In this document: piece by piece, positions 1 to 64,000 of the stretch
How positions within the stretch are numbered: position 1 is the first letter of the stretch
Layout of the letters: each line of letters starts with the position of its first letter
Source: Candidatus Omnitrophota bacterium
Lineage (GTDB): Bacteria; Omnitrophota; Gorgyraeia; Gygaellales; Profunditerraquicolaceae
DNA: 64,000 bases
Direction: 5' to 3'
Assembly: GCA_030650425.1 (NCBI GenBank)
Contig: JAUSED010000002.1
Coordinates: 2,388-66,387 of the forward strand
Position numbers and translations under genes: made by a program
Notes under the pieces: generated by a model
What the model was told of the DNA's origin: nothing
Databases searched by the model: none
The model's input: only the letters and a program-made list of their open reading frames with translations

Positions 1-1
1 T

Positions 2-3000
2 TACAGCATAGGTACCGGTTGTGCCTAAGAAGACAGGATTTTTGATCCCGGAAATAACAATGCTTGGTGTAGCTGCGGCGCTAATCGCTGTGCCGGTTGT
101 AATGGTTAAGGTCTGATTAGAAGCTGCGACAGTTGAACCAGTGTTACCTGAGACATAAGCTAAGGAGCCGCTTAGATCGTAGTTGGCATTAAAGTCTACT
201 TCGATCTTGCCGCCGGAAGCAATAGGATTAGCCGTGGTAAAAGCAATCGTATGATTGGTAGTTGCTCCGGCTTTCAACGAGGCTGGGGTAATGCTGGGAG
301 TAATCAGCGCGCCGGCATTAACCACCACACTCCCTGATACGCCGGTCTTAGCGGCAGTATCTGTAGCGGTTAAAGTAATTGTTTCAGCGATGGTGTCTTT
401 GGCATAAACCGTCGCCACGCCTGTAGCTAAAGTATAGGTGGTAGTGGTGGTAGTATAGGTATTATCCGTATAGAATAAGGCCGAGCCGGAATTAGTCATC
501 GTCACTACGGTCGATGAATCTGTAGTAACGGTGTTATTAACGCTGTCTTTAGCTGTGGCTGTAGCTGACCAACCTGTGCCGGCAGTCTGCGGAGTCGCGC
601 TGGTTATCACATAAGAAGCAATGGCGCTGGGATTAACCACCACATTGCTGCTGGTACCGGTCTTGGTATTAGCATCGGTCGCGGTGATGGTAATCGTCTG
701 GCTAGTCGCGTCTCTGACATAGACCGTCGCCGTACCGCTGGCAAGAGTATAGGTAGTAGTGGTGGTATTGTAGTTGTTATCAGTGTAGAATAGCGCGGCG
801 CCGGAGTTAGTCATCGTTACCACTGTAGATGAGTCTGTGCTCACCGTGTTATTATAGGTATCCTTAGCTGTAACTGTCGCTGACCAGCCTGTGCCGGCGG
901 TTTGCGGAGTTGCGCTAGTTACCACATAAGAAGCGATGGTTGGGCTGGGGTTGACCACTACATTACTGCTTACCCCGGTCTTGATATTAGCATCGGTCGC
1001 GGTGATGGTAATCGTCTGGGCAGTAGTATTTTTAAGATAGATCGTTGCTGTGCCGCTGGCAAGAGTATAAGTAGTGGTGGTGGTAGTATAAGTGTTATCA
1101 GTGTAGAATAACGCCGCTCCGGAGTTAGTCATGGTTACCACTGTTGATGAATCTGAGCTAACTGTGTTATTCAGGCTGTCTTTGGCTGTAACCGTAGCTG
1201 ACCAGCCAGTGCCGGCGGTTTGGGGAGTCGCGCTGGAGACAGTATAGTGGTCAATCGCAGCCGCGCTCACTACTACATCCGTGCTGGTGGCTGAAGTATA
1301 ACCACTGTTAGGATAGGTTACGTTGATCAGGTCTAAGCTGGGGGTAGCGTTAGCATCTGTAGTTGCTAAACTGGCGGCAAAATCTAAGGTAGTGGTGGTA
1401 GTGGGAACAAAGCCTCCGCTGGATTGCCATTGGCTGCGGGTGATCCCTTCTAAGGTAGTTTTGGAGATGCCGTTGGTGGCGATATTACCCAGTGTGGAAG
1501 CTGTCCAGCTAGAACCATCCCAATATTTCCAAGTTGTCCGGCCGTCAAAGGAAACCAGATATTTGATGGAGGTATTCGCGGGCGTAGTCTGGGTCAGCGA
1601 AGCGCTGGATAAACCGGTCCAGCTGGAAGTATTGATCTGCGAGCCGGCGGCAGTAGTAACATAATAAGCTTGGGAAGTGGGGTAAGTAAGCGCGGGGAAT
1701 TCATAAATTTTTACCTCGGAAAGCGCGCGGCTAATCGAATCCCAGTTCGGGCCTCTTAAAACCATTTTCAAATAACGGGTGCTCACATTTAAACTTATAT
1801 TTATGTACTGGGCGCCCTGGGTTGCCAAAACATCATGGGTGATCACCAAAGTCCAGTTACTGCTGTCCGGAGAACTATAGACATCCACATATTTGGGAAG
1901 ATACCAATTTTGGACAGTATCATATCCCATCCAAGGAGTGATTTTACTCACCAGCTTGGTGGTCGTTAAATCAAAAACGTAAGACCAATCAAGCGTGGAG
2001 TTAGTGCTTGTGTTCGTCAAACAACACTGGCCAAAAGTAGCAATCCCGTCAGATAGGCAAGCAGGAGGCGTGGTGGTAAGCGTGCCGTTTTGATAATAAG
2101 TGGCTTCGGTAATCGTATAGCTTACCTGCTGTTCTCCTGAACCGGTTGACTTCAGAGCTACTGCTCCGCTGGCAAAGGCTGTGCCATTTGTCCCATCCTG
2201 TTGAGTATAATTACCCGCAGTAGTAAAATCCACACTGCTATCCGCGCTAGCTCTCTCAGCCTTAATGTTCATCGTTTCTGCCTTATTATAGGAAAGGCCG
2301 GAGAAGGTAGCTACGCCATCAACTACGGTAGCAGTTAAGTTGGCTCCTTGGAGTGTATCTGTGCCGGTTGCGCCGCGGGATAAGGTAATACTGGTTGAGT
2401 CGTCCGTGATGATCGTATTGCCTAAGCTATCCTGCACCGCTACCTTAGGCTGTTGAATAAAGGCTACGCCTGCTGTAGCTGTGCTGGAAGGCTGCTGGGT
2501 AAAACCGAGTTTACTGGCTGCGCCGGCATTAACTACCACATTGCTGCTAGTGCCGGTCTTGGTATTAGCATCAGTTGCGGTGATGGTGATGGTTTGAACG
2601 GTGTTATCCTTGACATAAATCGTCGCTGTGCCGCTGGCAAGGGTGTAGGTGGTGGTCGTAGTGGTATAAGTGTTATCAGTGTAGAATAGCGCGGCCCCGG
2701 AGTTAGTCATGGTTACCACTGTAGATGAGTCTGTGCTCACCGTGTTATTCCCGGCATCCTTAGCTGTAACTGTCGCTGACCAGCCAGTGCCGCTAGTCTG
2801 CGGAGTTGCGCTGGTGACAGTATAAGAGGCGATTGCCCCGGGATTAACCACCACATTACTGCTTACCCCGGTCTTGGAATTCGCATCGGTTGCGGTTAAG
2901 GTAATCGTCTGGGCAGTTGCGTCTTTGACATAGATAGTTACTGTGCCGCTGGCAAGGGTGTAGGTGGTGGTCGTTGTGGTATAAGTGTTATCAGTGTAGA

Positions 3001-6000
3001 ATAGCGCGGCCCCGGAGTTAGTCATGGTTACCACTGTAGATGAGTCTGTGCTCACTGTGTTATTCCCGGCATCCTTAGCTGTAACTGTCGCTGACCAGCC
3101 TGTGCCGGCGGTCTGCGGAGTTGCGCTGGTGACAGTATAAGAGGCGATGGCGCCGGCGCTAACCACCACATTATTACTGGTGGCTGAAGTATAGCTGGCA
3201 TGGTTTACGCTAATCAGGTCTAAGGTAGGAGTGGCGCCGGCATCTGTACTTGCTAAACTGGCGGCAAAATCTAAGGTCGTGGTGGTAGAAGGAACAAACC
3301 CTCCGGTAGATTGCCACTGGCCGCTCGTGATCCCTTCTAAGGTCGTTTTGGAGATGCCATCGGTAGCGATACTAGCGAGGGCAGAAGCTGCCCAGCTAGA
3401 GCCATTCCAATATTTCCAAGTTGTCCGGCCGTCAAAAGAAACCAGATACTTGATCGAGGTATTCGTCGGTGTGGTTTGGGTTACCGCGGCGCTGGATAAA
3501 CCGGTCCAGCTGGAAGTATTGATCTGTGAGCCGGCGGCAGTAGTTACATAATAGGCTTGAGAAGTAGGGTAACTAGAAATAGCATAGGCTGAAGTTGGAG
3601 GCGTAAAATTAGCTGTCCATCTGGCGATGCCTTTAGAGACGCGCAGTTCGTCCATATATCCTTTAAGATAACCGCTAAAATCCGCTTCAAGGCCGATACT
3701 TAAACCGCTGGCAAAATCAGGTATGGCATTGGTAATCGTATCGTTAGTTCCTCCTAATTTTTGGCCGTCAACGTAAAGGCTGAAAAGATTGCCATTCCTC
3801 ACCACCGCTACATGATACCAGGTATTGATTGACGGCGACCAGGTGCGGGTAATCCCGACCGCGGTCGGATACCAATCAAATCTCAAAAGTGAGTTGGAAC
3901 TGGTATAACAAAATCTCCAAAAAGTAGAACCATTGGCATACTGTTCAATGAAGCCGCAATTGCGTATTTCCGTAAAATAAACCCAAAAATCAATGGTGAA
4001 ATCTCCTGCGTCAAAGAACCAGTCCGCGCTATCCGCAGCACTTAGATAATTTCCTCCTCCTCCGTCTTGATAAGCGCTGTACCCGCCGAATTTACTTTGG
4101 GTGTTACTCCGGCTGTCTGTGCCGTTGATGGTTATGCTGTGCGGCGCGCTGCTGCTATCGGTCAGGCCCGTATCATCCATATGCATCAGTAATTGCGTGT
4201 TGGCATCGCTGGTTCCGTGCAAGATTACTGTGCCGCTAGAAAAATCCGTGCCAGAGGTCGCGTCCTGCTGGGTATAGTTGGCCTCTGTAGTAAAATTCAG
4301 GCTGCTGTCCGCGGAAGCTGCATCAGCCTTGATAGTCATCGTCTCAGCCTTGTTGTAGTACAGGCCGTTGAAAGTTGCCAAACCGCTTGAGGCAGTTGCA
4401 GTCAATGTGCCTTGCAGGGTATCTGTGCCGGTTGTGCCGCGGGATAAGGTAATACTGGTTGCGTTGTCTGAAGTAACGGTGTTGCCATAGGCATCCTGAA
4501 CAGCCACAATCGGCTGCGTACCAAAAGCCGTGCCTGCTGTAGCTGTGGCTGAAGGCTGTTGGGTAAAACCGAGTTGTGTGGCGGTTGAAGCGCCTATGCT
4601 TATGGTTCCTGTAGCATCACCCGTTAACGTTGCGTGGGTCGCGGTAACCGTCCCTGAACCTGTATTGTTTACGCCCGGCTGGAGAATAGTGGACGCGCCT
4701 GAAGCAGCGCTTAACCAAGCGCTGTTCAGGGTCCCGGTTACACCCCAAGTTACCGACTGATCTGCTACATAAGTATTGGTATTATCATATTCCGCGGCAT
4801 AGAGGGTTAAAGTATCCTGATTGGCAACCAATGACGCGGTAGTTACCTCGCTTCCCCCTCCTGACGCGGCATTTCTTATAGTGATATGATCCTTCGTCTT
4901 CCACGCCGCGTAACGGTATATGGTGTTGCTAGGGCTATTCACGCTCGTGCCGCTTCCGACGCTAAACCCGTCGCTAATACTATCTTTAATTCCAGTACCA
5001 CCGGTGATATTCGCGGTATTGGCAAAATATTGACAATTATCCGCTGCCAAGGAATCACTCCGCTGCACCGCGTTTACGGTATTATTTCCCTTAACCCAAA
5101 CCAAATCAGGCTGGAATCCTACTCCGGTAATATCTTTACTCGCCTGCGCGTCCGCAGTGTAAGAACCGACGCTAAAATTATCGTCGGCTTTAAAGGCAAA
5201 CCACCAATAGATAGCTTGGTCGGTATTAACATAACCACCGTAGCCTATCTGGAACCCGTCCGGCTCTAACGCCTGAATAATATTTGATGTTTCCGCTACG
5301 CTGCCAAATAAAGAGGATGAATCGCCCGTATGATTGGAAGTCCTCCAGACACCCCCATTCGCGGTAGAAGCCTTAATCACCACTAAATCCGGCTGAAAAC
5401 CTAGCCCGGTAATCGAACGGTTATCTAAAGCGTTACCCGCATAACTGCCTACTTGAAAATCAACCGCGCCTGTGCTTGGTATATCAAATGCCTCCCAGTA
5501 ATAAGTCCCGGCGCTGGTATTCACTGTAGCGTGCGTCCCCACAGTAAACCCGTCGCTGTCTAAAGAGGTGACCGCTCCGCTAAGATCAGCAGTCCCTGTA
5601 GATAGATAAGCTGACCTATCGCCATACATCGCCGAGCTTCTAAACACAGCGTAATCTGTGGTAATGCTTTTAATGATCACTAATTCCGGCTGAAAACCTA
5701 GCCCGCTGATCGACTGAGCAGAGCCGGTCCCGCTATATGAACCTTTGGCCAGATTAAAACTACCTGTGGCAGCAGCAGCTGCCTGTTCCGCGAAAGCGGC
5801 GTAATAATAAGTATAATTTACTGTATTAACATTTCCGCCAGTCCCAACCTGAAAGCCGTCGCCAGCCGGCTGCTCTAATGATTGGATTGCGTTTACCCCA
5901 TTACCCACAGCTGTAAAGTAACCGCTGGAATCGCCTTTTAAGGAAGAACAGCTAAACATCGCTGAGTCAGTAACGGTATCTTTCACAAAAACAAAACCCG

Positions 6001-9000
6001 GCTTAAAGCCTACGCCTGAAATATTCCGGTCATCTGTGCTGTCACCGGTATAGCTGCCGACTTTAATCGAACCCGCTGCCTGCTTAAAAGCCGCATACCA
6101 GTAATTTGTTGAGCCGGCATTCACCTGAGCATCTGTGCCCACAGTAAAACCATCGCTGACAAAAGCGGTAATCTGGTCCGCTCCCTGAGATTGGCCGTTA
6201 AAATAAAGTGAGTTGCTGCCGCTTACATCCGCGGTCCTCCAAACTCCTAAGTTAAGGCCTGAACTTTTAACCCAAACCAAATCCGGCTGGAAGCCTACGC
6301 CGGTAATATCATGGCCGGCGCCTGTGCCGCTATAGGTGCCGACTTTAAAATAACCGTTTCCTGAACCGCTAAAGGCAATCCACTGATAAGCTGTTCCCGC
6401 GTTATTTACCGCGGTATTCGTGCCTAAGGTAAATCCACCGCTATCTAAGGAAGTAATCCCGCCGCTAAAATCCGCGCTGGCAACTCCCAGATAAGCCGTC
6501 GTATCTCCGGTCATCGCTGAACTCCTAAAGACTAAGCCGGCTGTGCTGCTCGCTGATTTAACCATCACCAAATCCGGCTGGAACCCTACGCCGGTAATCG
6601 CGAGGCTCGCGCCGGTACCGATATAGGTTCCGGTTTTCAGGGTGGGAACGCCGGCAGTGGTATTTAAGGTAGTAAAATTCCAAGTGGTCGTATCGCTAAT
6701 CCCGGCATAGGCAAGGCCTGCCGTATCCTTGAAACAAGTACCGGCTATCTGAACATAATAACCTGTATTATAGTTAAAGTCGGACGTAGGATTAATGTTA
6801 ATTGTTTTTGTGCCGCTGCCGGTTACCTGACTGGAGGTAACCGCGATGGTTTCTACGGTAGAGTTATCCGAAGATTTTTTAATCACAATATTGCCGGTAT
6901 TGATATCTACCGGCTCAGCGAAGTTAATAATCAGGTTTACGCCTACTCCGGCAGATGTAGCGCCGTCAGCCGGAGAAAAACTGCTTACAGCGGGGTTAGT
7001 AACATCCGCGCTATATACCCGCCACGCCGCGTAACGGTATACGGTTGAGCTGGGGTTATTTACGGCTGTACTATTACCCACAGTAAAGCCGTCGCTAATA
7101 ATATTTTTAAGGTTAGTCGTAGCATTCGCTACATTAGAAAAATATTGGGAATTAGTATCCGTAAAAGAACTGCTCCGGTGCACTCCTTGATTGCCTGCCT
7201 TTGACTTAATCCAGACCAAATCCGGCTGGAACCCTACGCCGGTAATGTTTGTGTTATCTGTGTTATTGGCGCTGTAAGAGCCTACGCTAAAATTATTCCC
7301 GGCTTTAAAAGCAAACCACCAATAGGCCACTCCGACGCTGTTCACATAACTTGAGGCGCCTACTTTGAACCCGTCTGTTTCTAATGCCTTGATATTTCCC
7401 GCTTCTTCTGAAGTGGCGTCAAAAAAAGAACAGCGTTCACCCGAATGGCTGGAAGTCTTCCAAACCCCTATGTTTCCATTAGAGGCTTTAATCACCACCA
7501 AGTTAGGCTTAAAACCAACCCCTGTAATTGACCTGTTATCTGTAGAACTACCCAGATAACTGCCTACTTGAAAATCAACCGCGCCTGTGCTTGGTATATC
7601 AAATGCCTCCCAGTAATATGTGCCGCCATTGGTATTTACTGTGGAGTCGGATCCTACAGTAAACCCGTCGCTGTCTAAAGAGGTAACTCCTCCGCTAAGA
7701 TCGCCGGTAGAGGAGTTAGCTAAATAAGCTGACCTGTCGCCATACATCGCTGAGCTCCTAAATACAGCGTAATCTGTGGAAATGCTCTTAATGATCACTA
7801 ATTCCGGCCTAAAGCCTAAGCTTGAGATGGATTGGGTAGTGCCATTACCGCTATATGAGCCTTTGGCCATCGTAAAATTGCCCGCGGCAGCAGCAGCCGG
7901 CGGCCCGCTAAACGCGGCATAATAATAAGTAGAACTTACCGCGTTAACATAAGCATTAGTCCCCACTTGGAACCCGTCGCCGGCTGGCGTATCCAGTGAT
8001 TGAATAACATCTGAAACATTGGCAGCGGCTGTAAATAAAGGGGAATAATCGCCGATTATCGAGCGGCAGCTAAACGCGCCCAAGTTAGTAGTGGTATTTT
8101 TTATCAAGACAAAACCCGGGTTAAAGCCTACACCTGAAATATTTTTATTATCAGTTCCATCACCGGTATAAGTACCCACCTTCATTGAACCTGAAGCTTC
8201 TTTAAAGGCCACATAATAGTAAGCTACTGTGTCGGTATTTACCTCGGCATCTGTGCCTAAGCTAAATCCATCGCTGACAAAGCCGGTGATCCGGTTAGCT
8301 GCCTGGGCCGTGCCGGAAAAATAAAGAGAGTTGGTAGAACTCACATCCTTAGTTTTCCAAATCCCTAGATTAGCGCCTGAGCTTTTAACCCAGGCTAAGT
8401 CCGGCTGGAAACCAATGCCGGTAATATCTCTGCTAATGCCGTTGCCGGTGTAAGTGCCGACCTTGAAACAACCGTTTCCTGAACCGCCAAAGGCAATCCA
8501 CTGATAAGCTGTGGCTGTTACCGCGTAATTTACACTGGCGTCCGTGCCCACAGTAAACCCGTCGCTGTCTAAAGAAGCAATCCCGCCGCTGAAATTCGCG
8601 CTGGCAACTCCCAGATAAGCCGTGCTATCCGCGGCCATCGCCGAAGTTGTAAAAACCGCGGCGCCCGCGGTAGTAGCTGCTTTAATGATTACCAGATCCG
8701 GCTGGAAGCCCAAGCCGGTAATCGAGAGGCTCGCGCCGGTGCCGACATAAGTGCCGGTTTTCATTGCCGGCAGCCTTGTGGAATTAGTAAGTGTTCCGTC
8801 AGCCCCGCCTGTGCCGTTGGTGCCTTTGGTTACAGAGGGGCTTCCGCTAAAGGTACTTGTACTGCTATAAATCGCGATTCTTCCGCCGCCGCCTCCGCCG
8901 CCAGCCGAGGCTGTCGCGCCGCCATTGCCTCCGTTAGCCGTAATCGCGCCTGAACCGGCTAAGGCCGCGCAGTTAATCTGGATACTTCCGCCTGAACCGC

Positions 9001-9598
9001 CGCCGCCTGAACCTGCGGCTGCTGAGCCGGCAGTTCCATTAGCTGAAATCCCGCCGTTCACTGTAACCGTTCCGCTGACAGCTAATTTGATCGCTCCGCC
9101 GCCTGCGCCGCCTGCGGCTGCTGCTCCTCCGCCGCCGCCAGAACCTATGTTGCTAGGAGCAGTAGATGAGCCATAGGTTGTGCCGCCTGCGCCGCCGCTT
9201 GTTCCGCTAGCGCCTGCGCCGCCATAACCTCCGCCTCCGCCTCCGCCAGTAGCGCTTCCTACGCCTGCGCCTGTGCCTGTGCCGCTCGCGCCTGCCGCGC
9301 CGCCAGCATAACCTTGGCCATCCGCGGAAATGCTCGCGCCCAGATCAACCGTAACACTGGTGGCATTAATGATTACTCCGTTAGCGCCGCTAGACTGCAA
9401 GGTAAGAATAGCGTTATTTGAGATCGTCAGGTTACCGTAATTATAGGTTCCGCTAGCCCAACTGGTATTAGTAGTTATATTAAGGTCAACGCCGGCAGAA
9501 TCAACACTCTTCTGGTTAAGCAGTAGGAATAATACGCTTAGCGCGCTAAAGATAACCAGTAAACCTGTCTTCACTCTGCCTCTATTGATTTTACTCAT
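2..9598 (-). CDS. Giant secreted repeat protein, partial: the N-terminal ~3199 aa lie in the window and the C-terminus lies beyond position 1
   Basis: ATG at 9596-9598 sits 7 nt after a GAGGCGAG ribosome-binding site. The N-terminus MSKINRGRVKTGLLVIFSALSVLFLLLNQ reads as a signal peptide. I hand-translated the frame from 9598 down to about 4800 and met no stop. The ORF track lists no minus-strand ORF anywhere in 1-9600, which fits one frame left open at the window edge. The architecture runs from a Gly-rich GGxGGxG region (about 8750-9400), through at least 13 tandem ~98-aa modules with a GFQPDL(V/A)(I/W)IK…DGF(T/S)VG motif (about 4900-8750), to tandem ~104-aa Ig-like domains with a diverged internal duplication (about 170-4600). 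Confidence 0.7.
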   Translation of the reverse strand, partial: MSKINRGRVKTGLLVIFSALSVLFLLLNQKSVDSAGVDLNITTNTSWASGTYNYGNLTISNNAILTLQSSGANGVIINATSVTVDLGASISADGQGYAGGAAGASGTGTGAGVGSATGGGGGGGYGGAGASGTSGGAGGTTYGSSTAPSNIGSGGGGGAAAAGGAGGGAIKLAVSGTVTVNGGISANGTAGSAAAGSGGGGSGGSIQINCAALAGSGAITANGGNGGATASAGGGGGGGRIAIYSSTSTFSGSPSVTKGTNGTGGADGTLTNSTRLPAMKTGTYVGTGASLSITGLGFQPDLVIIKAATTAGAAVFTTSAMAADSTAYLGVASANFSGGIASLDSDGFTVGTDASVNYAVTATAYQWIAFGGSGNGCFKVGTYTGNGISRDITGIGFQPDLAWVKSSGANLGIWKTKDVSSTNSLYFSGTAQAANRITGFVSDGFSLGTDAEVNTDTVAYYYVAFKEASGSMKVGTYTGDGTDNKNISGVGFNPGFVLIKNTTTNLGAFSCRSIIGDYSPLFTAAANVSDVIQSLDTPAGDGFQVGTNAYVNAVSSTYYYAAFSGPPAAAAAGNFTMAKGSYSGNGTTQSISSLGFRPELVIIKSISTDYAVFRSSAMYGDRSAYLANSSTGDLSGGVTSLDSDGFTVGSDSTVNTNGGTYYWEAFDIPSTGAVDFQVGSYLGSSTDNRSITGVGFKPNLVVIKASNGNIGVWKTSSHSGERCSFFDATSEEAGNIKALETDGFKVGASSYVNSVGVAYWWFAFKAGNNFSVGSYSANNTDNTNITGVGFQPDLVWIKSKAGNQGVHRSSSFTDTNSQYFSNVANATTNLKNIISDGFTVGNSTAVNNPSSTVYRYAAWRVYSADVTNPAVSSFSPADGATSAGVGVNLIINFAEPVDINTGNIVIKKSSDNSTVETIAVTSSQVTGSGTKTININPTSDFNYNTGYYVQIAGTCFKDTAGLAYAGISDTTTWNFTTLNTTAGVPTLKTGTYIGTGASLAITGVGFQPDLVMVKSASSTAGLVFRSSAMTGDTTAYLGVASADFSGGITSLDSGGFTLGTNTAVNNAGTAYQWIAFSGSGNGYFKVGTYSGTGAGHDITGVGFQPDLVWVKSSGLNLGVWRTADVSGSNSLYFNGQSQGADQITAFVSDGFTVGTDAQVNAGSTNYWYAAFKQAAGSIKVGSYTGDSTDDRNISGVGFKPGFVFVKDTVTDSAMFSCSSLKGDSSGYFTAVGNGVNAIQSLEQPAGDGFQVGTGGNVNTVNYTYYYAAFAEQAAAAATGSFNLAKGSYSGTGSAQSISGLGFQPELVIIKSITTDYAVFRSSAMYGDRSAYLSTGTADLSGAVTSLDSDGFTVGTHATVNTSAGTYYWEAFDIPSTGAVDFQVGSYAGNALDNRSITGLGFQPDLVVIKASTANGGVWRTSNHTGDSSSLFGSVAETSNIIQALEPDGFQIGYGGYVNTDQAIYWWFAFKADDNFSVGSYTADAQASKDITGVGFQPDLVWVKGNNTVNAVQRSDSLAADNCQYFANTANITGGTGIKDSISDGFSVGSGTSVNSPSNTIYRYAAWKTKDHITIRNAASGGGSEVTTASLVANQDTLTLYAAEYDNTNTYVADQSVTWGVTGTLNSAWLSAASGASTILQPGVNNTGSGTVTATHATLTGDATGTISIGASTATQLGFTQQPSATATAGTAFGTQPIVAVQDAYGNTVTSDNATSITLSRGTTGTDTLQGTLTATASSGLATFNGLYYNKAETMTIKADAASADSSLNFTTEANYTQQDATSGTDFSSGTVILHGTSDANTQLLMHMDDTGLTDSSSAPHSITINGTDSRSNTQSKFGGYSAYQDGGGGNYLSAADSADWFFDAGDFTIDFWVYFTEIRNCGFIEQYANGSTFWRFCYTSSNSLLRFDWYPTAVGITRTWSPSINTWYHVAVVRNGNLFSLYVDGQKLGGTNDTITNAIPDFASGLSIGLEADFSGYLKGYMDELRVSKGIARWTANFTPPTSAYAISSYPTSQAYYVTTAAGSQINTSSWTGLSSAAVTQTTPTNTSIKYLVSFDGRTTWKYWNGSSWAASALASIATDGISKTTLEGITSGQWQSTGGFVPSTTTTLDFAASLASTDAGATPTLDLISVNHASYTSATSNNVVVSAGAIASYTVTSATPQTAGTGWSATVTAKDAGNNTVSTDSSTVVTMTNSGAALFYTDNTYTTTTTTYTLASGTVTIYVKDATAQTITLTATDANSKTGVSSNVVVNPGAIASYTVTSATPQTSGTGWSATVTAKDAGNNTVSTDSSTVVTMTNSGAALFYTDNTYTTTTTTYTLASGTATIYVKDNTVQTITITATDANTKTGTSSNVVVNAGAASKLGFTQQPSSTATAGVAFIQQPKVAVQDSLGNTIITDDSTSITLSRGATGTDTLQGANLTATVVDGVATFSGLSYNKAETMNIKAERASADSSVDFTTAGNYTQQDGTNGTAFASGAVALKSTGSGEQQVSYTITEATYYQNGTLTTTPPACLSDGIATFGQCCLTNTSTNSTLDWSYVFDLTTTKLVSKITPWMGYDTVQNWYLPKYVDVYSSPDSSNWTLVITHDVLATQGAQYINISLNVSTRYLKMVLRGPNWDSISRALSEVKIYEFPALTYPTSQAYYVTTAAGSQINTSSWTGLSSASLTQTTPANTSIKYLVSFDGRTTWKYWDGSSWTASTLGNIATNGISKTTLEGITRSQWQSSGGFVPTTTTTLDFAASLATTDANATPSLDLINVTYPNSGYTSATSTDVVVSAAAIDHYTVSSATPQTAGTGWSATVTAKDSLNNTVSSDSSTVVTMTNSGAALFYTDNTYTTTTTTYTLASGTATIYLKNTTAQTITITATDANIKTGVSSNVVVNPSPTIASYVVTSATPQTAGTGWSATVTAKDTYNNTVSTDSSTVVTMTNSGAALFYTDNNYNTTTTTYTLASGTATVYVRDATSQTITITATDANTKTGTSSNVVVNPSAIASYVITSATPQTAGTGWSATATAKDSVNNTVTTDSSTVVTMTNSGSALFYTDNTYTTTTTTYTLATGVATVYAKDTIAETITLTATDTAAKTGVSGSVVVNAGALITPSITPASLKAGATTNHTIAFTTANPIASGGKIEVDFNANYDLSGSLAYVSGNTGSTVAASNQTLTITTGTAISAAATPSIVISGIKNPVFLGTTGTYAV
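170..1310 (-). repeat. About 3.5 near-identical tandem copies of a ~312-bp coding repeat (Ig-like domain units) inside the giant gene
   Basis: Directly visible repetition, e.g. blocks 488-818 and 819-1131 share long identical runs (…ggtcttggtattagcatcggtcgcggtgatggtaatcgtctgg…gtgtagaatagcgcggcgccggagttagtcat). Confidence 0.8.
2460..3200 (-). repeat. Second cluster of the same ~312-bp Ig-like coding repeat (about 2.5 copies). It is part of a diverged internal duplication of roughly 2 kb, so that about 170-2450 matches about 2460-4580.
   Basis: 2711-3010 is nearly identical to 3011-3190 and to the 488-1131 copies. The flanking segments 1323-1690 and 3231-3590, and 2200-2520 and 4300-4580, are also clearly homologous. 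Confidence 0.75.
4900..8750 (-). repeat. At least 13 tandem, diverged repeats of about 295 bp (~98 aa) encoding the GFQPDLVIIK-type modules
   Basis: The motif ccggctggaa(a/g)cctacgccggtaat recurs at about 5100, 5395, 5695, 6000, 6290, 6580, 7215, 7500, 7805, 8110, 8400 and 8700. Confidence 0.7.
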
Positions 9599-9611
9599 CT
9601 TTCTCGCCTCA

Positions 9612-12587
9612 TTACCTAAACACTATCGACCCTGCCTTACCTTCAACATTTCCCTGTCCACCGTTCACATTGATTGTGCCGGATATCGCTCCGCCCCTGC
9701 CCACGACATCAATCCTTCCGCCCTCTCCGCCTTGGGATGAGCTGGAGCCGCCTTGCGCGTGGATCACCGCTCCTGCTCCGCCGAATTTATCCGCGGATAA
9801 ACTTATCTGCCCGGCGCCGGCGCCTGTTCCTTCTTTTCCGTCGGCAGTAATTGCGCTGTAAATATAAAAATTCCCTCTCGCGTTAAGCTTGATCAGGCCG
9901 CCCTTATTGTTATTTACTCCGTTTGCCTCAATCGAGGCCTTCGGTTCGATATTTATATTGCCCGCTGAAATATCTAATTTTGAGTTTGGCGTATGAGTCA
10001 ACACGCTGTTTGAGCCAACCGTAAGGTTACCGCTGATCGTAATTTGGCCTTCGCCATCCTGTATCAACCTGCCGCCTTTACGCACCACTATTTCCTGACA
10101 ACCCTTATTCACCCCTGCCTTCAGCACCAAGGTAGAGGTATTTTTCCCTGTCCCGTCGCCGATAGTCAGTTTGCGGAAAGAAATTGGTTCATCCGCGTAA
10201 ACCGTAGCCTTACCGGCGATCTTTACTTCCGTGTTTAATCCCGGGGCCTTTCCGCCTAACCAAGAAGCGGCATTACTCCATTTCCCCTCGCCGCTGGCAA
10301 TATAGTCGCTGGATTCTTCTGCCGCCCGCGAACCAAAAGTTTTATCCGAGGTATCAAAAATAGACGGGTCATTGGCGTCGGATATTTTAATCAACAGCTT
10401 TTCTCCGGCTGCCACAGGCTGCCAAAGGTATTCTCCGCTATTGGCTATCTGCCCGGCGATCAGCGTATAATTTTTACCGCCATCGGAAGAATAGGCGATA
10501 TCAAATGGATAAGACGATTCGTATTCTCCGGCCAGCCAAACAATATCTCCTTGGCTATCCGCGCTAAAAGTTTCTCCGCCGTTAGGAGAAACAAGATTAA
10601 TCTTTCCCGGACGGTAATCTAAGGAAAACATCGATAAGCCGTCATTGCGGGAGAAAAAGGGGACTGTCCCCGCAGGGGACTGTCCCCTTTTTCCCGAGAA
10701 ATCCAACCGCGCCTTCAGGCTTGTCCCCGGCTTAAAATCCTTCTTGGAGGCGTAATAAAATTTTTCATTTACGCAGTCTTTCTTAAAACTTACGCCGCTA
10801 TCCGCGGAAACGCTTACGGATAGATCCGCGTTATCCGAAGAAGACATCTTCCATGAAGGTACGAGGATACGTGTCGGCTGATTGCTCGCGGCCAGTTCGC
10901 TTGATAAATAATAACCGCTGGTGGCATCGTCTTTAAGCACAAGTTCTCCGCTGGCTGAAACTTTGGTCCCGCTAAAAACCGCAAGGCTCACGCCCTCCTC
11001 TTTCCCCGTGGCCTCGATCACCGGAAGGGCCTCCGCGAATTTACGCGCGCGGATGGTCCCAAAATACATAATGTTTTTTCCGTTTCCTTCGCCGCCGGAG
11101 CGTAAAGACAAATACCCAGCGCTCGGCGCCGGATCAAACTGATAGCTTGCGCTCGCCTGCGGTGCATCCGTCATCGGAAAAACAGGGACTGTCCCCGAAG
11201 GGGACTGTCCCGTTTTTCCCTCAAATCTTTCAAAAGTCATCTTACCGTTATAAAGGACTATCCTGTAATTATATTTTTCTCCGGTAACCGTTGGCTTGGC
11301 CGCGCTGTCATTCGCCTTCACGATTCCATTGGGAGCGATGCAATGCTCTGCCCCTTTATATATAGAGGAATAAGCAAGGTAAATAGGGCTGTCATAAGAG
11401 GCTTCATTTTTATTCAGGATATCTAAACTGTTTTCAAAACCGCTTGTAAGCTGACAGGAATATTCAATCACCCCTTCTTTGAATTGGAAATTTTTACTGA
11501 TGATTTTAGCCGCGTCCAATTTAATCCCTTCATCACTTATTTCCGCGCTTCCATTTTGCTCGGTGTGGGTTACCCATTTATCTTTGTCTAAGGTGGGGGA
11601 TTGCCCCGCATTCTGCGGGGTCCCGCTTGGGCGGGAAAAATCTTCATAAAAATCAAAGGTCGCGTTCGGATTGGAAAGGTCTTCAGCTTCGCTATTACCA
11701 TAATATAGGTAAAGGGTTACTCCTTCCTTAGGGATCTGCGGAATTTTTACCCAGAACGTGGCTGTGCGGCTGCCTTTTTCGCCTTCTATGCTCTCTCTGT
11801 AAAAGGAGAGTGCTGTTTGGCGGTCAGCCGCGGTAAAACGGATATCTTTAAAATCCGCCAGCGTGTGGCCGTTTACATCTAGATCAACGTCTTTAACCGC
11901 GTCGCTTTCTCCAATTTTTAATTTTAATTGGTAATTATATAAATCCTGAGTGGGGGATCTTTTTATAGTTATTTCTTTACGGTAGAGAAACCCGCTTAAA
12001 GTTGGTTCGCCAAAATCTCCGGCTACCCCTTGAGTGTCGGTATAATTAATATTTACGCGGGAGAGCTTTGCGTCAGCCTCTAAAGTTTGGGCGCGCCAGC
12101 GCAAGCGGTTGCCGTTTACAAAACCGCTTTTCATTGGAACGCCGTTAGTCACCGGATAATAATGCAGGCCGTTGTCCGCGCTTACTTCAAAATTAATTTT
12201 TCCGGTAGCGGTATAATTCGCGGTGATCGATTTTATTTGTCCATCCGTGGCGATGAAACTATCCATAGCATAAACCCCTTGTGAAATTTTCGGGAGGCCT
12301 AAGGTCTGCGCATTATCCGCGCTCCAGATCAACGCTTTCTTTAAAGTCACCACTTCCGCGCTGGCGCAATTCACGAATATCACAAATAAAAAGAGACCCA
12401 AAAAAAACAGAAACAGTTTCCGAGCCAATCGGGAAACTGTTTCCGAGCCAATCGGGAAACTGTTTCCGAGCCAATCGGGACAGTGGGCTTTCACTCCAGT
12501 TATCCTCATCTCTTCTCTTTTCATCTTTTGCCTCTTTTTTTCTGTATCTCTATGATAAATATACATTATTATAGAGTACAAAAACAA
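9612..12587 (-). CDS. Secreted protein with a DUF2341/LamG-like domain (about 960-990 aa). Its C-terminal Gly-rich region resembles the N-terminal region of the giant protein.
   Basis: It has a signal-peptide-like KLFLFFLGLFLFVIFVNCASA. The DUF2341 hallmark is present: …DIRFTAADRQTALSFYRESIEG…TFWVKIPQIPKEGVTLYLYYGNSEA. The C-terminal GGAGAVIHAQGGSSSSQGGEGGRIDVVGRGGAISG parallels the giant protein's N-region. The track's N-terminus (MFLYSIIMYIYH…PDWLGNSFPIGSETVSRLARK) is read straight through the palindromic-repeat array at 12410-12488. The real start is probably inside 12428-12509, for example the TTG at 12428-12426. Confidence 0.6.
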   Translation of the reverse strand: MFLYSIIMYIYHRDTEKKRQKMKREEMRITGVKAHCPDWLGNSFPIGSETVSRLARKLFLFFLGLFLFVIFVNCASAEVVTLKKALIWSADNAQTLGLPKISQGVYAMDSFIATDGQIKSITANYTATGKINFEVSADNGLHYYPVTNGVPMKSGFVNGNRLRWRAQTLEADAKLSRVNINYTDTQGVAGDFGEPTLSGFLYRKEITIKRSPTQDLYNYQLKLKIGESDAVKDVDLDVNGHTLADFKDIRFTAADRQTALSFYRESIEGEKGSRTATFWVKIPQIPKEGVTLYLYYGNSEAEDLSNPNATFDFYEDFSRPSGTPQNAGQSPTLDKDKWVTHTEQNGSAEISDEGIKLDAAKIISKNFQFKEGVIEYSCQLTSGFENSLDILNKNEASYDSPIYLAYSSIYKGAEHCIAPNGIVKANDSAAKPTVTGEKYNYRIVLYNGKMTFERFEGKTGQSPSGTVPVFPMTDAPQASASYQFDPAPSAGYLSLRSGGEGNGKNIMYFGTIRARKFAEALPVIEATGKEEGVSLAVFSGTKVSASGELVLKDDATSGYYLSSELAASNQPTRILVPSWKMSSSDNADLSVSVSADSGVSFKKDCVNEKFYYASKKDFKPGTSLKARLDFSGKRGQSPAGTVPFFSRNDGLSMFSLDYRPGKINLVSPNGGETFSADSQGDIVWLAGEYESSYPFDIAYSSDGGKNYTLIAGQIANSGEYLWQPVAAGEKLLIKISDANDPSIFDTSDKTFGSRAAEESSDYIASGEGKWSNAASWLGGKAPGLNTEVKIAGKATVYADEPISFRKLTIGDGTGKNTSTLVLKAGVNKGCQEIVVRKGGRLIQDGEGQITISGNLTVGSNSVLTHTPNSKLDISAGNINIEPKASIEANGVNNNKGGLIKLNARGNFYIYSAITADGKEGTGAGAGQISLSADKFGGAGAVIHAQGGSSSSQGGEGGRIDVVGRGGAISGTINVNGGQGNVEGKAGSIVFR
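12410..12488. repeat. BIME/REP-like array A: three copies of GGAAAC(T/A)GTTTCC with the 10-bp spacer gagccaatcg, plus a terminal gggacagtgggc
   Basis: cagaaacagtttccgagccaatcgggaaactgtttccgagccaatcgggaaactgtttccgagccaatcgggacagtgggc. Confidence 0.85.
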
Positions 12588-12636
12588 TCGTAAAACTACT
12601 CAATAAGCTTGCGCATATTACTCTACCCCTAAGACT

Positions 12637-12752
12637 GGAAACAGTTTCCAATCTGTGAAGGAAACTGTTTCCATCCCAAAGCGGAAACTGTTTCCGAACC
12701 AATCGGGACAGTGGGCTATCTTTCAGATTGGACATTTCAGATTGGACATTTC
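12637..12752. repeat. BIME/REP-like array B: three GGAAAC(A/T)GTTTCC copies with spacers aatctgtgaa, atcccaaagc and gaaccaatcg, plus gggacagtgggc, followed by a 15-bp direct repeat cagattggacatttc ×2
   Basis: ggaaacagtttccaatctgtgaaggaaactgtttccatcccaaagcggaaactgtttccgaaccaatcgggacagtgggc…cagattggacatttcagattggacatttc. Confidence 0.85.
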
Positions 12753-12764
12753 CCCTCATAAAAA

Positions 12765-14153
12765 TCATCTCACAACCTCCCAATGTCCACCTTTTGCAGG
12801 ACCAATTCGCTTTATTAAACCTTTCTTCTTTAACCGTCGTATATTCTTATCAATGGCCGTAGTGCTAATTCCTATGCTCTTTGAAAGTTCTTCCTTGGAA
12901 ATTACGGGATCCCTTTTTACAAGAACTAGGATTTTCTTCTGGCTTTCTACCAACCCTTCTACCAACCCTTCTACCCACCCTTCTTTACTTTCTTCCCGCA
13001 GGCTATATGATGGCCTACGGAATATAATTCTAAAGAAGGTGCCGCTTTTGATCACCGGATATGGAAGGCCGGATTTCTTCATTAAATCCCTCATCCGCCG
13101 GATACCCATCCCTATGCGCTCTACTTTACCCATCCGGGCAAAAAGATCGGCAATAAGTTCGTTGCGTCGGACCGAAAGATTAATAAGAGAGCGCGGAGTT
13201 AACCCTTCGGGTATTCCTCCCGGATTTCTTATTTCCACGCGGTCTTCATGCACCTCAACCATACTACTCGTTCCCCTCATACTGTAATCGCGATGAATAA
13301 TGGCATTAGCCACGGCTTCACGCAACGCCTCTATAGGCATCTCGTAAATATCTCTGCGATTTACTCCCTGTATTTCACTGCGAACATTAAGGTGCTTCTC
13401 GAGAAAAGTGATTGCCCTATTAAACTGGGTTAGAAGGTCATCCTGAACATCTTCCCGATCATAAATGTGGATTCTGTTTTTTCCTTTAAAAGCCGCTAGG
13501 ATCATTTCGCACTGCAAGATATGCCGCCGCGGCTTTTTTGCGAAGAAAAGCACGCCGGCATTTTTTATGTGCTCACCATCGCACAGATTAAGGCTTGAGA
13601 GAATTCTCTGCGTGTCTATCGAAGAAACATGAATATTTGCTTCTTTGAAAAATTCATTTATTTTTGATTCATCAATATCGCTAAAATTTGCTTCTGTATT
13701 TATTTGTTCTTCAAATGATGATTTAAAAGCTTGCTTGAATAAAAGTTCTATCTCCCTGCGGTTCATCTTTTGCGTCACTGCGTCCAACCGCCTAAAATAG
13801 CCATCACCGCAACTGTAGGGTTTATCCATTCCCTCTTCTATATCAATAACAATAATCGTCTCCACCTGTGCAATCCTTTTAATTGAAATTTGTGGTTCGC
13901 AATGACGGGCGATGTCGATAATTTCCGCTTTGAGTTTATTAGTTAATTTCTCGCCGGTAACCCTCCCGTCATCTGTAATGCCAAGAAGAATATAGCCGCC
14001 TTTTGTATTTGAAAAGGCGGTAATATCCCGGTTAATTCTGGAAGTATAATGTTCCTTAAATTCAACCGTCAATCCTTCGCCTTCAGATATTAGTAACCTT
14101 AGGTTTTCTGATTTCATATAATGCCCGTTACGCATCAATAATTTTGTTCTCAA
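12765..14153 (-). CDS. Putative ATP-binding transcriptional regulator: an AlbA_2 (Schlafen-like) DNA-binding domain, an HATPase_c_4 domain and a C-terminal winged HTH
   Basis: The N-terminus LLISEGEGLTVEFKEHYTS…ITAFSNTKGGYILLGITDDGRV is typical of AlbA_2 domains. The C-terminus …KEELSKSIGISTTAIDKNIRRLKKKGLIKRIG reads as a winged helix. The gene carries an in-frame 15-nt tandem repeat (ccaacccttctac ×3 at about 12935-12990) that encodes LVEGLVEGLVE. Confidence 0.55.
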   Translation of the reverse strand: MRTKLLMRNGHYMKSENLRLLISEGEGLTVEFKEHYTSRINRDITAFSNTKGGYILLGITDDGRVTGEKLTNKLKAEIIDIARHCEPQISIKRIAQVETIIVIDIEEGMDKPYSCGDGYFRRLDAVTQKMNRREIELLFKQAFKSSFEEQINTEANFSDIDESKINEFFKEANIHVSSIDTQRILSSLNLCDGEHIKNAGVLFFAKKPRRHILQCEMILAAFKGKNRIHIYDREDVQDDLLTQFNRAITFLEKHLNVRSEIQGVNRRDIYEMPIEALREAVANAIIHRDYSMRGTSSMVEVHEDRVEIRNPGGIPEGLTPRSLINLSVRRNELIADLFARMGKVERIGMGIRRMRDLMKKSGLPYPVIKSGTFFRIIFRRPSYSLREESKEGWVEGLVEGLVESQKKILVLVKRDPVISKEELSKSIGISTTAIDKNIRRLKKKGLIKRIGPAKGGHWEVVR

Positions 14154-14766
14154 AAGAGTATTTTATCAGGTCGCTTGTCCGGTGCAGATCCAGCTTCTTA
14201 AGTATGGCATTCTTATAGTTTTCTACTGTCCGGCGGCTTAAAAAGAGCACCTCGGCTATTTCTTTAGCCGTCTTACCTTCTGTAACCAAGCGTAAAATGT
14301 CCAATTCCCGTTCATTTAACAACTGTTCAATCGGCTGTTTTTTGGGCTCCTTGGCCGCTTGCGCTAAATATTCAGCCGTAGCTTGGCCTAAATAGGTTTT
14401 GCCGCTTGAGACGCGCGAGAGCGCCAAAATTAACTCTTCGGCAACATTATCCTTGTTTAGGTAGCCGCTCACCCCCTGCCGCAAGGCCTTTAAGACATAC
14501 GCTCCCAATTTATGCATCGTAACAATAATTATTTTGGTTGCCGGCGAAATCCTTTTTACCCGCGCGATAATATCCAGCCCTCCAAGCTTCGGCATTGAAA
14601 TATCCAGAAGCAAAATATCGGGCTTATAGTCTTGCGTTATTTTCAAAGCCTCTTCTCCATTGGAGGCCTCGGCGCAGATTTCATATTCAGTATGCTTGGC
14701 TAATACGCTCTTAATCCCCGCGCGGATTATACTATGGTCATCAACGATTGCGATCTTTATAGCCAT
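14128..14766 (-). CDS. Response regulator of the NarL/LuxR family (REC domain plus LuxR-type HTH)
   Basis: MAIKIAIVDDH…DILLLDISMPKLGG is a receiver domain. The C-terminal LSRRTVENYKNAILKKL is a LuxR-type HTH. Confidence 0.9.
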   Translation of the reverse strand: MAIKIAIVDDHSIIRAGIKSVLAKHTEYEICAEASNGEEALKITQDYKPDILLLDISMPKLGGLDIIARVKRISPATKIIIVTMHKLGAYVLKALRQGVSGYLNKDNVAEELILALSRVSSGKTYLGQATAEYLAQAAKEPKKQPIEQLLNERELDILRLVTEGKTAKEIAEVLFLSRRTVENYKNAILKKLDLHRTSDLIKYSFENKIIDA

Positions 14767-14769
14767 ATT

Positions 14770-16158
14770 TTAAATCGGGAGCACCACGTTAATCGTAGTT
14801 CCCTTTCCGAGTCCGGACTCGATATGCATTGAACCGTCTAAAACTTCCACCCTCTCTTTTAAACCTACAAGCCCTAAACGCAGCTTATCTTCCCTGCGCC
14901 TTAACAATCTCTGCGTGACTAACTGGTAATCGAAACCCCGGCCATTGTCATGATAAAATAATTCCAGGGAATTTTTATTCCTATTCAAACGCACCTCGAC
15001 ATTTTTAGCCTTAGCGTGCTTAGCCATATTCGTAAGCAGCTCCTGAATTATACGATAAATTAATAAACTGTACTCCGGGGGTAATTCAAAATTGTTATCT
15101 GCCTTCTGAAAAATATATTCCACTCCGGTAAGTTGTTTCGTCTCTATAAGCAGCGACTCAAGGCTCTCTAATAACCCTACCTCGTCTAAATCCGGCGGCC
15201 TAAGCAAAAAAGCTATATTGTGGCTTTTATCAATAAGCGTTGAAGCTATCTTTTTACATTCTTCAACCTTTGTAATTAAATCTTCCGGGGACACATTGCT
15301 TTTAAAGCAATGTGTCCCCGGAAACCCTGCTAACTCTTGTGAGATCAGCCCCAAGTAAATCTTCAGCGCGCTTAAATCCTGGCCCATTTCATCATGCACC
15401 GCTGTGGAAAGTTTTTTGCGTTCACTCTCCTCCATATTGATCAAGCGGTTAAAAAGCTGCTGGCGATAAGAGTGTTCTTTTATCCTGCGCCGGTATACTG
15501 AAACCGCGATCAGCGTCCCGATAAGCAGCGCGGCCATTAAACTAAGCCTCAAGAAAAGAACCGCCTGCTCCTTATCCGCATTAGCCAAAAACATCTGCCG
15601 CTCAACCTCTTGCAGATTAGCCTTACCCATAGAGCTATCCAGGAATTCGTCTATTTTATAAACGCGGTTTTCAAACGTCATCAGCAGATTATTCACAGTA
15701 TCGCTCGTTTTGTCGGATTGCCCCAGATCAACCAATTCCACTATTTTTGCGCCCAACGCCAGAAGCTCATTGAAAGACGCGGTTATCTGATTTGCCCAAT
15801 CTTTCTGCTGCGCCAGATAAGCGCTATCTTGGTAAATCTTAAGCTGTTTTTTAAATTTATCCCCGGCGCCTAAGATGCTATTTATGTTGACGGCCATAGG
15901 CAGGGCGCCCAGATAACGCGACGATTTCCAATATACATAGTTACGCACACCCATCGCGTAGATTGTATTGCTTATCCGCATTTCAAGTACCGCTCCTTCA
16001 AGCCTAAGGCTATGCTTTCCTAAATCTTCGATTTTTCGGCTAAGCCCGTTGATCTGAGAAATGGAGACCAAGCCGATTACCAACGTAAGCAGAATTAAAA
16101 ACGCGAAAGCAAAGAGAAGTTTTTTTTCCTTAAAATTTATCGGCTTTATATTTTCCAT
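14770..16158 (-). CDS. Sensor histidine kinase (HisKA_3/HATPase; NarX/UhpB-like) with N-terminal TM segments
   Basis: The H-box is AVHDEMGQDLSALK. The ATPase region reads NVEVRLNRN…FYHDNGRGFD…GLVGLKERVEVLDGSM. An in-frame palindromic insertion at 15285-15321 encodes GTHCFKSNVSP. Confidence 0.85.
   Translation of the reverse strand: MENIKPINFKEKKLLFAFAFLILLTLVIGLVSISQINGLSRKIEDLGKHSLRLEGAVLEMRISNTIYAMGVRNYVYWKSSRYLGALPMAVNINSILGAGDKFKKQLKIYQDSAYLAQQKDWANQITASFNELLALGAKIVELVDLGQSDKTSDTVNNLLMTFENRVYKIDEFLDSSMGKANLQEVERQMFLANADKEQAVLFLRLSLMAALLIGTLIAVSVYRRRIKEHSYRQQLFNRLINMEESERKKLSTAVHDEMGQDLSALKIYLGLISQELAGFPGTHCFKSNVSPEDLITKVEECKKIASTLIDKSHNIAFLLRPPDLDEVGLLESLESLLIETKQLTGVEYIFQKADNNFELPPEYSLLIYRIIQELLTNMAKHAKAKNVEVRLNRNKNSLELFYHDNGRGFDYQLVTQRLLRRREDKLRLGLVGLKERVEVLDGSMHIESGLGKGTTINVVLPI
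15285..15321. repeat. Inverted-repeat element GGGGACACATTGC-TTTTAAA-GCAATGTGTCCCC, in frame inside the histidine-kinase CDS
   Basis: Perfect 13-bp arms. It is related to the GGGGACACTTTCC…GGAAAGTGTCCCC family at 27154, 41334 and 42980. Confidence 0.8.
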
Positions 16159-16165
16159 TTATACT

Positions 16166-16270
16166 GGAAACTGTTTCCAATCTGTGAGGGAAACTGTTTC
16201 CGAGCCAATCGGGAAACTGTTTCCCGAACAACTCGGAAACTGTTTCCGCTTTGGGATGGAAACTGTTTCG
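16166..16270. repeat. BIME/REP-like array C: five GGAAACTGTTTC(C/G) copies with 10-bp spacers
   Basis: tggaaactgtttccaatctgtgagggaaactgtttccgagccaatcgggaaactgtttcccgaacaactcggaaactgtttccgctttgggatggaaactgtttcg. It fills the whole gap between the secretin stop (16272) and the kinase start (16158). Confidence 0.85.
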
Positions 16271-16271
16271 C

Positions 16272-18335
16272 CTACTTTTGACTTTTCTCTTCTTGCCATT
16301 TCTCGAACTCTTTGACACGCTGCAGCGCCTCTTTGGTCCAGTCATCGTCGGGATCACCGTAGGAAACACGCTTGCGCCAGTAATCCAGGGCCTTAGCGCT
16401 ATCCCCTTTCCCTTCGTTAAATAAAGCTAAGTTAGCATAGGCTGCCGCGTAATCCGGATTAACGGAAATTGCCTTAAGATACATCGCTTCGGCCTCTCTG
16501 GGCTTACCCTCCTGTTCATAAATAATCCCTAAATTATTGTAGGCCGGAGCTAATTTATTATCCAATTGAATGGCTTTAAGGAAAAATTCTTTAGCATCCT
16601 TAGGGTTAGCATCGGCTTGCGCGCGCAGCCCTTTTTGATAATAATCATTGGCATTATCCTGAAGCAAAAAGTGACTGTCACTTTTGTGACTGTCACTTTT
16701 TTTCTCTCCCGATGGTAAATCCATAGTTGCCTCTTCCAATGCCTCATCCCGAGCCACCTTTTTTTGCAGGTTTTCGGGAAGATACTCATTGGGAATAAAC
16801 TGCGTTATTTTCTTGCCTTTTAAATCCATATCCCCGCGGATGATATGCGGAGTAATAAAGATGATAACCTCGGTTTTGGTAATCGATTTATCGCGGTTGC
16901 TGAAAAGCGCGCCGAGAAACGGAATCTTGGAAATTATTGGCACCCCTACAATATCATCAGTCTCCTCAGTCTTAGTCATCCCGGCAAGCACAATCATCGT
17001 TCCGTCCTTAACCTTGACTGTCGTCTCTGACTGTGAAGTTTGAACAATCGGCACAAGGCTCCCCAACGCTGTGGTGAGCGTTTGTTTAACCGAGCTGACT
17101 TCGGGTTTAAGCTTCATCGTGATAAAACCGTCGGCACCGATCCGGGGGACGATTTTTAATTTCACGCCCACATCGACAAACTCTACCGACTCCGAAGTAA
17201 CTGTGGTCGAGGTTGCCTGGCTCTGCGTCTGAGTGATATAAGCGTCACGCTCGCCAACCATCAGGTTGGCTTCTTCATTGTTCACAATCGCGATCCTCGG
17301 CTGTGAAATGACATTGGTCTTGCCGTAAGTTTCCAGGAATTTTATTAAAATATGATTTCCGCTGGTCGTGGTATTCACGAGGATCTGCTGGTAGTTGGTC
17401 AAAGTAATAGGAAAGTAACCGGTAAAGGTAATTCCATTATTTACCGCGGCTTTCATGATCTCCTGCCAATCTATCCCTCTTTGAAACTCTTTGCTTAAGG
17501 TCAGCTCAATTACATCCGCTTCCACATAAACCTGCCGGGATTCCTCATCTAACTCTCTTACCAGCCTTTCTATTTTCTCCATCTTCTTCGGCAGGTCGCT
17601 GACGATCGCCTTTTGGCTTCTTTCGTCAATAATCACCTCGCCTGTCCCCGGGGTGATCGCCGCGTTCAATTGGGTTTTGGCGTCGGCGGCCTTAGCGTAA
17701 TTAAGGTTAAATACCGACGTACCCAGCGGCTGGTCCAGTTCAGTAATCGTTTCCTTCAATAATTTCAGCTTTTCCGGTGTATCGATAAGTATGACTGTGC
17801 CGCTTGTTTCATCGACGACGATTTTACCTACGTCGGATTTTAATTGCCCCAGCGCGTTAAAAATCGTCGCGGGCTTGGCATAAGTAAGCTTAACCATTTC
17901 TAAGTTTCTCTGGTCAATGTAATCTTTACCGTAAATTTTCTTGTATTCTGCCGCGGTCATCACATAATAAACGTTTCCCTTTTTGTACGAAGCAAGGTCC
18001 TGCGTAAGCAGAATGATATCCAAGACATCGTCAAATACAACATTACTCAAATAGATGGTAATGCGCCCGGATATGCCTTTACTGGGGACGATGGTCTTTC
18101 CGGTTTTAAGGGAGATGATCCGCAAAAGTTCGACAATTTCAACATTCTTCAGGTCGAGAGAGATTTTATCTTGCTCAAGCGCTCCCTTTTGACCCGCCTG
18201 TTTTACCTCGGCGGCGTAAGTCGAAAGCGGGGCAATCAAGAAAAAGGTGACAAAGGTGACAAATAGGGACAGCGCCAATTTTTTCAATAGCCTTTGGATT
18301 AGTAAAAAATGGTCGCTGTCCCTATTTATCCTCAT
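16272..18335 (-). CDS. Secretin (GspD/PilQ/MshL family) with a C-terminal TPR-repeat extension
   Basis: The secretin core reads …VISQPRIAIVNNEEANLMVGERDAYITQTQ…IPFLGALFSNRDKSITKTEVIIFITPHIIR. The C-terminal TPR units read YYQKGL…AYNNLGIIYEQEGKPREAEAMYLKAISVNPDYAAAYANLALF. An in-frame doublet palindrome at 16670-16697 encodes KSDSHKSDSH. Confidence 0.85.
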   Translation of the reverse strand: MRINRDSDHFLLIQRLLKKLALSLFVTFVTFFLIAPLSTYAAEVKQAGQKGALEQDKISLDLKNVEIVELLRIISLKTGKTIVPSKGISGRITIYLSNVVFDDVLDIILLTQDLASYKKGNVYYVMTAAEYKKIYGKDYIDQRNLEMVKLTYAKPATIFNALGQLKSDVGKIVVDETSGTVILIDTPEKLKLLKETITELDQPLGTSVFNLNYAKAADAKTQLNAAITPGTGEVIIDERSQKAIVSDLPKKMEKIERLVRELDEESRQVYVEADVIELTLSKEFQRGIDWQEIMKAAVNNGITFTGYFPITLTNYQQILVNTTTSGNHILIKFLETYGKTNVISQPRIAIVNNEEANLMVGERDAYITQTQSQATSTTVTSESVEFVDVGVKLKIVPRIGADGFITMKLKPEVSSVKQTLTTALGSLVPIVQTSQSETTVKVKDGTMIVLAGMTKTEETDDIVGVPIISKIPFLGALFSNRDKSITKTEVIIFITPHIIRGDMDLKGKKITQFIPNEYLPENLQKKVARDEALEEATMDLPSGEKKSDSHKSDSHFLLQDNANDYYQKGLRAQADANPKDAKEFFLKAIQLDNKLAPAYNNLGIIYEQEGKPREAEAMYLKAISVNPDYAAAYANLALFNEGKGDSAKALDYWRKRVSYGDPDDDWTKEALQRVKEFEKWQEEKSQK
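16670..16697. repeat. Doublet palindrome GTGACTGTCAC-tttt-GTGACTGTCAC inside the secretin CDS, in frame
   Basis: agtgactgtcacttttgtgactgtcactttttt. Confidence 0.85.
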
Positions 18336-19840
18336 ATTTTTCTTTCGCGGCCGGAATTGTCGGCTCCGGTAATTATCGTCGGGGTAATAAAGATAATCAA
18401 TTCTGTTTTTGTATTTTCCTTACTTCTGCTGCTAAACAACGGGCCAATTATAGGGGTCCGGGATAATCCGGGCAGGCCGTTTATGCTCCCGGTATCTTCA
18501 TTTTTCATCAGCCCGGTTATAATTAAGGTGGAGCCGTCTTTAACCTTGACCACTGTTTCTGATTGAGAAGTCTGAACTATGGGGACCTGCGAACCGGCAG
18601 CCGTAGTCAAGGTACTCGTTACGCTGCTAACCTCAGGCTTGATTTTCATCGTGATATACCCGTCGGCGCCGATAGTGGGAACAACGCTCAGTTTAACCCC
18701 TACGTCGATAAACTGAATACTCTCGGAAGTAATAGTGGTGGTTTCAGCCTGACTCTGGGATGCGGTTACGTAAGCTTGGCGGCTACCCACAAGAAGCTTT
18801 GCCTCTTCCTTGTTTACCACCACAATCCTCGGCCGGGTAAGCACCTTAGTCGTGCCGTATTGGTTAAGTAAATTCATCACCGCGTTAAAATTATCTCTGG
18901 TCAAGACGCCTAAATCTATCCTTCCGTAAGAAGATAGGGCTGGGCTCACCGCGAAATTACCCACCAAATCCAACTTTTGCCTTCCCGCGTCTTTAAAGAT
19001 TCCCTCCCACGATATGCCGCTTTGTAATTGATCATCGAGGGTAATCTCGATTATCTCTCCGCTAATCAACACCTGCCTGCTTTGTTCATCAAATTCTGCC
19101 ATTAGCTTTTTAATCCTGTTCACCCTTTGAGGCAGGTCAGTAACCATCACTTTAGCGCTCCTCTCGTCAACGATCACCTGTCCTACTCCCGGAGTAATCA
19201 AATCATTAATGTAGGTTTTGAGGTCGGCGAAACGCGCGTAGTTGATATCAAAGACCGCGGTCTCCAGCGGCTGATCCAGTTGTTTGATCGTATCCTCGAT
19301 TACGCGTACTGACTGCGGGGCATCGATGATGATAATCGTTCCGGTAGAATCATCGGAGATTATTTTGCCTACATCGGATTTTAAGTTTGAGATAACATTC
19401 ATCACATTCGCCGGCTTGGCATAGTTCAATTTGATCGTCTTGGTCTCCTTGCGCTCCCAGAATTTTTTGCCGTTGGCCTTTTCGTATTCGGCCCCGGTCA
19501 TTACTTTGACGATTTTACCTTTTATTTCATACGCTAAATCCTGCATCGTCGTAATCACATCCAAGGCGTCGGTAAAGGAAAGGTTATCCATAAAGACAGT
19601 AACCCTTCCTTTAACCTCGGGAGTGGTAATCACCGTCATCCCGCTTTTCTCCGAGAGCATTTTAAATAACTCATTAATTTCTACTCCTTTTAGATCCAGG
19701 GTAATCTTGCTCTCGCTTTTCTCTTCGCCTGTTTGCGGCTGAGCGGGCGCGCTATCCTGTTGAACATCTTCCGCGGATAAAGAACTAAGGCCCATCCAGA
19801 AAATAACCGTAAACGTAACCAATACAAATCCGGCTCTCAT
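18332..19840 (-). CDS. Secretin paralog (GspD/PilQ family), directly upstream of the TPR-secretin with a 4-bp overlap
   Basis: …VLTRPRIVVVNKEEAKLLVGSRQAYVTASQ…GLPGLSRTPIIGPLFSSRSKENTKTELIIFITPTII. The N-terminal domains are homologous to those of 16272-18335. Confidence 0.85.
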   Translation of the reverse strand: MRAGFVLVTFTVIFWMGLSSLSAEDVQQDSAPAQPQTGEEKSESKITLDLKGVEINELFKMLSEKSGMTVITTPEVKGRVTVFMDNLSFTDALDVITTMQDLAYEIKGKIVKVMTGAEYEKANGKKFWERKETKTIKLNYAKPANVMNVISNLKSDVGKIISDDSTGTIIIIDAPQSVRVIEDTIKQLDQPLETAVFDINYARFADLKTYINDLITPGVGQVIVDERSAKVMVTDLPQRVNRIKKLMAEFDEQSRQVLISGEIIEITLDDQLQSGISWEGIFKDAGRQKLDLVGNFAVSPALSSYGRIDLGVLTRDNFNAVMNLLNQYGTTKVLTRPRIVVVNKEEAKLLVGSRQAYVTASQSQAETTTITSESIQFIDVGVKLSVVPTIGADGYITMKIKPEVSSVTSTLTTAAGSQVPIVQTSQSETVVKVKDGSTLIITGLMKNEDTGSINGLPGLSRTPIIGPLFSSRSKENTKTELIIFITPTIITGADNSGRERKI

Positions 19841-20496
19841 CTTAATTCGTAGTCGCTTGTTTTTCCGCCGGAAGAAATCTCCAAGGTGGCTGAATTACGC
19901 GAAACCTCTTTAATCTTAAATTGTTCGTTTTCAAAAGAATCGCCTTTTTTTAAAACATAGGTCCGGGAGTTAGGATCCTTGCCGTACTCAATCATTACTT
20001 CAGGGTTAGCTGACCAAATGATCCCCACTAACTTTAAATCCTTAGTCAGTTCGGCCACTTTTGGGCCATCTGTTTCAACAGATTCAATGGGTTTAACCCC
20101 GGGCGGAAGGAAAATATCTCTTTTGATATCCTGAGGTAAAACATTTTTACGCAGGATACCCTGGTTTTCTCTCGAAGAAATCACTTTGGATATCGCCGCC
20201 GCGTCGGTAGAAGTAAAATAAGCGGCATTGGAGGCCGAAACAACCGGCCCGCTTAAAAGGCTGTAAATTAAAAAAAGGGTAACTACGGAGGCGGTTAAGA
20301 CCAAAACCTTATTGAGAAGGGGAAGGTTGAACTTAAATTCTTTAATATCTTTCAGGTTTAAGCCGAATTTATGTGTAGGTATAAGCTCGGATAATGATTT
20401 TTTCGGGCTTACGCCGATACTTGGCTTACGCTTGATTTCACCTGTGCCGCCTTCGATAATCTTTAGTAGTCTTTCGTCTGAAGTCCCCTTATCCAT
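19837..20496 (-). CDS. PilP/GspC-like secretin-associated protein. A short cytoplasmic N-terminus and one TM precede a periplasmic β-domain.
   Basis: The TM segment is VLVLTASVVTLFLIYSLL. The C-terminal region reads GIIWSANPEVMIEYGKDPNSRTYVLKKGDSFENEQFKIKEVSRNSATLEI. It sits directly upstream of the secretins. The track start METVSKGK is a translation of a GAAACAGTTTC repeat, so the start is moved to the ATG at 20496-20494 (MDKGTSDE…). Confidence 0.5.
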   Translation of the reverse strand: MDKGTSDERLLKIIEGGTGEIKRKPSIGVSPKKSLSELIPTHKFGLNLKDIKEFKFNLPLLNKVLVLTASVVTLFLIYSLLSGPVVSASNAAYFTSTDAAAISKVISSRENQGILRKNVLPQDIKRDIFLPPGVKPIESVETDGPKVAELTKDLKLVGIIWSANPEVMIEYGKDPNSRTYVLKKGDSFENEQFKIKEVSRNSATLEISSGGKTSDYELR

Positions 20497-20505
20497 TTTT
20501 CCTTT

Positions 20506-20564
20506 CGAAACTGTTTCCATCCCAATCGGGAAACTGTTTCCGAGCCAATCGGGACAGTGTCCCC
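20506..20564. repeat. BIME/REP-like array D: GAAACTGTTTCC, GGAAACTGTTTCC, and the hybrid GGGACAGTGTCCCC
   Basis: cgaaactgtttccatcccaatcgggaaactgtttccgagccaatcgggacagtgtcccc. Confidence 0.85.
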
Positions 20565-20570
20565 TCTCCG

Positions 20571-21395
20571 CTATACCGCATTCCTGGCAATTAAATCCCG
20601 CACTAAGGTCGCGTCGATCACCGTCTTATTACTGGTAATCAAGCTCCTGAGCGCGTTATGACAAACTAAATTTATCCTGCGCGGATATCCCTGGCTATAA
20701 CGATGAATCTCGCTAATTGCCTCATCTGTAAAGAGTTTCAGCTCAGAATTAAACCCCGAGGCCCGCAACCGGTAATTGATCATATCCCTTGTCTCTTTTT
20801 CATCCAGGGGATTGATTACATATTTAAGGACGATGCGGTCAAAAAAGTTCTTGATCTCTTTGATCCGCGGGAGGAGCTCCATCTGGGAAAAAAGGACCAG
20901 CTGTAATAATTTATATTCGTTGGTTTCATAATTTAACAAGACGCGCAATACTTCTAAGGAAGCCGGATTAAGTTTTTGCGCTTCATCCACCACAAAAACA
21001 ATCGTTTTATTTTCTTCCACGCCTTTTTGAAAAAGAAACTTCTTGATCGCCTCTTTATAATCCAACACATTGGGAGAAGATTTAATTTCATCCTGAATGC
21101 CGAAGGTGCGTACTAGCGACTCCATAAAAAGTTCTTCACTCTGGGGGGTAGGATCCATAATCATATAAAAAAGAATATCTGGCCGCTCCTTTAACATCTG
21201 AAAAAGCTTACGCGATAGAGTAGTCTTACCCACCCCCACATCTCCTAAGATGACGCTTAATCCACGGCGCAAACGTATCTCGACCAAGACTCGAAGCAGG
21301 CAGGCCTTATGTTCGATAGATTCATAGAAGAAAGCCGGATCCGGGCTGCTGGAGAAAGGTTCTTTTTCTAAACCTAATACGGTATAATAGCTCAT
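20571..21395 (-). CDS. AAA ATPase of the ExeA/GspA/MshM family
   Basis: The Walker A motif is GDVGVGKTTL and the Walker B motif is TIVFVVDEAQKL. The family is usually encoded next to secretins. Confidence 0.7.
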   Translation of the reverse strand: MSYYTVLGLEKEPFSSSPDPAFFYESIEHKACLLRVLVEIRLRRGLSVILGDVGVGKTTLSRKLFQMLKERPDILFYMIMDPTPQSEELFMESLVRTFGIQDEIKSSPNVLDYKEAIKKFLFQKGVEENKTIVFVVDEAQKLNPASLEVLRVLLNYETNEYKLLQLVLFSQMELLPRIKEIKNFFDRIVLKYVINPLDEKETRDMINYRLRASGFNSELKLFTDEAISEIHRYSQGYPRRINLVCHNALRSLITSNKTVIDATLVRDLIARNAV

Positions 21396-21622
21396 TGTCC
21401 TTTTAACAAAATCCCCCGGATAAGATGCAGCGAATATCCCTGGCTCTTAAGCTTGCTTATTCTGGCTAACCCGGAGCGAACCTCCCGGATACTATATAAA
21501 CGGTTATTCCCCTCCCTCCTGCGTACTTTTAATAAACCCAAGTTCGTATAATAATTGATTGTCTGATAAGAAAGATTGTATTTCTTGCTGATTTCAATAG
21601 GTGAGATTAAAGTTTTTGCCAT
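21392..21622 (-). CDS. Small MerR-family helix-turn-helix DNA-binding protein
   Basis: ISPIEISKKYNLSYQTINYYTNLGLL is a MerR-type HTH. A strong AAGGAGG ribosome-binding site lies 6 nt before the ATG. Confidence 0.55.
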   Translation of the reverse strand: MAKTLISPIEISKKYNLSYQTINYYTNLGLLKVRRREGNNRLYSIREVRSGLARISKLKSQGYSLHLIRGILLKGQ

Positions 21623-21649
21623 CGCGCTCCTCCTTAAGGTGCTTAGAAC

Positions 21650-21705
21650 AATAAATATAGTAAGTTATAGTAGATGCTATAACACCATGACAAATGCTAT
21701 AACAT
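21650..21705 (-). promoter_or_regulatory. Putative sigma70-like promoter with an 11-bp direct repeat (TGTTATAGCAT ×2, 20 bp apart) overlapping the -35 box and the spacer
   Basis: On the minus strand: TATAATatgTTATAGCATtTGTCAtggtgTTATAGCATctacTATAACtta… This reads as TTGTCA-N18-TATAAC and lies upstream of the MerR-like/MshM/PilP/secretin gene string. Confidence 0.35.
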
Positions 21706-21894
21706 ATTATACATTTTGTCAAGTAAAATCTTCAATTTTACCGTCGGAGAGGTAAATTTTGGCGATTTTTTAAATTTTTTTATAAAAAGATTGCTTTTAC
21801 AACTTTTAAACCATCCGCTTTCATTAGATAGTGATTTTTTACGTATCTTGAGTATTTACACAGTCTTTTACTCCAGCAAAAAAATAGATACAGC

Positions 21895-21924
21895 CCCTAA
21901 TAGAGATTTCAATCTCTATTAGGG
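21895..21924. repeat. Perfect 13-bp-stem hairpin CCCTAATAGAGAT-ttca-ATCTCTATTAGGG
   Basis: Read directly from the sequence. It is intergenic, in the 450-bp AT-rich region upstream of the secretin operon. Confidence 0.8.
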
Positions 21925-22034
21925 CTATCTAAAATTGCATTAAATCATCCTGAAGAAAAAATCTGGGGAAAGCAATTATTTTTGTAAAAAAAGGGGGACG
22001 GTTATATTTTTCGGGTTTTCTGATGCCAAAAAAA

Positions 22035-22073
22035 GGTGACGGTCACGAAATGCGTGACTGTCACCTTTTTTTT
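22035..22073 (-). terminator. Rho-independent terminator built from paired GTGAC(N)GTCAC palindromes and a T8/A8 run; bidirectional
   Basis: aaaaaaaGGTGACGGTCACGaaatGCGTGACTGTCACCtttttttt, immediately 3' of the lipoprotein gene stop at 22081. Confidence 0.75.
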
Positions 22074-22080
22074 ATAAATC

Positions 22081-23073
22081 TTATTTGGTAATAACTTCGA
22101 TCTCGGTAGAGGTAACTGCGGATACTCCTTTATTGTCTTTTACTGTAAGCGTAGCGGTATATTTACGTGAACCGTAGGTTGAACTCCAGTAAGTATTGGT
22201 GGGATTCCTCTTCGTAGAGGTGTCTCCGTCGCCAAATTCCCAAGAATAAGAGACGATCTTACCATTGGGAGACGAAGATTGTGACCCGTTGAATTGCACA
22301 AATAACGGAGATGGGCCTTTTTGTGGCTTAGTAATGATTACTGCAATCGGCGCCTTAGTCGAAGCTTGGGACTTAATAACGATCTTTTCTTTTACCGAGA
22401 CAGGAGCTGATGCCTGAACGGCCGGATGAGAATTATCCTTACTAGCCGCGGGCGAAACAAGCTGCTCCTTAGGAGGAACTGTTTCAACCGCCTCTTTCTT
22501 AACCGGCTCTTTAGTTTCCGGCGGTAGCGTAACTTTTTCCGTAACTGTAGCCGGCGCTTGGGGTTTTTCTTCTGTTGAAGCTTGAACACCCTCTTTCTTT
22601 AAGTCTTCTTGAATGTAGGCATTTAACCGGTCTTTTAAAGCTTTGATTCGCTCTTTTTCAACTTTATACTCGGCATCCTCCAGCTTATCAATACGCTCTT
22701 TATACTTGGGATCATGATTATATTGATAATCACTAATCATGATCGCGGGCAAACGGAATACGCCTATAACTGACCTAACAATAAATACCGGTGGATCAAT
22801 GAAGTTCTGCTTAAAGCGGTTCTCGATATAACCCATCTTCTTATAGTAATTTTCAACTTCTTTTCTGCGGCGCTGGAAGCGCTGGCGAGCGACCTGTTCG
22901 TCTATGGGGATAGAATTATCCTTCCCCAGAGTATATTCCGGAATGACTCTGTCATATCTGGTAACGATGAAACCTTTATTATAAGGAGAGTACTCACCTT
23001 TTTTAAGACTATAGGTGGCACAGCCGGAAAGGAATAATAACGCGGAAATAACCAAAAGTAATTTTATTTTCAT
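22081..23073 (-). CDS. Lipoprotein with a C-terminal PKD domain
   Basis: MKIKLLLVISALLFLSGC has a lipobox. The C-terminal IVSYSWEFGDGDTSTKRNPTNTY…TATLTVKDNKGV is a PKD signature. The track's upstream extension (MTVTKKMGTVPKRRGTVP…) is a translation of the GGGGACTGTCCCC doublet, so the start is set at the ATG at 23073-23071. Confidence 0.7.
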   Translation of the reverse strand: MKIKLLLVISALLFLSGCATYSLKKGEYSPYNKGFIVTRYDRVIPEYTLGKDNSIPIDEQVARQRFQRRRKEVENYYKKMGYIENRFKQNFIDPPVFIVRSVIGVFRLPAIMISDYQYNHDPKYKERIDKLEDAEYKVEKERIKALKDRLNAYIQEDLKKEGVQASTEEKPQAPATVTEKVTLPPETKEPVKKEAVETVPPKEQLVSPAASKDNSHPAVQASAPVSVKEKIVIKSQASTKAPIAVIITKPQKGPSPLFVQFNGSQSSSPNGKIVSYSWEFGDGDTSTKRNPTNTYWSSTYGSRKYTATLTVKDNKGVSAVTSTEIEVITK

Positions 23074-23118
23074 TTGAGATATAATACTACTTTGGCCAGG
23101 TTGTGTCAACCGGAAAAT

Positions 23119-23180
23119 GGGGACTGTCCCCCGCCTTTTGGGGACTGTCCCCATTTTCTTCGTGACTGTCACCTTTTTTT
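23119..23180. repeat. Doublet GGGGACTGTCCCC-cgcctttt-GGGGACTGTCCCC, then GTGACTGTCAC and a T7 run. It looks like a terminator for the PilZ gene.
   Basis: ggggactgtcccccgccttttggggactgtccccattttcttcgtgactgtcaccttttttt. Confidence 0.8.
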
Positions 23181-23520
23181 ACAACTTGGAATAGATTGTC
23201 CTTAAAACTAATGGAATGGGTTTAATCGGGCGGCTCTTTAATTTGAGGCCATACCTGTATTTGAAATCATCTACCTGCTTTGACCAGACTACTTCCGCTT
23301 CAAGAGTAATCTCTTCGCCGTTATCCGGGACCTTAAGACATATAATCAGGGGAGTGTTTATTGGCAATTCCTCGTCACTGATTAAACCAAGGCCCTGACC
23401 GCTGATATTCTGCGTACAGGTTGCATTGATACTCTTTAGATTAGAGCTAACGTACTTTAAAGGAATAGCGACGAGAAAACGGACTAGCTTCCTTCTTTCC
23501 TGCCGACAGCCATCAGACAT
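23179..23520 (-). CDS. PilZ-domain protein (putative c-di-GMP receptor)
   Basis: RQERRKLVR matches the RxxxR motif and NISGQGLGL matches the (D/N)xSxxG motif. Confidence 0.6.
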   Translation of the reverse strand: MSDGCRQERRKLVRFLVAIPLKYVSSNLKSINATCTQNISGQGLGLISDEELPINTPLIICLKVPDNGEEITLEAEVVWSKQVDDFKYRYGLKLKSRPIKPIPLVLRTIYSKL

Positions 23521-23640
23521 AGGTTGACCCCTTCCCTATTGTCATGCGCATAAAGGTTTGCTGTATTAGACATAACTAGTATGCCTTATGTTTGCCATCC
23601 ATTTCAAGGCTATCTTAAGTATTTTAGAAAGCGCTTTCTT

Positions 23641-24000
23641 TTAGGCTTTCCGCTCGGCAAAATCACCGGCAAACGGCAGTTTGAAATATTCCCCCTTATA
23701 GGCCTTGATCATCAGGATGATCCAGAGGATTATCTCTACTATGCCCAATAGCATAATCAAGCTAAAGCCTATAAACGGCAGGATCCTTAAGATAATGCCT
23801 AAAACAAAAAAGAAAGCAAAGACTATAATTGACTGCAGCGCGTGAAAACGCACAAATTTATTTTCTTTCTCGAGGGCGTAAAAGATGACTCCGGAAATAA
23901 AACCTAAAAAATAGCTTAAAAGTGCTACAATATTGGCTTCTATCCCAAGGCTTGATTTCCCCTGACTAATGTGTTCCATAATCAACCTCCTTGCCGTCAT
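23641..24000 (-). CDS. Small integral membrane protein (DUF4870-like, 2-3 TM)
   Basis: The hydrophobic segments are LLSYFLGFISGVIFYAL and IIVFAFFFVLGIILRILPFIGFSLIMLLGIVEIILWIILMI. The start may be the internal Met of MEHISQ. Confidence 0.4.
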   Translation of the reverse strand: MTARRLIMEHISQGKSSLGIEANIVALLSYFLGFISGVIFYALEKENKFVRFHALQSIIVFAFFFVLGIILRILPFIGFSLIMLLGIVEIILWIILMIKAYKGEYFKLPFAGDFAERKA

Positions 24001-24010
24001 TGCGGGAAAA

Positions 24011-24047
24011 GGTGACAGTCACGCACTTCGTGGACTGTCACCTTTTC
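24011..24047 (-). terminator. Paired-palindrome terminator after folE
   Basis: GGTGACAGTCACGCacttCGTGGACTGTCACCttttc. Confidence 0.6.
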
Positions 24048-24059
24048 TTTCACCTTTTC

Positions 24060-24617
24060 TTAAGATTTAATCAACGCCAGCGCCTCTGAACGGGTTTTTT
24101 CATTCTCTTTGAATATCCCGCGCACGGCAGAAGTAACCGTAAGCGTCCCGGGTTTTTTTACGCCCCTGAAAGACATACACATATGTTCTGCTTCAATAAT
24201 CACCATACAACCCAATGGGTTAAGCTTCTTCATAATGATATCCGCCACCTGCGTAGTCAAACGTTCCTGCACCTGCGGCCTGCGTGATAAGATATCCACT
24301 ACCCGAGCTAATTTGCTTAAGCCGGTTACCCTTCCGGATTTAGGGATATAGGCGATATGCGCTTTGCCAAAGAATGGCAAAAGATGATGTTCACAGATCG
24401 AGTACATAGGTATTCCTTTCAGCAGGATAATCTCATGATGCTTCTGATCCAGGATAACTTCCAACTCTTTTTCAGGATCAAGCTTAATCCCTGCGAATAT
24501 CTCTTCATACATTTCGGCCACGCGCTTAGGGGTCTCAAGCAGGTCTTTCCTCTTAGCGTCCTCGCCAATCGCCTCCAAGATATCAGTTATCGCCTTCTCA
24601 ATCTTTTTCTTATTCAT
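24060..24617 (-). CDS. folE: GTP cyclohydrolase I
   Basis: …[23 protein letters not shown]…[11 protein letters not shown]… is the canonical FolE core. Confidence 0.9.
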
Positions 24618-24626
24618 GTTTCTCCT

Positions 24627-26009
24627 TCATTTACCTATACAAAACTCCGCGAAAATCTTATCTAAAAGGTCTTCGGAAAATTTCTTCCCCAAGATCTCAT
24701 CTAAACACCCTAAGGCCTCTTTTATCCCTTGGGCAATGAACTCCGGAGGTAACTTATTATCTAACGATTCGCGCGCTTCCGCAATAATAATCTTTGCCTT
24801 CTGGATCATCTTTATATACCTTAAATTGGCGACCATCAGTGATTCAGCTCCCGCGATATGGCCGCCATAGACTAAATCAGCGATAGCCTGCTCCAAAATT
24901 CCGATATTAGTCATTTTTTTTGCCGAGATATCGATAATTACCTTAAATAATCCCTGCAACTTACTCCGCTCGATCTTTTGCTTAAGATCAATTTTATTGA
25001 TCAAGGCGATTGCTTTCTTTTTCTTGAGTTTATGAATAAGAAAGAGGTCCTCTTTAGCTAACTTCCTGCTCCCATCAAATAAAATAAGCGCTACATCTGC
25101 CAAATCAATCTGACTGCTTGCGCGCTGGATTGCTTTTTTCTCCACCAAGTCGCGTGGCTCTAAAATTCCGGCAGTATCCACAATCCTTACCGGTATCCCC
25201 TTGATATCGATTACTTCTTCTATGGTATCACGGGTTGTCCCGGCAACCGGAGTGACGATGGAGCGCTCTTCTTTGAGCAGCGCGTTTAATAACGATGATT
25301 TACCGACATTAGGCTTACCACAGATCACTACATGTATTCCTTCGCGCAATATCCGGGCTAATTTCGAATCCTTAACCAGCTTTTCCAACTCTTGCTCAAC
25401 TTCTCCCACTTTTCCAGAGAGCATTTTTAAATCTAGCCGCGAAATTTCCTCTTCAGGGAAATCAATACTCGCCTCTAATTCCGTAAGAATATTTAATAAT
25501 GATCCCCTCTCTTTGTTTATTTGCCTGGATAGAGCGCCCTTTAATTGTTCCATCCCTATTTTTAAGGCAGCGTCGGTCTTAGCCCGGATGATATCCAAGA
25601 CTGCCTCTGCCTGCGTCAAATCAATCCTGCCGGATATAAAAGCGCGCTTGGTAAATTCACCCGGCTCGGCAAGGCGGGCGCCATTCTCTAAAACCAGATT
25701 AAGCGTATCGCGCAAAGCAATTATCCCGCCATGACAATTTATTTCCACGACATCCTCTCTAGTGTAAGATTTAGGGCCGCGCATAATGGTGAGAATAACC
25801 TCATCAATCATTTTACCGTTCTTGACAATTGTTCCGTAATGCGTAGTATAGGTTTTAAAAGATGAGGCCTTCTTACCTGAAGGAGAAACAAATACCCTAT
25901 CGGAGATCTTCAACGCTTCTTTACCGCTTAAGCGGACAATCCCGATTCCACCCTCTCCTATAGAAGTTGATATGGCTGCAATGGTATCAGTCAAGCTTAA
26001 ATCTCTCAT
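24627..26009 (-). CDS. mnmE: tRNA uridine-5-carboxymethylaminomethyl modification GTPase
   Basis: The N-terminal THF-binding domain reads DTIAAISTSIGEGGIGIVRLSG. The G domain has CGKPNVGKSSLLNAL and DTAG. The C-terminus ends …FCIGK. Confidence 0.9.
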   Translation of the reverse strand: MRDLSLTDTIAAISTSIGEGGIGIVRLSGKEALKISDRVFVSPSGKKASSFKTYTTHYGTIVKNGKMIDEVILTIMRGPKSYTREDVVEINCHGGIIALRDTLNLVLENGARLAEPGEFTKRAFISGRIDLTQAEAVLDIIRAKTDAALKIGMEQLKGALSRQINKERGSLLNILTELEASIDFPEEEISRLDLKMLSGKVGEVEQELEKLVKDSKLARILREGIHVVICGKPNVGKSSLLNALLKEERSIVTPVAGTTRDTIEEVIDIKGIPVRIVDTAGILEPRDLVEKKAIQRASSQIDLADVALILFDGSRKLAKEDLFLIHKLKKKKAIALINKIDLKQKIERSKLQGLFKVIIDISAKKMTNIGILEQAIADLVYGGHIAGAESLMVANLRYIKMIQKAKIIIAEARESLDNKLPPEFIAQGIKEALGCLDEILGKKFSEDLLDKIFAEFCIGK

Positions 26010-26050
26010 TTTATAGACAGTTAAACGCGTCCCACTTTCCCGATTACCTC

Positions 26051-26133
26051 GGAAACAGTTTCCCTCACAAGTTGGAAACAGTTTCCATTCTAAAGGGGAA
26101 ACTGTTTCCGAGGTAAGGCGGAAACTGTCCCCC
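26051..26133. repeat. BIME/REP-like array E: four copies (GGAAACAGTTTCC ×2, GGAAACTGTTTCC, and the hybrid GGAAACTGTCCCC). It overlaps the last 14 codons and the stop codon of folC.
   Basis: ggaaacagtttccctcacaagttggaaacagtttccattctaaaggggaaactgtttccgaggtaaggcggaaactgtccccc. Confidence 0.85.
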
Positions 26134-27529
26134 GGGCTTCTCCTACTACATATAATGAACCGGTAACTAAAATTAAGTCTTGTTTTTCGGTAAGCATTAA
26201 AGCTAGATCTTTTGCCTCTTTGACGCTATTTGTAATATGCGTTTCTTTACCTTTGAAGTATTTTTTAAGAACCTCTGGCTCGGTTGCGCGCGGGTTATTG
26301 GATTTAGTCAATATAATCTTATCGGCTAAAGCATAAAGTTCTTGCGCTACCCCTTTTATGTCCTTATCACCTGAGATACCTAACACCAGAATCAAATTCC
26401 GGTAATAAAATCTTGTTTGAATCGCCTTTTTTAAAATCGCGGCGGAAGCGGCATTTTGCGCGCCGTCTAAAACAATAACCGGCTGCTTAGCTACCAATTC
26501 GCAGCGGCCCGGCCATAAAGTATTATAAAGCCCTCTCCTCAGAGAATCAACCTCGACTTTAATTGCGTGGCCTCGCAAAGAGCCGATTGCGGCTAAGGCA
26601 GTTACGGCATTCATCACTTGATGCGCTCCAATTAATTTTATCTTTAGATTTTTATAATTTCCATAAGGACCGCTGATTCTAAAATTATCTTCATTCCCGC
26701 TATATTCTATATCTTTTCCTACTACCAATAATCTTGCTCTTTCTTTTTTACATTTACGCCTGATAACCTCCAATGCCTCTTTTTTTTGCGGAGCGGAAAT
26801 TACAGTAGAATTATATTTAATTATTCCGGATTTTTCCGAAGCTATCTTCTTTAGCGTATGGCCTAATTTATCCATATGTTCATAACTTATCGGAGTAATC
26901 ACGCTTACTAAAGGATTAACCACATTCGTCGCGTCTAATCTTCCGCCTAAGCCGGTCTCTAAGACCGCTAAATCAACTTTTTTTTCTTGAAAATATAAAA
27001 AGGCTAAAGCTGTGCAGGCTTCAAAAAAGGTAAGTCGGCCGTAAATCGAACTACGGTTATATTTTTCTATCGCGGGTTTTAATCTTTTCACTAAACTGGT
27101 GAGCTTAGGCTTAGAAATCATCCCTTCAAAGTCGGCCAGGGACAACGCATTGACAGGGGACACTTTCCTTTGGGCAGCAGGAGACACTTTCCTGCAGGAG
27201 TTTACGACTTGCTGGAAAGTGTCCCCTGCCAGTGGAACCAAAATCCTTATTCGTTCGCGAAAATCGATTAGATGCGGAGAGGTGTAAAGCCCGACCCGGA
27301 AACCAGCTTCCCTTAATATATAGGTAATAAAAGCAGCTGTGGAACCTTTACCTTTTGATCCGGCTACGTGGATACATTTAAGGAAGCGCTCAGGGTTATT
27401 AATTGAACTCAGGAATCCTCGGAAGCGCTTTAAATCCAGCGCTTCTTTATAGGGATAGCTGGAAAGCTTTTCGTAGTTAACCAAAGATTCCAGGTAGCGG
27501 ATTGCTTCTTGGTAGGACATACTAAACAA
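26090..27529 (-). CDS. folC: Bifunctional folylpolyglutamate synthase/dihydrofolate synthase, carrying an in-frame inverted-repeat insertion
   Basis: The Mur-ligase/FolC motifs are VAGSKGKGSTAAF and …LETGLGGRLDATNV… The insertion at 27154-27228 encodes …LAGDTFQQVVNSCRKVSPAAQRKVSPV… The C-terminal tail …ALPRKQFPL comes from the repeat array. Confidence 0.85.
   Translation of the reverse strand: MFSMSYQEAIRYLESLVNYEKLSSYPYKEALDLKRFRGFLSSINNPERFLKCIHVAGSKGKGSTAAFITYILREAGFRVGLYTSPHLIDFRERIRILVPLAGDTFQQVVNSCRKVSPAAQRKVSPVNALSLADFEGMISKPKLTSLVKRLKPAIEKYNRSSIYGRLTFFEACTALAFLYFQEKKVDLAVLETGLGGRLDATNVVNPLVSVITPISYEHMDKLGHTLKKIASEKSGIIKYNSTVISAPQKKEALEVIRRKCKKERARLLVVGKDIEYSGNEDNFRISGPYGNYKNLKIKLIGAHQVMNAVTALAAIGSLRGHAIKVEVDSLRRGLYNTLWPGRCELVAKQPVIVLDGAQNAASAAILKKAIQTRFYYRNLILVLGISGDKDIKGVAQELYALADKIILTKSNNPRATEPEVLKKYFKGKETHITNSVKEAKDLALMLTEKQDLILVTGSLYVVGEARGTVSALPRKQFPL
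27154..27228. repeat. Inverted-repeat element (GGGGACACTTTCC … a degenerate GGAGACACTTTCC copy … GGAAAGTGTCCCC), in frame in folC
   Basis: tgacaggggacactttcctttgggcagcaggagacactttcctgcaggagtttacgacttgctggaaagtgtcccctgcc. Confidence 0.85.
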
Positions 27530-29095
27530 TCAGTGCCGGAAGTGGCGGATACCGGTGGTGACCATAGCTATTTTGTATTTATCGCAGGTTTTGATTATCT
27601 CTTCGTCGGCAATCGAACCACCGGGCTGGATAATCGCCCTGGCGCCGGCTTTATGCGCCCAGAGGATAGCATCCGGCTTAGGAAAGAAGGCATCGGAGGC
27701 CAAACAAGAATTAACGCTTAACTTTCCTGATTTTTTCTTGGCAATCATCACTGAATCAACCCGGGACATTTGCCCAGCGCCGATACCGACAGTCTTTGTT
27801 CCTTTAGTTAAAACAATGGCATTGGATTTAACATGCTTAGCCACTTTCCAACCGAAAATTAAACTCTCCATCTCTTGTTTGATAGGTTTTCTTTTAGTGA
27901 CTACTTTCAGGTTATTTAAATCCAGGGTAGCCAGATCTTTATCTTGCAGCAACAGTCCGCCGCTTACTCTTTTTAAATCCGGCTCATTGATCGGGCTTAG
28001 GTCGCTAAATTCAAGAATACGTAAGTTCTTCTTTTCTTTAAATAAGGCTAAAGCCTGAGGATCAAAACCCGGAGCAATAATACACTCTAAGAACCCGCTT
28101 TTTACGACGACCTTCGCGGTATTTAGGTCCATCCTCCGATTTAAAGCCACGATGCCCCCAAACGCCGAGAGGGTATCGCAAATCCAAGCGGATAAAAACG
28201 CCTTCTCTAAAGTTTTGTCTTCCGCTGCCCCACAGGGATTATTGTGTTTAACAATTACTGCCGCGGGATTCGTAAATTCGCGGACTAATTCAAAAGCGGA
28301 ATTTAAATCCAGAATATTATTAAATGAGAGTTCCTTGCCTTGTAATTGCCTTAGATTAATTAGGCCGGCGCTCTTACCTTTTTCTTTGTAAAAAGCCGCT
28401 TGTTGATGCGGGTTCTCTCCATAACGTAAATCCTGAATCTTCTCGAAAGAGAGAGTGAGTGTGCTCGGAAAACCCCCTGCTTGCGCGCAAGCGCCGCTAT
28501 TCCATCTGTTCAGGTATTCGAAGATCGCCGCGTCATATTTGGATGTACGGTTAAAAACTTCAATTCCTAAATCGCGCATCAGGCTATCCGGCAAAGCGCC
28601 TTTATTTTTCTTAAGCTCCTCAATCACTTGGGAATAACGGCTAGGATTGCAGATTACCGCTACTGAGCGGTGGTTTTTGGCGGCAGAGCGCAGCATAGAC
28701 GGGCCACCGATATCAATATTCTCAATCACTTCTTCAATGGAAACTCCGGGTTTTTGCGTCGTTTTTTCGAATGGATAAAGATTGACCACCACCATATCAA
28801 TCAGGCCGATATCATGCGCTTGGAGTGTTTGCATATGCTCCTCATTATCTCTTAAAGCCAGCAGCCCGCCGTGTATCTTAGGATGCAGGGTCTTCACCCG
28901 TCCATCGAGCATTTCAGGAAACCCGGTATATTCGGAGACTTCTTTAACCGGAATATTATTTTCGCGGAATAATTTTGCCGTACCTCCTGTCGAGAGGATC
29001 TCTACTCCGAATTTTTCTAATTCTTTTGCCAAATCCAATATCCCTGTCTTATCCGATACACTGATTAACGCACGCTTAATCTTAACCATGATCAT
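27530..29095 (-). CDS. purH: Bifunctional AICAR formyltransferase/IMP cyclohydrolase
   Basis: The MGS-like N-terminus reads ALISVSDKTGI…LSTGGTAK…GRVKTLHPKIHGGLL. The AICARFT C-domain is full length. Confidence 0.9.
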   Translation of the reverse strand: MIMVKIKRALISVSDKTGILDLAKELEKFGVEILSTGGTAKLFRENNIPVKEVSEYTGFPEMLDGRVKTLHPKIHGGLLALRDNEEHMQTLQAHDIGLIDMVVVNLYPFEKTTQKPGVSIEEVIENIDIGGPSMLRSAAKNHRSVAVICNPSRYSQVIEELKKNKGALPDSLMRDLGIEVFNRTSKYDAAIFEYLNRWNSGACAQAGGFPSTLTLSFEKIQDLRYGENPHQQAAFYKEKGKSAGLINLRQLQGKELSFNNILDLNSAFELVREFTNPAAVIVKHNNPCGAAEDKTLEKAFLSAWICDTLSAFGGIVALNRRMDLNTAKVVVKSGFLECIIAPGFDPQALALFKEKKNLRILEFSDLSPINEPDLKRVSGGLLLQDKDLATLDLNNLKVVTKRKPIKQEMESLIFGWKVAKHVKSNAIVLTKGTKTVGIGAGQMSRVDSVMIAKKKSGKLSVNSCLASDAFFPKPDAILWAHKAGARAIIQPGGSIADEEIIKTCDKYKIAMVTTGIRHFRH

Positions 29096-29107
29096 TTCTC
29101 CTAAAAG

Positions 29108-29809
29108 TTATTTATTAAACCTGAAGTTCGCCAGATCGCAGTCCTGCATGATATAATCTTTCTGCTCCAGGCGCATCTTACCTGCCTGCTTGGCTTGATT
29201 CTCTCCGCCGCATTCCATAAAATCCTTAAAGCTGATGATTTCAGCTCGAATAAATCCCTGCTGGATATCCGAATGTATCGCCCCGGAGGCCTCCCAGGCA
29301 TTTTCTCCGTTTTTGATTAACCAGGCCCGGGTATCTTTTTCACCGGTGGTAAAGAAACTAATGAATCCGCTTTCTTTTAATACCTTGGCTAATAAAGTAT
29401 TCTTATCTTCTAAATCCGCTTGAGCCGCAACAATTACCGGCTTAGCCGTAAACAGCCCGTATTTAACTAATACCTGCTTCTCTTCGCTAGTTAACTCGGC
29501 AGAATAAATAAACTGTTCTTTTTCCAAAAAGTTTTTCAATTTATTTAATAAAGCTTTCTCCGCTTCCTCGCTTGAACGCGAAAGCCGCGTCTCGACGAAC
29601 TCCAAGTCTTTGAGGATAAGGTCGCTCGCCGAATCCTTAGCTACCAGAATCGCGCCCGCGTCAATAGCCGCATCCTCTCCGACAACTTCAACTTGAATAT
29701 AGGTTTTTTTCTTGGCCTTGGTGATGCTATCCACCTGATCCAGGCGGGGATCCTTAATATTATGTTTCCCGGGGGTAATCTCCGGTAATCCGATTACGCT
29801 GATTTTCAT
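29108..29809 (-). CDS. YchF-like protein that keeps the coiled-coil and C-terminal TGS domain but lacks the P-loop and G motifs
   Basis: The C-terminus …TGEKDTRAWLIKNGENAWEASGAIHSDIQQGFIRAEIISFKDF…AKQAGKMRLEQKDYIMQDCDLANFRFN aligns with the YchF TGS domain. The N-terminus MKISVIGLPEITPGKHNIKDPRLDQ goes from the GLP of the G1 region straight to the PDPRLDQ segment with no GxxxxGKS/T motif. The G3 DxxG equivalent reads EVVGED. Confidence 0.55.
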   Translation of the reverse strand: MKISVIGLPEITPGKHNIKDPRLDQVDSITKAKKKTYIQVEVVGEDAAIDAGAILVAKDSASDLILKDLEFVETRLSRSSEEAEKALLNKLKNFLEKEQFIYSAELTSEEKQVLVKYGLFTAKPVIVAAQADLEDKNTLLAKVLKESGFISFFTTGEKDTRAWLIKNGENAWEASGAIHSDIQQGFIRAEIISFKDFMECGGENQAKQAGKMRLEQKDYIMQDCDLANFRFNK

Positions 29810-29817
29810 AGAAATGA

Positions 29818-31773
29818 TTACTGCTCTTCCTGTTTTTTGGTAGCTTGATATTGAGTAATGATAGGAGCGCTCACCTTACGCGGCACTTCTTCGTAGTGTG
29901 AAAAACGCATGGTATATTGCCCCCGGCCTCCGGTGATCGAACGCAGGTCATTGGCGTATTTAAACATCTCGGAGAGCGGCGCCTGCACTTTGACCATCTG
30001 TTGTTTTCCTTTTACCTCCATCCCGATAACCCTCCCCCGCCGGGAATTTATATCTCCGGAGATAGCGCCGAGGCATTCTTCCGGTATGTTTATATCCACA
30101 TCCATGATCGGCTCTAATAATACCGGGCCAGCCTCCATTACTGCCTTGCGTAAAGCCATTGCCCCGGCAATCTGAAAAGCCATATCCGAAGAATCAACTT
30201 CGTGGTATGAACCGTCAACCAGAGTAACCCGGATATCTTCGATTGGGTACCCGGCGACAGCTCCTTCCAAGACTGCCTGGCGCACCCCTTTCTCGACGGA
30301 AGGAATAAAATTACGCGGGATAGCGCCTCCGAATATCTTATCGACAAACTCCAGGCCTTTGCCTCTTGCCAATGGACTAACCTCAAGCCAACAATCGCCG
30401 TATTGTCCGCGGCCTCCTGACTGGCGCTTAAATTTACCCTGGACCTTAATAGTTTTGGTAATCGTTTCTTTATAAGAAACTTTCGGCGTCCCTAATTCCA
30501 CTGCGACATTAAATCTCTTTTTCATCCGGCCGACCATCACTGCCAGATGCAGGTCGCCTAAGCCGGAAACAATCAGTTCTTTAGTCTGCGGGTCGTGCCT
30601 AACCCCGAAGGTGTGGTCTTCTGCCGCCAGTTTATGCAAGGCATCGGAAATTTTTTCTTCATCCTCGCGGGATTTTGGTTTAACCGAAGCAGAGATCGCG
30701 GCTTCGGGGAAGGCTATCGGCTCAAACAAGAATTGCTCTTTATCCGCCGAGAGCGAATCCGAGACGCCCGTCTCTTTCAACTTGGCAATGGCAACAATAT
30801 CCCCGCAAGTAGCAGCCTCAATCTGTCTCTCCTCTTTACCCTGCAAAAGATAAATCGGGCCGATTCTTTCTTTTAAGTTTTTGTTCACGTTATAAAAACC
30901 CGCGTTCGCTAAAAGCTTCCCGGAAAAAACGCGTAATAATGTAAGTTGGCCTACAAACGGATCCGAAATATTTTTAAAAACAAAAGCTGAGAACGGAGCA
31001 TCTTCTTTAAGAGAAAGCTCTTTTTGCTCATCGGGCTTAGTAGAATTAAATACCTTTACAGGATTCCTTTCGGCTGGATCAGGCAGGTATTGCAAAATGT
31101 CCTCTAAAAGATCTTTAATCCCTTGATCGCTCAGCGCTGAACCAGCCAGAACCGGAAAAATCTTGCGCTTACTCACCGCCCGGGCTAACCCAACCTTAAT
31201 CTCCTCCATCGAGAGCCGAAGGGTGGAAAGGTATTTTTCCAATAAGCTATCATCACTTTCAGCGATTGCTTCTACTAAAAGCGGGTCTTCCAAAGATTGA
31301 ATGATCACGCAATTTTTAGAAAGATTGGATTTTAAATCTGCCAGGACTTTATTGATATCCGCGCCTTCTTTGTCCATCTTATTGATAAAGATCATAGATG
31401 GTAAATTAGCTTCCTGGGCCATCTCCCAGGCGCGCGTAGTCCCTACCTGTACGCCGCTTAGCGCATCCACCACAATCAGCGCGCTGTCTACCGCGCGCAG
31501 GCCAGAGATAACCTCTCCGAAAAAATCCGCGTACCCGGGCGTATCGACGATCTGTATACGATTTCCCTGATAATCACAAAAGAGCAGGCTTAAATTTATC
31601 GAGTTTTTCTTTTCTATTTCATCAAAACTGTAGTCGCTGACCGTTGTCCCGTCTTCAACCTTACCTTTGCGGGTCGTAGCTTTAGTGAAATAAAGTATGC
31701 TTTCAGCGAGGGTCGTTTTACCGGACTGGGCATGGCCTAAAAGGATGAGATTGCGTTTATTTTTCACATCCAT
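29818..31773 (-). CDS. Elongation factor G-family translational GTPase paralog with divergent G motifs
   Basis: G1 reads GHAQSGKTT, G3 reads DTPGYADF (Tyr where the catalytic His of DTPGH is expected) and G4 reads NKMD. The EF-G domains II-V follow, e.g. GRGQYGDCWLEVSP and RGQYTMRFSHYEEVP. Confidence 0.7.
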   Translation of the reverse strand: MDVKNKRNLILLGHAQSGKTTLAESILYFTKATTRKGKVEDGTTVSDYSFDEIEKKNSINLSLLFCDYQGNRIQIVDTPGYADFFGEVISGLRAVDSALIVVDALSGVQVGTTRAWEMAQEANLPSMIFINKMDKEGADINKVLADLKSNLSKNCVIIQSLEDPLLVEAIAESDDSLLEKYLSTLRLSMEEIKVGLARAVSKRKIFPVLAGSALSDQGIKDLLEDILQYLPDPAERNPVKVFNSTKPDEQKELSLKEDAPFSAFVFKNISDPFVGQLTLLRVFSGKLLANAGFYNVNKNLKERIGPIYLLQGKEERQIEAATCGDIVAIAKLKETGVSDSLSADKEQFLFEPIAFPEAAISASVKPKSREDEEKISDALHKLAAEDHTFGVRHDPQTKELIVSGLGDLHLAVMVGRMKKRFNVAVELGTPKVSYKETITKTIKVQGKFKRQSGGRGQYGDCWLEVSPLARGKGLEFVDKIFGGAIPRNFIPSVEKGVRQAVLEGAVAGYPIEDIRVTLVDGSYHEVDSSDMAFQIAGAMALRKAVMEAGPVLLEPIMDVDINIPEECLGAISGDINSRRGRVIGMEVKGKQQMVKVQAPLSEMFKYANDLRSITGGRGQYTMRFSHYEEVPRKVSAPIITQYQATKKQEEQ

Positions 31774-31795
31774 GGCAGTATTTCCTTAAAGCAGG

Positions 31796-31824
31796 CCCAT
31801 GTACACCTACGCGGTATACATGGG
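31796..31824. repeat. Hairpin CCCATGTACACC-tacgcg-GTATACATGGG, related to the 45121 palindrome (shared core ATGTACACCT…GGTGTACAT)
   Basis: Read directly from the sequence. It lies between the KamA stop and the EF-G-like start. Confidence 0.6.
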
Positions 31825-31832
31825 TTAATCAA

Positions 31833-33020
31833 CTATTCCAGGTAGGTATAAATCTTGCCTTTATAATTGCGCAGGACGTATTTCCCCTTTGCCTGCGAAA
31901 GGATGTAATTCGGGCCCACGGGGATCTTGCCTCCTCCCCCCGGTCCGTCAATAACATAGGTAGGGACAGCGTATCCGGAAGTATGGCCGCGTAATTTTTC
32001 CATAATGTTGATCCCGGCGGCAACCGGGGTCCTGAAATGCTGCGTGCCCCGAACCGGGTCGCACTGATAGATATAGTAAGGCCTAACCCTGACCTGCAAT
32101 AATTCATGCACCAGCTTTTTCATGATATAGGGACGGTCATTAACACCTTTTAAAAGCACAGTCTGGCTGCCCAAAGGAATTCCGGCATCCGCTAACATAT
32201 CGCAGGCAATTTTGCAACGCTTGGTTATTTCTTTCGGGTGATTAAAATGTATGCTCATCCAAATTGGCGAATATTTTTTAAGCATATTCGCCAATTTTTC
32301 CGTAATCCGCTGAGGGAGGGTCACCGGAACGCGCGTGCCCAGCCTTAAAAATTCCACATGCGATATAGAACGGATCCTTTCAAGCAGATTCTCTAATTCC
32401 TCATCTTCTAAAATTAACGGGTCTCCTCCGGATATAAGCACATCCCTTATTTTACGGTTAGCCTTGATATATTCTATAGCCCCGTCAAACCTGTTGGCGG
32501 ACGCGGGATTTTTCTCTTCGTGGTCGCCGACTAAACGCCTGCGCGTGCAATGGCGGCAGTACATCGCGCAATGATCGGTAGCTAATAATAAAACCCTGTC
32601 CGGATAACGGTGCACCAAGTGAGGCGCGGGAGAATCCCTGTCCTCCGCGCAAGGATCAGTCATTTCATGGGGAGTGATCATTGATTCCTGGATCACAGGG
32701 ACAGCCTGACGCCTAATCGGGCAATTGGGATCATCAGGATCTAATAACGTCCCCCAGTAAGGAGTGATCGCCATGGATAACCGTCCTTTGGCCTTATCTA
32801 TCCCCTTCTCTTCGTCGGGAGTTAAGGTAATAATCTGCGACAGGATATCCTTGACGCAGATTCTGTTTTTTATCTGCCAATGCCAATCTTCCCAATCTAA
32901 CGGGTTAACGTCTTTATAAATGCCGATCTGCTGGTAATCGCGCGGCTTCTTGGAAGTGCGGGGTAGCGGAGCGCTCTCCTGCTGCAATTTTTGATTTTCA
33001 ATTGCCTGAAGGCTCGTCAA
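31833..33020 (-). CDS. KamA-family radical SAM aminomutase (lysine 2,3-aminomutase-like)
   Basis: CAMYCRHCTRRR fits the CxxxCxxC motif, inside the conserved KamA core …GGDPLIL…. Confidence 0.8.
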   Translation of the reverse strand: MTSLQAIENQKLQQESAPLPRTSKKPRDYQQIGIYKDVNPLDWEDWHWQIKNRICVKDILSQIITLTPDEEKGIDKAKGRLSMAITPYWGTLLDPDDPNCPIRRQAVPVIQESMITPHEMTDPCAEDRDSPAPHLVHRYPDRVLLLATDHCAMYCRHCTRRRLVGDHEEKNPASANRFDGAIEYIKANRKIRDVLISGGDPLILEDEELENLLERIRSISHVEFLRLGTRVPVTLPQRITEKLANMLKKYSPIWMSIHFNHPKEITKRCKIACDMLADAGIPLGSQTVLLKGVNDRPYIMKKLVHELLQVRVRPYYIYQCDPVRGTQHFRTPVAAGINIMEKLRGHTSGYAVPTYVIDGPGGGGKIPVGPNYILSQAKGKYVLRNYKGKIYTYLE

Positions 33021-34018
33021 TTTAACCCTTTCCTTTCTGAGGCGCTCAAGATGATTGCCTCAATCAGATCTTCGTATTTCATCCCGGCGGCGTAAGCCAT
33101 AATCGGAAAATTCGATTCTTGAGGATCCAATCCCGGTAATGGATTTATCTCCAATACATATGGCACATTAAATTTATCCAAACGTATATCGGTACGCGAA
33201 ATATCCAGGCATCCTACCGCGCGGTGCGTCTTAAGCGCGACTTCTTTTACCCTTGCCTCAACATCCTTATCCAGGCGCGCCGGGCAATGAAAAACAGGCA
33301 CTAGCCCAAGCTCCCTGTTCCCCTGATACTCTTTCATCTTCCAGGAATAAAAATATTCTCCGCTATTTTTGCACTCCGAAAAATCTATCTCCAGAATCGG
33401 CAGGACCCGGGTCTTCCCGTTCTCTAATATCCCGACGGTAAGTTCTTTACCTTCGATAAATTCTTCGGCTAAGGCTTCCTGATGATAGGAACTCAGTGTC
33501 TCTTTCACTCTCTTAAAGAGATCATCGGCGTTATCCACGACATTCGCCTTGCTGATCCCTTTGGCCGAACCTTCGCAATTGGGTTTTACGATTAACGGAA
33601 ATTTTAACGCCGGATCTAATTCTTCGCTGCCTTTGGTAAAGAGCTGGAAATTCGGAGTGGGGATATTTTCCGCTTTTAAGATTTTTTTGGTAATGGTTTT
33701 ATTTAAGGCCAAGGCCAATGAAAAAGTATCCGAGCCTGTGTAGGGAATATTCAGGTAATCCAATATTGCCGGCACCTCTGACTCGCGGAATTTACCGGAT
33801 TGCCCTTCGGCAATATTAAAAACCATATCCACGGAATTTTTTCTGAAATAAGAGAAGAGTTTGGGATATTCCACGTCGATAGCTTCGACATGATGGCCTT
33901 TGGCCTTAATAGCGCTTACAATGGCGTTAATCGTCTCTTCGGAATCGTATTCCGAGAAATAATCCGCGGGCTTAGTTTCGTCTTTTTTCTTTAAATTGTA
34001 GGTTAATGCGATTTTCAT
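33017..34018 (-). CDS. ATP-grasp ligase of the D-alanine--D-alanine ligase family, paralog 1
   Basis: LIVKPNCEGSAKGISK, EFIEGKELTVGIL and YVLEINPLPGL align with the Ddl ATP-grasp core. The N-terminal domain is divergent. Confidence 0.7.
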   Translation of the reverse strand: MKIALTYNLKKKDETKPADYFSEYDSEETINAIVSAIKAKGHHVEAIDVEYPKLFSYFRKNSVDMVFNIAEGQSGKFRESEVPAILDYLNIPYTGSDTFSLALALNKTITKKILKAENIPTPNFQLFTKGSEELDPALKFPLIVKPNCEGSAKGISKANVVDNADDLFKRVKETLSSYHQEALAEEFIEGKELTVGILENGKTRVLPILEIDFSECKNSGEYFYSWKMKEYQGNRELGLVPVFHCPARLDKDVEARVKEVALKTHRAVGCLDISRTDIRLDKFNVPYVLEINPLPGLDPQESNFPIMAYAAGMKYEDLIEAIILSASERKGLN

Positions 34019-34024
34019 TCTATG

Positions 34025-35014
34025 TTAATTTAAATTATGCCTTTTAATCGCGCTATTCAATATTTTTCCGATCATCTGTTCGTAGGTAATCCCGGTATGC
34101 TCCGCTACCAGCTTGAAGACGTCTTCCGTAGAGAGCGAAGGCAAAGGATTAATCTCTAAAACATAAGGTTTCCCTTCACTATCTACGCGAAAATCAACCC
34201 GGCCAAAATCGCAGCAATCCACCGACTTATAAGTCCTTAAAGCGAGCTCGTCGATCTTTTTCTTTAAGTCTTGGGAAATTTTCGCGGGGCAGATGTATTC
34301 CAGCCTATCCGAAGTAATCCGGGCAAAGGTGTAAAATTTATCATTCAGTTTTAATTTTCCGTCGATCTTGATCTGGACAGCCGGCAACACTTCTACCGGG
34401 TCATTTCCGGCGAGCGCCACGGTGAATTCCTGTCCGGAGATAAATTCTTCGACCAATGCCGGTTGTTTATAGGCTGTGACGATATACTCAACCTGTTTAG
34501 CCAATTCTTCTCTGGTCTCTACCCGGGAACTTTCACTCAGGCCTTTGGATGAACCCTCGAAGCGCGGTTTGACGATAAGCGGAAATTTGTGATGATTAAT
34601 ATTGGCTAATTCGGATACGGAACTGACTTCAAAAAATTTCGGGGTGGGGATTTTTTCGGCGATAAAAATCTTTTTGGCCATTACCTTATCGAGGGTAAGG
34701 CCCAGGGTAAGCGCGTCTGATCCGACGAAAGGGATTCCGGCCATCTCAAGCAATATAGGAACCTGGGATTCACGATTCCTTCCAGTGAGGCCTTCGGAGA
34801 TATTGAAAACGATGTCCACTTTTAAAGAGGATAATTTTTCCAGAAGGTTACCGGCATTGCCAATTCTTTCCACCTTAAAACCATTTGATTCAATCGCGGA
34901 AGCTATAACATCAATAGTCGAAGGATGGTCAAATTCCGCGTTGGCATCCGCGGGATCTCCCTCCTTAAACTGATAATCTGACTTTAAATCGTAAGTTAAT
35001 CCTACTATTTTCAT
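34025..35014 (-). CDS. ATP-grasp ligase of the D-alanine--D-alanine ligase family, paralog 2
   Basis: LIVKPRFEGSSKGLSE, EFISGQEFTVALAGN and YVLEINPLPSL. It is paralogous to 33017-34018. Confidence 0.7.
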   Translation of the reverse strand: MKIVGLTYDLKSDYQFKEGDPADANAEFDHPSTIDVIASAIESNGFKVERIGNAGNLLEKLSSLKVDIVFNISEGLTGRNRESQVPILLEMAGIPFVGSDALTLGLTLDKVMAKKIFIAEKIPTPKFFEVSSVSELANINHHKFPLIVKPRFEGSSKGLSESSRVETREELAKQVEYIVTAYKQPALVEEFISGQEFTVALAGNDPVEVLPAVQIKIDGKLKLNDKFYTFARITSDRLEYICPAKISQDLKKKIDELALRTYKSVDCCDFGRVDFRVDSEGKPYVLEINPLPSLSTEDVFKLVAEHTGITYEQMIGKILNSAIKRHNLN

Positions 35015-35033
35015 AAAGTTTTAGCTCCGCTTA

Positions 35034-35066
35034 CAAAAAAAGGCTCTTATTGTCCTAAAGAGCCCT
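35034..35066 (-). terminator. Rho-independent terminator (7-bp GC-rich stem plus U7) lying 20 nt upstream of the ATG of the Ddl-like gene
   Basis: The minus-strand RNA reads GGCUCUUUAGGACAAUAAGAGCC-UUUUUUU-GUAAGCGGAGCUAAAACUUU-AUG. A TTGACA-containing AT-rich promoter-like region lies further upstream at about 35120-35176. Confidence 0.6.
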
Positions 35067-35176
35067 TATCCACCTGCCTGATTTTTCCAATTTATCTTTC
35101 CTGCCTCCGAAAAATTTATCTAAGTGTTGTATTTATGATATTTTTTACCACAATATGTTATAGTTGTCAAGAAATT

Positions 35177-35914
35177 TCAACGAACAAACTCAACTTTTCC
35201 CCAGGTAATCAAATTATTTTTTAAAATAATCACTACCCCTAAAATGCCCTTAATTGAACGGGCGAAGTCCAGCGCCCGCTGCAGGTCCTCCTTGGAATTG
35301 ATCCGGTTGGCTGTCGCGGTAGCTACGCTATCGGCAAGGCTGGTGCTTTTAGAGAGGATAACCACGCTGTCCGCGCAGCCGAAACTTAAAGAATGGCCTA
35401 TTGTCCCTGAAGAAGTGCAGATGCCTAACGGCATATCTTTAGGCCTGATCTCTAATTGAAGTTTATTCCACAATTTAGAGCGTCCTACATATACGCCAAT
35501 CCTGCGGATCTTACGCGACTTTAAGAATATATCCCCGCCGTTTTCGACAATTACGTCTTTGTACCCGGCCTTAAGTAAATCCCTCCCCAGAAATTCGGCG
35601 ATTGCTCCGGCAACCGTGCTCATTGGCCCGACGTTAGCCCGCCCAGATTGTTCAGCCATCTCTTTCACGATAGGATCGGCATTCAATTCAATGGGAATAG
35701 GTTTTAACGCGGTAAGAAAACGATGATCCTTATTGATATAATTTTCAATTTCCCAGCGATAAGCGCGTATCCTCTCTTCGACAAATCCCGCTTTTAAAGG
35801 TTTATTAGTAAAAATCCGCAGGTCTGTTTCTTTAGCGGCTACGTGGGTAGAATAAAGGTCTTTGGCTCTAGCCCAATCACGGTAAAAACATTTCATGTAT
35901 CTGGATGATTTCAT
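35177..35914 (-). CDS. UPF0280-family protein (ApbE-like fold)
   Basis: The similarity covers the full length (…GPMSTVAGAIAEFLGRDLLKAGYKDVIVENGGDIFL…). The start is probably at MKCFYRDW. Confidence 0.45.
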   Translation of the reverse strand: MKSSRYMKCFYRDWARAKDLYSTHVAAKETDLRIFTNKPLKAGFVEERIRAYRWEIENYINKDHRFLTALKPIPIELNADPIVKEMAEQSGRANVGPMSTVAGAIAEFLGRDLLKAGYKDVIVENGGDIFLKSRKIRRIGVYVGRSKLWNKLQLEIRPKDMPLGICTSSGTIGHSLSFGCADSVVILSKSTSLADSVATATANRINSKEDLQRALDFARSIKGILGVVIILKNNLITWGKVEFVR

Positions 35915-35915
35915 C

Positions 35916-36995
35916 TTAACAAATCCTCGGCAGTGGTTCAGAAGTCAACATATCCAAAATGCGTTCAGTATTAAAAACAGTGCGTAAGATTACCCGGCCC
36001 GCGGGCTTTTTAACCACCGTCCCGATAATTTCTGCGTTTTTTCCCAAAGGATGCCTTCTGAGCAAACGAATAACTTTATCCGCTTCTTCAGGAACAACCA
36101 CTAACAAAGCCTTTCCCTCATTGGCAACATATAACGAGTCTATGCCTAGCAATTCAGAGACAGCCTTAATTTTTTTTGATACCGGTATATTCTTCTCGTC
36201 AATGAATATACCTAAATTAGAGGCTTCCGCTATTTCATTTAAGGTTGTCGCTATTCCTCCCCGCGTCGGGTCGCGCATAAATTTTATTCCTGTAGTTTTT
36301 TCCAGGAGCGGAAGGATTAAGCCGTTTAGGCTGGCGCAATCGCTTTTAATATTCAGCTTTAAATCCAATTCTTTTCTTTTCGCTAAAACGCTAAAGCCGT
36401 GTTCAGCAATATTACCGGTGATAATAATCTTGTCTTGGCAAGATATATTCTTTACCGAAAGTTTTCTGGATGTAAGCAACCTGCCTATGCCTGAGGTATT
36501 AATAAATAATTTATCCGCGGCCAGCTTCTCCACGACCTTGGTGTCTCCGGTGACCACCTTGACCGCTGCTGCTTTAGCGTAACTAGATATGGAATCGATT
36601 ATTTTTTCCAAAATACTAATCTCCAAGCCTTCCTCGATAATCAAAGCCAGAGAAATATATTCGGGAAGAGCGCCCAGCATAACCAAATCATTAATCGTTC
36701 CGGTTACGGCTAGTTTACCAATATCTCCTCCGGGGAAAAATAGCGGGCTGACCACGAAAGAATCGGTAGTAAAAGCTATTTTTTCTTGATAGTCGATAAC
36801 CGCGCTATCCGCGAGCTCACTTAGAATAGGGTTATCAAATTTCTTAAGCAGCGTGCTTTGAATAAAGTTATGGGTCAGCCTTCCGCCGCTGCCATGGCCA
36901 AGTAATATTTTAGTTGTTTTTTCCACCGGTCTTTTTGAAGAGGTCCAAGAACCTGTCTTCGTATTCCTTATAGACGTTCCACTTATCCAATTCAA
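35916..36995 (-). CDS. hypE: Hydrogenase maturation factor HypE (PurM-like carbamoyl dehydratase)
   Basis: The N-terminus …ILLGHGSGGRLTHNFIQSTLL… matches the HypE N-terminus. The C-terminus ends …SEPLPRIC, matching the HypE PRIC motif. The true start is probably downstream of the track start, because that start overlaps the PAC2 gene by 85 nt. Confidence 0.8.
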   Translation of the reverse strand: MNWISGTSIRNTKTGSWTSSKRPVEKTTKILLGHGSGGRLTHNFIQSTLLKKFDNPILSELADSAVIDYQEKIAFTTDSFVVSPLFFPGGDIGKLAVTGTINDLVMLGALPEYISLALIIEEGLEISILEKIIDSISSYAKAAAVKVVTGDTKVVEKLAADKLFINTSGIGRLLTSRKLSVKNISCQDKIIITGNIAEHGFSVLAKRKELDLKLNIKSDCASLNGLILPLLEKTTGIKFMRDPTRGGIATTLNEIAEASNLGIFIDEKNIPVSKKIKAVSELLGIDSLYVANEGKALLVVVPEEADKVIRLLRRHPLGKNAEIIGTVVKKPAGRVILRTVFNTERILDMLTSEPLPRIC

Positions 36996-37899
36996 CCTTT
37001 AACTCGCGGGCTTTCGATATATCCGTTTTTGCCTGAGTGAAAAACTGCTCGATCCTATCCTTAACCGAAACAGGGAGTTTAGTAAGTTGGTTCAAAGATT
37101 TTTTTATTTTCTCTATATCGTCTTCTCCAATCGGCCCGGCGCTAGCCCCCCCAAGCTTCAGATAATCCAGAAGCTTATTAATCTCTTCTTCCATCGTGTG
37201 CGCTTGAGTGTCGAGGCCGGATAAATCGATTTTAATCCCGGTAATCATAGCTAAGGCATTTAAAACAGCGGCGGAGGCTTTAGGATTTTCAATCTGGATG
37301 GTATAAAGCGGTATCTCACCTAAAAGGCAAAGTCCGCTCAATCCTTCTCTTTTGGCTATCCCCAAGAAAAGGCCGTTCATCCCGCTGATCTGGCCGTCAT
37401 TTAAACTATTGAGCTTTAATTTCTTAAGGTTATTACTGAGCTCTTCGGAAGTAGCAGCGAACCAAATTCCGGAATTCTGCGTGTGGTCAATGGTCTGAGG
37501 CATAGAAGCAAAACTGATCACCTTATCCGCCTTGAAACTCTTGGCAACTTGAATAATGATTTTGGAGTAACTTTCAGCCCGCGCTAAATCCGGTTGGGCG
37601 TTGCTGAGAAAGATAATCAGGTCATTCTTACCTTCTTTGTTCTTCCAGAAATAAAATTTACTCTCTGGAAGTTCTGAAGTACTCAATAATCCTTTTTTGA
37701 CCACACTCCCGGATAAGTAGAAGAACCCTTCGGGCTGTATGGAAGCAAATTCTTGGGCATTTAACTTCTCGACCAGATAAGAGGCGGCTTTAAAAGCTAC
37801 CTCCCCCATTCCCGGCCAGGCAACAACTAGATACGGTTTTTTTAAACGCGGACTTTTAGTAATTTTAATCCCTTCCATGATCATTGCTCCTTTATGCAA
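36910..37899 (-). CDS. PAC2-family protein (COG1938; ATP-grasp-related, 'proteasome assembly chaperone 2'-like)
   Basis: …KKPYLVVAWPGMGEVAFKAASYLVEKL… is a PAC2-like N-terminus. The similarity covers the full length. Confidence 0.5.
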   Translation of the reverse strand: MHKGAMIMEGIKITKSPRLKKPYLVVAWPGMGEVAFKAASYLVEKLNAQEFASIQPEGFFYLSGSVVKKGLLSTSELPESKFYFWKNKEGKNDLIIFLSNAQPDLARAESYSKIIIQVAKSFKADKVISFASMPQTIDHTQNSGIWFAATSEELSNNLKKLKLNSLNDGQISGMNGLFLGIAKREGLSGLCLLGEIPLYTIQIENPKASAAVLNALAMITGIKIDLSGLDTQAHTMEEEINKLLDYLKLGGASAGPIGEDDIEKIKKSLNQLTKLPVSVKDRIEQFFTQAKTDISKARELKVELDKWNVYKEYEDRFLDLFKKTGGKNN

Positions 37900-37906
37900 A
37901 AGATTG

Positions 37907-39031
37907 TTAAAATTGATAATTTACCAGAAAATTCTCCAAAACTTGAGCGCCTTTATACAAATTATCGATCTCTGCATACTCGTCGGAAATATGCGCGCAG
38001 CCGCTTGAGCCAAATCCTGAGGCAATCGCCGGAATATGCTTATCTTGAAAAAACGTAATCACGGTCGCGCCTTCCGAACCACACACGCGCGGCCTTACTC
38101 CGAAAACCCGCATTGCTTTTTTTAAAGAGCTGACTAAAGGGTGTTTTTCAGAGATGGTGTAAGCCTGCTGAATCCCCTGGATCTCTATTTTATACTTTTT
38201 GGCGCGTTTATTTAGGGCCGTTTTAAGCGCCTTCAACACATCTCCGGGTTTTGTCCCGGGTAAAAAACGAAAATCCAGTTCAAATTCGCACCAATCAGCC
38301 ACCACATTTACCTTATCCCCTCCTTTGATCGTTCCAACATTGACCGTAGGAGGTTTAAGATATTTATTTTGAGAGTAGGGAAATTTATATTCCTTGATCT
38401 CTTTGATCACTGACGAAGCCAGCTCAATGGCATTCACACCCAGATAAGGATAAGCGCCATGCGCTCGCTTACCCGCGATCTTAACCTTAAGATGTATAAG
38501 CCCCTTCTGTGTTACAACAATCTGGAAATCGTCGGCGTCTAAAACCAAGGCTGCGTCCGGTTTGATTATCTTTTTATCCAAGAGCGGAATTAAACCTAAA
38601 TCCGAACCGCACTCTTCATCCGCGGTGGCAGCAAGAATAAGGTTATAGCCCAAGTACTTTTTATCTTCGATGAGGCTGTTGACTGCCTCTATGGCGCAGG
38701 CGAGATTACCTTTGCAATCCGTCGCGCCTAAACCATAAATTTTATTCCCGCTAATTTTTGCCGCGAAAGGGCTAACCTTCCAGTTCTTCCCGGCGCAGAC
38801 AGTATCCAAATGCGGAGTAATCAATAATGAGCGTTGATTACCCGGCCTTTCTAAATAAGCGATCAGATTAGAACGCTTCTTTCTGAATTCATAGATACTT
38901 ACCCGCAGCCCTAATTTCTGAAGATATCCTCGCGCAAAATTAGCCAAGGCTGATTCATCGCCAGGCGGATTTTCGGAATTTATCTGGATTAGCTTACGGG
39001 TAAGCTTGATAAGGCGGACTTTATTAATCAT
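37907..39031 (-). CDS. M20-family metallopeptidase/deacylase (ArgE/DapE-like)
   Basis: …GLGATDCKGNLA…DEECGS…HGAYPYLGVNAI… carries the M20 metal-binding signatures. Confidence 0.75.
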   Translation of the reverse strand: MINKVRLIKLTRKLIQINSENPPGDESALANFARGYLQKLGLRVSIYEFRKKRSNLIAYLERPGNQRSLLITPHLDTVCAGKNWKVSPFAAKISGNKIYGLGATDCKGNLACAIEAVNSLIEDKKYLGYNLILAATADEECGSDLGLIPLLDKKIIKPDAALVLDADDFQIVVTQKGLIHLKVKIAGKRAHGAYPYLGVNAIELASSVIKEIKEYKFPYSQNKYLKPPTVNVGTIKGGDKVNVVADWCEFELDFRFLPGTKPGDVLKALKTALNKRAKKYKIEIQGIQQAYTISEKHPLVSSLKKAMRVFGVRPRVCGSEGATVITFFQDKHIPAIASGFGSSGCAHISDEYAEIDNLYKGAQVLENFLVNYQF

Positions 39032-39063
39032 CTCAATTTACTTGCCTATATTATAGCAGAATC

Positions 39064-39702
39064 TCAGGAAAAATCCAGCGGACAGCTGGAACATTTGGGT
39101 TTTGACTTAAGGCAAAAATTTTTTCCTAATGCCACTAAGAGCGCGTGGTATTCGTTAAATAGTTTCGCGTCATTTTCTAAATTAAGCATGAATAATGCTT
39201 GGGCTTGGCCATAAGCAGCGTCATTGCTTAACAGCTTGTGCCGCGAGAATATTCTTTTAGTATAGGCGTCGATCACAAAAACAGGCTTGTTTAAGGCGTA
39301 AAGCAATATCGAATCGGCTGTTTCCGGCCCGATCCCTTTTACCAAAAGGAGCTCTTGGCGTAAAGTATTCAATTTAGGTTTGGAAAATTTTTTTACATTT
39401 CCTTCATAATTATGAATAAAGAACCTGAGAAATGCTTTTAAGCGCTTAGTTTTGATATTGTAGTAACCGGACGGACGAATAAGCCGGGCAAGCAAAGCAT
39501 CCGGCAAATTATAAAGTTTACGCGGCTCTAATACTTTATGCTTTTTTAAATTAGCTATCGCCTTTTCGACATTTTGCCAATTGGTGCTTTGAGTAAGTAT
39601 CGCTCCGACCATCACCTCAAAAGCTGAATCAGCCGGCCACCAAGCTTGCGCGCCGAAATGAGCATATAGCTTACGGTAGATTGCGTTTAATCTTTTTCTC
39701 AC
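39064..39702 (-). CDS. HhH-GPD DNA glycosylase related to endonuclease III (MagIII/COG2231-like)
   Basis: The helix-hairpin-helix reads LLLVKGIGPETADSILLYAL, followed by an Asp in VIDAYTKRIF. The C-terminal cysteine cluster reads CLKSKPKCSSCPL. Confidence 0.65.
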   Translation of the reverse strand: MRKRLNAIYRKLYAHFGAQAWWPADSAFEVMVGAILTQSTNWQNVEKAIANLKKHKVLEPRKLYNLPDALLARLIRPSGYYNIKTKRLKAFLRFFIHNYEGNVKKFSKPKLNTLRQELLLVKGIGPETADSILLYALNKPVFVIDAYTKRIFSRHKLLSNDAAYGQAQALFMLNLENDAKLFNEYHALLVALGKNFCLKSKPKCSSCPLDFS

Positions 39703-40794
39703 TTAGCGCCGGAATTTATAATACACATTACAGGATCCTTCAGTAGTAACCATACATGGCCCGACAGGATTATCCGGCTGGCAGGCTTTAGCAAATAAGG
39801 GGCAATCCGATGGAAGAATCAGCCCTTTTAAAACATCGCCGCAGCGGCATTGTTTTATTGGTTTTATTACGACCTTATTACTACGAAGAGCAAAAACCCG
39901 GTTAGTATCGAATCTTGAATATGTATCTTTTAACTTCAGCCCGCTATCCGGTATAATCCCAAACCCGCGCCAATCTGAGTCCGTTCTCTCAAATACCCGG
40001 CTTATGGCTCTCTTTGCCCGCGGATTTCCCCCCGGAGTAACGATGCGCGTATACTGGTTAGCAACATAAGGTTTATTTAAGCTGATCTGTTCGAGGATAA
40101 TGCATATCCCTTCCAGAATATCTACAGGTTCAAATCCCGCGACGCAACAAGCTGTTTTATATTTTTTAGGGATAAACGCGTAATCTTTGGTTCCGATAAT
40201 CGCCGAGACATGCCCCGGGCAAAGAAACCCGTCGATTTTAAGCCTTTTATCCGCTAAGAGATATTTCATTGCCGGCGGGATTAATTTAAGCGCGGAAAAA
40301 AAAGAGAGGTTCTTTAACCTTTCTTTTTGACCGGCAAGTATACTTAAGGCAATCGTAGGAGCAGTGGTTTCAAAACCCACCGCTAAAAAAATTACTTTTT
40401 TATCCGGATTGGCGAGGGCGATAGTTACGGAATCTAAAGGAGAATAGATTACCCGTATATTGCCGAACTTAGTTTTCTCTTTTTCCAAAGATGAGAAGGT
40501 TCCGGGTATGCGCAGCATATCGCCGAAAGTAACGATAAGCGCGTCTTTATCCTTAGCCAATTCAATGGCGCTATCAATGTACCCTTGAGAGCTCACGCAT
40601 ACCGGGCAGCCCGGCCCGGAGATCAACCTTATATTTTTGGGAAGCAGCTCCTTAAGCCCAAAGCGGCAAAAGTTTTGCGTGTGCGTGCCGCAGACCTCCA
40701 TTATATTGATATTATTTCCGGGGTTTAAATCCATAATCTTAGCGCTGATTTTTTCAACCAGCTTAGGATTACGGAATTCGTCAATGTATTTCAT
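39703..40794 (-). CDS. hypD: Hydrogenase maturation factor HypD
   Basis: The conserved motifs are CGTHTQ, GPGCPVC, GFETTAP and CPGHVSAI. Confidence 0.85.
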   Translation of the reverse strand: MKYIDEFRNPKLVEKISAKIMDLNPGNNINIMEVCGTHTQNFCRFGLKELLPKNIRLISGPGCPVCVSSQGYIDSAIELAKDKDALIVTFGDMLRIPGTFSSLEKEKTKFGNIRVIYSPLDSVTIALANPDKKVIFLAVGFETTAPTIALSILAGQKERLKNLSFFSALKLIPPAMKYLLADKRLKIDGFLCPGHVSAIIGTKDYAFIPKKYKTACCVAGFEPVDILEGICIILEQISLNKPYVANQYTRIVTPGGNPRAKRAISRVFERTDSDWRGFGIIPDSGLKLKDTYSRFDTNRVFALRSNKVVIKPIKQCRCGDVLKGLILPSDCPLFAKACQPDNPVGPCMVTTEGSCNVYYKFRR

Positions 40795-40993
40795 TGGCTA
40801 TCTTTAAGGTTTCTTTGGCTCTCTGCGGATCAACTTTTTCAATAGCAAAACCCGCATGAACCAATACATAATCCCCGATTTTTAGGTCGGGAAGCATCTG
40901 AATGTTGATCTTGCGTAAAAGCCTTCCGCACTCAACTTCGGCAAAATCATCGTTAATCTTTTTGACTTTCATCGGTATACCTAAACACATCAT
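40781..40993 (-). CDS. hypC: Hydrogenase maturation factor HypC (HupF/HypC family)
   Basis: The N-terminus MMCLGIPMKV matches the MC(L/I)(G/A)(I/V)P signature. The length is about 70 aa. It overlaps hypD by 14 nt. Confidence 0.85.
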   Translation of the reverse strand: MMCLGIPMKVKKINDDFAEVECGRLLRKINIQMLPDLKIGDYVLVHAGFAIEKVDPQRAKETLKIANEIH

Positions 40994-42099
40994 TAACCTC
41001 CATACCCCGCGATTACAGCCTGGCCTAAAGAAATACCCGCGTCATTGCAAGGCAAATATTGATGCGTAAAAACCTGAAAACCTTCTTTGTTTAATAAACC
41101 CGAGCTCATCTTGAGTAAAACTTTATTCTGAAAAACTCCTCCGGATAAAGCGATTTTATTTGTCCTATGTTCTTTTCTTAAAATCAGCGCTATTTTCACC
41201 ATCATTTCAGCTACGCCTTGATGGAAACGCCAAGCAATCTTTTCCCGAGATATCTTTAACTTTAAATCTTTGATAATTTGTTTAAGAATATTAGTCGGAT
41301 CTAAAATATACCCGCCTTTATCCTTCCTTATCACAGCAGGGGACACTTTCCTACGCGCGTTTACTATTTGTTGGAAAGTGTCCCCTGCTGTTGACGCCTC
41401 GGCTAATTTTTCCAGCTCAATTGCCAGCTCTGCTTCAAACGCCGCTTTCCTTTTACCCAAAACAAGGCTTCCTGCCGCGTCAAAAAGCCTGCCCATACTA
41501 CTGGCTAAAGGAGAATTGATCCCTGATTTATATATTTTATTTAAAATCTGTTTTTTATCTACGCTCTGATCAAAATTAAGCCAAGCTGCCAGCGTTCTCC
41601 ACGGTTCGAATATCGCCCGCTCTCCTCCAACCAGAGGAATTTCTTTTAAATGCGCTAAGCGCGAGAATTTTTGATAATCACAGAGCAAAACCTCTGCTCC
41701 CCAAATAGTATTATCCGTTCCTAAACCAGTCCCGTCAAAAGCCAAGCCGATTATTTTTTGGTTTTCCAGCCCATTTTCCGCCATGCAAGAAGCGATATGC
41801 GCATGGTGATGTTGAACATGTAGTATATAGTACTTAACAGGCAGGGATTCGCTAAATTTAGTTGACTGATACTCAGGGTGTAAATCGCAGGCGATAATCT
41901 TAGGATGTTTTTTAAGGAAATGTTTTGCGTCTTTCTCAAAAGCCGCTAAATCCTTAGGCCTGCTTAGGTCCGCATGCAGCGGGCTAAGATAAGCGCCATC
42001 CCCTCGCGCGAAACAAATAGTATTCTTGGCCTGGCCGCCTAAGGCCAAAACCGTATTCTTTAATTTAAAAGGCAGCCTAACTTCTAGTGTTTTCATCAA
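40993..42099 (-). CDS. HypF-like carbamoyltransferase consisting only of the C-terminal Kae1/YgjD-like domain. The acylphosphatase, Zn-finger and YrdC domains are absent.
   Basis: The C-terminus KIALSGGVFQNKVLLK…PCNDAGISLGQAVIAG and the HHHAHI motif match the HypF C-terminal domain. The ORF is only 368 aa. An in-frame inverted-repeat insertion at 41334-41390 encodes STAGDTFQQIVNARRKVSPAV. Confidence 0.7.
   Translation of the reverse strand: MMKTLEVRLPFKLKNTVLALGGQAKNTICFARGDGAYLSPLHADLSRPKDLAAFEKDAKHFLKKHPKIIACDLHPEYQSTKFSESLPVKYYILHVQHHHAHIASCMAENGLENQKIIGLAFDGTGLGTDNTIWGAEVLLCDYQKFSRLAHLKEIPLVGGERAIFEPWRTLAAWLNFDQSVDKKQILNKIYKSGINSPLASSMGRLFDAAGSLVLGKRKAAFEAELAIELEKLAEASTAGDTFQQIVNARRKVSPAVIRKDKGGYILDPTNILKQIIKDLKLKISREKIAWRFHQGVAEMMVKIALILRKEHRTNKIALSGGVFQNKVLLKMSSGLLNKEGFQVFTHQYLPCNDAGISLGQAVIAGYGG
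41334..41390. repeat. Inverted-repeat element CAGCAGGGGACACTTTCC…GGAAAGTGTCCCCTGCTG, in frame in the hypF-like gene
   Basis: cagcaggggacactttcctacgcgcgtttactatttgttggaaagtgtcccctgctg. Confidence 0.85.
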
Positions 42100-42916
42100 T
42101 CAGCTCGATATGCAGGATATTGTCGACTCTAAACGAACGTTCTTGGCGCTTCAGGCAGCAGTAGCCGATTAAATAATCACGGCTATTCTCCCGCTTAATT
42201 TCCTTTGGAACAACCTGACGCTTAGTGACCTGCGCGCTGGAAGCGGAAATATATTCTATTTTGAGCTGGCCCTTTAAATTCATCGCCTCCTGAATCTGGG
42301 CAATCTTTTGGTTATTGATGTTTTCCAAAAGAACCGGATCAATACTGAATAAACCGACAAATTTATGGAAGTCGGATATGCCTTTAGCTTTAAGCATATC
42401 CTTTAACTTATAAAATACGGCTAAAGTAAGCTCAACATCCGAAAATGCGCGGTGTTGCTGTTGAATGGTTATCCCCAGCGCATCCGCCACAAACCAAAGC
42501 GCGTAGCGTCCTAATCCCGGCATCAGGCGCTTAGCCATCTTCAGCGCGTCGATAATTAAAATGTCTTTTAACGCGGGAAGCCCCAAAATTTTAAATTCAT
42601 TATTCAAGAATTCCAAATCAAAACCCGCGTTGTAGGAACAAAGGCAGCTTCCTTGAATAAAATCGATAAATTTAGGGATTACCTCTTCAGGCAGAGCCGC
42701 ATCTTTAAGCATTTCCGCGCTGATTTTATTCACCGCAAAGGCTGCTTCGGATACAGGCCTGCCCGGATTTACCAGCGCCTGAAACTCGGATATCTTTTCC
42801 AAACCTTTAAATTTTAAAGCCGCAAGCTCAACGATCCTGTCTCCCGAAGAAGGGTCAAGGCCGGTAGTTTCGGTGTCAAAAATTACAAATTCTATATCAT
42901 CGATATTTCTGTTCAT
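42077..42916 (-). CDS. DnaQ-like 3'-5' exonuclease (DEDDh; DNA polymerase III epsilon family) with a C-terminal extension
   Basis: Exo I reads FVIFDTETTGLD, Exo II reads YNAGFDLEFL and Exo III reads HRAFSDVELT. Confidence 0.75.
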   Translation of the reverse strand: MNRNIDDIEFVIFDTETTGLDPSSGDRIVELAALKFKGLEKISEFQALVNPGRPVSEAAFAVNKISAEMLKDAALPEEVIPKFIDFIQGSCLCSYNAGFDLEFLNNEFKILGLPALKDILIIDALKMAKRLMPGLGRYALWFVADALGITIQQQHRAFSDVELTLAVFYKLKDMLKAKGISDFHKFVGLFSIDPVLLENINNQKIAQIQEAMNLKGQLKIEYISASSAQVTKRQVVPKEIKRENSRDYLIGYCCLKRQERSFRVDNILHIELIDENTRS

Positions 42917-42979
42917 ATTCTACATTCTCTGTAGGGACAGAACATTGTTCTGTCCCTACACCATTTGGTGTATCCATGG

Positions 42980-43044
42980 GCAGTAGGGGACACTTTCCGT
43001 CAGGGCTATCAGGAACCTCTTGAAAGGAAAGTGTCCCCTACTGC
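42980..43044. repeat. Inverted-repeat element GCAGTAGGGGACACTTTCC…GGAAAGTGTCCCCTACTGC (19-bp arms). Its right half supplies the last 13 codons and the stop of the DUF2156-like gene.
   Basis: gcagtaggggacactttccgtcagggctatcaggaacctcttgaaaggaaagtgtcccctactgc. Confidence 0.85.
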
Positions 43045-43950
43045 GGATACCTCAGCCACTCTTCTTCGCGCAATATACGCCGGTACTAATCTCACCGGAT
43101 GATATGATAATTTTACTTTTTTTAAGTTTTCTAATCCGGAATCATCCATAATATTTATAAATTTGTAATTTTTGAGTTCTTGGGTAAAAGAGCGAAAGAT
43201 AAATTGCGCCAAGCCCTTGATCGATAAATCCGTGATTTCGTACAAAATACAAAATGTCTCCGGGTTCAGAGCGAAACCAAAGGTAAAACCTTTTATTTCT
43301 TTATTGATCCTGACTACTCCGCCCTGAAAGCCTAAAGTCGAATAATTTTCCAACGCTTCATTCAAAGAGATCCTGCTATCATCCAACATCCCCTGATAGA
43401 GATGATCAGGGCTTGCGGATTGGCGCTGGCCCTGCCAGAGATCATAGAGCTTAAGACAATCACCCTGATCACTTAAAGTAAACTTCGCATATCTAAAATC
43501 ATAATGCTTGATAAAATAATTGTAACTTGAGCGCTTGGATTTAAATTTGCTTCCTTTAAGCCGCGCTAAATCCGCGCGGCTACAAAGATAATCATAGGAT
43601 TTTAACTCGCAGCTAAGCCCTAAACCTTTATAAAAACTTAAGTCCTGCTCCTCAATATTTTCGATGTGGGCGAATTCCGGGTTTTTATTCAATCGATCCA
43701 GGATACTCAAGGCTTCACAAGCAACTTGCGGATTATTCGCCTTACTTAATGGAGAAAGATACAAGAAAGAACCAATTTTATCTTGAAAAAATACACAGAG
43801 GCTCTTTTCTATCTCCAGCCAACGGATATCGAAAAACTTTCTCCAGATGTAAATATTCGCGAAAGCATAAACCGATAATTCGTGCTTTTCTAGAGATAAA
43901 TATTTATCAAATAACTTTTTATCGCTGAGCTTTAATTTATTCAGGCGCAT
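43009..43950 (-). CDS. DUF2156-like protein (related to the C-terminal domain of lysyl-phosphatidylglycerol synthase; FemABX/GNAT-like fold)
   Basis: …ELSVYAFANIYIWRKFF… plus the similarity covering the full length. The C-terminal …VSAVGDTFLSRGS* is contributed by the inverted-repeat element. Confidence 0.4.
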   Translation of the reverse strand: MRLNKLKLSDKKLFDKYLSLEKHELSVYAFANIYIWRKFFDIRWLEIEKSLCVFFQDKIGSFLYLSPLSKANNPQVACEALSILDRLNKNPEFAHIENIEEQDLSFYKGLGLSCELKSYDYLCSRADLARLKGSKFKSKRSSYNYFIKHYDFRYAKFTLSDQGDCLKLYDLWQGQRQSASPDHLYQGMLDDSRISLNEALENYSTLGFQGGVVRINKEIKGFTFGFALNPETFCILYEITDLSIKGLAQFIFRSFTQELKNYKFINIMDDSGLENLKKVKLSYHPVRLVPAYIARRRVAEVSAVGDTFLSRGS

Positions 43951-44443
43951 CAGGAAGCTTAAGCTCGATCAGATCCAAAACATCTTCATAAGCTTGGATG
44001 ATTTGGGGATTATCCTTTAACATCTCCAGCTGTTTAGGAGAATTAAGATAGGCGGACAAATAATCAGCGTATTCCTTAAATTCTTTTTTGCGCATATTCT
44101 CTTTCACATAAGGACAATTTAAGTCAACAGTAAGCACCACTTTCTTATCGCGCAGATTGATCAGGAACGGATATAGCTGGCATTCAAATGGCCGCGTCTG
44201 GTAAATTTTACATTTATTGCTTCCGCACTCAAAAAAAGCGCAAACAAAGCCTTCACCTTTAGGGCTAGGAACAGGACGAATCTTTCTCTGCATATTGATA
44301 TACGCCGGAGGGATATCCTTGTCGATTAAATCCTGAACCTCTTCCTCCAATAAGCATGGCGTCCAAACCGAATCCATATCTTTGAACCTGCAGCAACCTT
44401 GGCATTGAAGACAGGCTTCCTGTGGAACAAATTGCTTGATCAT
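43937..44443 (-). CDS. YkgJ-family cysteine-cluster protein (UPF0153; CxxCxxCC Zn/Fe-chelating domain)
   Basis: CLQCQGCCRF…C…CAFF…C…C. Confidence 0.7.
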   Translation of the reverse strand: MIKQFVPQEACLQCQGCCRFKDMDSVWTPCLLEEEVQDLIDKDIPPAYINMQRKIRPVPSPKGEGFVCAFFECGSNKCKIYQTRPFECQLYPFLINLRDKKVVLTVDLNCPYVKENMRKKEFKEYADYLSAYLNSPKQLEMLKDNPQIIQAYEDVLDLIELKLPDAPE

Positions 44444-44760
44444 TTAACAATACTCCCTAATTTTAAGGGCCTTTCCGGGCTAATGATCACTATCCCGGAT
44501 TCATCAGAACCGGCTAAAACCATTCCCTGACTTTCCACGCCTCTTAAAAGCGCCGGATCCAGATTATCCACTACCACTACATATTTCCCCAAAAGCGCTT
44601 CGCGGGTATAAAAACTCTTGATCCCGGCAACTACCTGCTTGGTTTTATCCCCCAAATCCAAGGTCAAAACCAGAAGCTTATCCGCGTTCGGATGTTCGCT
44701 AACTTCTTTAATTTGAGCAACTTTTAGTTCTAATTTCCTGAAATCTTCAATCGTAGCCAT
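44440..44760 (-). CDS. tRNA-binding protein (CsaA/Trbp111/EMAP-type OB fold)
   Basis: LKVAQIKEVSEHPNADKLLVLTLDLGDKTKQVVAGI…VVVVDNL…GVESQGMVLA. Confidence 0.8.
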   Translation of the reverse strand: MATIEDFRKLELKVAQIKEVSEHPNADKLLVLTLDLGDKTKQVVAGIKSFYTREALLGKYVVVVDNLDPALLRGVESQGMVLAGSDESGIVIISPERPLKLGSIVK

Positions 44761-44823
44761 CTATCCTCCTAAAGTTTTATAATTATATTAATTATACCAC
44801 AAAATTGGGTAAAAGAACTAAAT

Positions 44824-44854
44824 AAAAACGCCGTAGTTGGATTTACGGCGTTTT
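44824..44854 (-). terminator. Rho-independent terminator after the tRNA-Val/tRNA-Asp pair; bidirectional
   Basis: aaaaaCGCCGTAgttggattTACGGCGtttt. Confidence 0.75.
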
Positions 44855-44863
44855 ATTCATTAA

Positions 44864-44939
44864 CGGGGTCGACGAGATTCGGACTCGCGATCTCCTCCGT
44901 GACAGGGAGGCGCTTTAAGCCAGGCTAAGCTACGACCCC
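44864..44939 (-). tRNA. tRNA-Asp (anticodon GTC)
   Basis: On the minus strand: GGGGTCG-TA-GCTT-AGCCTGGCTTA-AAGC-G-CCTCC-CTGTCAC-GGAGG-AGATC-GCGAG-TCCGAAT-CTCGT-CGACCCC-G. The anticodon loop CUGUCAC and the G73 discriminator are as in bacterial tRNA-Asp. The T-loop reads TCCGAAT, which is unusual at position 55. Confidence 0.75.
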
Positions 44940-45008
44940 ACAAGCATAAGGATGTAAATTTTAGCTTAAAAACAGCTAACTTGCAACAGGTTTTTCTGTA
45001 AATTTATA

Positions 45009-45082
45009 TGGGCGGTAGAGGAGTTGAACCCCTGACTTCGTGAATGTAAATCACGCGTTCTAACCAACTGAACTAACCGCCC
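45009..45082 (-). tRNA. tRNA-Val (anticodon TAC)
   Basis: On the minus strand: GGGCGGT-TA-GTTC-AGTTGGTTA-GAAC-G-CGTGA-TTTACAT-TCACG-AAGTC-AGGGG-TTCAACT-CCTCT-ACCGCCC-A. This folds as a clean cloverleaf. Confidence 0.85.
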
Positions 45083-45120
45083 AATTCATTATTCTATTTT
45101 AACTTAAATATTCAACTTTT

Positions 45121-45159
45121 GCAACCTTATGTACACCTCGTAGGTGTACATAAGGTTGC
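45121..45159. repeat. Perfect 17-bp-stem palindrome GCAACCTTATGTACACC-tcgta-GGTGTACATAAGGTTGC
   Basis: Read directly from the sequence. There is no clean U-run in either orientation. Confidence 0.8.
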
Positions 45160-45166
45160 AAGAAGA

Positions 45167-45568
45167 CTATAGGCGCTCGGTAATGCCTTTTAGGATTCGA
45201 TCCCCTGCTTCCTTATTACTTATAAGCGTACCTACGTGTACTTCAATACGCGACCGGTTTTCAGTAATCTTGTGGATATCGATACGAATTCTTTCCCCGG
45301 AAGCCTCCCTGCCCCTGATTTGAACCACGCTATGCCCGGAAGCAATCGTTTCTTTGCTCACTATTGTTAAATTACGGAACTGCAGATAGTCTTTAGCCGC
45401 TTTTGTCGTTTGCTCAAGCGGATGATTTACATATTGAACCAGCTTGCCTGAAAGCCAAACCGCTGTCCCGGCTCCTCCGGCAACACCACCTACGATTAAC
45501 GCGGCGCAGCCGCAAATATTTACCAGTAAGAAAACGGAAAAAATAGAGACGGCTATTTTTTTAAACAC
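45167..45568 (-). CDS. Small exported or membrane-anchored protein of unknown function
   Basis: The N-terminal hydrophobic segment is IAVSIFSVFLLVNICGCAALIVGGVAG. Confidence 0.35.
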   Translation of the reverse strand: MFKKIAVSIFSVFLLVNICGCAALIVGGVAGGAGTAVWLSGKLVQYVNHPLEQTTKAAKDYLQFRNLTIVSKETIASGHSVVQIRGREASGERIRIDIHKITENRSRIEVHVGTLISNKEAGDRILKGITERL

Positions 45569-45571
45569 GCG

Positions 45572-46246
45572 TTAACTCCTTGCCTCTTGTTTCAGAGATT
45601 GAATAACCTTAAGCGGCTCTTTTGCTTCCAATATTGGCCGGCCAATCACTAAAAAATTACTTCCCGCCTTAAGCGCTTCACCTACTGTAGCAGTCCTCTT
45701 CTGATCATTCTTCTTTACTCCTTCAGGCCTGATCCCGGGAGTAATAATCACAAATTTTTTCTTTATCCTGCTCCTTAATAATTCTGCTTCTTGCGCCGAG
45801 CAAACCACTCCGCCTAACCCCGCATCAATTCCGATTTTAGCCAATTTCAGCACAGCTTGCGGACGTGATTTTTGACTGGTTAGAACCGTAACTCCGATTA
45901 ATAAAGGTTTCTTTAGTTTAAGTTTTCTGGCTTCATCCTTGGCAGCTTCTACCGCGGCCTCAAGCATTCCTTTTCCTCCGGAGATATGCAAGGTAAGCAT
46001 TTTTACTTTGTGCCGCGTGGCCGCGCGCACTGCCTGCGCCACAGTATTAGGGATATCCAAAAATTTTAAGTCGAGAAAAACCTCTCCCCCTTTTTGCTGA
46101 ATCATTTGGATGATCTTTGGCCCGCAAACAGTAAAAAGTTGCATACCTACCTTGAAGGTTTTTATTTTAGGATAGAGCCTATCTACAAAATGCTTCGCTT
46201 TCTTAAAACTATGCACATCCAAAGCTAAAATCATCTCTGATTTCAT
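45572..46246 (-). CDS. pyrF: Orotidine 5'-phosphate decarboxylase
   Basis: ILALDVHS…KVGMQLF…FLDLKFLDIPNTV. Confidence 0.9.
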   Translation of the reverse strand: MKSEMILALDVHSFKKAKHFVDRLYPKIKTFKVGMQLFTVCGPKIIQMIQQKGGEVFLDLKFLDIPNTVAQAVRAATRHKVKMLTLHISGGKGMLEAAVEAAKDEARKLKLKKPLLIGVTVLTSQKSRPQAVLKLAKIGIDAGLGGVVCSAQEAELLRSRIKKKFVIITPGIRPEGVKKNDQKRTATVGEALKAGSNFLVIGRPILEAKEPLKVIQSLKQEARS

Positions 46247-47160
46247 ATTTTTACGCTTCCGACAAGCTCATTGACATCGCCGATTTTATTTTCAATTAAA
46301 TACTTTTTTAACCCAGAGATTATTTCCAGGCTAATTTTTGGATTAATAAAATTCGCCGTGCCGATGCTTACGGCGGTGGCTCCGGCAAGAATAAATTCCA
46401 AGGCGCTTGCTGTATCAATTATCCCGCCCATCCCGATTATCGGAATCTTCACTTTATTAAAAACCTCCCAAACCATTTTTACGGCTATTGGCCGGATGGC
46501 CGGTCCGCTTAAACCCGCAATTCCAACGGAAATTTTAGGTTTTCTCTGCTTGATATCTATACTCATTCCGGCTAAGGTATTAATCAAGGAGACCGCGTCA
46601 CTTCCCGCGTCTTCGGCGGATTGGGCAATATCAGCAATAGAAGTAACATTAGGAGAAAGTTTGGTGATCAGCGTTTTATTGGTAATCTTGCGCACTTCTT
46701 GGACGATTTTATAAGTAGCTTCGGGATCCTGCGCGATCAGGCTTGCTTTTTCCCGCACATTCGGACAGGAAATATTCAGTTCGATTGCCGCTACTGCTTC
46801 GATGATATCCAACCGCGCCACTAATTCCAGAAATTCTTCAGGCTCTTCTTCGGAAGCAACGCTCATAATGATCGGAACGCCGAGTTTTTTGAGAAAAGGG
46901 AGCTTTTCTTGGATAAAAACTTCTATCCCCGGATTCTCTAAACCGATAGAATTAAGCATCCCCGCGCTAGTCTCACAAGTACGCGGCGCGGGATTGCCTC
47001 TACGCGGCTTCAAAGTGATAGTTTTAGTAACAATCGCCCCGAGCTTACTTAAATCTATAAAGTCCTTAAACTCCTCGGCATAGCCAAAGGTTCCAGATGA
47101 CACCATCACCGGGTTCTTTAATTTGAGCTTGCCAATTTCTACAGAGAGATTCGTTTTCAT
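46243..47160 (-). CDS. pyrD: Dihydroorotate dehydrogenase catalytic subunit (class 1B)
   Basis: NPVMVSSGTFGY…TKTITLKPRRGNP…NSIGLENPG…. Confidence 0.9.
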   Translation of the reverse strand: MKTNLSVEIGKLKLKNPVMVSSGTFGYAEEFKDFIDLSKLGAIVTKTITLKPRRGNPAPRTCETSAGMLNSIGLENPGIEVFIQEKLPFLKKLGVPIIMSVASEEEPEEFLELVARLDIIEAVAAIELNISCPNVREKASLIAQDPEATYKIVQEVRKITNKTLITKLSPNVTSIADIAQSAEDAGSDAVSLINTLAGMSIDIKQRKPKISVGIAGLSGPAIRPIAVKMVWEVFNKVKIPIIGMGGIIDTASALEFILAGATAVSIGTANFINPKISLEIISGLKKYLIENKIGDVNELVGSVKI

Positions 47161-47162
47161 TT

Positions 47163-47972
47163 TTACCAGACTAAATCCCGGCTATTAAAAACCGGTCCTT
47201 CTTTACAAACCCGCTTAAATCCTGCTTGGGTTTTAACGACGCAGCCTAAACACGCTCCGATACCGCAGCTCATGTGCTCTTCTAAAGATAACTGCGCTGG
47301 GAAGCCGCGTTGATTAGAGATATCTGCGACTGCCTGAAGCATGGGTTTTGGGCCGCAGGCGTAAATAGCAGAAGGCAGAGAACGGAAGTCAGAAGACAGA
47401 TTATGTAGTAAATCGGTAACTTTACCATGAAACCCTTGGCTGCCGTCATCAGTAGCGATTTTTACAATACAACCTAATTTTTTAAAATCATCGGCACAAA
47501 GCAATTGTTTTTTGGTTTTTGCCCCAATCAAAACCGTAATTCTGTTTTCTGCCCTCTGTTTTCTGCCCTCTGTTAATTTCTCCGCGAGAAACATTAAAGG
47601 AGCAACTCCCATTCCACCTGCCACTAACATCTGTTTACTGTTTACTGTTTTCTGTTTTCCGAGAGCGAATCCGCTCCCTAACGGCCCAATGATATCCAGA
47701 TATTCTCCGGTTCTTTTCCGCGCTAAAATTTCCGTGGCCTTACCTACTACCGCGTAAAAAATTTTTATCTTTGCCCTGCTTACTCCATGGATACTAATCG
47801 GCCTTCTTAGAAGCGGTTCGCACAGATCGTTTACCCGAATATCAATAAATTGTCCCGGCAAAGCTATTTTAGCGATTTGAGGGGCGCTGAATTCGCAATG
47901 CCAGTAATTATCCTTGATTCTGACTTGCGCTGATATTTTTAATTTAAGTTGACAGGCTTTCATCTTTTCCAA
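47163..47972 (-). CDS. pyrK: Dihydroorotate dehydrogenase electron-transfer subunit (FAD/NAD-binding, 2Fe-2S)
   Basis: The C-terminal SCGIGACLGCVV is the 2Fe-2S cluster motif. The gene carries two short in-frame low-complexity inserts, one from (A)AACAG-type repeats (GKQKTVNSKQ) and one from the direct repeat ttctgccctctg ×2 (TEGRKQRAENR), at about 47530-47660. Confidence 0.85.
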   Translation of the reverse strand: MEKMKACQLKLKISAQVRIKDNYWHCEFSAPQIAKIALPGQFIDIRVNDLCEPLLRRPISIHGVSRAKIKIFYAVVGKATEILARKRTGEYLDIIGPLGSGFALGKQKTVNSKQMLVAGGMGVAPLMFLAEKLTEGRKQRAENRITVLIGAKTKKQLLCADDFKKLGCIVKIATDDGSQGFHGKVTDLLHNLSSDFRSLPSAIYACGPKPMLQAVADISNQRGFPAQLSLEEHMSCGIGACLGCVVKTQAGFKRVCKEGPVFNSRDLVW

Positions 47973-48556
47973 AGAAAAAACAATAAAATCAGCACCAAAA
48001 GGGCGACTATCGAATTTATCTCTTTCTTAAACCAAGCCGGTTTGATTGGCAGGTATTCCTTAACCCGAATTTTTACAAGACTGGACAACCACGGGATTAT
48101 CCGGGGAACCCGGCGGCAGTAAACTTCATAAGTTCCGGGAAACATACTCCGTAATTTCTTTTCTTCTGTAAATATAAGAGGAAGGTAACGGCTGAGAAAA
48201 ACAAAAAGAAAGAGAAATGCCACCCACCAATTAAAAAGCATGAGCACTACACCTAAGCCGATTAGCAGTATCCCCAGATACATAGGATTACGCACAATTT
48301 GATAAGGCCCGCCCTCGATTAAGGCGTGGCTATTTTTAGAATATTCTGATTTATAGCCTCTGGCGGATACGCGGATAACTTGGCCTAAGAGTAGAGAAAC
48401 TAATCCGATGATCCTTAAAACATTTTCCTGCCAGCCTAGGGCAGCTGCGCGGAAAAATAACCTATGGAAAACTACAACTAGAATAAAAGCCAACGCTATA
48501 ATCATGCCATTAATCTTAACGCGTTTTTTCATTGCTATCTTTGGCACTTGGGACAA
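47960..48556 (-). CDS. Membrane methyltransferase of the ICMT/PEMT-like family
   Basis: The signature …GPYQIVRNPMYLGILLIGLGVVLML… sits inside a multi-TM protein. Confidence 0.65.
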   Translation of the reverse strand: MSQVPKIAMKKRVKINGMIIALAFILVVVFHRLFFRAAALGWQENVLRIIGLVSLLLGQVIRVSARGYKSEYSKNSHALIEGGPYQIVRNPMYLGILLIGLGVVLMLFNWWVAFLFLFVFLSRYLPLIFTEEKKLRSMFPGTYEVYCRRVPRIIPWLSSLVKIRVKEYLPIKPAWFKKEINSIVALLVLILLFFLWKR

Positions 48557-49335
48557 AAATACGTGCCTCTTCCTCCCTGACTAATCCTCTTAATCATCGT
48601 TTTACATACCAGACAAGGCTTACCTTGGCGATCATAGACCTTGTGATACTTGACATACCCGCCTTTACCCCCGGAGACCCGCACATAATCATCAACGGAA
48701 GAACCCGCGTGCAGGATTGCCGCTTTCAAAATATCATTAATCGCCAGAAAGAGCAATTCCTTTTCTTTATTCGTCAGTTCGTTTGCCCGGCGTAAAGGAT
48801 TAATTTTTGCCTGAAATAAAATCTCCGCGGCATAGAGATTTCCAATACCGGAGATAAATGTTTGATCCAATAACAGCGGTTTAATCGCGGTTTTCTTTTT
48901 GCTGAGCATTACTTTAAATTGCGCTAAATCAAGTTCCGCCGGCTCCGGCCCCAGTCTTTGGATAAACTTTAGGGAATGCCAATCATCTAAAAGCCTGAGC
49001 TCCGCAAAGAGCCGTTGATCGTTAAAATCTAAAATCTTACCGCCGGATAAATGAAAGGCTACGCGGCTATTCTTAGCGCCCCCGGGATAAACTAACTGTC
49101 CGGTCATTTTAAGATGTATAGTTAAAGATTTTCCATTAGATAGCTCTAAAATTAAGAGCTTGGCCCGGCGTAAAATATTTTTGATCCTCGCGCCCTGAAG
49201 GCCTCTTTTAAAGCCCGCCACCGCTGGTTCACGGATGACTTTAGGATTATGCACGCAAACTTCGGTAATCTTTTTACCTAAGACTGCTTTCTCTAGATCG
49301 CGTTTGATGGTTTCGACTTCCGGAAGTTCCGGCAT
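48535..49335 (-). CDS. mutM: Formamidopyrimidine-DNA glycosylase
   Basis: The N-terminus is MPELPEVETIKR. The C-terminal zinc finger reads CLVCKTMIKRISQGGRGTYFCPKCQ. Confidence 0.9.
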   Translation of the reverse strand: MPELPEVETIKRDLEKAVLGKKITEVCVHNPKVIREPAVAGFKRGLQGARIKNILRRAKLLILELSNGKSLTIHLKMTGQLVYPGGAKNSRVAFHLSGGKILDFNDQRLFAELRLLDDWHSLKFIQRLGPEPAELDLAQFKVMLSKKKTAIKPLLLDQTFISGIGNLYAAEILFQAKINPLRRANELTNKEKELLFLAINDILKAAILHAGSSVDDYVRVSGGKGGYVKYHKVYDRQGKPCLVCKTMIKRISQGGRGTYFCPKCQR

Positions 49336-49337
49336 AA

Positions 49338-50915
49338 TTACCTTTTATGATATTCCTGCAAAGACTTAACTGATAACTTATGTTTTGTCAAGGATTCAAG
49401 CCCATTCACTGTCGCCTCGGCGCCTGAAATAGTTGTGGTGTAAGGGATATTGTATAAAATTACATGCGAGCGTATCTTCACCTCATCCTGACGGGGTATT
49501 CTTCCGGAAGGGGTATTAATGACCATCTGGATTTTCCCGCTCTTCATTAAGTCCAGAATATTGGGCGTGCCTTCGGCAATCTTAGGTAAAACTTTAACTT
49601 TAATTTTACCTTGCGCCAAGACCGCCGCTGTACCGGAAGTCGCGTAAATATGAAAACCTAACTTTTCCAATTTCTTAGCTATGGAGAGGATATTTTTCTT
49701 GTCGTTATCGCGTACCGAAATAAAAACGTTCCCTTTGGCCGGAAGTTTTTGCCCGGCAGCCAATTGGCTTTTGATGTAAGCCAAACCAAAATCCTTGTCA
49801 ATACCCATCACCTCGCCGGTAGATTTCATCTCCGGCCCCAGAATTACATCTACACCGGAAAAACGGTTAAAGGGAAGAACCGATTCTTTGACCGATATAT
49901 GTTTAGGGATTATTTCCCGAGTCAGGCCGAGGTTCTTTAATTTCTTACCCAACATGACCTTAGTCGCAAACTTGGCTAGCGGCACTCCTATAGCCTTAGA
50001 AACAAAAGGTACGGTCCGCGACGCCCGAGGGTTAACTTCCAAAACATAAACCTTATCCTCTTGTATAGCATACTGCACATTCATCAGGCCGACGATATGC
50101 AACTCTTTGGCCATCTTATAGCTAGCTTCCCTTACCTTATCTAATAAATCTTTAGAGAGGCTATAGGCAGGGATGGACATAGCTGAGTCGCCGGAATGGA
50201 TCCCTGCCTCTTCGATATGCTCCATAATCCCGCCGATAACAAAATCTTTTCCGTCGCCGATAAGGTCGACATCTACTTCGGTCGCGTCCTCCAAAAACTT
50301 ATCGATTAAGACCGGATGCTCACCGGATACTTCCGCTGCTTCTTTAATAAATTTCTCTAAAACTTTCTCTTCATAGACAATTTCCATCGCCCTGCCGCCT
50401 AAAACATAAGAAGGCCTGACTAAAACCGGATAACCTATCCTTCGGGCTACCTCTTCGGCTTCTTTGAAATTAAAGGCTGTGCCATTCTCCGGTTGTAAAA
50501 GATTTAATTTATGGAGCATCTGCTTAAAACGTTTTCTGTCCTCGGCAATATCAATACTATCCGCCGAAGTCCCTAAAAGATTTACTCCGGCTTTCAATAA
50601 AGGAACGGCCAAGTTAAGAGGCGTCTGGCCGCCGAATTGCACGATTACACCGAATGGCTTTTCCAGTTCAATAATGTTCATAATATCTTCGAAGGTAAGC
50701 GGCTCAAAATAAAGCCTGTCAGAGGTATCGTAATCCGTAGAAACTGTTTCAGGATTGCAATTGACCATGATGCTCTCAATTCTTTCTTCCTTTAAGGCGT
50801 AGGAGGCATGACAACAGCAATAATCAAATTCAATCCCCTGCCCAATGCGATTCGGGCCTCCGCCTAAAATAATCACTTTCTTATTTTTACTAGGTTTTAC
50901 TTCATTAATTTCCAT
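49338..50915 (-). CDS. carB: Carbamoyl-phosphate synthase large subunit, C-terminal half only (second ATP-grasp plus MGS-like domain), as a split carB
   Basis: …[26 protein letters not shown]… aligns with the second half of CarB. The MGS-like C-terminus reads …[13 protein letters not shown]…[11 protein letters not shown]… The ORF is 525 aa against about 1070 aa for a full CarB. Confidence 0.8.
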
Positions 50916-50925
50916 TCTTTACTCC

Positions 50926-51393
50926 CTATCGATCATTAGCACAAGCTTTTAATAATTCTTTCACCTTCGCCACCACTTCTTCAACCGTATTTAACTTGAT
51001 CACCCCGGGAATATCCCAAGAACCAAGAGTGATCACCGGAATCCCAAACTGAATGCAATAGGCGATTTCCGAAAGTGTACCCGCTCTCCCGGGCAAGGCA
51101 ACCACCACATCCGCAGACTTAACTACCAAGACGTTTCTGGCTAAACCCATTCCAGTAGGTATAGCGATATCCACAAATTTATTAGCATCGGTTTTGTTGT
51201 AACTCGGGATAATACCTATAGTTAGGCCACCTTCAGCCTGAAAACCAGAACAAACCGCCTCCATTACTCCACAAAGCCCACCTGAAACGAGTATATCAGC
51301 CACTTTAGCGAGTTTTCTGCCCAAATTTTTAGCAACCTGCTCCACTTCTGGCGTACAGGTTCGGCCACCGATTACACTAACGATTTTTTTCAT
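50926..51393 (-). CDS. TIGR00725-family protein (LOG/SLOG-like Rossmann fold)
   Basis: IVSVIGGRTCTPE…GGLCGVMEAVCSGFQAEGGLTIGIIP…VALPGRAGTLSEIAY…. Confidence 0.55.
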   Translation of the reverse strand: MKKIVSVIGGRTCTPEVEQVAKNLGRKLAKVADILVSGGLCGVMEAVCSGFQAEGGLTIGIIPSYNKTDANKFVDIAIPTGMGLARNVLVVKSADVVVALPGRAGTLSEIAYCIQFGIPVITLGSWDIPGVIKLNTVEEVVAKVKELLKACANDR

Positions 51394-51422
51394 TTACGCT
51401 ATCCCACTTTCCCGATTAGCTC

Positions 51423-51458
51423 GGAAACAGTTTCCGCTTTGAGATGGAAACAGTTTCC
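51423..51458. repeat. BIME/REP-like array F: GGAAACAGTTTCC ×2 with the spacer gctttgagat
   Basis: tcggaaacagtttccgctttgagatggaaacagtttcc. Confidence 0.85.
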
Positions 51459-51466
51459 AAGGTTTT

Positions 51467-51541
51467 TGGTGCGCCTGGCGGGAATTGAACCTGCACATCC
51501 AGCTCCGGAGGCTGGCGCCCTATCCATTGGGCCACAGGCGC
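51467..51541 (-). tRNA. tRNA-Arg (anticodon CCG) with the 3' CCA encoded
   Basis: On the minus strand: GCGCCTG-TG-GCCC-AATGGATA-GGGC-G-CCAGC-CTCCGGA-GCTGG-ATGT-GCAGG-TTCAATT-CCCGC-CAGGCGC-A-CCA. Confidence 0.85.
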
Positions 51542-51542
51542 A

Positions 51543-52781
51543 TTAAAACAAACTTAATTGTTGCTCGTTCTTTTCTCCGGATCCTTCATTGCCAAAGATG
51601 GAGATAATTCCATACTCACCATCATATCCGGCCTTAATCGCTACTTTTCCTTCGCGTACCCTTAAAACCCCTTCGGCGACTTTAGGAGGCAGGCCTTTAA
51701 TCAGATCCTGCTTTGGCGCGCGCAGTAAAATTTCAAACTCTGTACCGAATTTACTCAAACAGCTGCGGTAATCTCTTTCTACCGCTACGCTGGTTTTACC
51801 TACGCCTTTGGCATCAGCGATGATTTCATCTAAGGGTATTAAATTTTTGAAAGGTATGGAGTTCTCCGGCTTAAAGCCTTCGGCTCGATCGGCCAATTTT
51901 TCTACACGGTTTACCACGCCCACTGTAACTGGTTTGCCGCATTTCGAACATTTACCGTTATGCTCCCGGGTCTCTTTGGGCGACCAGCGGATGCCGCAAA
52001 GACGATGGCCATCAAAGTGGTACTTACCCTCTTCAGGGAAAAACTCTACTGTATATAAAAACCGTTTTTTATCTTTGGTTTTAAGGACCTCTCTTATGGT
52101 TTTATAGTCCAGCTCGCAATCAAATACATTTGCTTCGCGGCCAAGTTTCTGCGGGCTGTGGCTGTCAGAATTACTGATCAGCGTAAATTTATCCAACGCG
52201 CTCAGCCGCCAATTCATTGCCGGATCGCTAGACAAACCGGTTTCCAGCGCAAATATCTTCGGCGTCTGCTCTTCAAAACAATCCTCGATTCTATCAAACC
52301 CGGACATTGAACCAAATAAGCTAAACCATGGAGTCCAAATATGACCGGGGACAATCATACAATTTTCATCAATATCAAAGATAATGCGCGCTAATTCCGC
52401 CACATCCAATCCTAAAATCGGCCTGCCGTCGCTGGCCAAGTTTCCTAACCTGCCTAATTTTTCATTAATTTTATCCACACTCTTAAAAGAGGGGGCAATA
52501 ATCACAGTGTGCACGCGGTAAGTTTTGCCTTTTTTAGAATAAATACTGCTTACCTCGGCAGTGAGGACAAAATATATGCCATTATAATTATATAACCCAT
52601 TTCCGCAATCTTCTAAAGTAGATTTAAGCTCTTCCAGCCATAAATGATGGGTAAAATCCCCGGTGCCGATAAGGGTTATGCCTTTTAATTTTGCCCACTC
52701 GCTTAGATTCTTGACGTCCATATTCCGGCTGGTCGCCCGAGAATACTTTGAATGAATATGAAAATCCGCTATAAATTCCAT
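51543..52781 (-). CDS. PHP-domain protein of the endonuclease Q (TIGR00375) family
   Basis: The N-terminus MEFIADFHIHSKYSRATS is a PHP motif. The C-terminal Zn-finger-like segment reads HRLCGIRW…HNGKCSKCGKPV. The length is 412 aa. Confidence 0.5.
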   Translation of the reverse strand: MEFIADFHIHSKYSRATSRNMDVKNLSEWAKLKGITLIGTGDFTHHLWLEELKSTLEDCGNGLYNYNGIYFVLTAEVSSIYSKKGKTYRVHTVIIAPSFKSVDKINEKLGRLGNLASDGRPILGLDVAELARIIFDIDENCMIVPGHIWTPWFSLFGSMSGFDRIEDCFEEQTPKIFALETGLSSDPAMNWRLSALDKFTLISNSDSHSPQKLGREANVFDCELDYKTIREVLKTKDKKRFLYTVEFFPEEGKYHFDGHRLCGIRWSPKETREHNGKCSKCGKPVTVGVVNRVEKLADRAEGFKPENSIPFKNLIPLDEIIADAKGVGKTSVAVERDYRSCLSKFGTEFEILLRAPKQDLIKGLPPKVAEGVLRVREGKVAIKAGYDGEYGIISIFGNEGSGEKNEQQLSLF

Positions 52782-54046
52782 TTATGAGCCTTTCCTTGGC
52801 AAAGAGTGTACTCCACAAAGCCCTTTAACCTGCGGCCGATAAACGGTGAATTTTTGGATTTGGATAATAAATTTTCTTTTTTTACTACCCATTCCTTAAC
52901 CGGATCCACCACGATAATATCCGCATCCGCTCCTACGCTTAAGGTTCCTTTGTTAATACTTAAAATCCGACTGGGATTAAGCGACATCTTGGTAACTAAT
53001 TTTCCCCAATCTAATAAATGATTTTCAATCAGCTCGTTGATCGCTGCGGCCAGCTCTGTTTCTAAACCAATTACTCCAAACTCCGCCCTTTCAAACTCAA
53101 TATCCTTTTCATTCTCGGTATGCGGGGCATGATCCGAGGCAATTACGTCTATTGTTCCGTCGGATAAACCTTGACGGATAGCCAACATATCTTCCCTCGC
53201 GCGTAGCGGCGGGTTCATCTTAAAATTAGCATCATAACCTAACACCGCCTCTTCAGCGAAACTAAAATAATGTGGAGCAGTTTCGCAGGTAACCTTGATC
53301 CCTTTTTTCTTAGCCTTGGCAATCATCTCTACCGATTCCTTACAGCTCAGATGAGCAATATGAATACTGGCGCCGGCTTTCTCTGCCAGTTCAATATCGC
53401 GCTCGATTCTTTTATATTCGGATGCGACGGATACTCCACGCAGCCCCAAGCGCGTCGAGGTAAAACCTAAATTTACCTGCCCGCAGCAGGAAAGTTTCTT
53501 ATCTTCGGAGTGAACAATCACCAAAAGGCCTTCTCTTTTGGCTAGCCTTAGCGCCTCTAACATCAGCGTATCGTTCTCTACCGACGCGCCATCGTCAGAA
53601 ATAGCGATTGCCCCGGATTTCTTCAGGCCGGGGATATCGCTTAAGACTTCTCCGGCTCGCTCCTTGGTAATCGCGGCACAAATGAAGACATTGGCCTGCG
53701 CGCTTTTTTGAATCGCTTCTTTCAGCATCTTAATATGCGCGGCAGAATCTATTGCCGGCTCGGTATTCGGCATAGCTAAAACGCTAGTTACTCCGCCAGC
53801 TAGGGCGGCTTTGGTGCCGCTCTCGATTGTTTCTTTGTCTTCCCTACCCGGTTCCCTTAAATGTACATGCATATCGACGATACCCGGCATAACCAGCTTA
53901 TCCCCTGCCTCAATTATTTTATCCGCATCCGCCTTAATATTCTTAGCTACTTTAGCTATCTTACTATCTTCTATCAGCATATCCATTACCGCGTCAATAT
54001 TATTCGCCGGGTCAATTACCCTGCCGGACCTAATCAGTATTTTCAT
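52769..54046 (-). CDS. pyrC: Dihydroorotase
   Basis: PGIVDMHVHLREPG…, …DHAPH…. Confidence 0.9.
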   Translation of the reverse strand: MKILIRSGRVIDPANNIDAVMDMLIEDSKIAKVAKNIKADADKIIEAGDKLVMPGIVDMHVHLREPGREDKETIESGTKAALAGGVTSVLAMPNTEPAIDSAAHIKMLKEAIQKSAQANVFICAAITKERAGEVLSDIPGLKKSGAIAISDDGASVENDTLMLEALRLAKREGLLVIVHSEDKKLSCCGQVNLGFTSTRLGLRGVSVASEYKRIERDIELAEKAGASIHIAHLSCKESVEMIAKAKKKGIKVTCETAPHYFSFAEEAVLGYDANFKMNPPLRAREDMLAIRQGLSDGTIDVIASDHAPHTENEKDIEFERAEFGVIGLETELAAAINELIENHLLDWGKLVTKMSLNPSRILSINKGTLSVGADADIIVVDPVKEWVVKKENLLSKSKNSPFIGRRLKGFVEYTLCQGKAHKWNL

Positions 54047-54977
54047 TTTTTATCTTTTCATTGGCTTGGGCTACCAAAAACAAGACTGCCATTCTTACGG
54101 CGATCCCGTTAGTAACCTGCTCCAATATAACCGAATTCTCTCCATCTGCCACTCCGCTAGACATTTCAATTCCGCGGTTAACCGGGCCGGGATGCATAAC
54201 AATAATATCTTTTTTGGCTTGCTTAAGCCTCTCTTTGGTAATCCCGAATTCCTTAAAATATTCCAGCTGCTTCGGAAAAGCAGTTTCGCCATCGCGTTCA
54301 AACTGCATCCTTAACACATTCACTGCATCCGCGTTCTTCAGGGCTTCATCTATATCATTGGTTAGATTAACACCCATCTTCTCTATCCCCGGCGGGATAA
54401 GCATTTTCGGCGCGCAAACAGTTAGCTTCGCGCCTAATTTAGTTAAACCCCAAATATTGGAGCGGGCCACGCGCGAATGCGCGATATCTCCAACTATGCT
54501 CACCTGCAAACCTTCAATCTTACCCAGCTTTTCTTTGAGGGTAAAAATATCCAAGAGCGCCTGAGTAGGATGTTCATGCCAGCCGTCTCCGGCATTGACC
54601 ACACTCACATTAACGTGACGGGCAAGCATAATTGCCGCGCCGCTAAAATTATGACGGATGACAATAATATCGGCTTTTAAGGCTTCGATATTCCTGCCGG
54701 TGTCAATCAGGGTTTCGCCTTTTTTTACGCTGGATGTCTCTGTGGCAATATTAATCACATCGGCGGATAATCTCTTAGCGGCCACCTCAAAAGACACGCG
54801 GGTGCGTGTGGAAGGTTCATAAAATAGATTCACCACGGTCTTTCCGCGCAGCGCCGGAACTTTTTTAATTTCGCGGGTAGAAACTTCTTTAAAAGATTCG
54901 GCGGTGGACAGAATTAGCTCTAATTCCTCTTTACTTAGTTCTTCCAATCCCAGAAGGTCCTTACGCACCCAGTTCAT
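54030..54977 (-). CDS. pyrB: Aspartate carbamoyltransferase catalytic subunit
   Basis: FYEPSTRTRVSFE, HPTQALLD, HPGPVNRG. Confidence 0.9.
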   Translation of the reverse strand: MNWVRKDLLGLEELSKEELELILSTAESFKEVSTREIKKVPALRGKTVVNLFYEPSTRTRVSFEVAAKRLSADVINIATETSSVKKGETLIDTGRNIEALKADIIVIRHNFSGAAIMLARHVNVSVVNAGDGWHEHPTQALLDIFTLKEKLGKIEGLQVSIVGDIAHSRVARSNIWGLTKLGAKLTVCAPKMLIPPGIEKMGVNLTNDIDEALKNADAVNVLRMQFERDGETAFPKQLEYFKEFGITKERLKQAKKDIIVMHPGPVNRGIEMSSGVADGENSVILEQVTNGIAVRMAVLFLVAQANEKIKNENTD

Positions 54978-54978
54978 T

Positions 54979-55518
54979 TTAATTTTTCTCGATAATCACC
55001 ACTTCATCCACGCCTTCAGTCTCCTGTAAGCGCACTTCTACCGCCTCATCTTGAGAAGTGGGGATATTTTTACCGGCGTAATCCGCCCGGATCGGTAACT
55101 CGCGGTGGCCGCGGTCAATCAAAACCGCCAGCTGTATTGATTTTGGCCGGCCAAAATCGATTAGCGCATCTAATGCGGCCCTAATCGTCCTGCCGGTATA
55201 AAGCACGTCATCAACTAAGACTAAATTTTTGTCATTAATATCAAAATCTATCTCGGTTTTACGCACCACGGGTACGCCTGAAGCCAGGGCTAAATCATCC
55301 CTGTATAAAGTTATATCCAAAGCACCGGTAACAACTTCTGTGCCTTCGATATTCTTAATGCAGCTGGCTAACCGCTGAGCCAGATAAACCCCCCGGTTCC
55401 TTATGCCGACTAGACATAATCCTTGCGTGCCTTTATTTTTTTCCACTATCTCGTGGGCAATGCGGGTTATTGCTCTGGCAATTCCATCTTTGTCTAATAT
55501 TTTGGCTTTTTCTTTCAT
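54979..55518 (-). CDS. pyrR: Bifunctional pyrimidine operon regulator/uracil phosphoribosyltransferase
   Basis: …[21 protein letters not shown]… is the PRTase motif. The length is 179 aa. Confidence 0.85.
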
Positions 55519-55675
55519 TGGTTAGCGGCTAAAAAAATACCCCTGGCTTTTTTGCCAAGGGTTCATATTTTCTGATACGCTCTTTTTCATTTTTATTACC
55601 TTGCCAGCTTCTCAAGAGCCGGCTTAAAGGTCCTTATTGTCTTTAAGTATACCATAACCTTAGCCTTTGTCAAGG

Positions 55676-56329
55676 TTAAATAATCACCACAAATTCACCG
55701 CGGGGTTTTTGACTGGAAAAATGCTCTAAAAGTTCTTTGGCGCTGCCGCGCTTGACCTCTTCGAACTTTTTGGTAAGTTCCCTGCAGAGAACGACTTTAC
55801 GCTCTGCAAAAACTTCCGCGATATCTTGAAGAGTTTTAAGGATGCGGTGGCTGGATTCATAAAAAATTACAGTCAGCTCGAGTTTTTTTAATTCCTTAAG
55901 CCTGTTTTTTCTGGCAACGGCTTTAGCCGATAAAAAACCTTCAAAAATAAACGCATGCGCCGGCTTTCCGGAAAGCACTAGCGCGTTAACCAAAGCCACC
56001 GCGCCCGGAATAACCGTTAAAGGAATATTATGTTCTATCGCCAGATTAATCAGGTTATATCCGGGATCAAGGATGCCGGGAGTACCGGCATCGGAAACCA
56101 GCGCGATATTTTTACCTGCTTTTAAAAGCCCAAGCAGGTATTCTCCTTTGGTAAACCTATTGTGCTGGTAAAAACTAGTGGTGGGTTTATTAATACCATA
56201 GTGATCAAGCAGGATTTTGCTATGCCGCGTGTCTTCACAAGCAATCAAATCCACGCTCTTTAAAACCTCGATTGCCCGCAGAGTTATATCTTTTAAATTA
56301 CCGATAGGTGTAGCGACAATATAAAGCAT
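55676..56329 (-). CDS. rsmI: 16S rRNA (cytidine1402-2'-O)-methyltransferase
   Basis: MLYIVATPIGNLKDITLRAIEVL…ACEDTRHS… It is shorter than typical RsmI. Confidence 0.75.
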   Translation of the reverse strand: MLYIVATPIGNLKDITLRAIEVLKSVDLIACEDTRHSKILLDHYGINKPTTSFYQHNRFTKGEYLLGLLKAGKNIALVSDAGTPGILDPGYNLINLAIEHNIPLTVIPGAVALVNALVLSGKPAHAFIFEGFLSAKAVARKNRLKELKKLELTVIFYESSHRILKTLQDIAEVFAERKVVLCRELTKKFEEVKRGSAKELLEHFSSQKPRGEFVVII

Positions 56330-58167
56330 TATTCAACGGTTACGGATTTGGCGAGATTTCTCGGCTGATCCACGTCGCAGCCGCGCTTGACGGCAATGTG
56401 ATAGGCGATTAATTGCAGAGGAAAAGCCACTAAAAGAGGAGAAAACAGCTCATCTACTTTAGGGATATAAATAACTTCACGGGTCAGCTCTGAAACTTCT
56501 TTGTCTCCTAAGGTGGCGATAGCGATAATTTTTCCGTGCCGGGAGCGGATCTCCTGAATATTCGAAACCATTTTTTCATAGATCTTAGAGGCTGGGGCAA
56601 TGCAAACTACCGCGCGGTATTCATCAATCAAGGCAATCGGACCATGTTTCATCTCTCCGGCAGCATAACCCTCCGCGGGAATATAAGAAATTTCTTTTAG
56701 TTTCAGCGCGCCTTCCAGGGCTGAAGGGTAATTAATGTTTCTCCCCAGATATAAAAATGAACCGAGGTGCGCATGCTTACGGGCGAGCTTAGCGATACTC
56801 TTTTGATCTTTAAGTATCAGCTCCTGCTGTTTAGGTATTTTGCGCAACTCATTCAGGTATTTGCTGATTTTGGTTTCCGGCAGAATATTTCTTATTTCAG
56901 CCAGATAAAAAGCAAATAAATACAGGGCGGTTAACTGCGCGGTATAAGCCTTAGTTGAAGCAACCCCGATTTCCGGCCCGGCGTGCGTATAAATCACGCC
57001 GTCGGATTCACGGGTTAAGGTTGAACCTAAAACATTACAAATAGAGACTACGGTTGAACCGCGTTTCTTGGCCTCCCTGACACCAGCTAAGGTATCCGCG
57101 GTTTCGCCTGACTGGCTGATCGCTATCACCAGAGTTTCCGGGCCGATCAAAAGGTCACGGTATCTAAATTCGCTGGAGACATCTACCTGTGTAGGAATGG
57201 CGCAGATTGAGTCTAAAATATATTTTCCAATTAACCCTGCGTGATAGGCCGTGCCGCAGGCAACGATAAAAATACTCTCTATCCCCTTAAGCTTATCCAC
57301 CGGGATATTCTGCTCTTCAAAGGTTATTTTATTGGTTTGCTTATCTATCCTTGAGTTGATTAAGCTCTCCAAAATTTTTGGCTGTTCGTTAATTTCTTTC
57401 AGCATAAAATGCTCGAAGCCGTTTTTCTGCGCTTGAGTAATATCCCAATTAATATGCGTAGGTTTTTTAAAGATAACCTTGCCGTCTAGGTCAGTAACCT
57501 TAAAACTATCTTTGGCTAAAACAACTATTTCATTCTCATCCAAAAAAATAATGTCTTTAGTCGATTCTAATACGGCCGGGGCGTCCGAGGCGAGAAAATT
57601 CTCTCCGTTACCCACGCCTAAGATCAAAGGGCTGCCGGAACGCGCACCCACCAGTTTCCCCGGCTCTTTTGCGGAAATCACTCCAATAGCAAAAGAACCG
57701 GTTAATAGCTGAATGGCTTGACGCACGGCTTCTTCCAATGGAATATTTTGATAAAATTTTTCGATGAGATGCACGATGACCTCGGTATCGGTCTGGCTGC
57801 GAAAGGTATGGCCTTCTTTAATCAGCTGATTTTTGAGTACCTCGAAATTTTCGATAATGCCGTTATGTGCCAAAGCAAGCTCTCCCTGACAATCTTCGTG
57901 GGGATGGGCGTTGGCTTGATTGGGCTCTCCATGAGTTGCCCAACGGGTGTGGGCGATGCCGATATTGCCCGAAAGAGGCTTGGCTTTAATTATTTTTTCT
58001 AACGCGCTGATTTTCCCCGGAGACTTTCTGATGGATATACCGTTTTTCTTAGGCAGGATGATAGCTATGCCGCTGGAATCGTAACCGCGGTATTCTAGCC
58101 GCTTGAGCCCGGAGAGTAAAATAGGCTGGGCCTCTCTTTCTCCGACATATCCAACTATGCCACACAT
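56329..58167 (-). CDS. glmS: Glutamine--fructose-6-phosphate aminotransferase
   Basis: The N-terminus MCGIVGYVG, two SIS domains, and the C-terminus …KSVTVE. Confidence 0.95.
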   Translation of the reverse strand: MCGIVGYVGEREAQPILLSGLKRLEYRGYDSSGIAIILPKKNGISIRKSPGKISALEKIIKAKPLSGNIGIAHTRWATHGEPNQANAHPHEDCQGELALAHNGIIENFEVLKNQLIKEGHTFRSQTDTEVIVHLIEKFYQNIPLEEAVRQAIQLLTGSFAIGVISAKEPGKLVGARSGSPLILGVGNGENFLASDAPAVLESTKDIIFLDENEIVVLAKDSFKVTDLDGKVIFKKPTHINWDITQAQKNGFEHFMLKEINEQPKILESLINSRIDKQTNKITFEEQNIPVDKLKGIESIFIVACGTAYHAGLIGKYILDSICAIPTQVDVSSEFRYRDLLIGPETLVIAISQSGETADTLAGVREAKKRGSTVVSICNVLGSTLTRESDGVIYTHAGPEIGVASTKAYTAQLTALYLFAFYLAEIRNILPETKISKYLNELRKIPKQQELILKDQKSIAKLARKHAHLGSFLYLGRNINYPSALEGALKLKEISYIPAEGYAAGEMKHGPIALIDEYRAVVCIAPASKIYEKMVSNIQEIRSRHGKIIAIATLGDKEVSELTREVIYIPKVDELFSPLLVAFPLQLIAYHIAVKRGCDVDQPRNLAKSVTVE

Positions 58168-58182
58168 TGAGCACCTATTTAG

Positions 58183-58257
58183 TGACCCCGACGGGATTTG
58201 AACCCGTGTCGAGAGCTTGAAAAGCTCTTGTCCTAGACCAGGCTAGACGACGGGGTC
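58183..58257 (-). tRNA. tRNA-Glu (anticodon TTC)
   Basis: On the minus strand: GACCCCG-TCGTCTAGCCTGGTCTAGGACA-AGAGC-TTTTCAA-GCTCT-CGAC-ACGGG-TTCAAAT-CCCGT-CGGGGTC-A. The D-arm TCGTCTAG…CCAGGACA is typical of tRNA-Glu. Confidence 0.8.
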
Positions 58258-58262
58258 GAGCC

Positions 58263-60695
58263 TTATTCTTCCTCTTCAGCAATTACCGGAGCCACGCAGG
58301 AAACCCGGTCTTTATCCTGTAATTTGATCAGGCGGACACCCTGAGAAGAGCGCCCGGTTTCACGGATATCCTTGATCGCGCAACGTAAAAATATACCATT
58401 CTGGGTAATCACCATTAATTCGTCATTATCGCTGACCGTCTTAAGCGTTACCGCCTCGCCGTTTTTATCCGTAACCTTTATATTAATCACTCCCTTACCG
58501 CCGCGCGAGGTAAGCCTATATTCATCGACCGTAGTGCGCTTGGCAAACCCCAATGAAGTAACGGTTAAGATGGCGGAGCCTTTCTGGGGAATAACTAAAT
58601 CAATAACCTCGTCTTTTTTGGCCAAAGATATGGCCTTTACTCCCCGCGCGCCTCTGCCCATATCGCGTACTTTTGCCTCGGGGAACCTGATAGCCTTACC
58701 TTGGCGCGTGCCAATTAATAACTCCTGCTTACCATCAGTAAGCTCAACACCGATTAACGCGTCATCCTTATCTAAGGTAATTCCGAGAATCCCGCCTTTT
58801 CTGGGATTGCCATACGCCTCGAGCTTGGTCTTTTTGATTGAGCCAAGTTTAGTCACCATCACCAGATATTTATCGGCGGAAAATTCTTTAACCGGTATGG
58901 TTGAGCTGATTTTATAGCCCGCGGGCACATCTACTAAATTTATGATAGCCTTGCCTTTAGATGTACGGCTGGCTTGCGGAATCTCATAAACCTTCAGCCA
59001 ATGCACCTGTCCTTTATCGGTAAAAATCAAAAGATAGTCTTTGGTGGAAGCGACAAAGAGGTGTTCAATAAAATCTTCCTCCTTAACTTCGGCTCCCATC
59101 GCGCCTTTACCCCCGCGCTTTTGCTTACGGTAAGCGCTGACCGGCAGGCGCTTAATATAACCGCCGTGGCTGATAGTTACTACCACGTCTTCTTCGGCGA
59201 TTAAGTCTTCTACCTCCAGCTCTTCCACGTCACCGACGATATCTGTGCGGCGCTCATCACCGTATTTCTTCTTCAGCTCCCCTAATTCAGCCTTAATAAT
59301 TTCTTCAATCTTTTTCTCCGAACCCAAAATAGCCCTGCATATCTCAATTTTCTTTAAGAGTTCGGCGTATTCGGCATCCAATTTATCGCGTTCGAGCGCG
59401 GTCAAGCGCTGTAATTGCATCTCCAAGATTGCCTGAGATTGAATTTCCGAAAGTTCGAATTCTTTCATTAAATTTATCTTGGCCGCCTCAACAGACTTCG
59501 AGGTTTTAATAACCTTAATGATCCGGTCGATAAATTTGAGCGCGATCTTTAAGCCTTCCAAAATATGCGCCCGCTTTAATGCCTTATCTAATTCGAATTG
59601 CGTCCTGCGCCGGATAATCACTTTCCGGTGCTCGATGTAACAATCAAGTATCTGCTTTAAATTTAAAACCCGCGGCCTGTTTTCAACCAAGGCGAGCATA
59701 ATGATGCCAAAGGTAGTCTTTAACTGCGTATGTTTGAAAAGCTGATTCAGGATAATCTGCGGCTCGGTATCACGCTTTAATTCCACCACTATTCGCATAC
59801 CGTCTTTATCCGATTCATCGCGGATATCGGAAATACCCTCGATCTTTTTATCATCTACCAAGCCGGCAATTACCTCAATCAGTGTTGATTTCTGCACCTG
59901 ATAGGGAATTTCAGTAAAGACAATTAAGTCTTTACCATTCTTCTGGTGCTCAATCGTTGACCGGGCGCGCACAATAAGTTTGCCGCGTCCTGTATTGTAG
60001 GCCTCTTTAATCCCGCCTTTCCCACAGATGATGCCGCCCGTCGGAAAATCCGGGCCCTTAATATAACGTGTCAGATCCTTAATCTCGGCTGAGGGATTAT
60101 CCAAAAGATAAATAAGCGCATCCGCCACCTCATTTAGATTATGCGGCGGAATATTGGTGGCCATGCCCACGGCAATACCGCTTGAGCCATTGACCAAAAG
60201 ATTAGGTAAGGCTGCGGGTAACAAAAGCGGCTCTTTGAGCGAGGCGTCGAAGTTCGGCCCGAAATTGACTGTATCTTTTTCAATGTCGCCTAGCATATCG
60301 TCGCTAATCGCAGCCATCCTTGCCTCGGTGTAGCGCATAGCTGCAGCAGCATCTCCGTCGACCGATCCGAAGTTTCCTTGACCGTCAACCAACGGATAAC
60401 GCAAGGAAAAATCCTGCGCCATTCTCACTAAAGTATCATACACCGCCACGTCACCGTGCGGATGATATTTCCCGAGGACTTCGCCGACGATACGAGCGCA
60501 TTTCTTGTAGGGCTTGGAGTGATCCAGATTCAGATCCTGCATAGCGTAAAGAATCCTTCTATGCACGGGCTTGAGACCGTCGCGCACATCCGGAAGCGCG
60601 CGGCCGACGATTACGCTCATCGCGTAATTCAAATATGAATCCTTAACCTCTTCTTCGATATAGACTGAAATAATTTTTTCGTTGCGCGTATACAT
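58263..60695 (-). CDS. gyrA: DNA gyrase subunit A
   Basis: [28 protein letters not shown], the active-site region, and the C-terminal β-pinwheel. Confidence 0.95.
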
Positions 60696-60698
60696 AGA

Positions 60699-63961
<3,263 letters not shown>

Positions 63962-64000
63962 TAAATCCCTGATGACAACTTCGATTGTATCCTTAATTTT

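Follow-up and report, generated by a model that had tools for sequence, protein, structure and literature searches.

Palindromic repeats inserted in frame in three unrelated genes of a Candidatus Omnitrophota genome

The DNA analyzed here (the window) is a stretch of 64,000 nucleotides from a MAG of Candidatus Omnitrophota, a phylum known almost solely from metagenomes. It carries four inverted-repeat elements of 41, 59, 65, and 87 nt with GGGGACAC-type arms, all of which lie inside minus-strand open reading frames (ORFs) that remain open (Table 1). Inverted-repeat analysis and reading of the ORFs confirmed the repeats and the peptides that had been listed for these four sites in the original prediction. 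The GGGGACAC sequence occurs 9 times in the window, compared with 0.61 occurrences expected, and none of 100 shuffled sequences reached that number; the ninth match (20557-20564) is part of a short intergenic palindrome.

Table 1. Palindromic elements and host genes in the window
Feature	Position	Strand	Remarks
Sensor histidine kinase gene, 462 aa	14770-16158	-	4HB_MCP_1, HisKA_3, HATPase_c; orthologue alignment
Palindrome in histidine kinase gene, TTCCGGGGACACATTGCTTT-A-AAAGCAATGTGTCCCCGGAA, 41 nt	15283-15323		20-nt perfect arms, 1-nt center
Short intergenic palindrome, GGGACAGTGTCCCC	20551-20564		Between ORFs 19837-20520 and 20571-21395
folC (folylpolyglutamate/dihydrofolate synthase), 479 aa	26090-27529	-	Pfam Mur_ligase_M and Mur_ligase_C; PDB matches
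Three-arm composite GGGGACAC-family element in folC	27148-27234		Read as PLAGDTFQQVVNSCRKVSPAAQRKVSPVNA
HypF-like gene, 368 aa	40993-42099	-	Pfam HypF_C and HypF_C_2; PDB 3vth alignment; synteny
GGGGACAC-family hairpin in HypF-like gene	41333-41391		Arms ACAGCAGGGGACACTTTCC and GGAAAGTGTCCCCTGCTGT, 21-nt loop
GGGGACAC-family hairpin, GTAG tagged	42980-43044		19-nt perfect arms; just beyond ancestral end of LPG_synthase_C/DUF2156 gene
LPG_synthase_C (DUF2156-type) gene, 313 aa	43009-43950	-	C-terminal extension into element

The GGGGACACTTTCC arm is not itself self-complementary, the stem being formed by the pairing of both arms, and the arms are free of stop codons in all six frames. Predicted RNA folds of the four elements ranged from -35 to -45 kcal/mol, with z scores of -4.5 to -9 (-35.4 kcal/mol for the kinase copy and -40.4 kcal/mol for the HypF copy, each with a z score of -9.0). 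We saw no direct repeats at the flanks of the copies examined; instead, complementarity extends outward and prolongs the inverted repeat (ACAGCAG.../...CTGCTGT and GCAGTAG.../...CTACTGC), which argues that there was no target-site duplication. The outer tag is GTAG at 42983-42986 and GCAG at the HypF copy and at one FolC arm, and outside the window it is GAAG, GTAG, GCAG, or TTAG, with AATG in high-GC copies. The elements do not resemble intrinsic terminators: no T run follows the stem of the GGGGACAC copies in the window, and a terminator scan of positions 40000 to 44000 listed neither 41333-41391 nor 42980-43044. High-GC relatives of the elements are flanked by A and T tracts (AAAAT...ATTTT).

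The copy in folC is built of 21-nt arms that are 90% complementary, two of them in the same orientation (plus strand, GGGGACACTTTCC at 27156 and GGAGACACTTTCC at 27180) and one in the opposite orientation (27214). At the insert, the FolC segment is ~40 residues long, compared with ~3 in the Thermotoga maritima enzyme (1o5z), the structural model has pLDDT values below 50 at residues 104 to 134, and the insert peptide is found in none of 29 aligned orthologues. A separate GGAAACNGTTTCC palindrome array supplies the final ~12 codons of folC.

The HypF-like gene encodes the Kae1-like C-terminal domains only and is followed by hypC and hypD at two syntenic loci, L001 and L002. Its element, with 22-nt arms that are 95% complementary, is conceptually translated as TAGDTFQQIVNARRKVSPAV, and the AlphaFold model falls to a pLDDT of ~58 at residues 241 to 250 and is mostly above 90 elsewhere. 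None of the 29 aligned orthologues has the peptide, and these include the ones at the two syntenic loci. Because the site is empty in every one of these orthologues, the HypF copy at least arrived de novo and did not overwrite an earlier occupant. The net change at the site is +10 residues (+30 nt) against an inverted repeat of 59 nt, and hence this was no simple insertion. Between the FolC copy and the HypF copy, the loops agree at 14 of 21 bases, a value reached by none of 2,000 shuffles, and each is the other's best match among 90 loops, implying that the two are sister copies that share ancestry inside this genome.

In the histidine kinase, the element lies in the loop of the DHp helical hairpin of HisKA_3. 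It has a divergent arm, GGGGACACATTGC, and is read in another phase to give the peptide FPGTHCFKSNVSPE, which occurs in none of 29 aligned orthologues. The orthologous site in a close relative (L090) is empty, the window having a net gain of 33 nt. A second copy of this arm variant was not found in 92 loci, and with 11 of 13 matching arm bases as the sole basis for the assignment, we place the kinase copy in the family provisionally. Inserts at such positions disrupt Pfam matches, and for most kinase orthologues that contain an insert, the precomputed domain lists lack HisKA_3.

The fourth copy proved to be different. The LPG_synthase_C gene runs for 11 codons into the element, not the 13 originally counted, and then ends at a TGA stop codon in the loop. 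Its orthologues stop 15 to 17 residues earlier, and in L001 the same intergenic slot past the gene holds a GTGACAGTCAC-type hairpin instead. This copy is thus an extragenic hairpin that is read into after a shift of the stop codon, with no insertion within the gene. Palindromic repeats can in this way displace stop codons and generate unusual peptides that recur among metagenomic proteins.

The other three copies (FolC, HypF-like, and kinase) are insertions specific to the lineage, each in frame and free of stop codons, and their host genes are unrelated. The original prediction of in-frame insertion in four unrelated genes therefore holds for three. The alternative that the peptides are ancestral fails on their absence from the 29 orthologues of each gene; the same alignments bore out the expected indel except that it was not clean in HypF. 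The expectation that the inserts would lie in loops was borne out by structure comparison, pLDDT dips in models of otherwise high confidence, and alignment, which place them in low-confidence or hypervariable loops in all three proteins.

Exact arms were found in 86 stretches, 16 from genomes and 70 from metagenomes, and identical 13-nt arms occur both in Omnitrophota and in a high-GC lineage. One Omnitrophota MAG, STB_56, carries at least 13 copies of a 51-nt unit. When copies were tabulated by an ORF-based census, 41 of 56 distinct low-GC copies were intergenic, 11 lay across the 3' end of an ORF, and 4 (~7%) were internal. The family is mainly extragenic.

At one locus, L078, a copy adjoins a transposase gene, the only such case in ~0.5 Mb of loci; no RAYT-like gene is present in the window. 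The L078 gene (331-819, minus strand) is of the Y1 type, scoring 54.5 bits against Pfam Y1_Tnp (cutoff, 23) and 75.3 bits against the NCBIfam model for REP-associated tyrosine transposases, REP_Tyr_transpos, which is below the cutoff of 80. The start of this gene has a full hairpin (993-1041) 174 nt upstream, and its stop is followed after 10 nt by a degenerate arm (309-321), such that a full element is present on one flank only. In addition, GGGGACAC, which reads GGGG-A-C-A-C, matches GGGGWSAS, a motif that has been reported in the repeats that flank RAYT-like (TIRYT) genes (Di Nocera 2013, PMC3733652). A RAYT-like enzyme is probably what moves the elements. We saw no presence/absence polymorphism within one population, so that their mobility is inferred rather than observed.

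Like the GTAG- or CGTC-tagged intragenic REPs and REPIN-RAYT systems, the elements are short, dispersed hairpin repeats that are mainly extragenic near gene 3' ends and commonly form inverted pairs or clusters; the Y1 RAYT gene to which those systems are linked has a RAYT-like counterpart here at one locus. They also share with intragenic REPs a minority of copies inside ORFs that code for ~10 to 30 additional residues and the presence of different repeats at one gene site in related species, as in Xanthomonas recB. Intragenic REPs in frame have already been documented in Opitutus, Thauera, and Xanthomonas (Di Nocera 2013, PMC3733652), in work whose coverage did not include Omnitrophota. In contrast to GTAG-tagged REPs, only part of the Omnitrophota copies carry a GTAG/GYAG tag; a classical REP unit is an imperfect palindrome by itself, whereas a single Omnitrophota arm is not; and the stems of 13 to 21 bp and loops of 16 to 45 nt exceed those of typical REPs.

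The likeness to Rickettsia palindromic elements (RPE-1 to RPE-10) that had been proposed holds for the effect but not for the family. Both systems show in-frame palindromic insertions in unrelated housekeeping genes, insert peptides that are alike between genes, and host proteins that seem to retain their fold and to expose the insert at the surface. This behavior, together with absence from orthologues, applies to three genes here, the fourth copy being a 3' overlap only. RPEs, however, are ~100 to 150 bp long and restricted to Rickettsia, a substantial proportion of RPE-1 copies lie within genes, and a relationship in sequence to the Omnitrophota elements is not expected; on the grounds of element length (41 to 87 nt) and host phylum, we rejected membership of the RPE family. 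MITEs (Coxiella QMITE1, ERIC, and Correia) and SPRITEs are also small non-autonomous inverted repeats that may fuse with or lengthen ORFs and whose extragenic copies resemble hairpins behind genes, and in-frame insertions of QMITE1 and ERIC are known (PMC10969869). Unlike terminator-like mobile repeats such as SPRITE, the GGGGACAC copies in the window have stems that are not followed by a T run.

We consider it likely that the elements are REP/REPIN-like palindromic repeats, with mobilization by RAYT probable, and that the copies within genes are survivors that are in frame, stop-free, and located in permissive loops. The unit would consist of two inverted arms of 13 to 21 nt, (G-N-A-)GGGGACACTTTCC, around a variable loop of 16 to 45 nt, sometimes with an extra upstream arm, and would usually sit between genes or directly beyond their 3' ends. 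A RAYT-like HUH/Y1 transposase would mobilize such units in trans as single-stranded hairpins, without target-site duplication. Most insertions into coding DNA would be lost, and the copies that persisted would be those that kept the frame and lacked stops, so that selection, rather than targeting, would account for frame and location. The permissive surface loops would be the segment past the Omega-loop region in FolC, the tip of the DHp hairpin in the kinase, and a helix-strand connector of the Kae1-like domain in HypF. There, the inserts would presumably be translated as additional peptide, which is predicted to be probably disordered.

The more interesting part is that, from one close relative to another, the palindrome family that occupies the FolC and kinase loops differs. 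The FolC loop contains the GGGGACAC type in the window, a GTGACAGTCAC element plus half of a CGTC-type element in L091, and a GGGACAGCG type in L094; the kinase loop contains the GGGGACAC variant in the window, a CGTC type in L089, and a GTAGGGACAGAACA type in L093, and it is empty in L090. Sites that are empty or otherwise filled at the DNA level were seen in the close relatives L001, L090, and L092. In 30 kb of a sister MAG there are 21 GTGACWGTCAC units and no members of the three families that predominate in the window.

These observations could also mean that the repeats spread by copying (recombination, gene conversion, or template switching) onto sites that already bear hairpins, with a dominant family overwriting older ones at fixed slots, including those in genes. 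The different families at orthologous FolC and kinase slots, the repeat content of the sister MAG, and the indel in HypF that is not clean all fit such a process, but the HypF site was empty in every aligned orthologue, a RAYT-like gene adjoins one copy, and insertion targeted to existing hairpins would explain replacement equally well; we regard copying as rather unlikely. It is quite improbable that the elements are classical MITEs, that is, deletion derivatives of insertion sequences that are bounded by terminal inverted repeats and whose movement by a DDE transposase produces target-site duplications. The inverted arms that enclose a variable core, the dispersal of the copies, and the in-frame MITEs known elsewhere are in keeping with this origin; against it stand the short length, the lack of flanking direct repeats at any copy examined, and a search of ~0.5 Mb of loci that revealed no parent insertion sequence with matching termini and no DDE-type parent, the sole adjoining transposase being of the Y1 type.

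Retention for an RNA or DNA structure (a translational pause, an RNase site, an internal terminator or attenuator, or a protein-binding site), with the peptide as a by-product, is compatible with the REP/REPIN-like explanation and does not exclude it. The hairpins are indeed very stable, with perfect stems of 19 to 20 bp, the same loops in relatives repeatedly hold hairpins of other sequence, and extragenic relatives occupy terminator- or stabilizer-like positions, the high-GC copies having A and T tracts. Nevertheless, many orthologues of all three genes are free of inserts, the window's GGGGACAC copies lack a T run, and the three genes have no common function or operon, so that we consider such retention very improbable. 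The feature is almost certainly not spurious, whether through chance occurrence of palindromes in variable loops, ancestral origin of the sequence, or artifacts of assembly or amplification. Although the source is a MAG and some amplification methods are known to produce hairpin chimeras, GGGGACAC is enriched far beyond chance, the identical 13-nt arms recur in 86 stretches of genomes and metagenomes that are independent of one another, two of the copies (FolC and HypF) have loop sequence in common, and orthologues lack the peptide.

A further reading, which we offer tentatively and regard as somewhat doubtful, combines heritable hairpin landing pads in Omnitrophota protein loops with one conserved RAYT clade. 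Later palindrome families would enter or overwrite a resident hairpin through hairpin-targeted single-strand transposition or conversion, and close relatives would end up with different repeat families at an identical codon position. The fixed recognition sequence of one RAYT clade would give rise to the identical 13-nt arms across lineages. If true, surface loops of housekeeping proteins would be subject to rapid repeat-driven diversification. One loop that holds different repeat families in near relatives is a tractable system for asking whether repeats target existing hairpins, and the same loops allow a test of whether repeats play a part in the evolution of protein loops.

Since similar cases are known from Rickettsia and other bacteria, the insertions are a new example and not a new kind. 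In-frame insertion of palindromic repeats, of which Rickettsia RPEs and a few REP-rich proteobacteria and Verrucomicrobia are the best-known cases, now extends to Omnitrophota, and the core proteins affected are FolC, a hydrogenase maturation protein, and a sensor kinase. Palindromic-repeat insertion also affects a GyrB mini-intein and a secretin.

The repeat finder and the sequences themselves bore out the positions of the four inverted-repeat elements in the original prediction (see the table), and translation of the host ORFs, all four of which lie on the minus strand, returned the peptides that it had quoted. The inserted peptides include AGDTFQQIVNAR and GDTFQQVVNSCR, and their conserved part is nine residues long. 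The earlier descriptions of the elements stood as to presence but needed amendment for two copies: the FolC copy consists of three arms, and that in the kinase gene, whose arm is the variant GGGGACACATTGC, is in another reading phase. Across the 64 kb of the window, the family arm motif GGGGACAC was counted nine times (expected, 0.61), a number not attained in any of 100 shuffles. Hairpins of the GGGGACACTTTCC type may bear an outer tag of the form G-N-A-G, and the arms are free of stop codons in all six frames. RNA folds of the four elements gave -35 to -45 kcal/mol (z of -4.5 to -9 against shuffles). Searches of Rfam returned tRNAs only at the gathering threshold and, at E ≤ 1, only microRNA-type hairpin matches far below threshold, and no known RNA family fits.

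Palindromic elements and related features of the window, with host-protein domains from Pfam and the arms of the four elements from the repeat finder
Feature	Position	Host or context	Arms or units
Kinase element	15283-15323	Sensor kinase (4HB_MCP_1, HisKA_3, HATPase_c)	20-nt arms, perfect, 1 base between
FolC element	27148-27234	FolC (Mur_ligase_M, Mur_ligase_C)	21-nt arms, 90% complementary; second inner pairing 27177-27229
HypF element	41333-41391	HypF-like protein (two Kae1-like C-terminal domains only)	22-nt arms, 95% complementary
DUF2156-gene element	42980-43044	LPG_synthase_C (DUF2156-type) protein	19-nt arms, perfect
Ninth GGGGACAC	20551-20564	Between genes	Small palindrome
GTAGGGACAGAACA/TGTTCTGTCCCTAC family	42930-42960	Intergenic or at gene junction	
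AAATAGGGACAGCG...CGCTGTCCCTATTT family	18258-18330	Intergenic or at gene junction	
CGTC-tagged palindrome	61933-62028	ORF 60699-63770 (-)	ACGTCATTGCGAGG...CCTCGCAATGACGT, 14-nt perfect arms, inner CGAAGCAATC hairpin
GTGACAGTCAC units	16666-16701	ORF 16272-18335 (-)	Two units, A/T-run flanks
GGGGACAGTCCCC units	10644-10702	ORF 9612-12587 (-)	Two units, A/T-run flanks
GGAAACWGTTTCC arrays	26033-26128, 12410-12466, 12636-12695, 16166-16247, 51423-51458	Intergenic regions	23-nt spacing
HypF-like gene	40993-42099		
Giant ORF	1-9620 (-)	Continues past left window end	

Where the HypF-like protein of the window reads TAGDTFQQIVNARRKVSPAVIRKDKG, GAGYKFD-IIQEKG or a similar sequence stands in all 29 aligned orthologues (identity, 58-83%), and the DNA of two syntenic relatives, L001 and L002, agreed with the protein alignment in having no insert. 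Between FRERIRIL and DFEGMISK, the window FolC has ~40 residues, compared with ~3 in Thermotoga maritima FolC (1o5z) and ~8 in that of L. casei, and none of the Omnitrophota orthologues carries the window's FolC peptide. In the modal kinase orthologue (451 aa), the loop joining the two DHp helices is free of any insert. The original prediction had called for a check for a clean indel at each site. An empty kinase site was indeed seen in a relative with 84% identity (L090; net gain in the window, 33 nt), but the HypF indel is not clean, because the net gain of 10 residues (30 nt) falls short of the 59-nt span of the inverted repeat. Orthologues sharing the peptide without any inverted repeat were found for none of these three internal copies.

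The fourth copy was different. Orthologues of the DUF2156-type protein end, immediately before the stop codon, in ...AYIARRKR (296 aa) or ...YIVRRVS (298 aa). In the window, the gene extends 17 residues further, and its last 11 residues and stop codon lie within the element. The equivalent intergenic slot after this gene in L001 holds a different hairpin, GAAAAGGTGACAGTCAC...GTGACAGTCACCTTTTC. Because the orthologues end earlier and the L001 slot is occupied by another hairpin, this copy is an extragenic hairpin reached through a displaced stop codon and no intragenic insertion. The claim of in-gene copies thus holds for HypF, FolC and the kinase but not for the DUF2156-type gene.

The proposal that the inserts map to loops was upheld. 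In AlphaFold models made from the orthologue alignments, the pLDDT of FolC (mean, 81; pTM, 0.80) fell below 50 exactly at the insert, residues 104-134, and again at residues 471-479, the tail that a separate palindrome encodes; that of the HypF-like protein (mean, 89) reached a low of about 58 over residues 241-250, which connect helix 224-235 to strand 256-260. The kinase insert lies within the tip loop of the DHp helical hairpin, where the HisKA_3 match covers 79 residues against a 68-position profile. Judged from the two models and, for the kinase, from the HisKA_3 match, all three sites are permissive loop positions.

The same loops were found to hold different repeats in relatives. Where the window FolC carries an element of the GGGGACAC type, the sister MAG (GCA_041643315.1; locus L091) has AAAAAGTGACAGTCACTTTTT plus half of a CGTC-type element, L094 has AAATAGGGACAGCGACC...GGTCGCTGTCCCTATTT, belonging to the AAATAGGGACAGCG...CGCTGTCCCTATTT family of the window, and L092 has no palindrome, just a 7-nt tandem repeat. 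In the kinase loop, the GGGGACAC variant of the window corresponds to CTCGCAATGACAGC/GCTGTCATTGCGAG in L089, whose protein is 90% identical, and to GTAGGGACAGAACAG/TGTTCTGTCCCTAC, belonging to the window's GTAGGGACAGAACA/TGTTCTGTCCCTAC family, in L093; the loop is empty in L090. The two families shared with L094 and L093 stand in frame there, exactly in the loops filled by GGGGACAC elements here. The loci of the sister MAG, the closest relative (L001, L089 and L091), contain 21 GTGACWGTCAC units in 30 kb and no match to GGGGACAC, GGGGACNGTCCCC and GGAAACNGTTTCC, the three main families that predominate in the window with 9, 4 and 15 matches, respectively. Because family contents differ in this way, different families fill orthologous intergenic slots in genomes whose proteins are 75-90% identical.

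Such turnover may arise because these loops are nearly the sole places in which insertions, themselves frequent, are tolerated; it is also possible that existing hairpins attract newer repeats or are overwritten by them. That elements also arrive de novo is shown by the HypF site, which is empty throughout the aligned relatives. We consider the recurrent swapping of families at identical protein loops to be the part that deserves follow-up. In the three alignments, further odd peptides recur at a small number of fixed loops in many Omnitrophota orthologues (for example, LPAGRQA, SLRGAE..DEAIS..IAS..PRND, KSEIRNPKQIP and SKCQSVKVS); these peptides look like translated palindromic or simple repeats. 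The precomputed HisKA_3 Pfam match is missing in most insert-bearing kinases.

The FolC and HypF copies share orientation and reading phase, and their 21-nt loops, identical at 14 positions, are each other's best match among 90 loops taken over all loci, with a score reached in none of 2000 shuffles. Given this agreement beyond the arms, the two copies are descendants of one element within this genome. The kinase arm agrees with the family arm at 11 of 13 bases, and its variant has no other copy among the fetched loci, so that its membership of the GGGGACAC family is tentative. A pattern requiring exact arms (26 specified bases, making chance matches negligible) matched 16 stretches in species-representative genomes and 70 in metagenomes; viral contigs held no exact copy, and carriage by phage is therefore unsupported. 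STB_56, an Omnitrophota MAG, carries a 51-nt unit with an AT-rich, stop-containing loop at least 13 times, in both orientations, and several of these copies have an extra arm ~12 nt upstream, the architecture of the FolC copy.

By host GC, the matches fell into a low class (0.25-0.56, mostly 0.40-0.52), in which the named genome matches are nearly all Omnitrophota MAGs, and a high class (0.63-0.72). An ORF-based census of the 56 distinct low-GC copies placed 41 between genes, 11 under the 3' end of an ORF (counted for ORFs of at least 80 codons) and four internally, two of these being in the window. On these counts most of the family lies outside genes, and a stretch with two or three internal copies, such as the window, is unusual. 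Probable real cases elsewhere are a 702-aa ORF with a phosphoglucomutase domain (L015/L068), an AcrB-family transporter fused via the element to a DeoR-type HTH (L054) and a 1346-aa ORF (L064); many apparently internal copies in high-GC contigs were rejected as lying in long spurious ORFs. High-GC loci (e.g., L029, L033 and L052) have identical 13-nt arms, with stems lengthened (AAAATGGGGACACTTTCCATTTCCGG...) into A-tract/T-tract terminator-like hairpins. The element in L029 separates two divergent genes and is closely followed by the start of a racemase gene.

A candidate mobilizing enzyme was encoded by the low-GC contig L078, whose source metagenome accounts for 14 of the loci. The gene was located by tblastn with consensus sequences, an overly strict HUH/Y1 regular expression having matched nothing over all loci. 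Its 162-aa product is a Y1 transposase (Pfam Y1_Tnp, 54.5 bits; cutoff, 23) with the HUH motif NHIHIV, and it scored 75.3 bits, below the cutoff of 80, against the NCBIfam REP-associated tyrosine transposase (RAYT) model. Upstream of the transposase start, at a distance of 174 nt, is a complete element with a partial extra arm before it, and a degenerate arm, GGAAAGTGTAC, lies 10 nt beyond the transposase stop codon. GGGGACAC conforms to GGGGWSAS, the motif common to repeats flanking RAYT-like genes (Di Nocera et al., PMC3733652). REP-type repeats bear GTAG or degenerate GYAG tags (PMC3733652); the window has GTAG at 42983 and GCAG at the HypF copy and one FolC arm, and the tag is only partly kept elsewhere. 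As these findings come from a single locus, with a full element on one flank and a score that narrowly misses the curated cutoff, they support, but do not prove, RAYT-type mobilization.

We consider it likely that the elements are non-autonomous hairpin repeats of a REP/REPIN-like kind that a RAYT-like enzyme probably mobilizes. Copies within genes would persist only if in frame, free of stop codons and at permissive loops; those that persist are predicted to be translated, extending the loops by disordered peptide. An alternative, in which the repeats spread through conversion or template switching at hairpins already present, is supported by the turnover at fixed slots but weakened by the HypF site, empty in relatives, and by the RAYT adjacency, and we regard it as unlikely. 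A classical MITE is less probable still, as the element flanks, where complementarity runs on outward, contained no direct repeats that could represent a target-site duplication, and the fetched loci contained no parent IS. Marginally behind it comes an RNA or DNA structure selected inside genes, which would be compatible with REP/REPIN-like elements but sits poorly with the many orthologues that lack any insert; that the repeats are an artefact or due to chance is scarcely credible.

The resemblance to Rickettsia palindromic elements noted in the original prediction extends to the effect, in-frame palindromic insertion, but not to identity, since the elements differ in size and host lineage and most copies here are extragenic. 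The elements match the intragenic REPs of Opitutus terrae, Thauera, Xanthomonas and R. conorii, with inserts of 20-30 residues (Di Nocera et al., PMC3733652), and the match includes a gene in which related species have different REPs at one and the same site (PMC3733652). This kind of system is already known. For Omnitrophota, full-text literature searches found no paper on such repeats; the phylum name appears in none of the matches listed, and it is missing from a 2025 REP survey.

Public-collection proteins identical to those of the window belong to a Candidatus Omnitrophota MAG, and the annotated HypF-like protein, P0001, begins one residue after the window ORF start. This protein and all its close relatives correspond to the Kae1-like C-terminal half of HypF alone (about 357-368 aa), the acylphosphatase, zinc-finger and YrdC-like domains being absent, and the gene lies directly upstream of hypC and hypD in syntenic L001 (7274-9638) and L002. 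The ORF list is nearly empty at the left end because a single giant ORF of at least 3207 codons leaves the window, and the reading of 1-9600 as noncoding DNA was rejected.

Other palindromes in the window also lie in reading frames. The CGTC-tagged palindrome is read in frame (33 residues) within a GyrB mini-intein (Intein_splicing, aa 471-653), at a position normally occupied by a homing endonuclease. The GTGACAGTCAC units, in frame as KKSDSHKSDSHF, lie in the linker that joins the secretin domain of a 687-aa protein to its TPR repeats; in the sister MAG a single unit is present (KKSDSHF; L089 and L090 compared), and the linker of a more distant orthologue is unrelated. The GGGGACAGTCCCC units, also in frame (GKRGQSPAGTVPFF), lie inside a 991-aa DUF2341-containing ORF, where they may instead mark a two-gene junction. 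The GGAAACWGTTTCC array after folC encodes the final ~12 codons and the stop codon (TVSALPRKQFPL); orthologue P0124 has this tail in common with the window FolC, and in L092 folC and mnmE abut.

What the first reader, a model, noticed from the sequence alone, without database searches (positions are those of the whole stretch)
29108..31773. Two adjacent translation-factor-like NTPases with degenerate catalytic motifs
The EF-G-family protein (29818-31773) has DTPGYADF where the universally conserved DTPGH catalytic histidine of translational GTPases is expected, and GHAQSGKTT in place of the usual G1 motif. Immediately downstream, with an 8-nt gap, the YchF homolog (29108-29809) keeps the coiled-coil and TGS domains but lacks the P-loop entirely. 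Its N-terminus goes directly from …GLPE… to …KDPRLDQ…, and its DxxG equivalent reads EVVGED. A pair of catalytically impaired ribosome-associated factors could act as GTP-binding but non-hydrolysing regulators of translation, for example in stress or hibernation, or as dedicated factors for the neighbouring KamA/ATP-grasp genes.
Basis: partly seen in the sequence, partly recalled or inferred. Interest (0 to 1): 0.6.

Follow-up and report, generated by a model that had tools for sequence, protein, structure and literature searches.

The report
EF-G2 paralog plus P-loop-less mini-YchF
In an Omnitrophota genome, a second elongation factor G of the already known "EF-G2" type sits next to a conserved 233-residue YchF that has lost its ATP-binding site; the first is ordinary, and no description of the second was found.

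Summary
Both observations are real. The 651-aa EF-G-like protein has GHAQSGKTT and DTPGYADF. The 233-aa YchF-like protein has no Walker-A motif.

Neither gene is an error or a pseudogene. Both are conserved across Omnitrophota, and the YchF-like gene has pN/pS of about 0.18.

The EF-G-like protein belongs to the known EFG II / EF-G2 subfamily:
- It has the same best NCBIfam model as Thermus EF-G-2 (PDB 1WDT).
- It carries the published hallmark residues.
- All 120 nearest G-domain relatives, from many phyla, lack His after DxPG (93 Tyr, 24 Phe, 3 other).
- Its only peculiarity is a deletion of about 40-48 aa in the G' subdomain.

Tyr at this position does not prove inactivity. Thermus EF-G-2 hydrolyses GTP, whereas mycobacterial EF-G2 does not.

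The YchF-like protein is the more interesting part. It is a fixed-length "mini-YchF" that keeps the helical and TGS domains on a stripped-down sheet. Its predicted fold matches YchF (TM 0.81). It occurs throughout Omnitrophota and in one verrucomicrobial clade, is annotated only as DUF933, and appears in no paper I could search.

The adjacency is frequent (45 of 62 syntenic Omnitrophota loci) but not obligatory. I could not establish whether canonical fusA or ychF coexist in this genome.

The parts
29818..31773 (-). EF-G paralogue of the EFG II / EF-G2 subfamily, 651 aa
   Evidence: It has the five EF-G Pfam domains. The best NCBIfam model is NF009381 at 837.7 bits (cutoff 583), the same best model as Thermus EF-G-2 1WDT at 809.6 bits. 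An identical protein is deposited as 'elongation factor G [Candidatus Omnitrophota bacterium]'.
31711..31737 (-). G1/P-loop GHAQSGKTT (aa 13-21), followed by Leu22
   Evidence: Gly13 and Leu22 correspond to the EFG II hallmarks Gly16 and Leu25 of 1WDT. The motif GHAQSGKT[TS]L occurs in 110 of 120 orthologues.
31597..31611 (-). Switch I / G2 equivalent KKNSI (aa 55-59), in place of RGITI
   Evidence: It aligns to S. aureus EF-G. It fits the EFG II pattern xxxSx described in PMC3150367.
31522..31545 (-). G3 / switch II DTPGYADF (aa 77-84). Tyr81 (31531-31533) replaces the catalytic His.
   Evidence: Tyr is present in 118 of 120 orthologues. Tyr is also found in 1WDT and in the deep-branching Omnitrophota homologue in L084.
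31372..31383 (-). G4 NKMD (aa 131-134), retained
31159..31296 (-). Shortened G' subdomain (about aa 160-205). Roughly 40-48 residues of the beta-sheet part are missing, and the acidic helix VEAIAESDDSLLEKYL is kept.
   Evidence: The gap appears in alignments to S. aureus EF-G (query 165 aligns to residue 213) and to 1WDT and L084. The AlphaFold model shows only helices at 164-201, with pLDDT 84-92 there.
29810..29817 (-). 8-nt spacer between the EF-G2 stop codon and the mini-YchF start codon
   Evidence: There is no promoter- or terminator-like excess in the block. Among 45 orthologous loci the spacing ranges from about -4 to 111 nt.
29108..29809 (-). Mini-YchF, a 233-aa YchF derivative without a nucleotide-binding site
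   Evidence: Pfam finds PF06071 only. TIGR00092 scores 136.8 bits against a cutoff of 279.2. The AlphaFold model has pLDDT 92.7 and matches YchF 1JAL at TM 0.81 normalised to the query. More than 120 orthologue clusters are 226-234 aa long, 116 of them exactly 233 aa. pN/pS is 0.18.
29639..29809 (-). Vestigial G-domain sheet (aa 1-57). It holds the degenerate P-loop remnant GLPEITPGKH (aa 7-16, 29762-29791) and EVVGED in place of DxxG.
   Evidence: Gly14-Lys15 are invariant, and there is no Ser/Thr or alpha-1 helix after them. About 30 residues corresponding to canonical alpha-1, switch I and beta-2 are missing relative to E. coli/H. influenzae YchF. pN/pS in this region is 0.18.
29456..29638 (-). 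Helical (coiled-coil) domain, aa 58-118. It is about 9 residues shorter at the tip than in E. coli YchF, with conserved Arg75 and Arg78.
   Evidence: The model has helices at 58-78 and 82-96. Conservation is shown. In E. coli this domain makes the main 50S contact (PMC11814078).
29111..29368 (-). TGS domain (aa 148-233), the most conserved part
   Evidence: PF06071 matches at E=1e-33. Alignments to 1JAL and 8KIE are. pN/pS is 0.10.

Best explanation
SHOWN.

The window comes from an Omnitrophota genome. Gene 29818-31773 encodes a member of the known EFG II/EF-G2 subfamily of elongation factor G. In this subfamily the switch-II catalytic His is replaced by Tyr or Phe as a family trait. This lineage's copy has additionally lost the beta-sheet part of the G' subdomain.

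Gene 29108-29809 encodes a conserved 'mini-YchF'. It has the YchF helical and TGS domains mounted on a five-strand remnant of the G domain. That remnant lacks a functional P-loop (only a Gly-Lys vestige remains) and lacks the alpha-1 helix, switch I, the catalytic-His loop and the G4 region.

Both genes are under purifying selection. In most, but not all, Omnitrophota they lie in one tightly packed co-directional block: KamA, EF-G2, mini-YchF, PurH, FolC, MnmE, FolE.

INFERRED.

The EF-G2 is an accessory translocase used beside a canonical str-operon EF-G. By analogy with characterised EF-G2 proteins, it would give slow or GTP-sparing translocation, or ribosome trapping, under energy limitation. 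Whether it hydrolyses GTP is open.

The mini-YchF can no longer bind or hydrolyse ATP in the canonical way. It most likely acts as a nucleotide-independent ribosome-binding factor. It would use the helical domain and TGS domain in the way E. coli YchF uses them to sit on uL14/bL19/H62 of the 50S subunit and oppose subunit association, but without an ATPase-driven release step.

The two proteins probably serve the same physiological theme, low-energy translation control, rather than forming an obligate complex.
For: EF-G2 identity:
- The G domain's best PDB match is Thermus EF-G-2 1WDT, which has GHAGSGKTT and DAPGYGDF.
- 1WDT and the window protein share the same best NCBIfam model, NF009381. 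The 1WDT sequence used was checked as 100% identical to the PDB chain.
- The Margus 2011 hallmarks Gly16, Leu25, Leu264, Gly333 and Lys352 are all present, as is the G2 pattern xxxSx.
- The 120 nearest G-domain relatives, from Chloroflexota, Bacillota, Actinomycetota, Acidobacteriota and others, have Tyr (93), Phe (24) or another residue (3) after DxPG. None has His.

Accessory status of the EF-G2:
- It is absent from the otherwise conserved locus in 17 of 62 Omnitrophota species.
- Complete Omnitrophota chromosomes are reported to carry an S12-S7-EF-G-EF-Tu operon (bioRxiv 10.64898/2026.06.07.730766).

Functional precedents for EF-G2:
- M. smegmatis EF-G2 has Tyr98 and no ribosome-dependent GTPase, and it traps post-translocation ribosomes. 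The H88Y mutation abolishes EF-G1 GTPase.
- Thermus EF-G-2 retains GTPase and translocation activity.
- Bacteroides EF-G2 gives slow translocation without GTPase activity.

Mini-YchF:
- There is no Walker-A motif in 120 of 120 close orthologues, nor in 28 of 28 representatives of 50%-identity clusters going down to 31% identity.
- The named deep members are all Omnitrophota.
- The structure model is confident and matches YchF over all three domains.
- There is purifying selection in every region.
Against: - No biochemistry exists for either protein, so both mechanisms rest on homology.
- I could not show that this genome holds a canonical fusA or ychF. The window has none.
- The published per-genome tables that I could see are mixed. 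K06942 (ychF) is missing from both Omnitrophota KO lists held (genomes 58 and 231). TIGR00092 is listed in 2 of the 4 genomes held, under unknown thresholds.
- The Lys-rich tip that contacts H62 in E. coli YchF is shortened, and only two Arg are conserved there. The ribosomal binding site may therefore differ.
- Domains II-V of the EF-G2 are unusually close to canonical EF-G (475 bits to S. aureus EF-G, against a total of 426.5 bits for 1WDT). The deep homologue in L084 even passes the canonical TIGR00484 cutoff. The protein may therefore be a more competent translocase than typical EF-G2 proteins.
- The AlphaFold model of the EF-G2 is only moderate (pLDDT 72).
Confidence: 0.6

Rival explanations
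1. Sequencing or assembly error, or decaying pseudogenes. On this reading the Tyr codon and the missing P-loop are artefacts or recent lesions.
For: None was found.
Against: - An identical EF-G protein is deposited independently.
- Tyr is present in 118 of 120 orthologues.
- The mini-YchF is 233 aa in 116 of 120 orthologue clusters and aligns almost without indels across Omnitrophota and Verrucomicrobiota.
- pN/pS is 0.18 overall and 0.18 in the degenerate N-terminal part.
- The structure model is confident.
Confidence: 0.01
2. The EF-G-like protein is the main or only translocase of these bacteria, and the mini-YchF is their only YchF. On this reading the phylum runs core translation with a His-less EF-G and an ATPase-less YchF.
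For: - Domains II-V are very close to canonical EF-G.
- The deep homologue in L084 passes the TIGR00484 cutoff.
- For YchF, the short form is phylum-wide and deep.
- The closest full-length YchFs that carry names are from other phyla.
- K06942 is not called in the two Omnitrophota KO lists visible, although ychF is present in 99.4% of non-CPR genomes.
Against: - For EF-G, 17 of 62 species lack the gene at this locus.
- A preprint reports canonical S12-S7-EF-G-EF-Tu operons in complete Omnitrophota genomes.
- Margus 2011 found that a single EF-G in a genome is always EFG I.
- For YchF, TIGR00092 is listed in 2 of 4 visible Omnitrophota genomes.

The EF-G half of this rival is unlikely. The YchF half is plausible.
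Confidence: 0.2
3. The two proteins are a dedicated module for the neighbouring KamA / ATP-grasp genes, for example a beta-lysine-linked modification or peptide pathway that needs its own ribosome factors.
For: The order ATP-grasp, ATP-grasp, KamA, EF-G2, mini-YchF is kept even in a deep Omnitrophota lineage whose mini-YchF is only 43% identical. It is also kept in 45 species loci.
Against: - The block also contains unrelated housekeeping genes: PurH, FolC, MnmE, FolE and HypE.
- The EF-G2 drops out of the locus in 17 species while KamA and mini-YchF stay.
- Mini-YchF has other neighbours in Verrucomicrobiota (uvrA, a TPR protein) and in CP070684.1 (probably gltX).
- KamA scores as an AblA-type lysine 2,3-aminomutase (518.8 bits). 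It does not score as the EF-P modifier EpmB (243.5 bits against a cutoff of 369.3).
Confidence: 0.07
4. Mini-YchF still uses a nucleotide in a non-canonical way through the invariant Gly14-Lys15, or it borrows an NTPase in trans (EF-G2 or MnmE).
For: - Gly14-Lys15 are invariant across Omnitrophota and Verrucomicrobiota and are mostly kept in deep clusters.
- The gene frequently lies next to GTPase genes.
Against: - There is no Ser/Thr after the Lys and no alpha-1 helix.
- Switch I, the G3 glycine and the G4 specificity motif are absent or not conserved.
- Several deep members lack the GK pair (P0244, P0279, P0290, P0301).
Confidence: 0.1

Closest known systems
Thermus thermophilus EF-G-2 (PDB 1WDT/2DY1), EFG II subfamily (Margus, Remm & Tenson 2011)
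   Same: - It is the best PDB match for the G domain.
- It has a near-identical P-loop (GHA[G/Q]SGKTTL) and Tyr in place of the switch-II His.
- It shares the hallmark positions Leu25, Leu264, Gly333 and Lys352.
- It has the same best NCBIfam model, NF009381.
   Different: - The window protein lacks about 40 residues of the G' beta-sheet.
- Its domains II-V are much closer to canonical EF-G than those of 1WDT are. Identity to 1WDT is only 26-48% per domain.
Mycobacterium smegmatis EF-G2 and Bacteroides thetaiotaomicron EF-G2
   Same: Both are His-less or GTPase-deficient EF-G paralogues kept beside a canonical EF-G and linked to slow translation under stress or starvation.
   Different: The window protein does not reach the curated cutoffs of either equivalog: NF009377 scores 572 against 890, and NF058620 scores 499 against 1000. 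The P-loop is less degraded than the GPSGG of MsmEF-G2. The activity of the window protein is unknown.
YchF / OLA1 (E. coli YchF on the 50S, PDB 8KIE; H. influenzae 1JAL)
   Same: It has the same three-part architecture and fold (TM 0.80-0.81 normalised to the query). The TGS domain is highly similar, and the helical hairpin is retained.
   Different: - It is about 130 residues shorter.
- It has no P-loop, alpha-1 helix, switch I, catalytic His114 loop or G4 motif.
- The helical tip is about 9 residues shorter and lacks the four-lysine patch.
- It fails the TIGR00092 cutoff.
PseudoGTPases (catalytically dead G-domain proteins)
   Same: A G-protein family member has lost its nucleotide motifs but is conserved, presumably as a binding module.
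   Different: Here the G domain is not merely mutated but largely excised. The concept has not, to my knowledge or in the searched library, been applied to YchF.
RsfS-type 50S anti-association factors (functional analogy only; from general knowledge, not tested here)
   Same: It is a small nucleotide-independent protein that binds uL14 at the subunit interface. That is the same area where E. coli YchF binds.
   Different: It has an unrelated fold. The binding site of mini-YchF is only inferred.

Membership tests
EFG II / EF-G2 subfamily of elongation factor G | [quoted passage not shown] | tested here: met
   Pfam domains are shown. Motif counts over 120 orthologues are.
EFG II / EF-G2 subfamily of elongation factor G | Type I positions: Gly16 and Leu25 in the P-loop, Gly333 and Lys/Arg352 in domain II, and the partner Leu264 (1WDT numbering; PMC3150367) | tested here: met
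   The aligned residues are G13, L22, L222, G312 and K331. Position 291 is Asn here and Val in 1WDT itself by my count, so that position is inconclusive.
EFG II / EF-G2 subfamily of elongation factor G | G2 motif RGITI relaxed to xxxSx | tested here: met
   The motif is KKNSI. The deep Omnitrophota homologue in L084 still has RKITI.
EFG II / EF-G2 subfamily of elongation factor G | Aromatic residue in place of the switch-II catalytic His | tested here: met
   Tyr81 is present. The same is seen in 1WDT and MsmEF-G2. Of the 120 nearest G-domain relatives, 117 have Tyr or Phe and none has His.
EFG II / EF-G2 subfamily of elongation factor G | Best profile match shared with a characterised EFG II protein | tested here: met
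   NF009381 scores 837.7 bits for the window protein, 809.6 for 1WDT and 916.9 for L084.
EFG II / EF-G2 subfamily of elongation factor G | Coexists with an EFG I (or spdEFG pair) in the same genome | not testable with these tools
   The window has no second EF-G. A preprint reports S12-S7-EF-G-EF-Tu operons in other Omnitrophota genomes. The gene is absent from the locus in 17 of 62 species.
EFG II / EF-G2 subfamily of elongation factor G | Branches inside the EFG II clade in a phylogeny | not tested
   No balanced EFG I / EFG II reference set was available. Classification rests on profiles and hallmark residues.
Canonical EF-G (EFG I, fusA) | AHIDAGKTT, RGITI and DTPGH motifs; TIGR00484 equivalog score; location in the str operon | tested here: not met
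   The motifs differ. TIGR00484 scores 638.6 against a cutoff of 659.4. The gene lies between kamA and the mini-ychF gene, not after rpsG.
Tet(M)/Tet(O) ribosomal protection proteins | Curated tet_protect profile score | tested here: not met
   NF012153 scores 329.6 against a cutoff of 775. The only resemblance is a similarly short G' region.
YchF/OLA1 ATPase (TIGR00092) | Walker-A P-loop GxPNxGKST plus G2, G3 and the NxxE G4 motif | tested here: not met
   No GxxxxGK[ST] is present. About 30 residues after the vestigial GK are missing, along with the catalytic-His loop and the G4 region.
YchF/OLA1 ATPase (TIGR00092) | Curated equivalog score | tested here: not met
   The score is 136.8 bits against a cutoff of 279.2.
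YchF/OLA1 ATPase (TIGR00092) | Inserted helical domain and C-terminal TGS domain in the YchF arrangement | tested here: met
   PF06071 matches at E=1e-33. The AlphaFold model at pLDDT 92.7 matches 1JAL and 8KIE at TM 0.80-0.81, normalised to the query.
YchF/OLA1 ATPase (TIGR00092) | Ribosome (50S/70S) binding and ATP hydrolysis | not testable with these tools
   This needs biochemistry.

The most novel reading that the evidence does not exclude
Across the phylum Omnitrophota, the near-universal ATPase YchF has been replaced by a 233-residue version that cannot bind nucleotide. This version works as a constitutive, energy-free 50S-binding anti-association or ribosome-splitting factor. In most lineages it is co-expressed from one operon with a G'-truncated, His-less EF-G2. 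Together they would form a dedicated low-energy translation mode for ultra-small, energy-limited cells. One verrucomicrobial clade would have acquired the mini-YchF by lateral transfer.
Probability: 0.3. Interest if true: 0.7.

Novelty: new variant of a known kind. Interest (0 to 1): 0.45.

Why it matters
The EF-G half matters little. It adds one more lineage, with a shortened G' subdomain, to a subfamily that is already characterised structurally and biochemically.

The mini-YchF half is potentially useful. YchF/OLA1 is among the most widely conserved P-loop NTPases, present in 99.4% of non-CPR bacterial genomes in one survey, and its mechanism is still debated.

A naturally occurring, strongly conserved YchF without the ATPase is an evolutionary 'separation-of-function mutant'. 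It suggests that the helical and TGS domains carry a function worth keeping on their own. It also offers a direct way to test whether ATP hydrolysis is needed only for release from the ribosome, as proposed for E. coli YchF.

There is a practical side as well. The protein fails the TIGR00092 cutoff, and TIGR00092 is a bac120 phylogenomic marker (from general knowledge). This may affect completeness and marker statistics for Omnitrophota.

Tried and rejected
1. **Second EF-G, EF-Tu or P-loop YchF nearby.** I searched the window and all 80 fetched loci by tblastn and found nothing. The str operon is not in the window.

2. **Canonical ychF/fusA in the same genomes.**
   - The closest full-length YchFs that carry names came from other phyla.
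   - Supplements of the Omnitrophota and ribosome-biogenesis papers gave only fragmentary, mixed evidence.

3. **Literature on a truncated YchF.** A search for 'DUF933', 'YchF-like' and 'truncated YchF' returned no paper containing those terms. The Omnitrophota papers do not mention YchF or EF-G paralogues. Han et al. 2023 (PMC9841332) is not held.

4. **Pseudogene or assembly-error reading.** Rejected on the conservation and pN/pS data.

5. **Tet(M)-type ribosomal protection and spdEFG/mitochondrial-type EF-G.** Rejected on profile scores.

6. **Rfam scan of the window.** It found only four tRNAs. The GC-rich first 9.6 kb is not an rRNA operon.

7. **The last homologue search.** The query was the G domain of the L084 EF-G. 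It returned only fragmentary proteins. These were useful for motif statistics but not for locating a canonical Omnitrophota EF-G.

8. **Fold search with the EF-G model.** Not run, because the model is only of moderate confidence.


Full report
**What is there**

On the minus strand the window carries a tightly packed, co-directional run of genes. In transcription order they are:
- a PAC2-family protein
- HypE
- a UPF0280/PRK04334 protein
- two Ddl-like ATP-grasp ligases
- a KamA/AblA-like lysine 2,3-aminomutase
- the EF-G-like gene (31773-29818)
- the YchF-like gene (29809-29108)
- PurH, FolC, MnmE and FolE

The EF-G-like stop codon and the YchF-like start codon are 8 nt apart. Promoter-like and terminator-like sites in the block do not exceed what shuffled sequence gives, which is consistent with co-transcription.

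An identical EF-G-like protein is deposited as 'elongation factor G [Candidatus Omnitrophota bacterium]'. The orthologues of the YchF-like protein are named 'DUF933 domain-containing protein [Candidatus Omnitrophota]'. The window is therefore from an Omnitrophota genome.

**Check of the observation**

The quoted motifs are present.
- The EF-G-like protein has GHAQSGKTT (aa 13-21) and DTPGYADF (aa 77-84). Tyr81 aligns with the catalytic His of S. aureus EF-G, and KKNSI stands where RGITI is expected.
- The YchF-like protein matches only the YchF C-terminal/TGS Pfam domain. It scores 136.8 bits against TIGR00092, whose cutoff is 279.2.
- Its N-terminus runs MKISVIGLPEITPGKHNIKDPRLDQ, so the roughly 30 residues that follow the P-loop lysine in canonical YchF are missing.

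One correction: an invariant Gly14-Lys15 survives as a P-loop vestige. No GxxxxGK[ST] exists in this protein, in 120 close orthologues or in 28 more distant cluster representatives.

**The EF-G-like protein is a member of a known subfamily**

The evidence for EFG II/EF-G2 membership is as follows.
- When the G domain is searched alone against PDB sequences, the best match is Thermus thermophilus EF-G-2 (1WDT). That protein has GHAGSGKTT and DAPGYGDF, the same His-to-Tyr change.
- I verified that the 1WDT sequence I used is 100% identical to the PDB chain.
- 1WDT, the window protein and a deep-branching Omnitrophota homologue all have NF009381 as their best NCBIfam model. The scores are 809.6, 837.7 and 916.9 bits against a cutoff of 583.
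- The hallmarks listed for the EFG II subfamily by Margus, Remm and Tenson (PMC3150367) are present. These are Gly16, Leu25, Leu264, Gly333 and Lys352, and a G2 motif relaxed to xxxSx with G1, G3, G4 and G5 retained.
- Tyr is present in 118 of 120 Omnitrophota orthologues.
- The 120 nearest G-domain relatives come from Chloroflexota, Bacillota, Actinomycetota, Acidobacteriota, Nitrospirota and others. After DxPG they have Tyr (93), Phe (24) or another residue (3), and never His.

The 'degenerate' motif is therefore the family signature and not a peculiarity of this gene.

**Does the Tyr mean loss of GTPase activity?**

The literature is split.
- M. smegmatis EF-G2 (Tyr98) lacks ribosome-dependent GTPase and traps post-translocation ribosomes. 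The H88Y mutation nearly abolishes EF-G1 GTPase (bioRxiv 10.64898/2026.05.25.727771).
- Thermus EF-G-2, whose P-loop is almost identical to the one here, has intrinsic and ribosome-dependent GTPase activity and translocates.
- Bacteroides EF-G2 gives slow translocation without GTPase activity.

Loss of hydrolysis in the window protein is thus possible but not implied.

**What is particular to this EF-G2**

- Relative to S. aureus EF-G, 1WDT and the deep Omnitrophota homologue in L084, about 40-48 residues of the beta-sheet part of the G' subdomain are missing. The acidic helix (VEAIAESDDSLLEKYL) is kept.
- The AlphaFold model shows only helices in that region, with local pLDDT of 84-92. The model overall is moderate, at pLDDT 72.
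- The L084 homologue (682 aa) still has a nearly full G' and an RKITI switch I, but already carries DTPGYADF. The Tyr therefore predates the G' deletion.
- Domains II-V are unusually close to canonical EF-G: 475 bits to S. aureus EF-G, against a total of 426.5 bits for 1WDT. The L084 form even exceeds the TIGR00484 cutoff. These may be relatively competent translocases.

**Is it an extra copy?**

- The window contains no other EF-G and no str operon.
- In 80 species-level loci fetched around the YchF-like gene, the EF-G2 gene lies directly upstream in 45.
- It is absent in 17 loci that otherwise keep the order KamA, mini-YchF, PurH, FolC, MnmE, FolE.
- Fourteen loci, mostly verrucomicrobial, have a different context, and four could not be judged.
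- A preprint on 176 complete Omnitrophota genomes reports canonical S12-S7-EF-G-EF-Tu operons.
- Margus et al. found that when a genome has one EF-G, it is always EFG I.

Together these make accessory status likely. I could not demonstrate a canonical fusA in this genome.

**The YchF-like protein is a conserved, undescribed mini-YchF**

Distribution:
- More than 120 orthologue clusters (69-91% identity) are 226-234 aa long, 116 of them exactly 233 aa.
- The same fixed length is found in Verrucomicrobiota at 55-59% identity. The alignment across both phyla is essentially free of indels (one 1-aa insertion, in L056).
- An exhaustive search of 1.84 billion cluster representatives found 28 clusters of 222-235 aa, going down to 31% identity. 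None has a P-loop, and every deep cluster that carries a name is Omnitrophota.

Selection: pN/pS against six close orthologues is 0.18 overall, 0.18 in the degenerate N-terminal part and 0.10 in the TGS domain.

Structure:
- The AlphaFold model is confident (pLDDT 92.7, pTM 0.83).
- It matches YchF structures over its whole length: 1JAL at TM 0.81 and E. coli YchF on the 50S (8KIE) at TM 0.80, both normalised to the query.
- What remains of the G domain is a small sheet formed by strands 2-6, 14-18, 38-43, 53-57 and 125-128.
- The alpha-1 helix, switch I, the switch-II helix, the loop with catalytic His114 and the whole G4/G5 region are gone.
- The helical hairpin is kept but is about 9 residues shorter at the tip. 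Arg75 and Arg78 are conserved there instead of the four-lysine patch.

Prior description: no paper in the searchable library contains 'DUF933', 'YchF-like' or 'truncated YchF'. The Omnitrophota papers do not mention YchF.

**How it most likely works (inference)**

For E. coli YchF, the cryo-EM study PMC11814078 reports the following:
- The helical domain makes the main contact with uL14, bL19 and H62 at the subunit interface.
- The protein promotes subunit splitting and opposes association.
- ATP hydrolysis is probably needed for release from the 50S rather than for binding or splitting.
- The TGS domain may dock on h5 of the 30S.

A protein that keeps precisely the helical and TGS domains, and discards the ATPase, fits a nucleotide-independent ribosome binder of this kind. 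Its occupancy would then be set by its concentration, or by partners, rather than by an ATPase cycle. Because the helical tip is altered, the exact binding site is uncertain.

**Are the two proteins a pair, or tied to KamA?**

The adjacency is old, since it is present in a lineage whose mini-YchF is only 43% identical. But it is dispensable.
- Seventeen species lack the EF-G2 at the locus.
- Verrucomicrobial mini-YchF genes follow uvrA and precede a TPR protein.
- The complete genome CP070684.1 has the mini-YchF after a class-Ic aminoacyl-tRNA synthetase gene (probably gltX), with no EF-G gene within 10 kb.
- The surrounding block mixes unrelated housekeeping functions.
- KamA scores as an AblA-type aminomutase and not as the EF-P modifier EpmB.

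I therefore see no support for a dedicated KamA-linked module. The support for a functional EF-G2 / mini-YchF partnership is limited to synteny.

**Is the mini-YchF the only YchF?**

This is unresolved.

In favour:
- It is distributed phylum-wide and deeply.
- The closest named full-length YchFs belong to other phyla.
- K06942 is absent from both Omnitrophota KO lists visible in Seymour et al. 2023 (genomes 58 and 231). By contrast, ychF is called in 99.4% of non-CPR genomes.
- A survey noted unusually few ribosome-biogenesis factors in Omnitrophota.

Against, or ambiguous:
- TIGR00092 is listed in 2 of the 4 genomes visible in the same source. The thresholds are unknown, and the table's 'counts' are in practice presence/absence values.

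**Verdict**

- The EF-G part is a new member of a known subfamily, with a shortened G'.
- The YchF part is a new, conserved variant of a known family and is the part worth following up.
- The interpretation as a catalytically impaired pair is only partly supported.

Noticed in passing
window 2-9622 (minus strand): There is a single stop-free reading frame of 9621 nt (more than 3200 aa) that runs off the left end of the window. Its GC content is about 50%, against 42-46% across most of the rest of the window. It lies directly downstream of a 991-aa DUF2341 protein (9612-12587). It is probably one of the giant proteins reported for Omnitrophota.
   Followed up: partly
window 60699-63770 (minus strand): The GyrB gene carries an intein splicing domain (PF14890, aa 471-653) inserted just upstream of, or within the start of, the Toprim domain.
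   Followed up: no
window 31833-39031 (minus strand); same block in L001-L060: A conserved block holds a KamA/AblA-like aminomutase, two Ddl-like ATP-grasp ligases, a UPF0280 (PRK04334) protein, HypE, a PAC2-family protein and an M20 ArgE/DapE-type deacylase. The order is kept across Omnitrophota. The product of the KamA and ATP-grasp trio is unknown; a beta-lysine-containing solute or peptide is one possibility.
   Followed up: partly
L058, L061, L065-L080 (Verrucomicrobiota) compared with the window and P0265/P0269/P0304: Verrucomicrobial mini-YchFs are 55-59% identical to the window protein, while deep Omnitrophota ones are only 31-43% identical. In a rough NJ tree the verrucomicrobial clade nests inside the Omnitrophota diversity. 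This suggests lateral transfer between the phyla.
   Followed up: partly
L084:7850-9895: A deep-branching Omnitrophota EF-G2 (682 aa) occupies the same KamA / mini-YchF context. It keeps a nearly full G' and an RKITI switch I, already has DTPGYADF, and passes the canonical TIGR00484 cutoff. It looks like an evolutionary intermediate between canonical EF-G and the window form.
   Followed up: partly
Proteins P0284, P0320, P0354, P0361, P0364 (representative search): These are YchF relatives of 325-350 aa with unusual P-loops: SGKKT, AGKKT, SGKRT and SGKEE, in place of GKST. One is named 'YchF family ATPase [bacterium]'. They may be a further degenerate or intermediate YchF class.
   Followed up: no
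window 16272-19840 (minus strand): Two tandem secretin genes (687 and 502 aa; the first has C-terminal TPR repeats) lie beside an AAA ATPase, a PKD-domain protein and a PilZ protein.
   Followed up: no
Literature: bioRxiv 10.64898/2026.06.07.730766: The preprint reports selB calls in 174 of 176 complete Omnitrophota genomes, while selA and selD are essentially absent. That is another orphan or re-purposed translational GTPase in this phylum, which may be worth examining together with the EF-G2.
   Followed up: no

Follow-up and report, generated by a model that had tools for sequence, protein, structure and literature searches.

Gene string and leader at the locus

The window, by which we mean the whole 64-kb stretch of DNA that was analyzed, belongs to the genome of an uncultivated Candidatus Omnitrophota bacterium and carries on its minus strand a string of three genes, AG1, AG2 and KamA. 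AG1 (34025-35014; 329 aa) was assigned as a Ddl-fold ATP-grasp amide ligase based on the ORF list, Pfam, NCBIfam and AlphaFold/Foldseek, AG2 (33017-34018; 333 aa) as a paralogous Ddl-fold ATP-grasp amide ligase based on the ORF list, Pfam and NCBIfam, and KamA (31833-33020; 395 aa) as a short-form lysine 2,3-aminomutase of the KamA/AblA type, an enzyme that combines radical SAM and PLP. The ORF list and the domain searches in Pfam and NCBIfam bore out the preliminary description of this DNA, which had proposed a KamA-family aminomutase and two tandem Ddl-like ligases in the same orientation with 4-nt and 6-nt junctions: AG1 and AG2 are separated by 6 nt, and AG2 and KamA overlap by 4 nt (TTGA), the TTG start codon of KamA being shared with the TGA stop codon of AG2. 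A protein 100% identical to AG1 is annotated in a Candidatus Omnitrophota MAG.

Upstream of AG1 the minus strand contains a promoter-like element of the sigma-70 kind (35142-35170), read from the sequence as TTGACA at 35170-35165, a 17-nt spacer and an extended -10 element, TG-n-TAAAAA, at 35150-35142; when the upstream regions of related loci were aligned, the TTGACA...TGTGATAAAAAA/TGTGGTAAAAAA block proved to be conserved. It is followed by a leader of about 105-125 nt (35015-35141, minus strand) with two conserved blocks, GGAGG (35108-35104) and TTGGAAAAA (35090-35082), both of which were invariant or nearly so in an alignment of 47 sequences. The GGAGG block is mostly 12-14 nt (range 12-17) from a TTG, a distance that is long for a ribosome-binding site. 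In most loci that TTG is 23-27 nt from the hairpin described below, and the mini-ORF in the leader (TTG-GAA-AAA) varies in length among loci. The leader ends in an intrinsic-terminator-like hairpin, AAGGGCTCTT-9 nt-AAGAGCCTTT plus a T run (35035-35067, minus strand), which was apparent from the sequence and the minimum-free-energy fold and consists of a 10-bp stem with one G-U pair, a 9-nt loop and seven T, with 20 nt between the T run and the AG1 ATG (35014). The terminator scan had missed this hairpin for the sole reason that its loop limit was 8 nt. A leader belonging to the string, with a terminator hairpin 20 nt before the ATG and downstream of TTGACA, had been noted in the preliminary description; it is indeed present, and the hairpin is conserved in 72 of the 80 related loci, whichever gene lies upstream.

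At the other end of the string, a 12-bp hairpin without a U tail, CCCATGTATACC-gcgta-GGTGTACATGGG (31796-31824, minus strand), was found in the sequence of the 59-nt spacer 3' of KamA and is likely to be the 3' boundary of the operon. In relatives, a hairpin is often present in the spacer between KamA and the gene for an EF-G paralog, or else a consensus promoter (CTTGACC...TATATAAT), which shows that EF-G is transcribed as its own unit. The EF-G paralog, HypE and a PRK04334-like gene are variable neighbors of the trio among the 80 Omnitrophota loci, EF-G being missing from about one third of them. In the window itself, profile searches identified the EF-G paralog and a YchF-like gene among the neighbors, and there are no mur genes within its 64 kb.

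A short lysine-type aminomutase and two altered Ddl-fold ligases

KamA comprises Radical_SAM and LAM_C domains (Pfam/NCBIfam) and passed the cut-off of the family model TIGR00238 (347 bits versus 199.2). Its best-scoring NCBIfam model was the lysine 2,3-aminomutase equivalog TIGR03820, at 518.8 bits, which is 6.6 short of the cut-off of 525.4; the match spans only positions 6-360 of the 417 in the model because the C-terminus of KamA is absent. Relative to the solved enzyme 2A5H, with which it shares 56% identity, KamA has kept the CxxxCxxC motif (C125, C129 and C132 of 2A5H; CAMYCRHC in KamA), R134 and the PLP-binding lysine K337 within a GGGGK motif. The two residues that hold the epsilon-ammonium group of lysine, D293 and D330, are both Asp in KamA and in 10 of 11 module-linked KamA homologs; in glutamate 2,3-aminomutase this pair is replaced by Lys and Asn. 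The zinc site of the C-terminal domain, whose inter-subunit ligands in the clostridial enzyme (2A5H) we take to be C268, C375, C377 and C380, is absent from KamA, in which C268 is replaced by Arg and the chain stops at the position of 2A5H residue 367. The module-linked homologs share both traits: each is short, at 362-395 aa, and none has C268. Judged by these residues and scores, KamA is predicted to make beta-lysine.

Three other identities for KamA were considered and rejected: glutamate 2,3-aminomutase (TIGR04368, 473 bits versus 650, with Asp at both substrate positions), arginine aminomutase (TIGR04468, 409 bits versus a cut-off of 600, with substrate residues that point to lysine) and EpmB (TIGR03821, 243.5 bits versus a cut-off of 369.3). 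Clustering with EpmB had been named in the preliminary description as an outcome that would count against its proposal. The enzyme instead scored well under the EpmB model while keeping the lysine-type residues D293, D330 and K337, and neither the window nor any of the fetched loci contained an efp gene.

AG1 and AG2, which are 41% identical to each other, both match Dala_Dala_lig_C/ATP-grasp (Pfam, NCBIfam). The structural modeling that had been proposed for the ligases gave an AlphaFold model of AG1 with a pLDDT of 89 and Foldseek TM scores of 0.78-0.85 to Ddl structures; as modeled, the fold would be that of a full-length Ddl, a three-domain ATP-grasp architecture of the small-molecule ligase kind. 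The catalytic residues K110, K149, E189, R272, D274, E287 and N289 are intact in both proteins. However, neither reached the level expected of a Ddl, the best Ddl model (NF002378, cut-off 243) giving 187.5 bits for AG1 and 200.2 bits for AG2, and both fell far under the cut-off of every Ddl equivalog model.

The departure from Ddl is in the substrate-binding regions. The acidic N-terminal domains had earlier been called atypical, and the comparison agreed: the first ~75 residues of AG1 and AG2 gave no phmmer alignment to any solved Ddl, and D23, E27, D29, E74 and E82 in this N-terminal substrate domain are acidic residues conserved across the family. At the D-Ala-binding sites of DdlB, AG1 has T in place of H63, has lost Y216, has D in place of S281 and has I or R at K215 depending on the alignment, while in AG2 H63 is replaced, E stands at the Y216 position and K215 is retained; S281 of AG2 is retained in the family alignment and ambiguous in a hand alignment of the same segment. 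In Ddl, the site taken by this Asp of AG1 holds the second D-Ala by its carboxylate. The acidic N-terminal signature together with this Asp would therefore fit a pocket suited to amine-rich substrates, an argument that depends on an uncertain alignment of the N-terminal domain and omega-loop of AG1 and AG2 to Ddl; the AG1 model has a pLDDT of <50 at residues 225-235. The family includes no characterized enzyme, and PylC was not among the sequence matches of AG1 and AG2 to solved structures. Thirty-eight of 165 family sequences (AG1, AG2, the representatives from the searches and some of the sequences clustered with them) are tandem double-ligase fusions, with which the idea of an AG1/AG2 heterodimer fits. 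Two ligase types can be told apart by the residues at DdlB K215 and S281: Ile and Asp mark the AG1 type, whereas the AG2 type retains the K and S of Ddl and is the one that is found fused to KamA elsewhere.

Coupling of the ligases to KamA in bacteria and archaea

In the 80 Omnitrophota loci, the order AG1-AG2-KamA is unbroken wherever the locus is long enough to show it. The gene string and leader recur in 72 of the 80 related genomes and also in 56 metagenome contigs, and the arrangement is therefore not due to chance. The trio has a median identity of 80-84%, versus 76% for PurH and 63% for the YchF-like gene in the same loci.

The association extends beyond the Omnitrophota and beyond this gene order. 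Among unfused family members with readable context, a KamA gene is at most 4 kb away in all seven, which include an Elusimicrobiota bacterium, Methanothrix harundinacea and Bathyarchaeia and differ from one another in gene order. Archaea with the ligase family include Methanothrix, Bathyarchaeia and DPANN lineages (Woesearchaeota and Nanoarchaeota); the order is KamA, ligase, ligase::GNAT in M. harundinacea and GNAT, KamA, ligase, ligase in Bathyarchaeia. Fusions were found in both orders, as ligase::KamA (P0182) and as KamA::ligase (P0209 and P0260), and ligase and KamA domains also occur in one protein in P0406 and P0371. This conserved synteny, these independent gene orders and these fusion proteins make a far stronger case for a functional link between aminomutase and ligase than adjacency in a single genome would, and the check on conservation of genomic context suggested in the preliminary description thus came out in its favor. 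The partnership does vary. Two lineages (L082 and L090) have a single ligase beside KamA, and two ligation steps are therefore not universal. In addition, KamA was not seen in the available flanks of tandem-fused double ligases near Peptidase_S58 or GNAT genes, which suggests that some family members may use other substrates.

Proposed pathway and alternative explanations

Our best explanation of the locus, to which as a whole we give an even chance, is that AG1, AG2 and KamA form a single operon behind a dedicated, attenuating leader and act in beta-lysine formation and amide ligation. Transcription from the strong promoter would run through the leader, ending in its intrinsic terminator, and into AG1-AG2-KamA. 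KamA would convert L-lysine to beta-lysine, and AG1 and AG2, either paired in a heterodimer or acting one after the other, would form amide bonds involving beta-lysine by activating a carboxylate as an acyl phosphate that is then attacked by an amine. The use of beta-lysine by the ligases is something we infer from genomic association. The most likely product is a small beta-lysine amide or peptide, probably of cationic character, such as beta-lysyl-beta-lysine, a short oligomer, or a conjugate of beta-lysine with a different amino acid or an amine. The preliminary description had stated that this gene combination is not a described pathway, and in keeping with this we found no description in the searchable literature of a pathway composed of KamA and these ligases.

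The closest mechanistic analogy to KamA and its ligases is with PylB and PylC. PylB is a radical-SAM lysine mutase that yields an unusual diamino acid, and PylC is a Ddl-like ATP-grasp ligase that joins the carboxylate of that diamino acid to the epsilon-amine of lysine. However, PylB is outside the KamA family, and the present locus lacks a pylD or pylS/T context. A second likeness is with blasticidin S, for which the KamA-family arginine 2,3-aminomutase BlsG, of a family (TIGR04468) related to the KamA in the window, makes a beta-amino acid and an ATP-grasp-fold ligase couples it to an amine. According to PMC11641026, ATP-grasp-fold enzymes join the peptidyl and nucleoside parts in blasticidin S. 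That pathway is a many-gene antibiotic cluster of Streptomyces, whereas the module described here has three genes, is set among housekeeping genes and occurs phylum-wide.

A third comparison is with AblA and AblB of methanogens, a lysine 2,3-aminomutase and a beta-lysine N-epsilon-acetyltransferase that produce N-epsilon-acetyl-beta-lysine. The first enzyme is the same, the AblA model being the TIGR03820 to which KamA was matched above, and in both cases a beta-lysine-modifying enzyme (here, a presumed one) shares a transcript with the aminomutase. The differences are that two ATP-dependent Ddl-fold ligases take the place of an acetyl-CoA-dependent acetyltransferase and that KamA is the short form without the C-terminal zinc site. 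This likeness raises the possibility, a special case of our best explanation with a defined physiological role, that the locus encodes a compatible-solute pathway. The archaeal versions of the module, in M. harundinacea and Bathyarchaeia, carry a GNAT acetyltransferase, and the enzymes behind the osmolyte N-acetylglutaminylglutamine amide are likewise a GNAT and an ATP-grasp enzyme (Ngg). According to PMC9128505, M. harundinacea has ablA and an unusually divergent ablB homolog (26% identity); these may or may not be the genes of the M. harundinacea locus considered here, L096. Nevertheless, we consider a solute role unlikely for the Omnitrophota given that neither the operon in the window nor the Omnitrophota loci have a GNAT gene beside KamA, that the related genomes come, by their record titles, largely from freshwater, groundwater and sediment, and that the trio shows housekeeping-level conservation and lies among housekeeping genes.

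With regard to regulation, the leader terminator would halt most transcripts unless a signal permits read-through. That signal could come from a metabolite, from a protein that binds RNA, or from a ribosome translating the short TTG-GAA-AAA frame. The alternative is that the hairpin at 35035-35067 is no regulator of AG1 and is the mere terminator of the upstream gene or of a separate small RNA. Its position 110 nt past the stop codon of that gene (35177) would suit such a role, and in many relatives it is 40-140 nt from the AG1 start, which leaves space for a second promoter. Moreover, RNAalifold returned only the terminator for the leader, with no conserved fold upstream of it, no antiterminator and no aptamer-like structure; the fold z-score for the whole leader was -0.69 and there was no Rfam match at E values up to 1. 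Against this alternative, the hairpin is separated from the upstream gene by the conserved promoter, and the leader unit accompanies AG1 whatever gene precedes it. In approximately 30 loci the T run is only 0-10 nt from the AG1 ATG, which leaves no room for a promoter, so that transcription of AG1 there requires read-through. The hairpin itself shows covariation, with compensatory changes in five of eight consensus pairs, and in the divergent lineages L082 and L091 a terminator also lies just 5' of the first ligase gene. All 56 genuine leader copies in the metagenome scan precede AG1 and none precedes another gene. Given that the leader is restricted to this operon, we take it to be a probable attenuator, and a role confined to the upstream gene or a small RNA is distinctly unlikely. 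The promoter-leader-terminator unit thus lends support, by its conservation and exclusive placement, to the attenuator suggested in the preliminary description.

A further explanation, which we regard as very unlikely, is that the ligases attach beta-lysine to a protein such as a translation factor, an ATP-grasp enzyme replacing EpmA of the EF-P system. In that system, too, a KamA-family enzyme makes beta-lysine and a second enzyme attaches it through an amide bond, although the second enzyme is a lysyl-tRNA-synthetase paralog and not an ATP-grasp ligase. The very high conservation of the three proteins would also suit a macromolecular target, translation-related neighbors are frequent (the EF-G paralog and the YchF-like gene in the window, S21 in L082 and NusA/IF-2 in L087), and protein-modifying ATP-grasp enzymes exist in RimK and tubulin-tyrosine ligase, the latter with a weak Pfam match (TTL) here. 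However, KamA is not of the EpmB type, efp is absent from the window and the fetched loci, EF-G often has its own promoter in addition to its patchy occurrence, the closest fold is that of Ddl, a small-molecule ligase, and archaea have the module even though they use aIF5A/hypusine and not EF-P. Finally, that AG1 and AG2 are ordinary cell-wall D-Ala-D-Ala ligase paralogs with an incidental KamA neighbor is hardly tenable: despite best database matches to Ddl models and structures, a D-alanine-D-alanine ligase label on relatives in some sources, and the three-domain fold and ATP and Mg catalytic residues shared with the Ddl/VanA family, the two proteins score under every Ddl cut-off (187-200 bits versus 243), have a divergent acidic substrate domain and changed DdlB substrate residues (H63 and Y216 in both, K215 and S281 also in AG1), lie in a neighborhood without mur genes and belong to a family that is common in archaea without D-Ala-D-Ala murein and includes several KamA fusions, so that the preliminary view of them as other than genuine ddl products holds.

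The recurrence of the KamA-ligase partnership suggests that a family of compounds containing beta-lysine awaits description. A broader reading, which we offer tentatively and consider possible but doubtful, is that KamA and the paired Ddl-like ligases constitute a widespread, unrecognized pathway to new cationic beta-lysine metabolites, controlled in Omnitrophota by a leader of a new kind. Such a pathway would cover Omnitrophota, Elusimicrobiota, DPANN archaea, Bathyarchaeia and Methanothrix. If this is true, its products, for example oligo-beta-lysine or beta-lysyl-amine conjugates, could serve as polyamine substitutes or solutes, and the Omnitrophota leader would respond to lysine or to the product, acting as a riboswitch or through attenuation at its mini-ORF.

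Gene layout and enzyme assignments

The module consists of three genes on the minus strand that encode the Ddl-fold ATP-grasp ligases AG1 (34025-35014, 329 aa) and AG2 (33017-34018, 333 aa) and a KamA homolog (31833-33020, 395 aa), and the ORF list recovered this string at the coordinates of the preliminary description. The close junctions it had noted were also found, namely a gap of 6 nt between AG1 and AG2 and an overlap of 4 nt (TTGA) between AG2 and the KamA gene, the latter suggesting translational coupling. A 12-bp hairpin lies 3' of the KamA gene in the sequence (31796-31824), and in relatives a strong hairpin or else a consensus promoter occupies the spacer between KamA and the downstream EF-G paralog. 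The EF-G paralog is present in about two thirds of related loci, often with its own consensus promoter, and is absent from the other third or so. Based on these hairpins or promoters and on that absence, the operon is assigned as AG1, AG2 and KamA, without the EF-G paralog.

Both Pfam and NCBIfam placed the third protein in the KamA radical-SAM family. Its best NCBIfam model was that for lysine 2,3-aminomutase (TIGR03820), at 518.8 bits, 6.6 below the cut-off, and it clearly missed the cut-offs of the models for glutamate aminomutase (473 versus 650), arginine aminomutase (about 410 versus 600) and EpmB (243 versus 369). The homolog shares 56% identity with the Clostridium subterminale enzyme of known structure (2A5H, whose numbering is used here), and the three cysteines of the cluster, R134, the PLP-binding K337, D293 and D330 are all retained. 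The last two residues hold the epsilon-ammonium group of lysine and are replaced in glutamate 2,3-aminomutase. The model scores and the retention of D293 and D330 bear out a lysine-type aminomutase rather than EpmB, and the protein is predicted to convert lysine to beta-lysine. It lacks the C-terminal zinc site, since its C-terminus aligns to 2A5H position 367 and C268 is replaced by arginine; this short form (362-395 aa) was found in every KamA homolog adjoining a ligase of the AG1/AG2 family.

For AG1 and AG2, which are 41% identical to each other, Pfam and NCBIfam both gave the D-Ala-D-Ala-ligase branch within the ATP-grasp superfamily; current annotations call such ligases D-alanine--D-alanine ligase or generic ATP-grasp proteins. 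AG1 and AG2 scored 187-200 bits on the broad Ddl model, versus a cut-off of 243, and far under every Ddl equivalog model. The AlphaFold model of AG1 (pLDDT 89, with the omega-loop poorly modelled) matches Ddl structures over its full length at TM 0.78-0.85, and both ligases keep their ATP and magnesium residues. The N-terminal domain gave no sequence alignment to solved Ddl proteins. It carries a signature that Ddl lacks (D23, E27, D29, N71, E74, R81 and E82 in AG1 numbering), the presence of which across 180 family domains upholds the earlier view that the N-terminal substrate domains are acidic and atypical. The family divides into two types: the AG1 type has a hydrophobic residue at the position of DdlB K215 and an aspartate at that of DdlB S281, and the AG2 type keeps both K and S. 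In DdlB, S281 binds the carboxylate of the second D-alanine. Judged by alignment, the many acidic residues near the predicted substrate sites would fit substrates rich in amino groups.

Distribution, ligase–aminomutase linkage and neighbouring genes

AG1 has an identical counterpart annotated in a metagenome-assembled genome of Candidatus Omnitrophota, and the best 120 AG1 relatives listed are 79-100% identical, with those bearing an organism name being almost all from Omnitrophota. Scanning a genome collection with AG1 returned Omnitrophota only, and other phyla were reached by a search of representative proteins. Across the 80 species-level Omnitrophota genomes, the AG1-AG2-KamA trio was intact wherever the contig was long enough and its flanking genes varied. 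Conservation of the trio exceeded that of PurH and of the YchF-like neighbor in the same loci, a figure that is inflated for AG1 only, the loci having been chosen by AG1 similarity.

The search of 1.84 billion representative proteins returned 1124 ligase relatives at E < 1e-30, and 12 genomic contexts were inspected. In all seven unfused family members with sufficient flanking DNA a KamA gene lay within 4 kb. The gene orders included ligase-KamA, ligase-ligase-KamA, KamA-ligase-ligase::GNAT, GNAT-KamA-ligase with the second ligase convergent, and a longer string in which KamA-ligase-ligase precedes two additional ATP-grasp genes and one for a LysA-like decarboxylase. Hosts of the KamA-linked ligases include an Elusimicrobiota bacterium, Methanothrix harundinacea and Bathyarchaeia, among others, and annotations of close relatives extend to Woesearchaeota, Nanoarchaeota, Aenigmarchaeota, Altiarchaeales and Thermoplasmatota. 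Fusions occur in both orders, as ligase::KamA (protein P0182) and KamA::ligase (P0209 and P0260), and two further proteins (P0406 and P0371) contain both domains. Tandem double-ligase proteins made up 38 of the 165 family sequences examined (search representatives, some of their cluster members, AG1 and AG2), which fits with AG1 and AG2 acting as a pair.

In locus L092 (1169-8416), genes for KamA and a pair of family ligases precede those for two further, distant ATP-grasp proteins of 440 and 427 aa and for a PLP decarboxylase of the LysA/FslC kind, a layout that resembles an extended assembly line for a beta-lysine-derived amide; the named relatives nearest to the L092 ligase are from DPANN archaea. 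In loci L081, L084 and L089, tandem-fused double ligases of this family (675-724 aa) are each directly followed by a Peptidase_S58 (DmpA/BapA-type) gene, and no KamA gene was found in their visible flanks. This pairing is a second conserved module, and its ligase subfamily, as judged from gene content, may use another substrate.

The EF-G paralog (29818-31773, minus, 651 aa) matches EF-G models in two stretches and misses about 45 residues after the G domain. The YchF-like protein (29108-29809, minus, 233 aa) has the YchF C-terminal domain, with GLPEITPGKH in place of the P-loop, and its gene follows KamA or the EF-G paralog in most sufficiently long Omnitrophota loci. Hydrogenase genes lie near the module in three unrelated lineages: HypE, HypD, HypC and a HypF fragment in the window (35916-36995 and 39703-42099), HypF, HypC and HypD directly upstream in the Bathyarchaeia locus L220 (477-5175), and MvhD with NiFe hydrogenase subunits downstream in L089 (11258-13229). 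This proximity may be coincidence in anaerobes. The HypF-like gene of the window (40993-42099, minus, 368 aa) encodes the C-terminal Kae1-like domains only, and no acylphosphatase, zinc-finger or YrdC parts of HypF were found adjacent to it. A stand-alone LPG_synthase_C (lysyl-phosphatidylglycerol synthase C-terminal) protein adjoins a CxxCxxCC (PF03692) protein at 43009-44443 (minus); in P0259 the CxxCxxCC domain forms a fusion with a family ligase, and it also occurs near the Bathyarchaeia module (L220, 14236-14754).

Elsewhere in the window, a stop-free frame of at least 3,207 codons (79-9699, minus) starts near 9622 and continues past the left edge. Its N-terminus resembles a signal peptide, it carries tandem repeats of 315-318 nt at 431-1236 and 2519-3288, and it is absent from the ORF list because the edge truncates it; it is probably a giant surface protein of the kind typical of Omnitrophota. 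An ExeA-like AAA ATPase gene (20571-21395) follows two tandem secretin genes (16272-19840, minus, 687 and 502 aa), and the GyrB gene (60699-63770, minus, 1023 aa) contains an intein splicing domain at residues 471-653.

The leader in front of AG1

The terminator hairpin reported upstream of AG1 is real: at ~35034-35067 a 10-bp stem with a 9-nt loop precedes seven T, and the element ends 20 nt before the ATG. Comparison of upstream regions revealed a near-consensus promoter, a leader with near-invariant GGAGG and AARTTGGAAAAA blocks, and then the hairpin. This unit was present in 72 of the 80 loci, whether the upstream gene was PRK04334-like, a HAD-like hydrolase downstream of PAC2, or another, and the terminator stem covaries across leaders. 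The distance from GGAGG to the invariant TTG is mostly 12-14 nt (range 12-17), and that from TTG to the stem is 23-27 nt in most loci. In about 30 loci the T run comes within 0-10 nt of the start codon, so that the operon can there be transcribed only by read-through, and the element must act as a terminator that is conditional or leaky. The two divergent lineages L082 and L091 have unrelated sequences, yet a terminator hairpin lies just before the first ligase gene. Additional GC-rich hairpin repeats (e.g. GCCGCAGAAAGCGGCACACCG), which look like small repetitive elements, lie between the leader terminator and the AG1 start in L016, L024, L059, L075 and others.

A metagenome scan with a strict leader pattern identified 80 loci, with AG1 directly downstream in 51 and five more that were genuine and cut by contig ends. 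The remaining 24 were chance matches in unrelated coding DNA without conserved flanks, and the scan found no genuine copy before any non-AG1 gene. Second copies of the motif (window position 22654 and seven loci) were likewise chance matches, all inside coding sequence. The attenuator proposed in the preliminary description thus gains support from the covarying terminator, the conserved promoter-leader unit and its AG1-specific placement.

How such an element might sense its signal was considered. A lysine riboswitch or other described RNA was rejected because Rfam gave no match for the leader and the surrounding 8 kb at E up to 1, and RNAalifold on 47 leaders recovered the terminator only, with no aptamer, antiterminator or other conserved fold. 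The frame from the TTG starts MEK or MKK in most loci and is a candidate mini-ORF, its stop codon usually lying 0-12 nt before the stem or inside it. A conserved leader peptide was ruled out by the spread in length from 3 to 11 codons and by the 12 loci in which the frame runs through the element without a stop. Occlusion of the stem by a ribosome on the short TTG-GAA-AAA frame is one candidate mechanism; the others are recognition of the repeated GGA-containing blocks by a protein and binding of a ligand at a small unstructured site.

Possible products and relation to known systems

ATP-grasp enzymes join a carboxylate to an amine, and beta-lysine would offer the ligases one carboxylate and two amines. 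The presence of two different ligases per module suggests that two separate amide bonds are formed or that the pair is a polymerising heterodimer. Archaeal relatives of the module carry accessory acetyltransferases, the L092 decarboxylase is related to LysA and N-citrylornithine decarboxylase, and the Peptidase_S58 family includes the beta-peptide aminopeptidases. These accessory genes would fit small beta-amino-acid peptides or amine conjugates that are capped, decarboxylated or hydrolysed.

Among other roles considered, one in folate-cofactor metabolism was suggested by the neighbors PurH, FolC, FolE, MnmE and PabB/C. That synteny is confined to Omnitrophota-like lineages and is absent from the Elusimicrobiota and archaeal loci, and was therefore treated as inherited gene order. 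Lysine fermentation was rejected, as the annotated neighbors include none of the kamD/E, kdd, kce or kal-type genes. An EF-P modification system, which would share a beta-lysine-forming enzyme, was ruled out because the aminomutase does not reach the EpmB cut-off and efp was not found nearby; EpmA was likewise not found in the neighborhood. An ordinary cell-wall Ddl role, for which the ligases' fold and annotation would speak, is excluded because the family occurs in archaea and is fused to KamA, and the reading of the ligases as genuine ddl paralogs fails on the same grounds and on their scores below the Ddl cut-offs.

The reading we retain is a beta-lysine tailoring pathway. One of its two closest mechanistic analogies is PylB/PylC of pyrrolysine synthesis, in which a radical-SAM mutase is paired with an ATP-grasp ligase. 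The other, with the same pairing of enzyme types, comes from blasticidin S synthesis, in its beta-arginine branch (PMC11641026). The closest described system is AblA/AblB of methanogens, which shares the first enzyme but differs in its tailoring chemistry. Methanothrix genes have been read as ablA with a divergent ablB (PMC9128505), and these putatively match the genes of L096, the M. harundinacea locus. Literature searches that paired aminomutases or beta-lysine with ATP-grasp or Ddl enzymes, DmpA or Omnitrophota returned no pathway of KamA with Ddl-like ligases, and comparative genomics of amidoligases may hold a prior prediction.

The gene string, its conserved coupling, the fusions and the operon-specific leader confirm the original observation and support its cautious interpretation. 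Judged from gene content, they support a widely distributed and highly conserved beta-lysine tailoring pathway in which known enzyme families form an undescribed combination; in Omnitrophota the beta-lysine module is headed by a dedicated leader, which is a candidate for a new cis-regulatory element. The annotation of its ligases as D-alanine--D-alanine ligase can falsely imply cell-wall synthesis in genome-based inference. The known roles of beta-lysine are few: methanogen osmolyte, EF-P modification, lysine fermentation and some antibiotics. If the assignment is true, beta-lysine synthesis with two dedicated ligases would be a new branch of beta-amino-acid metabolism in as yet uncultivable organisms, through a module common to a candidate phylum and archaea, and the cultured M. 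harundinacea, which has an archaeal version, would be a concrete entry point to it.
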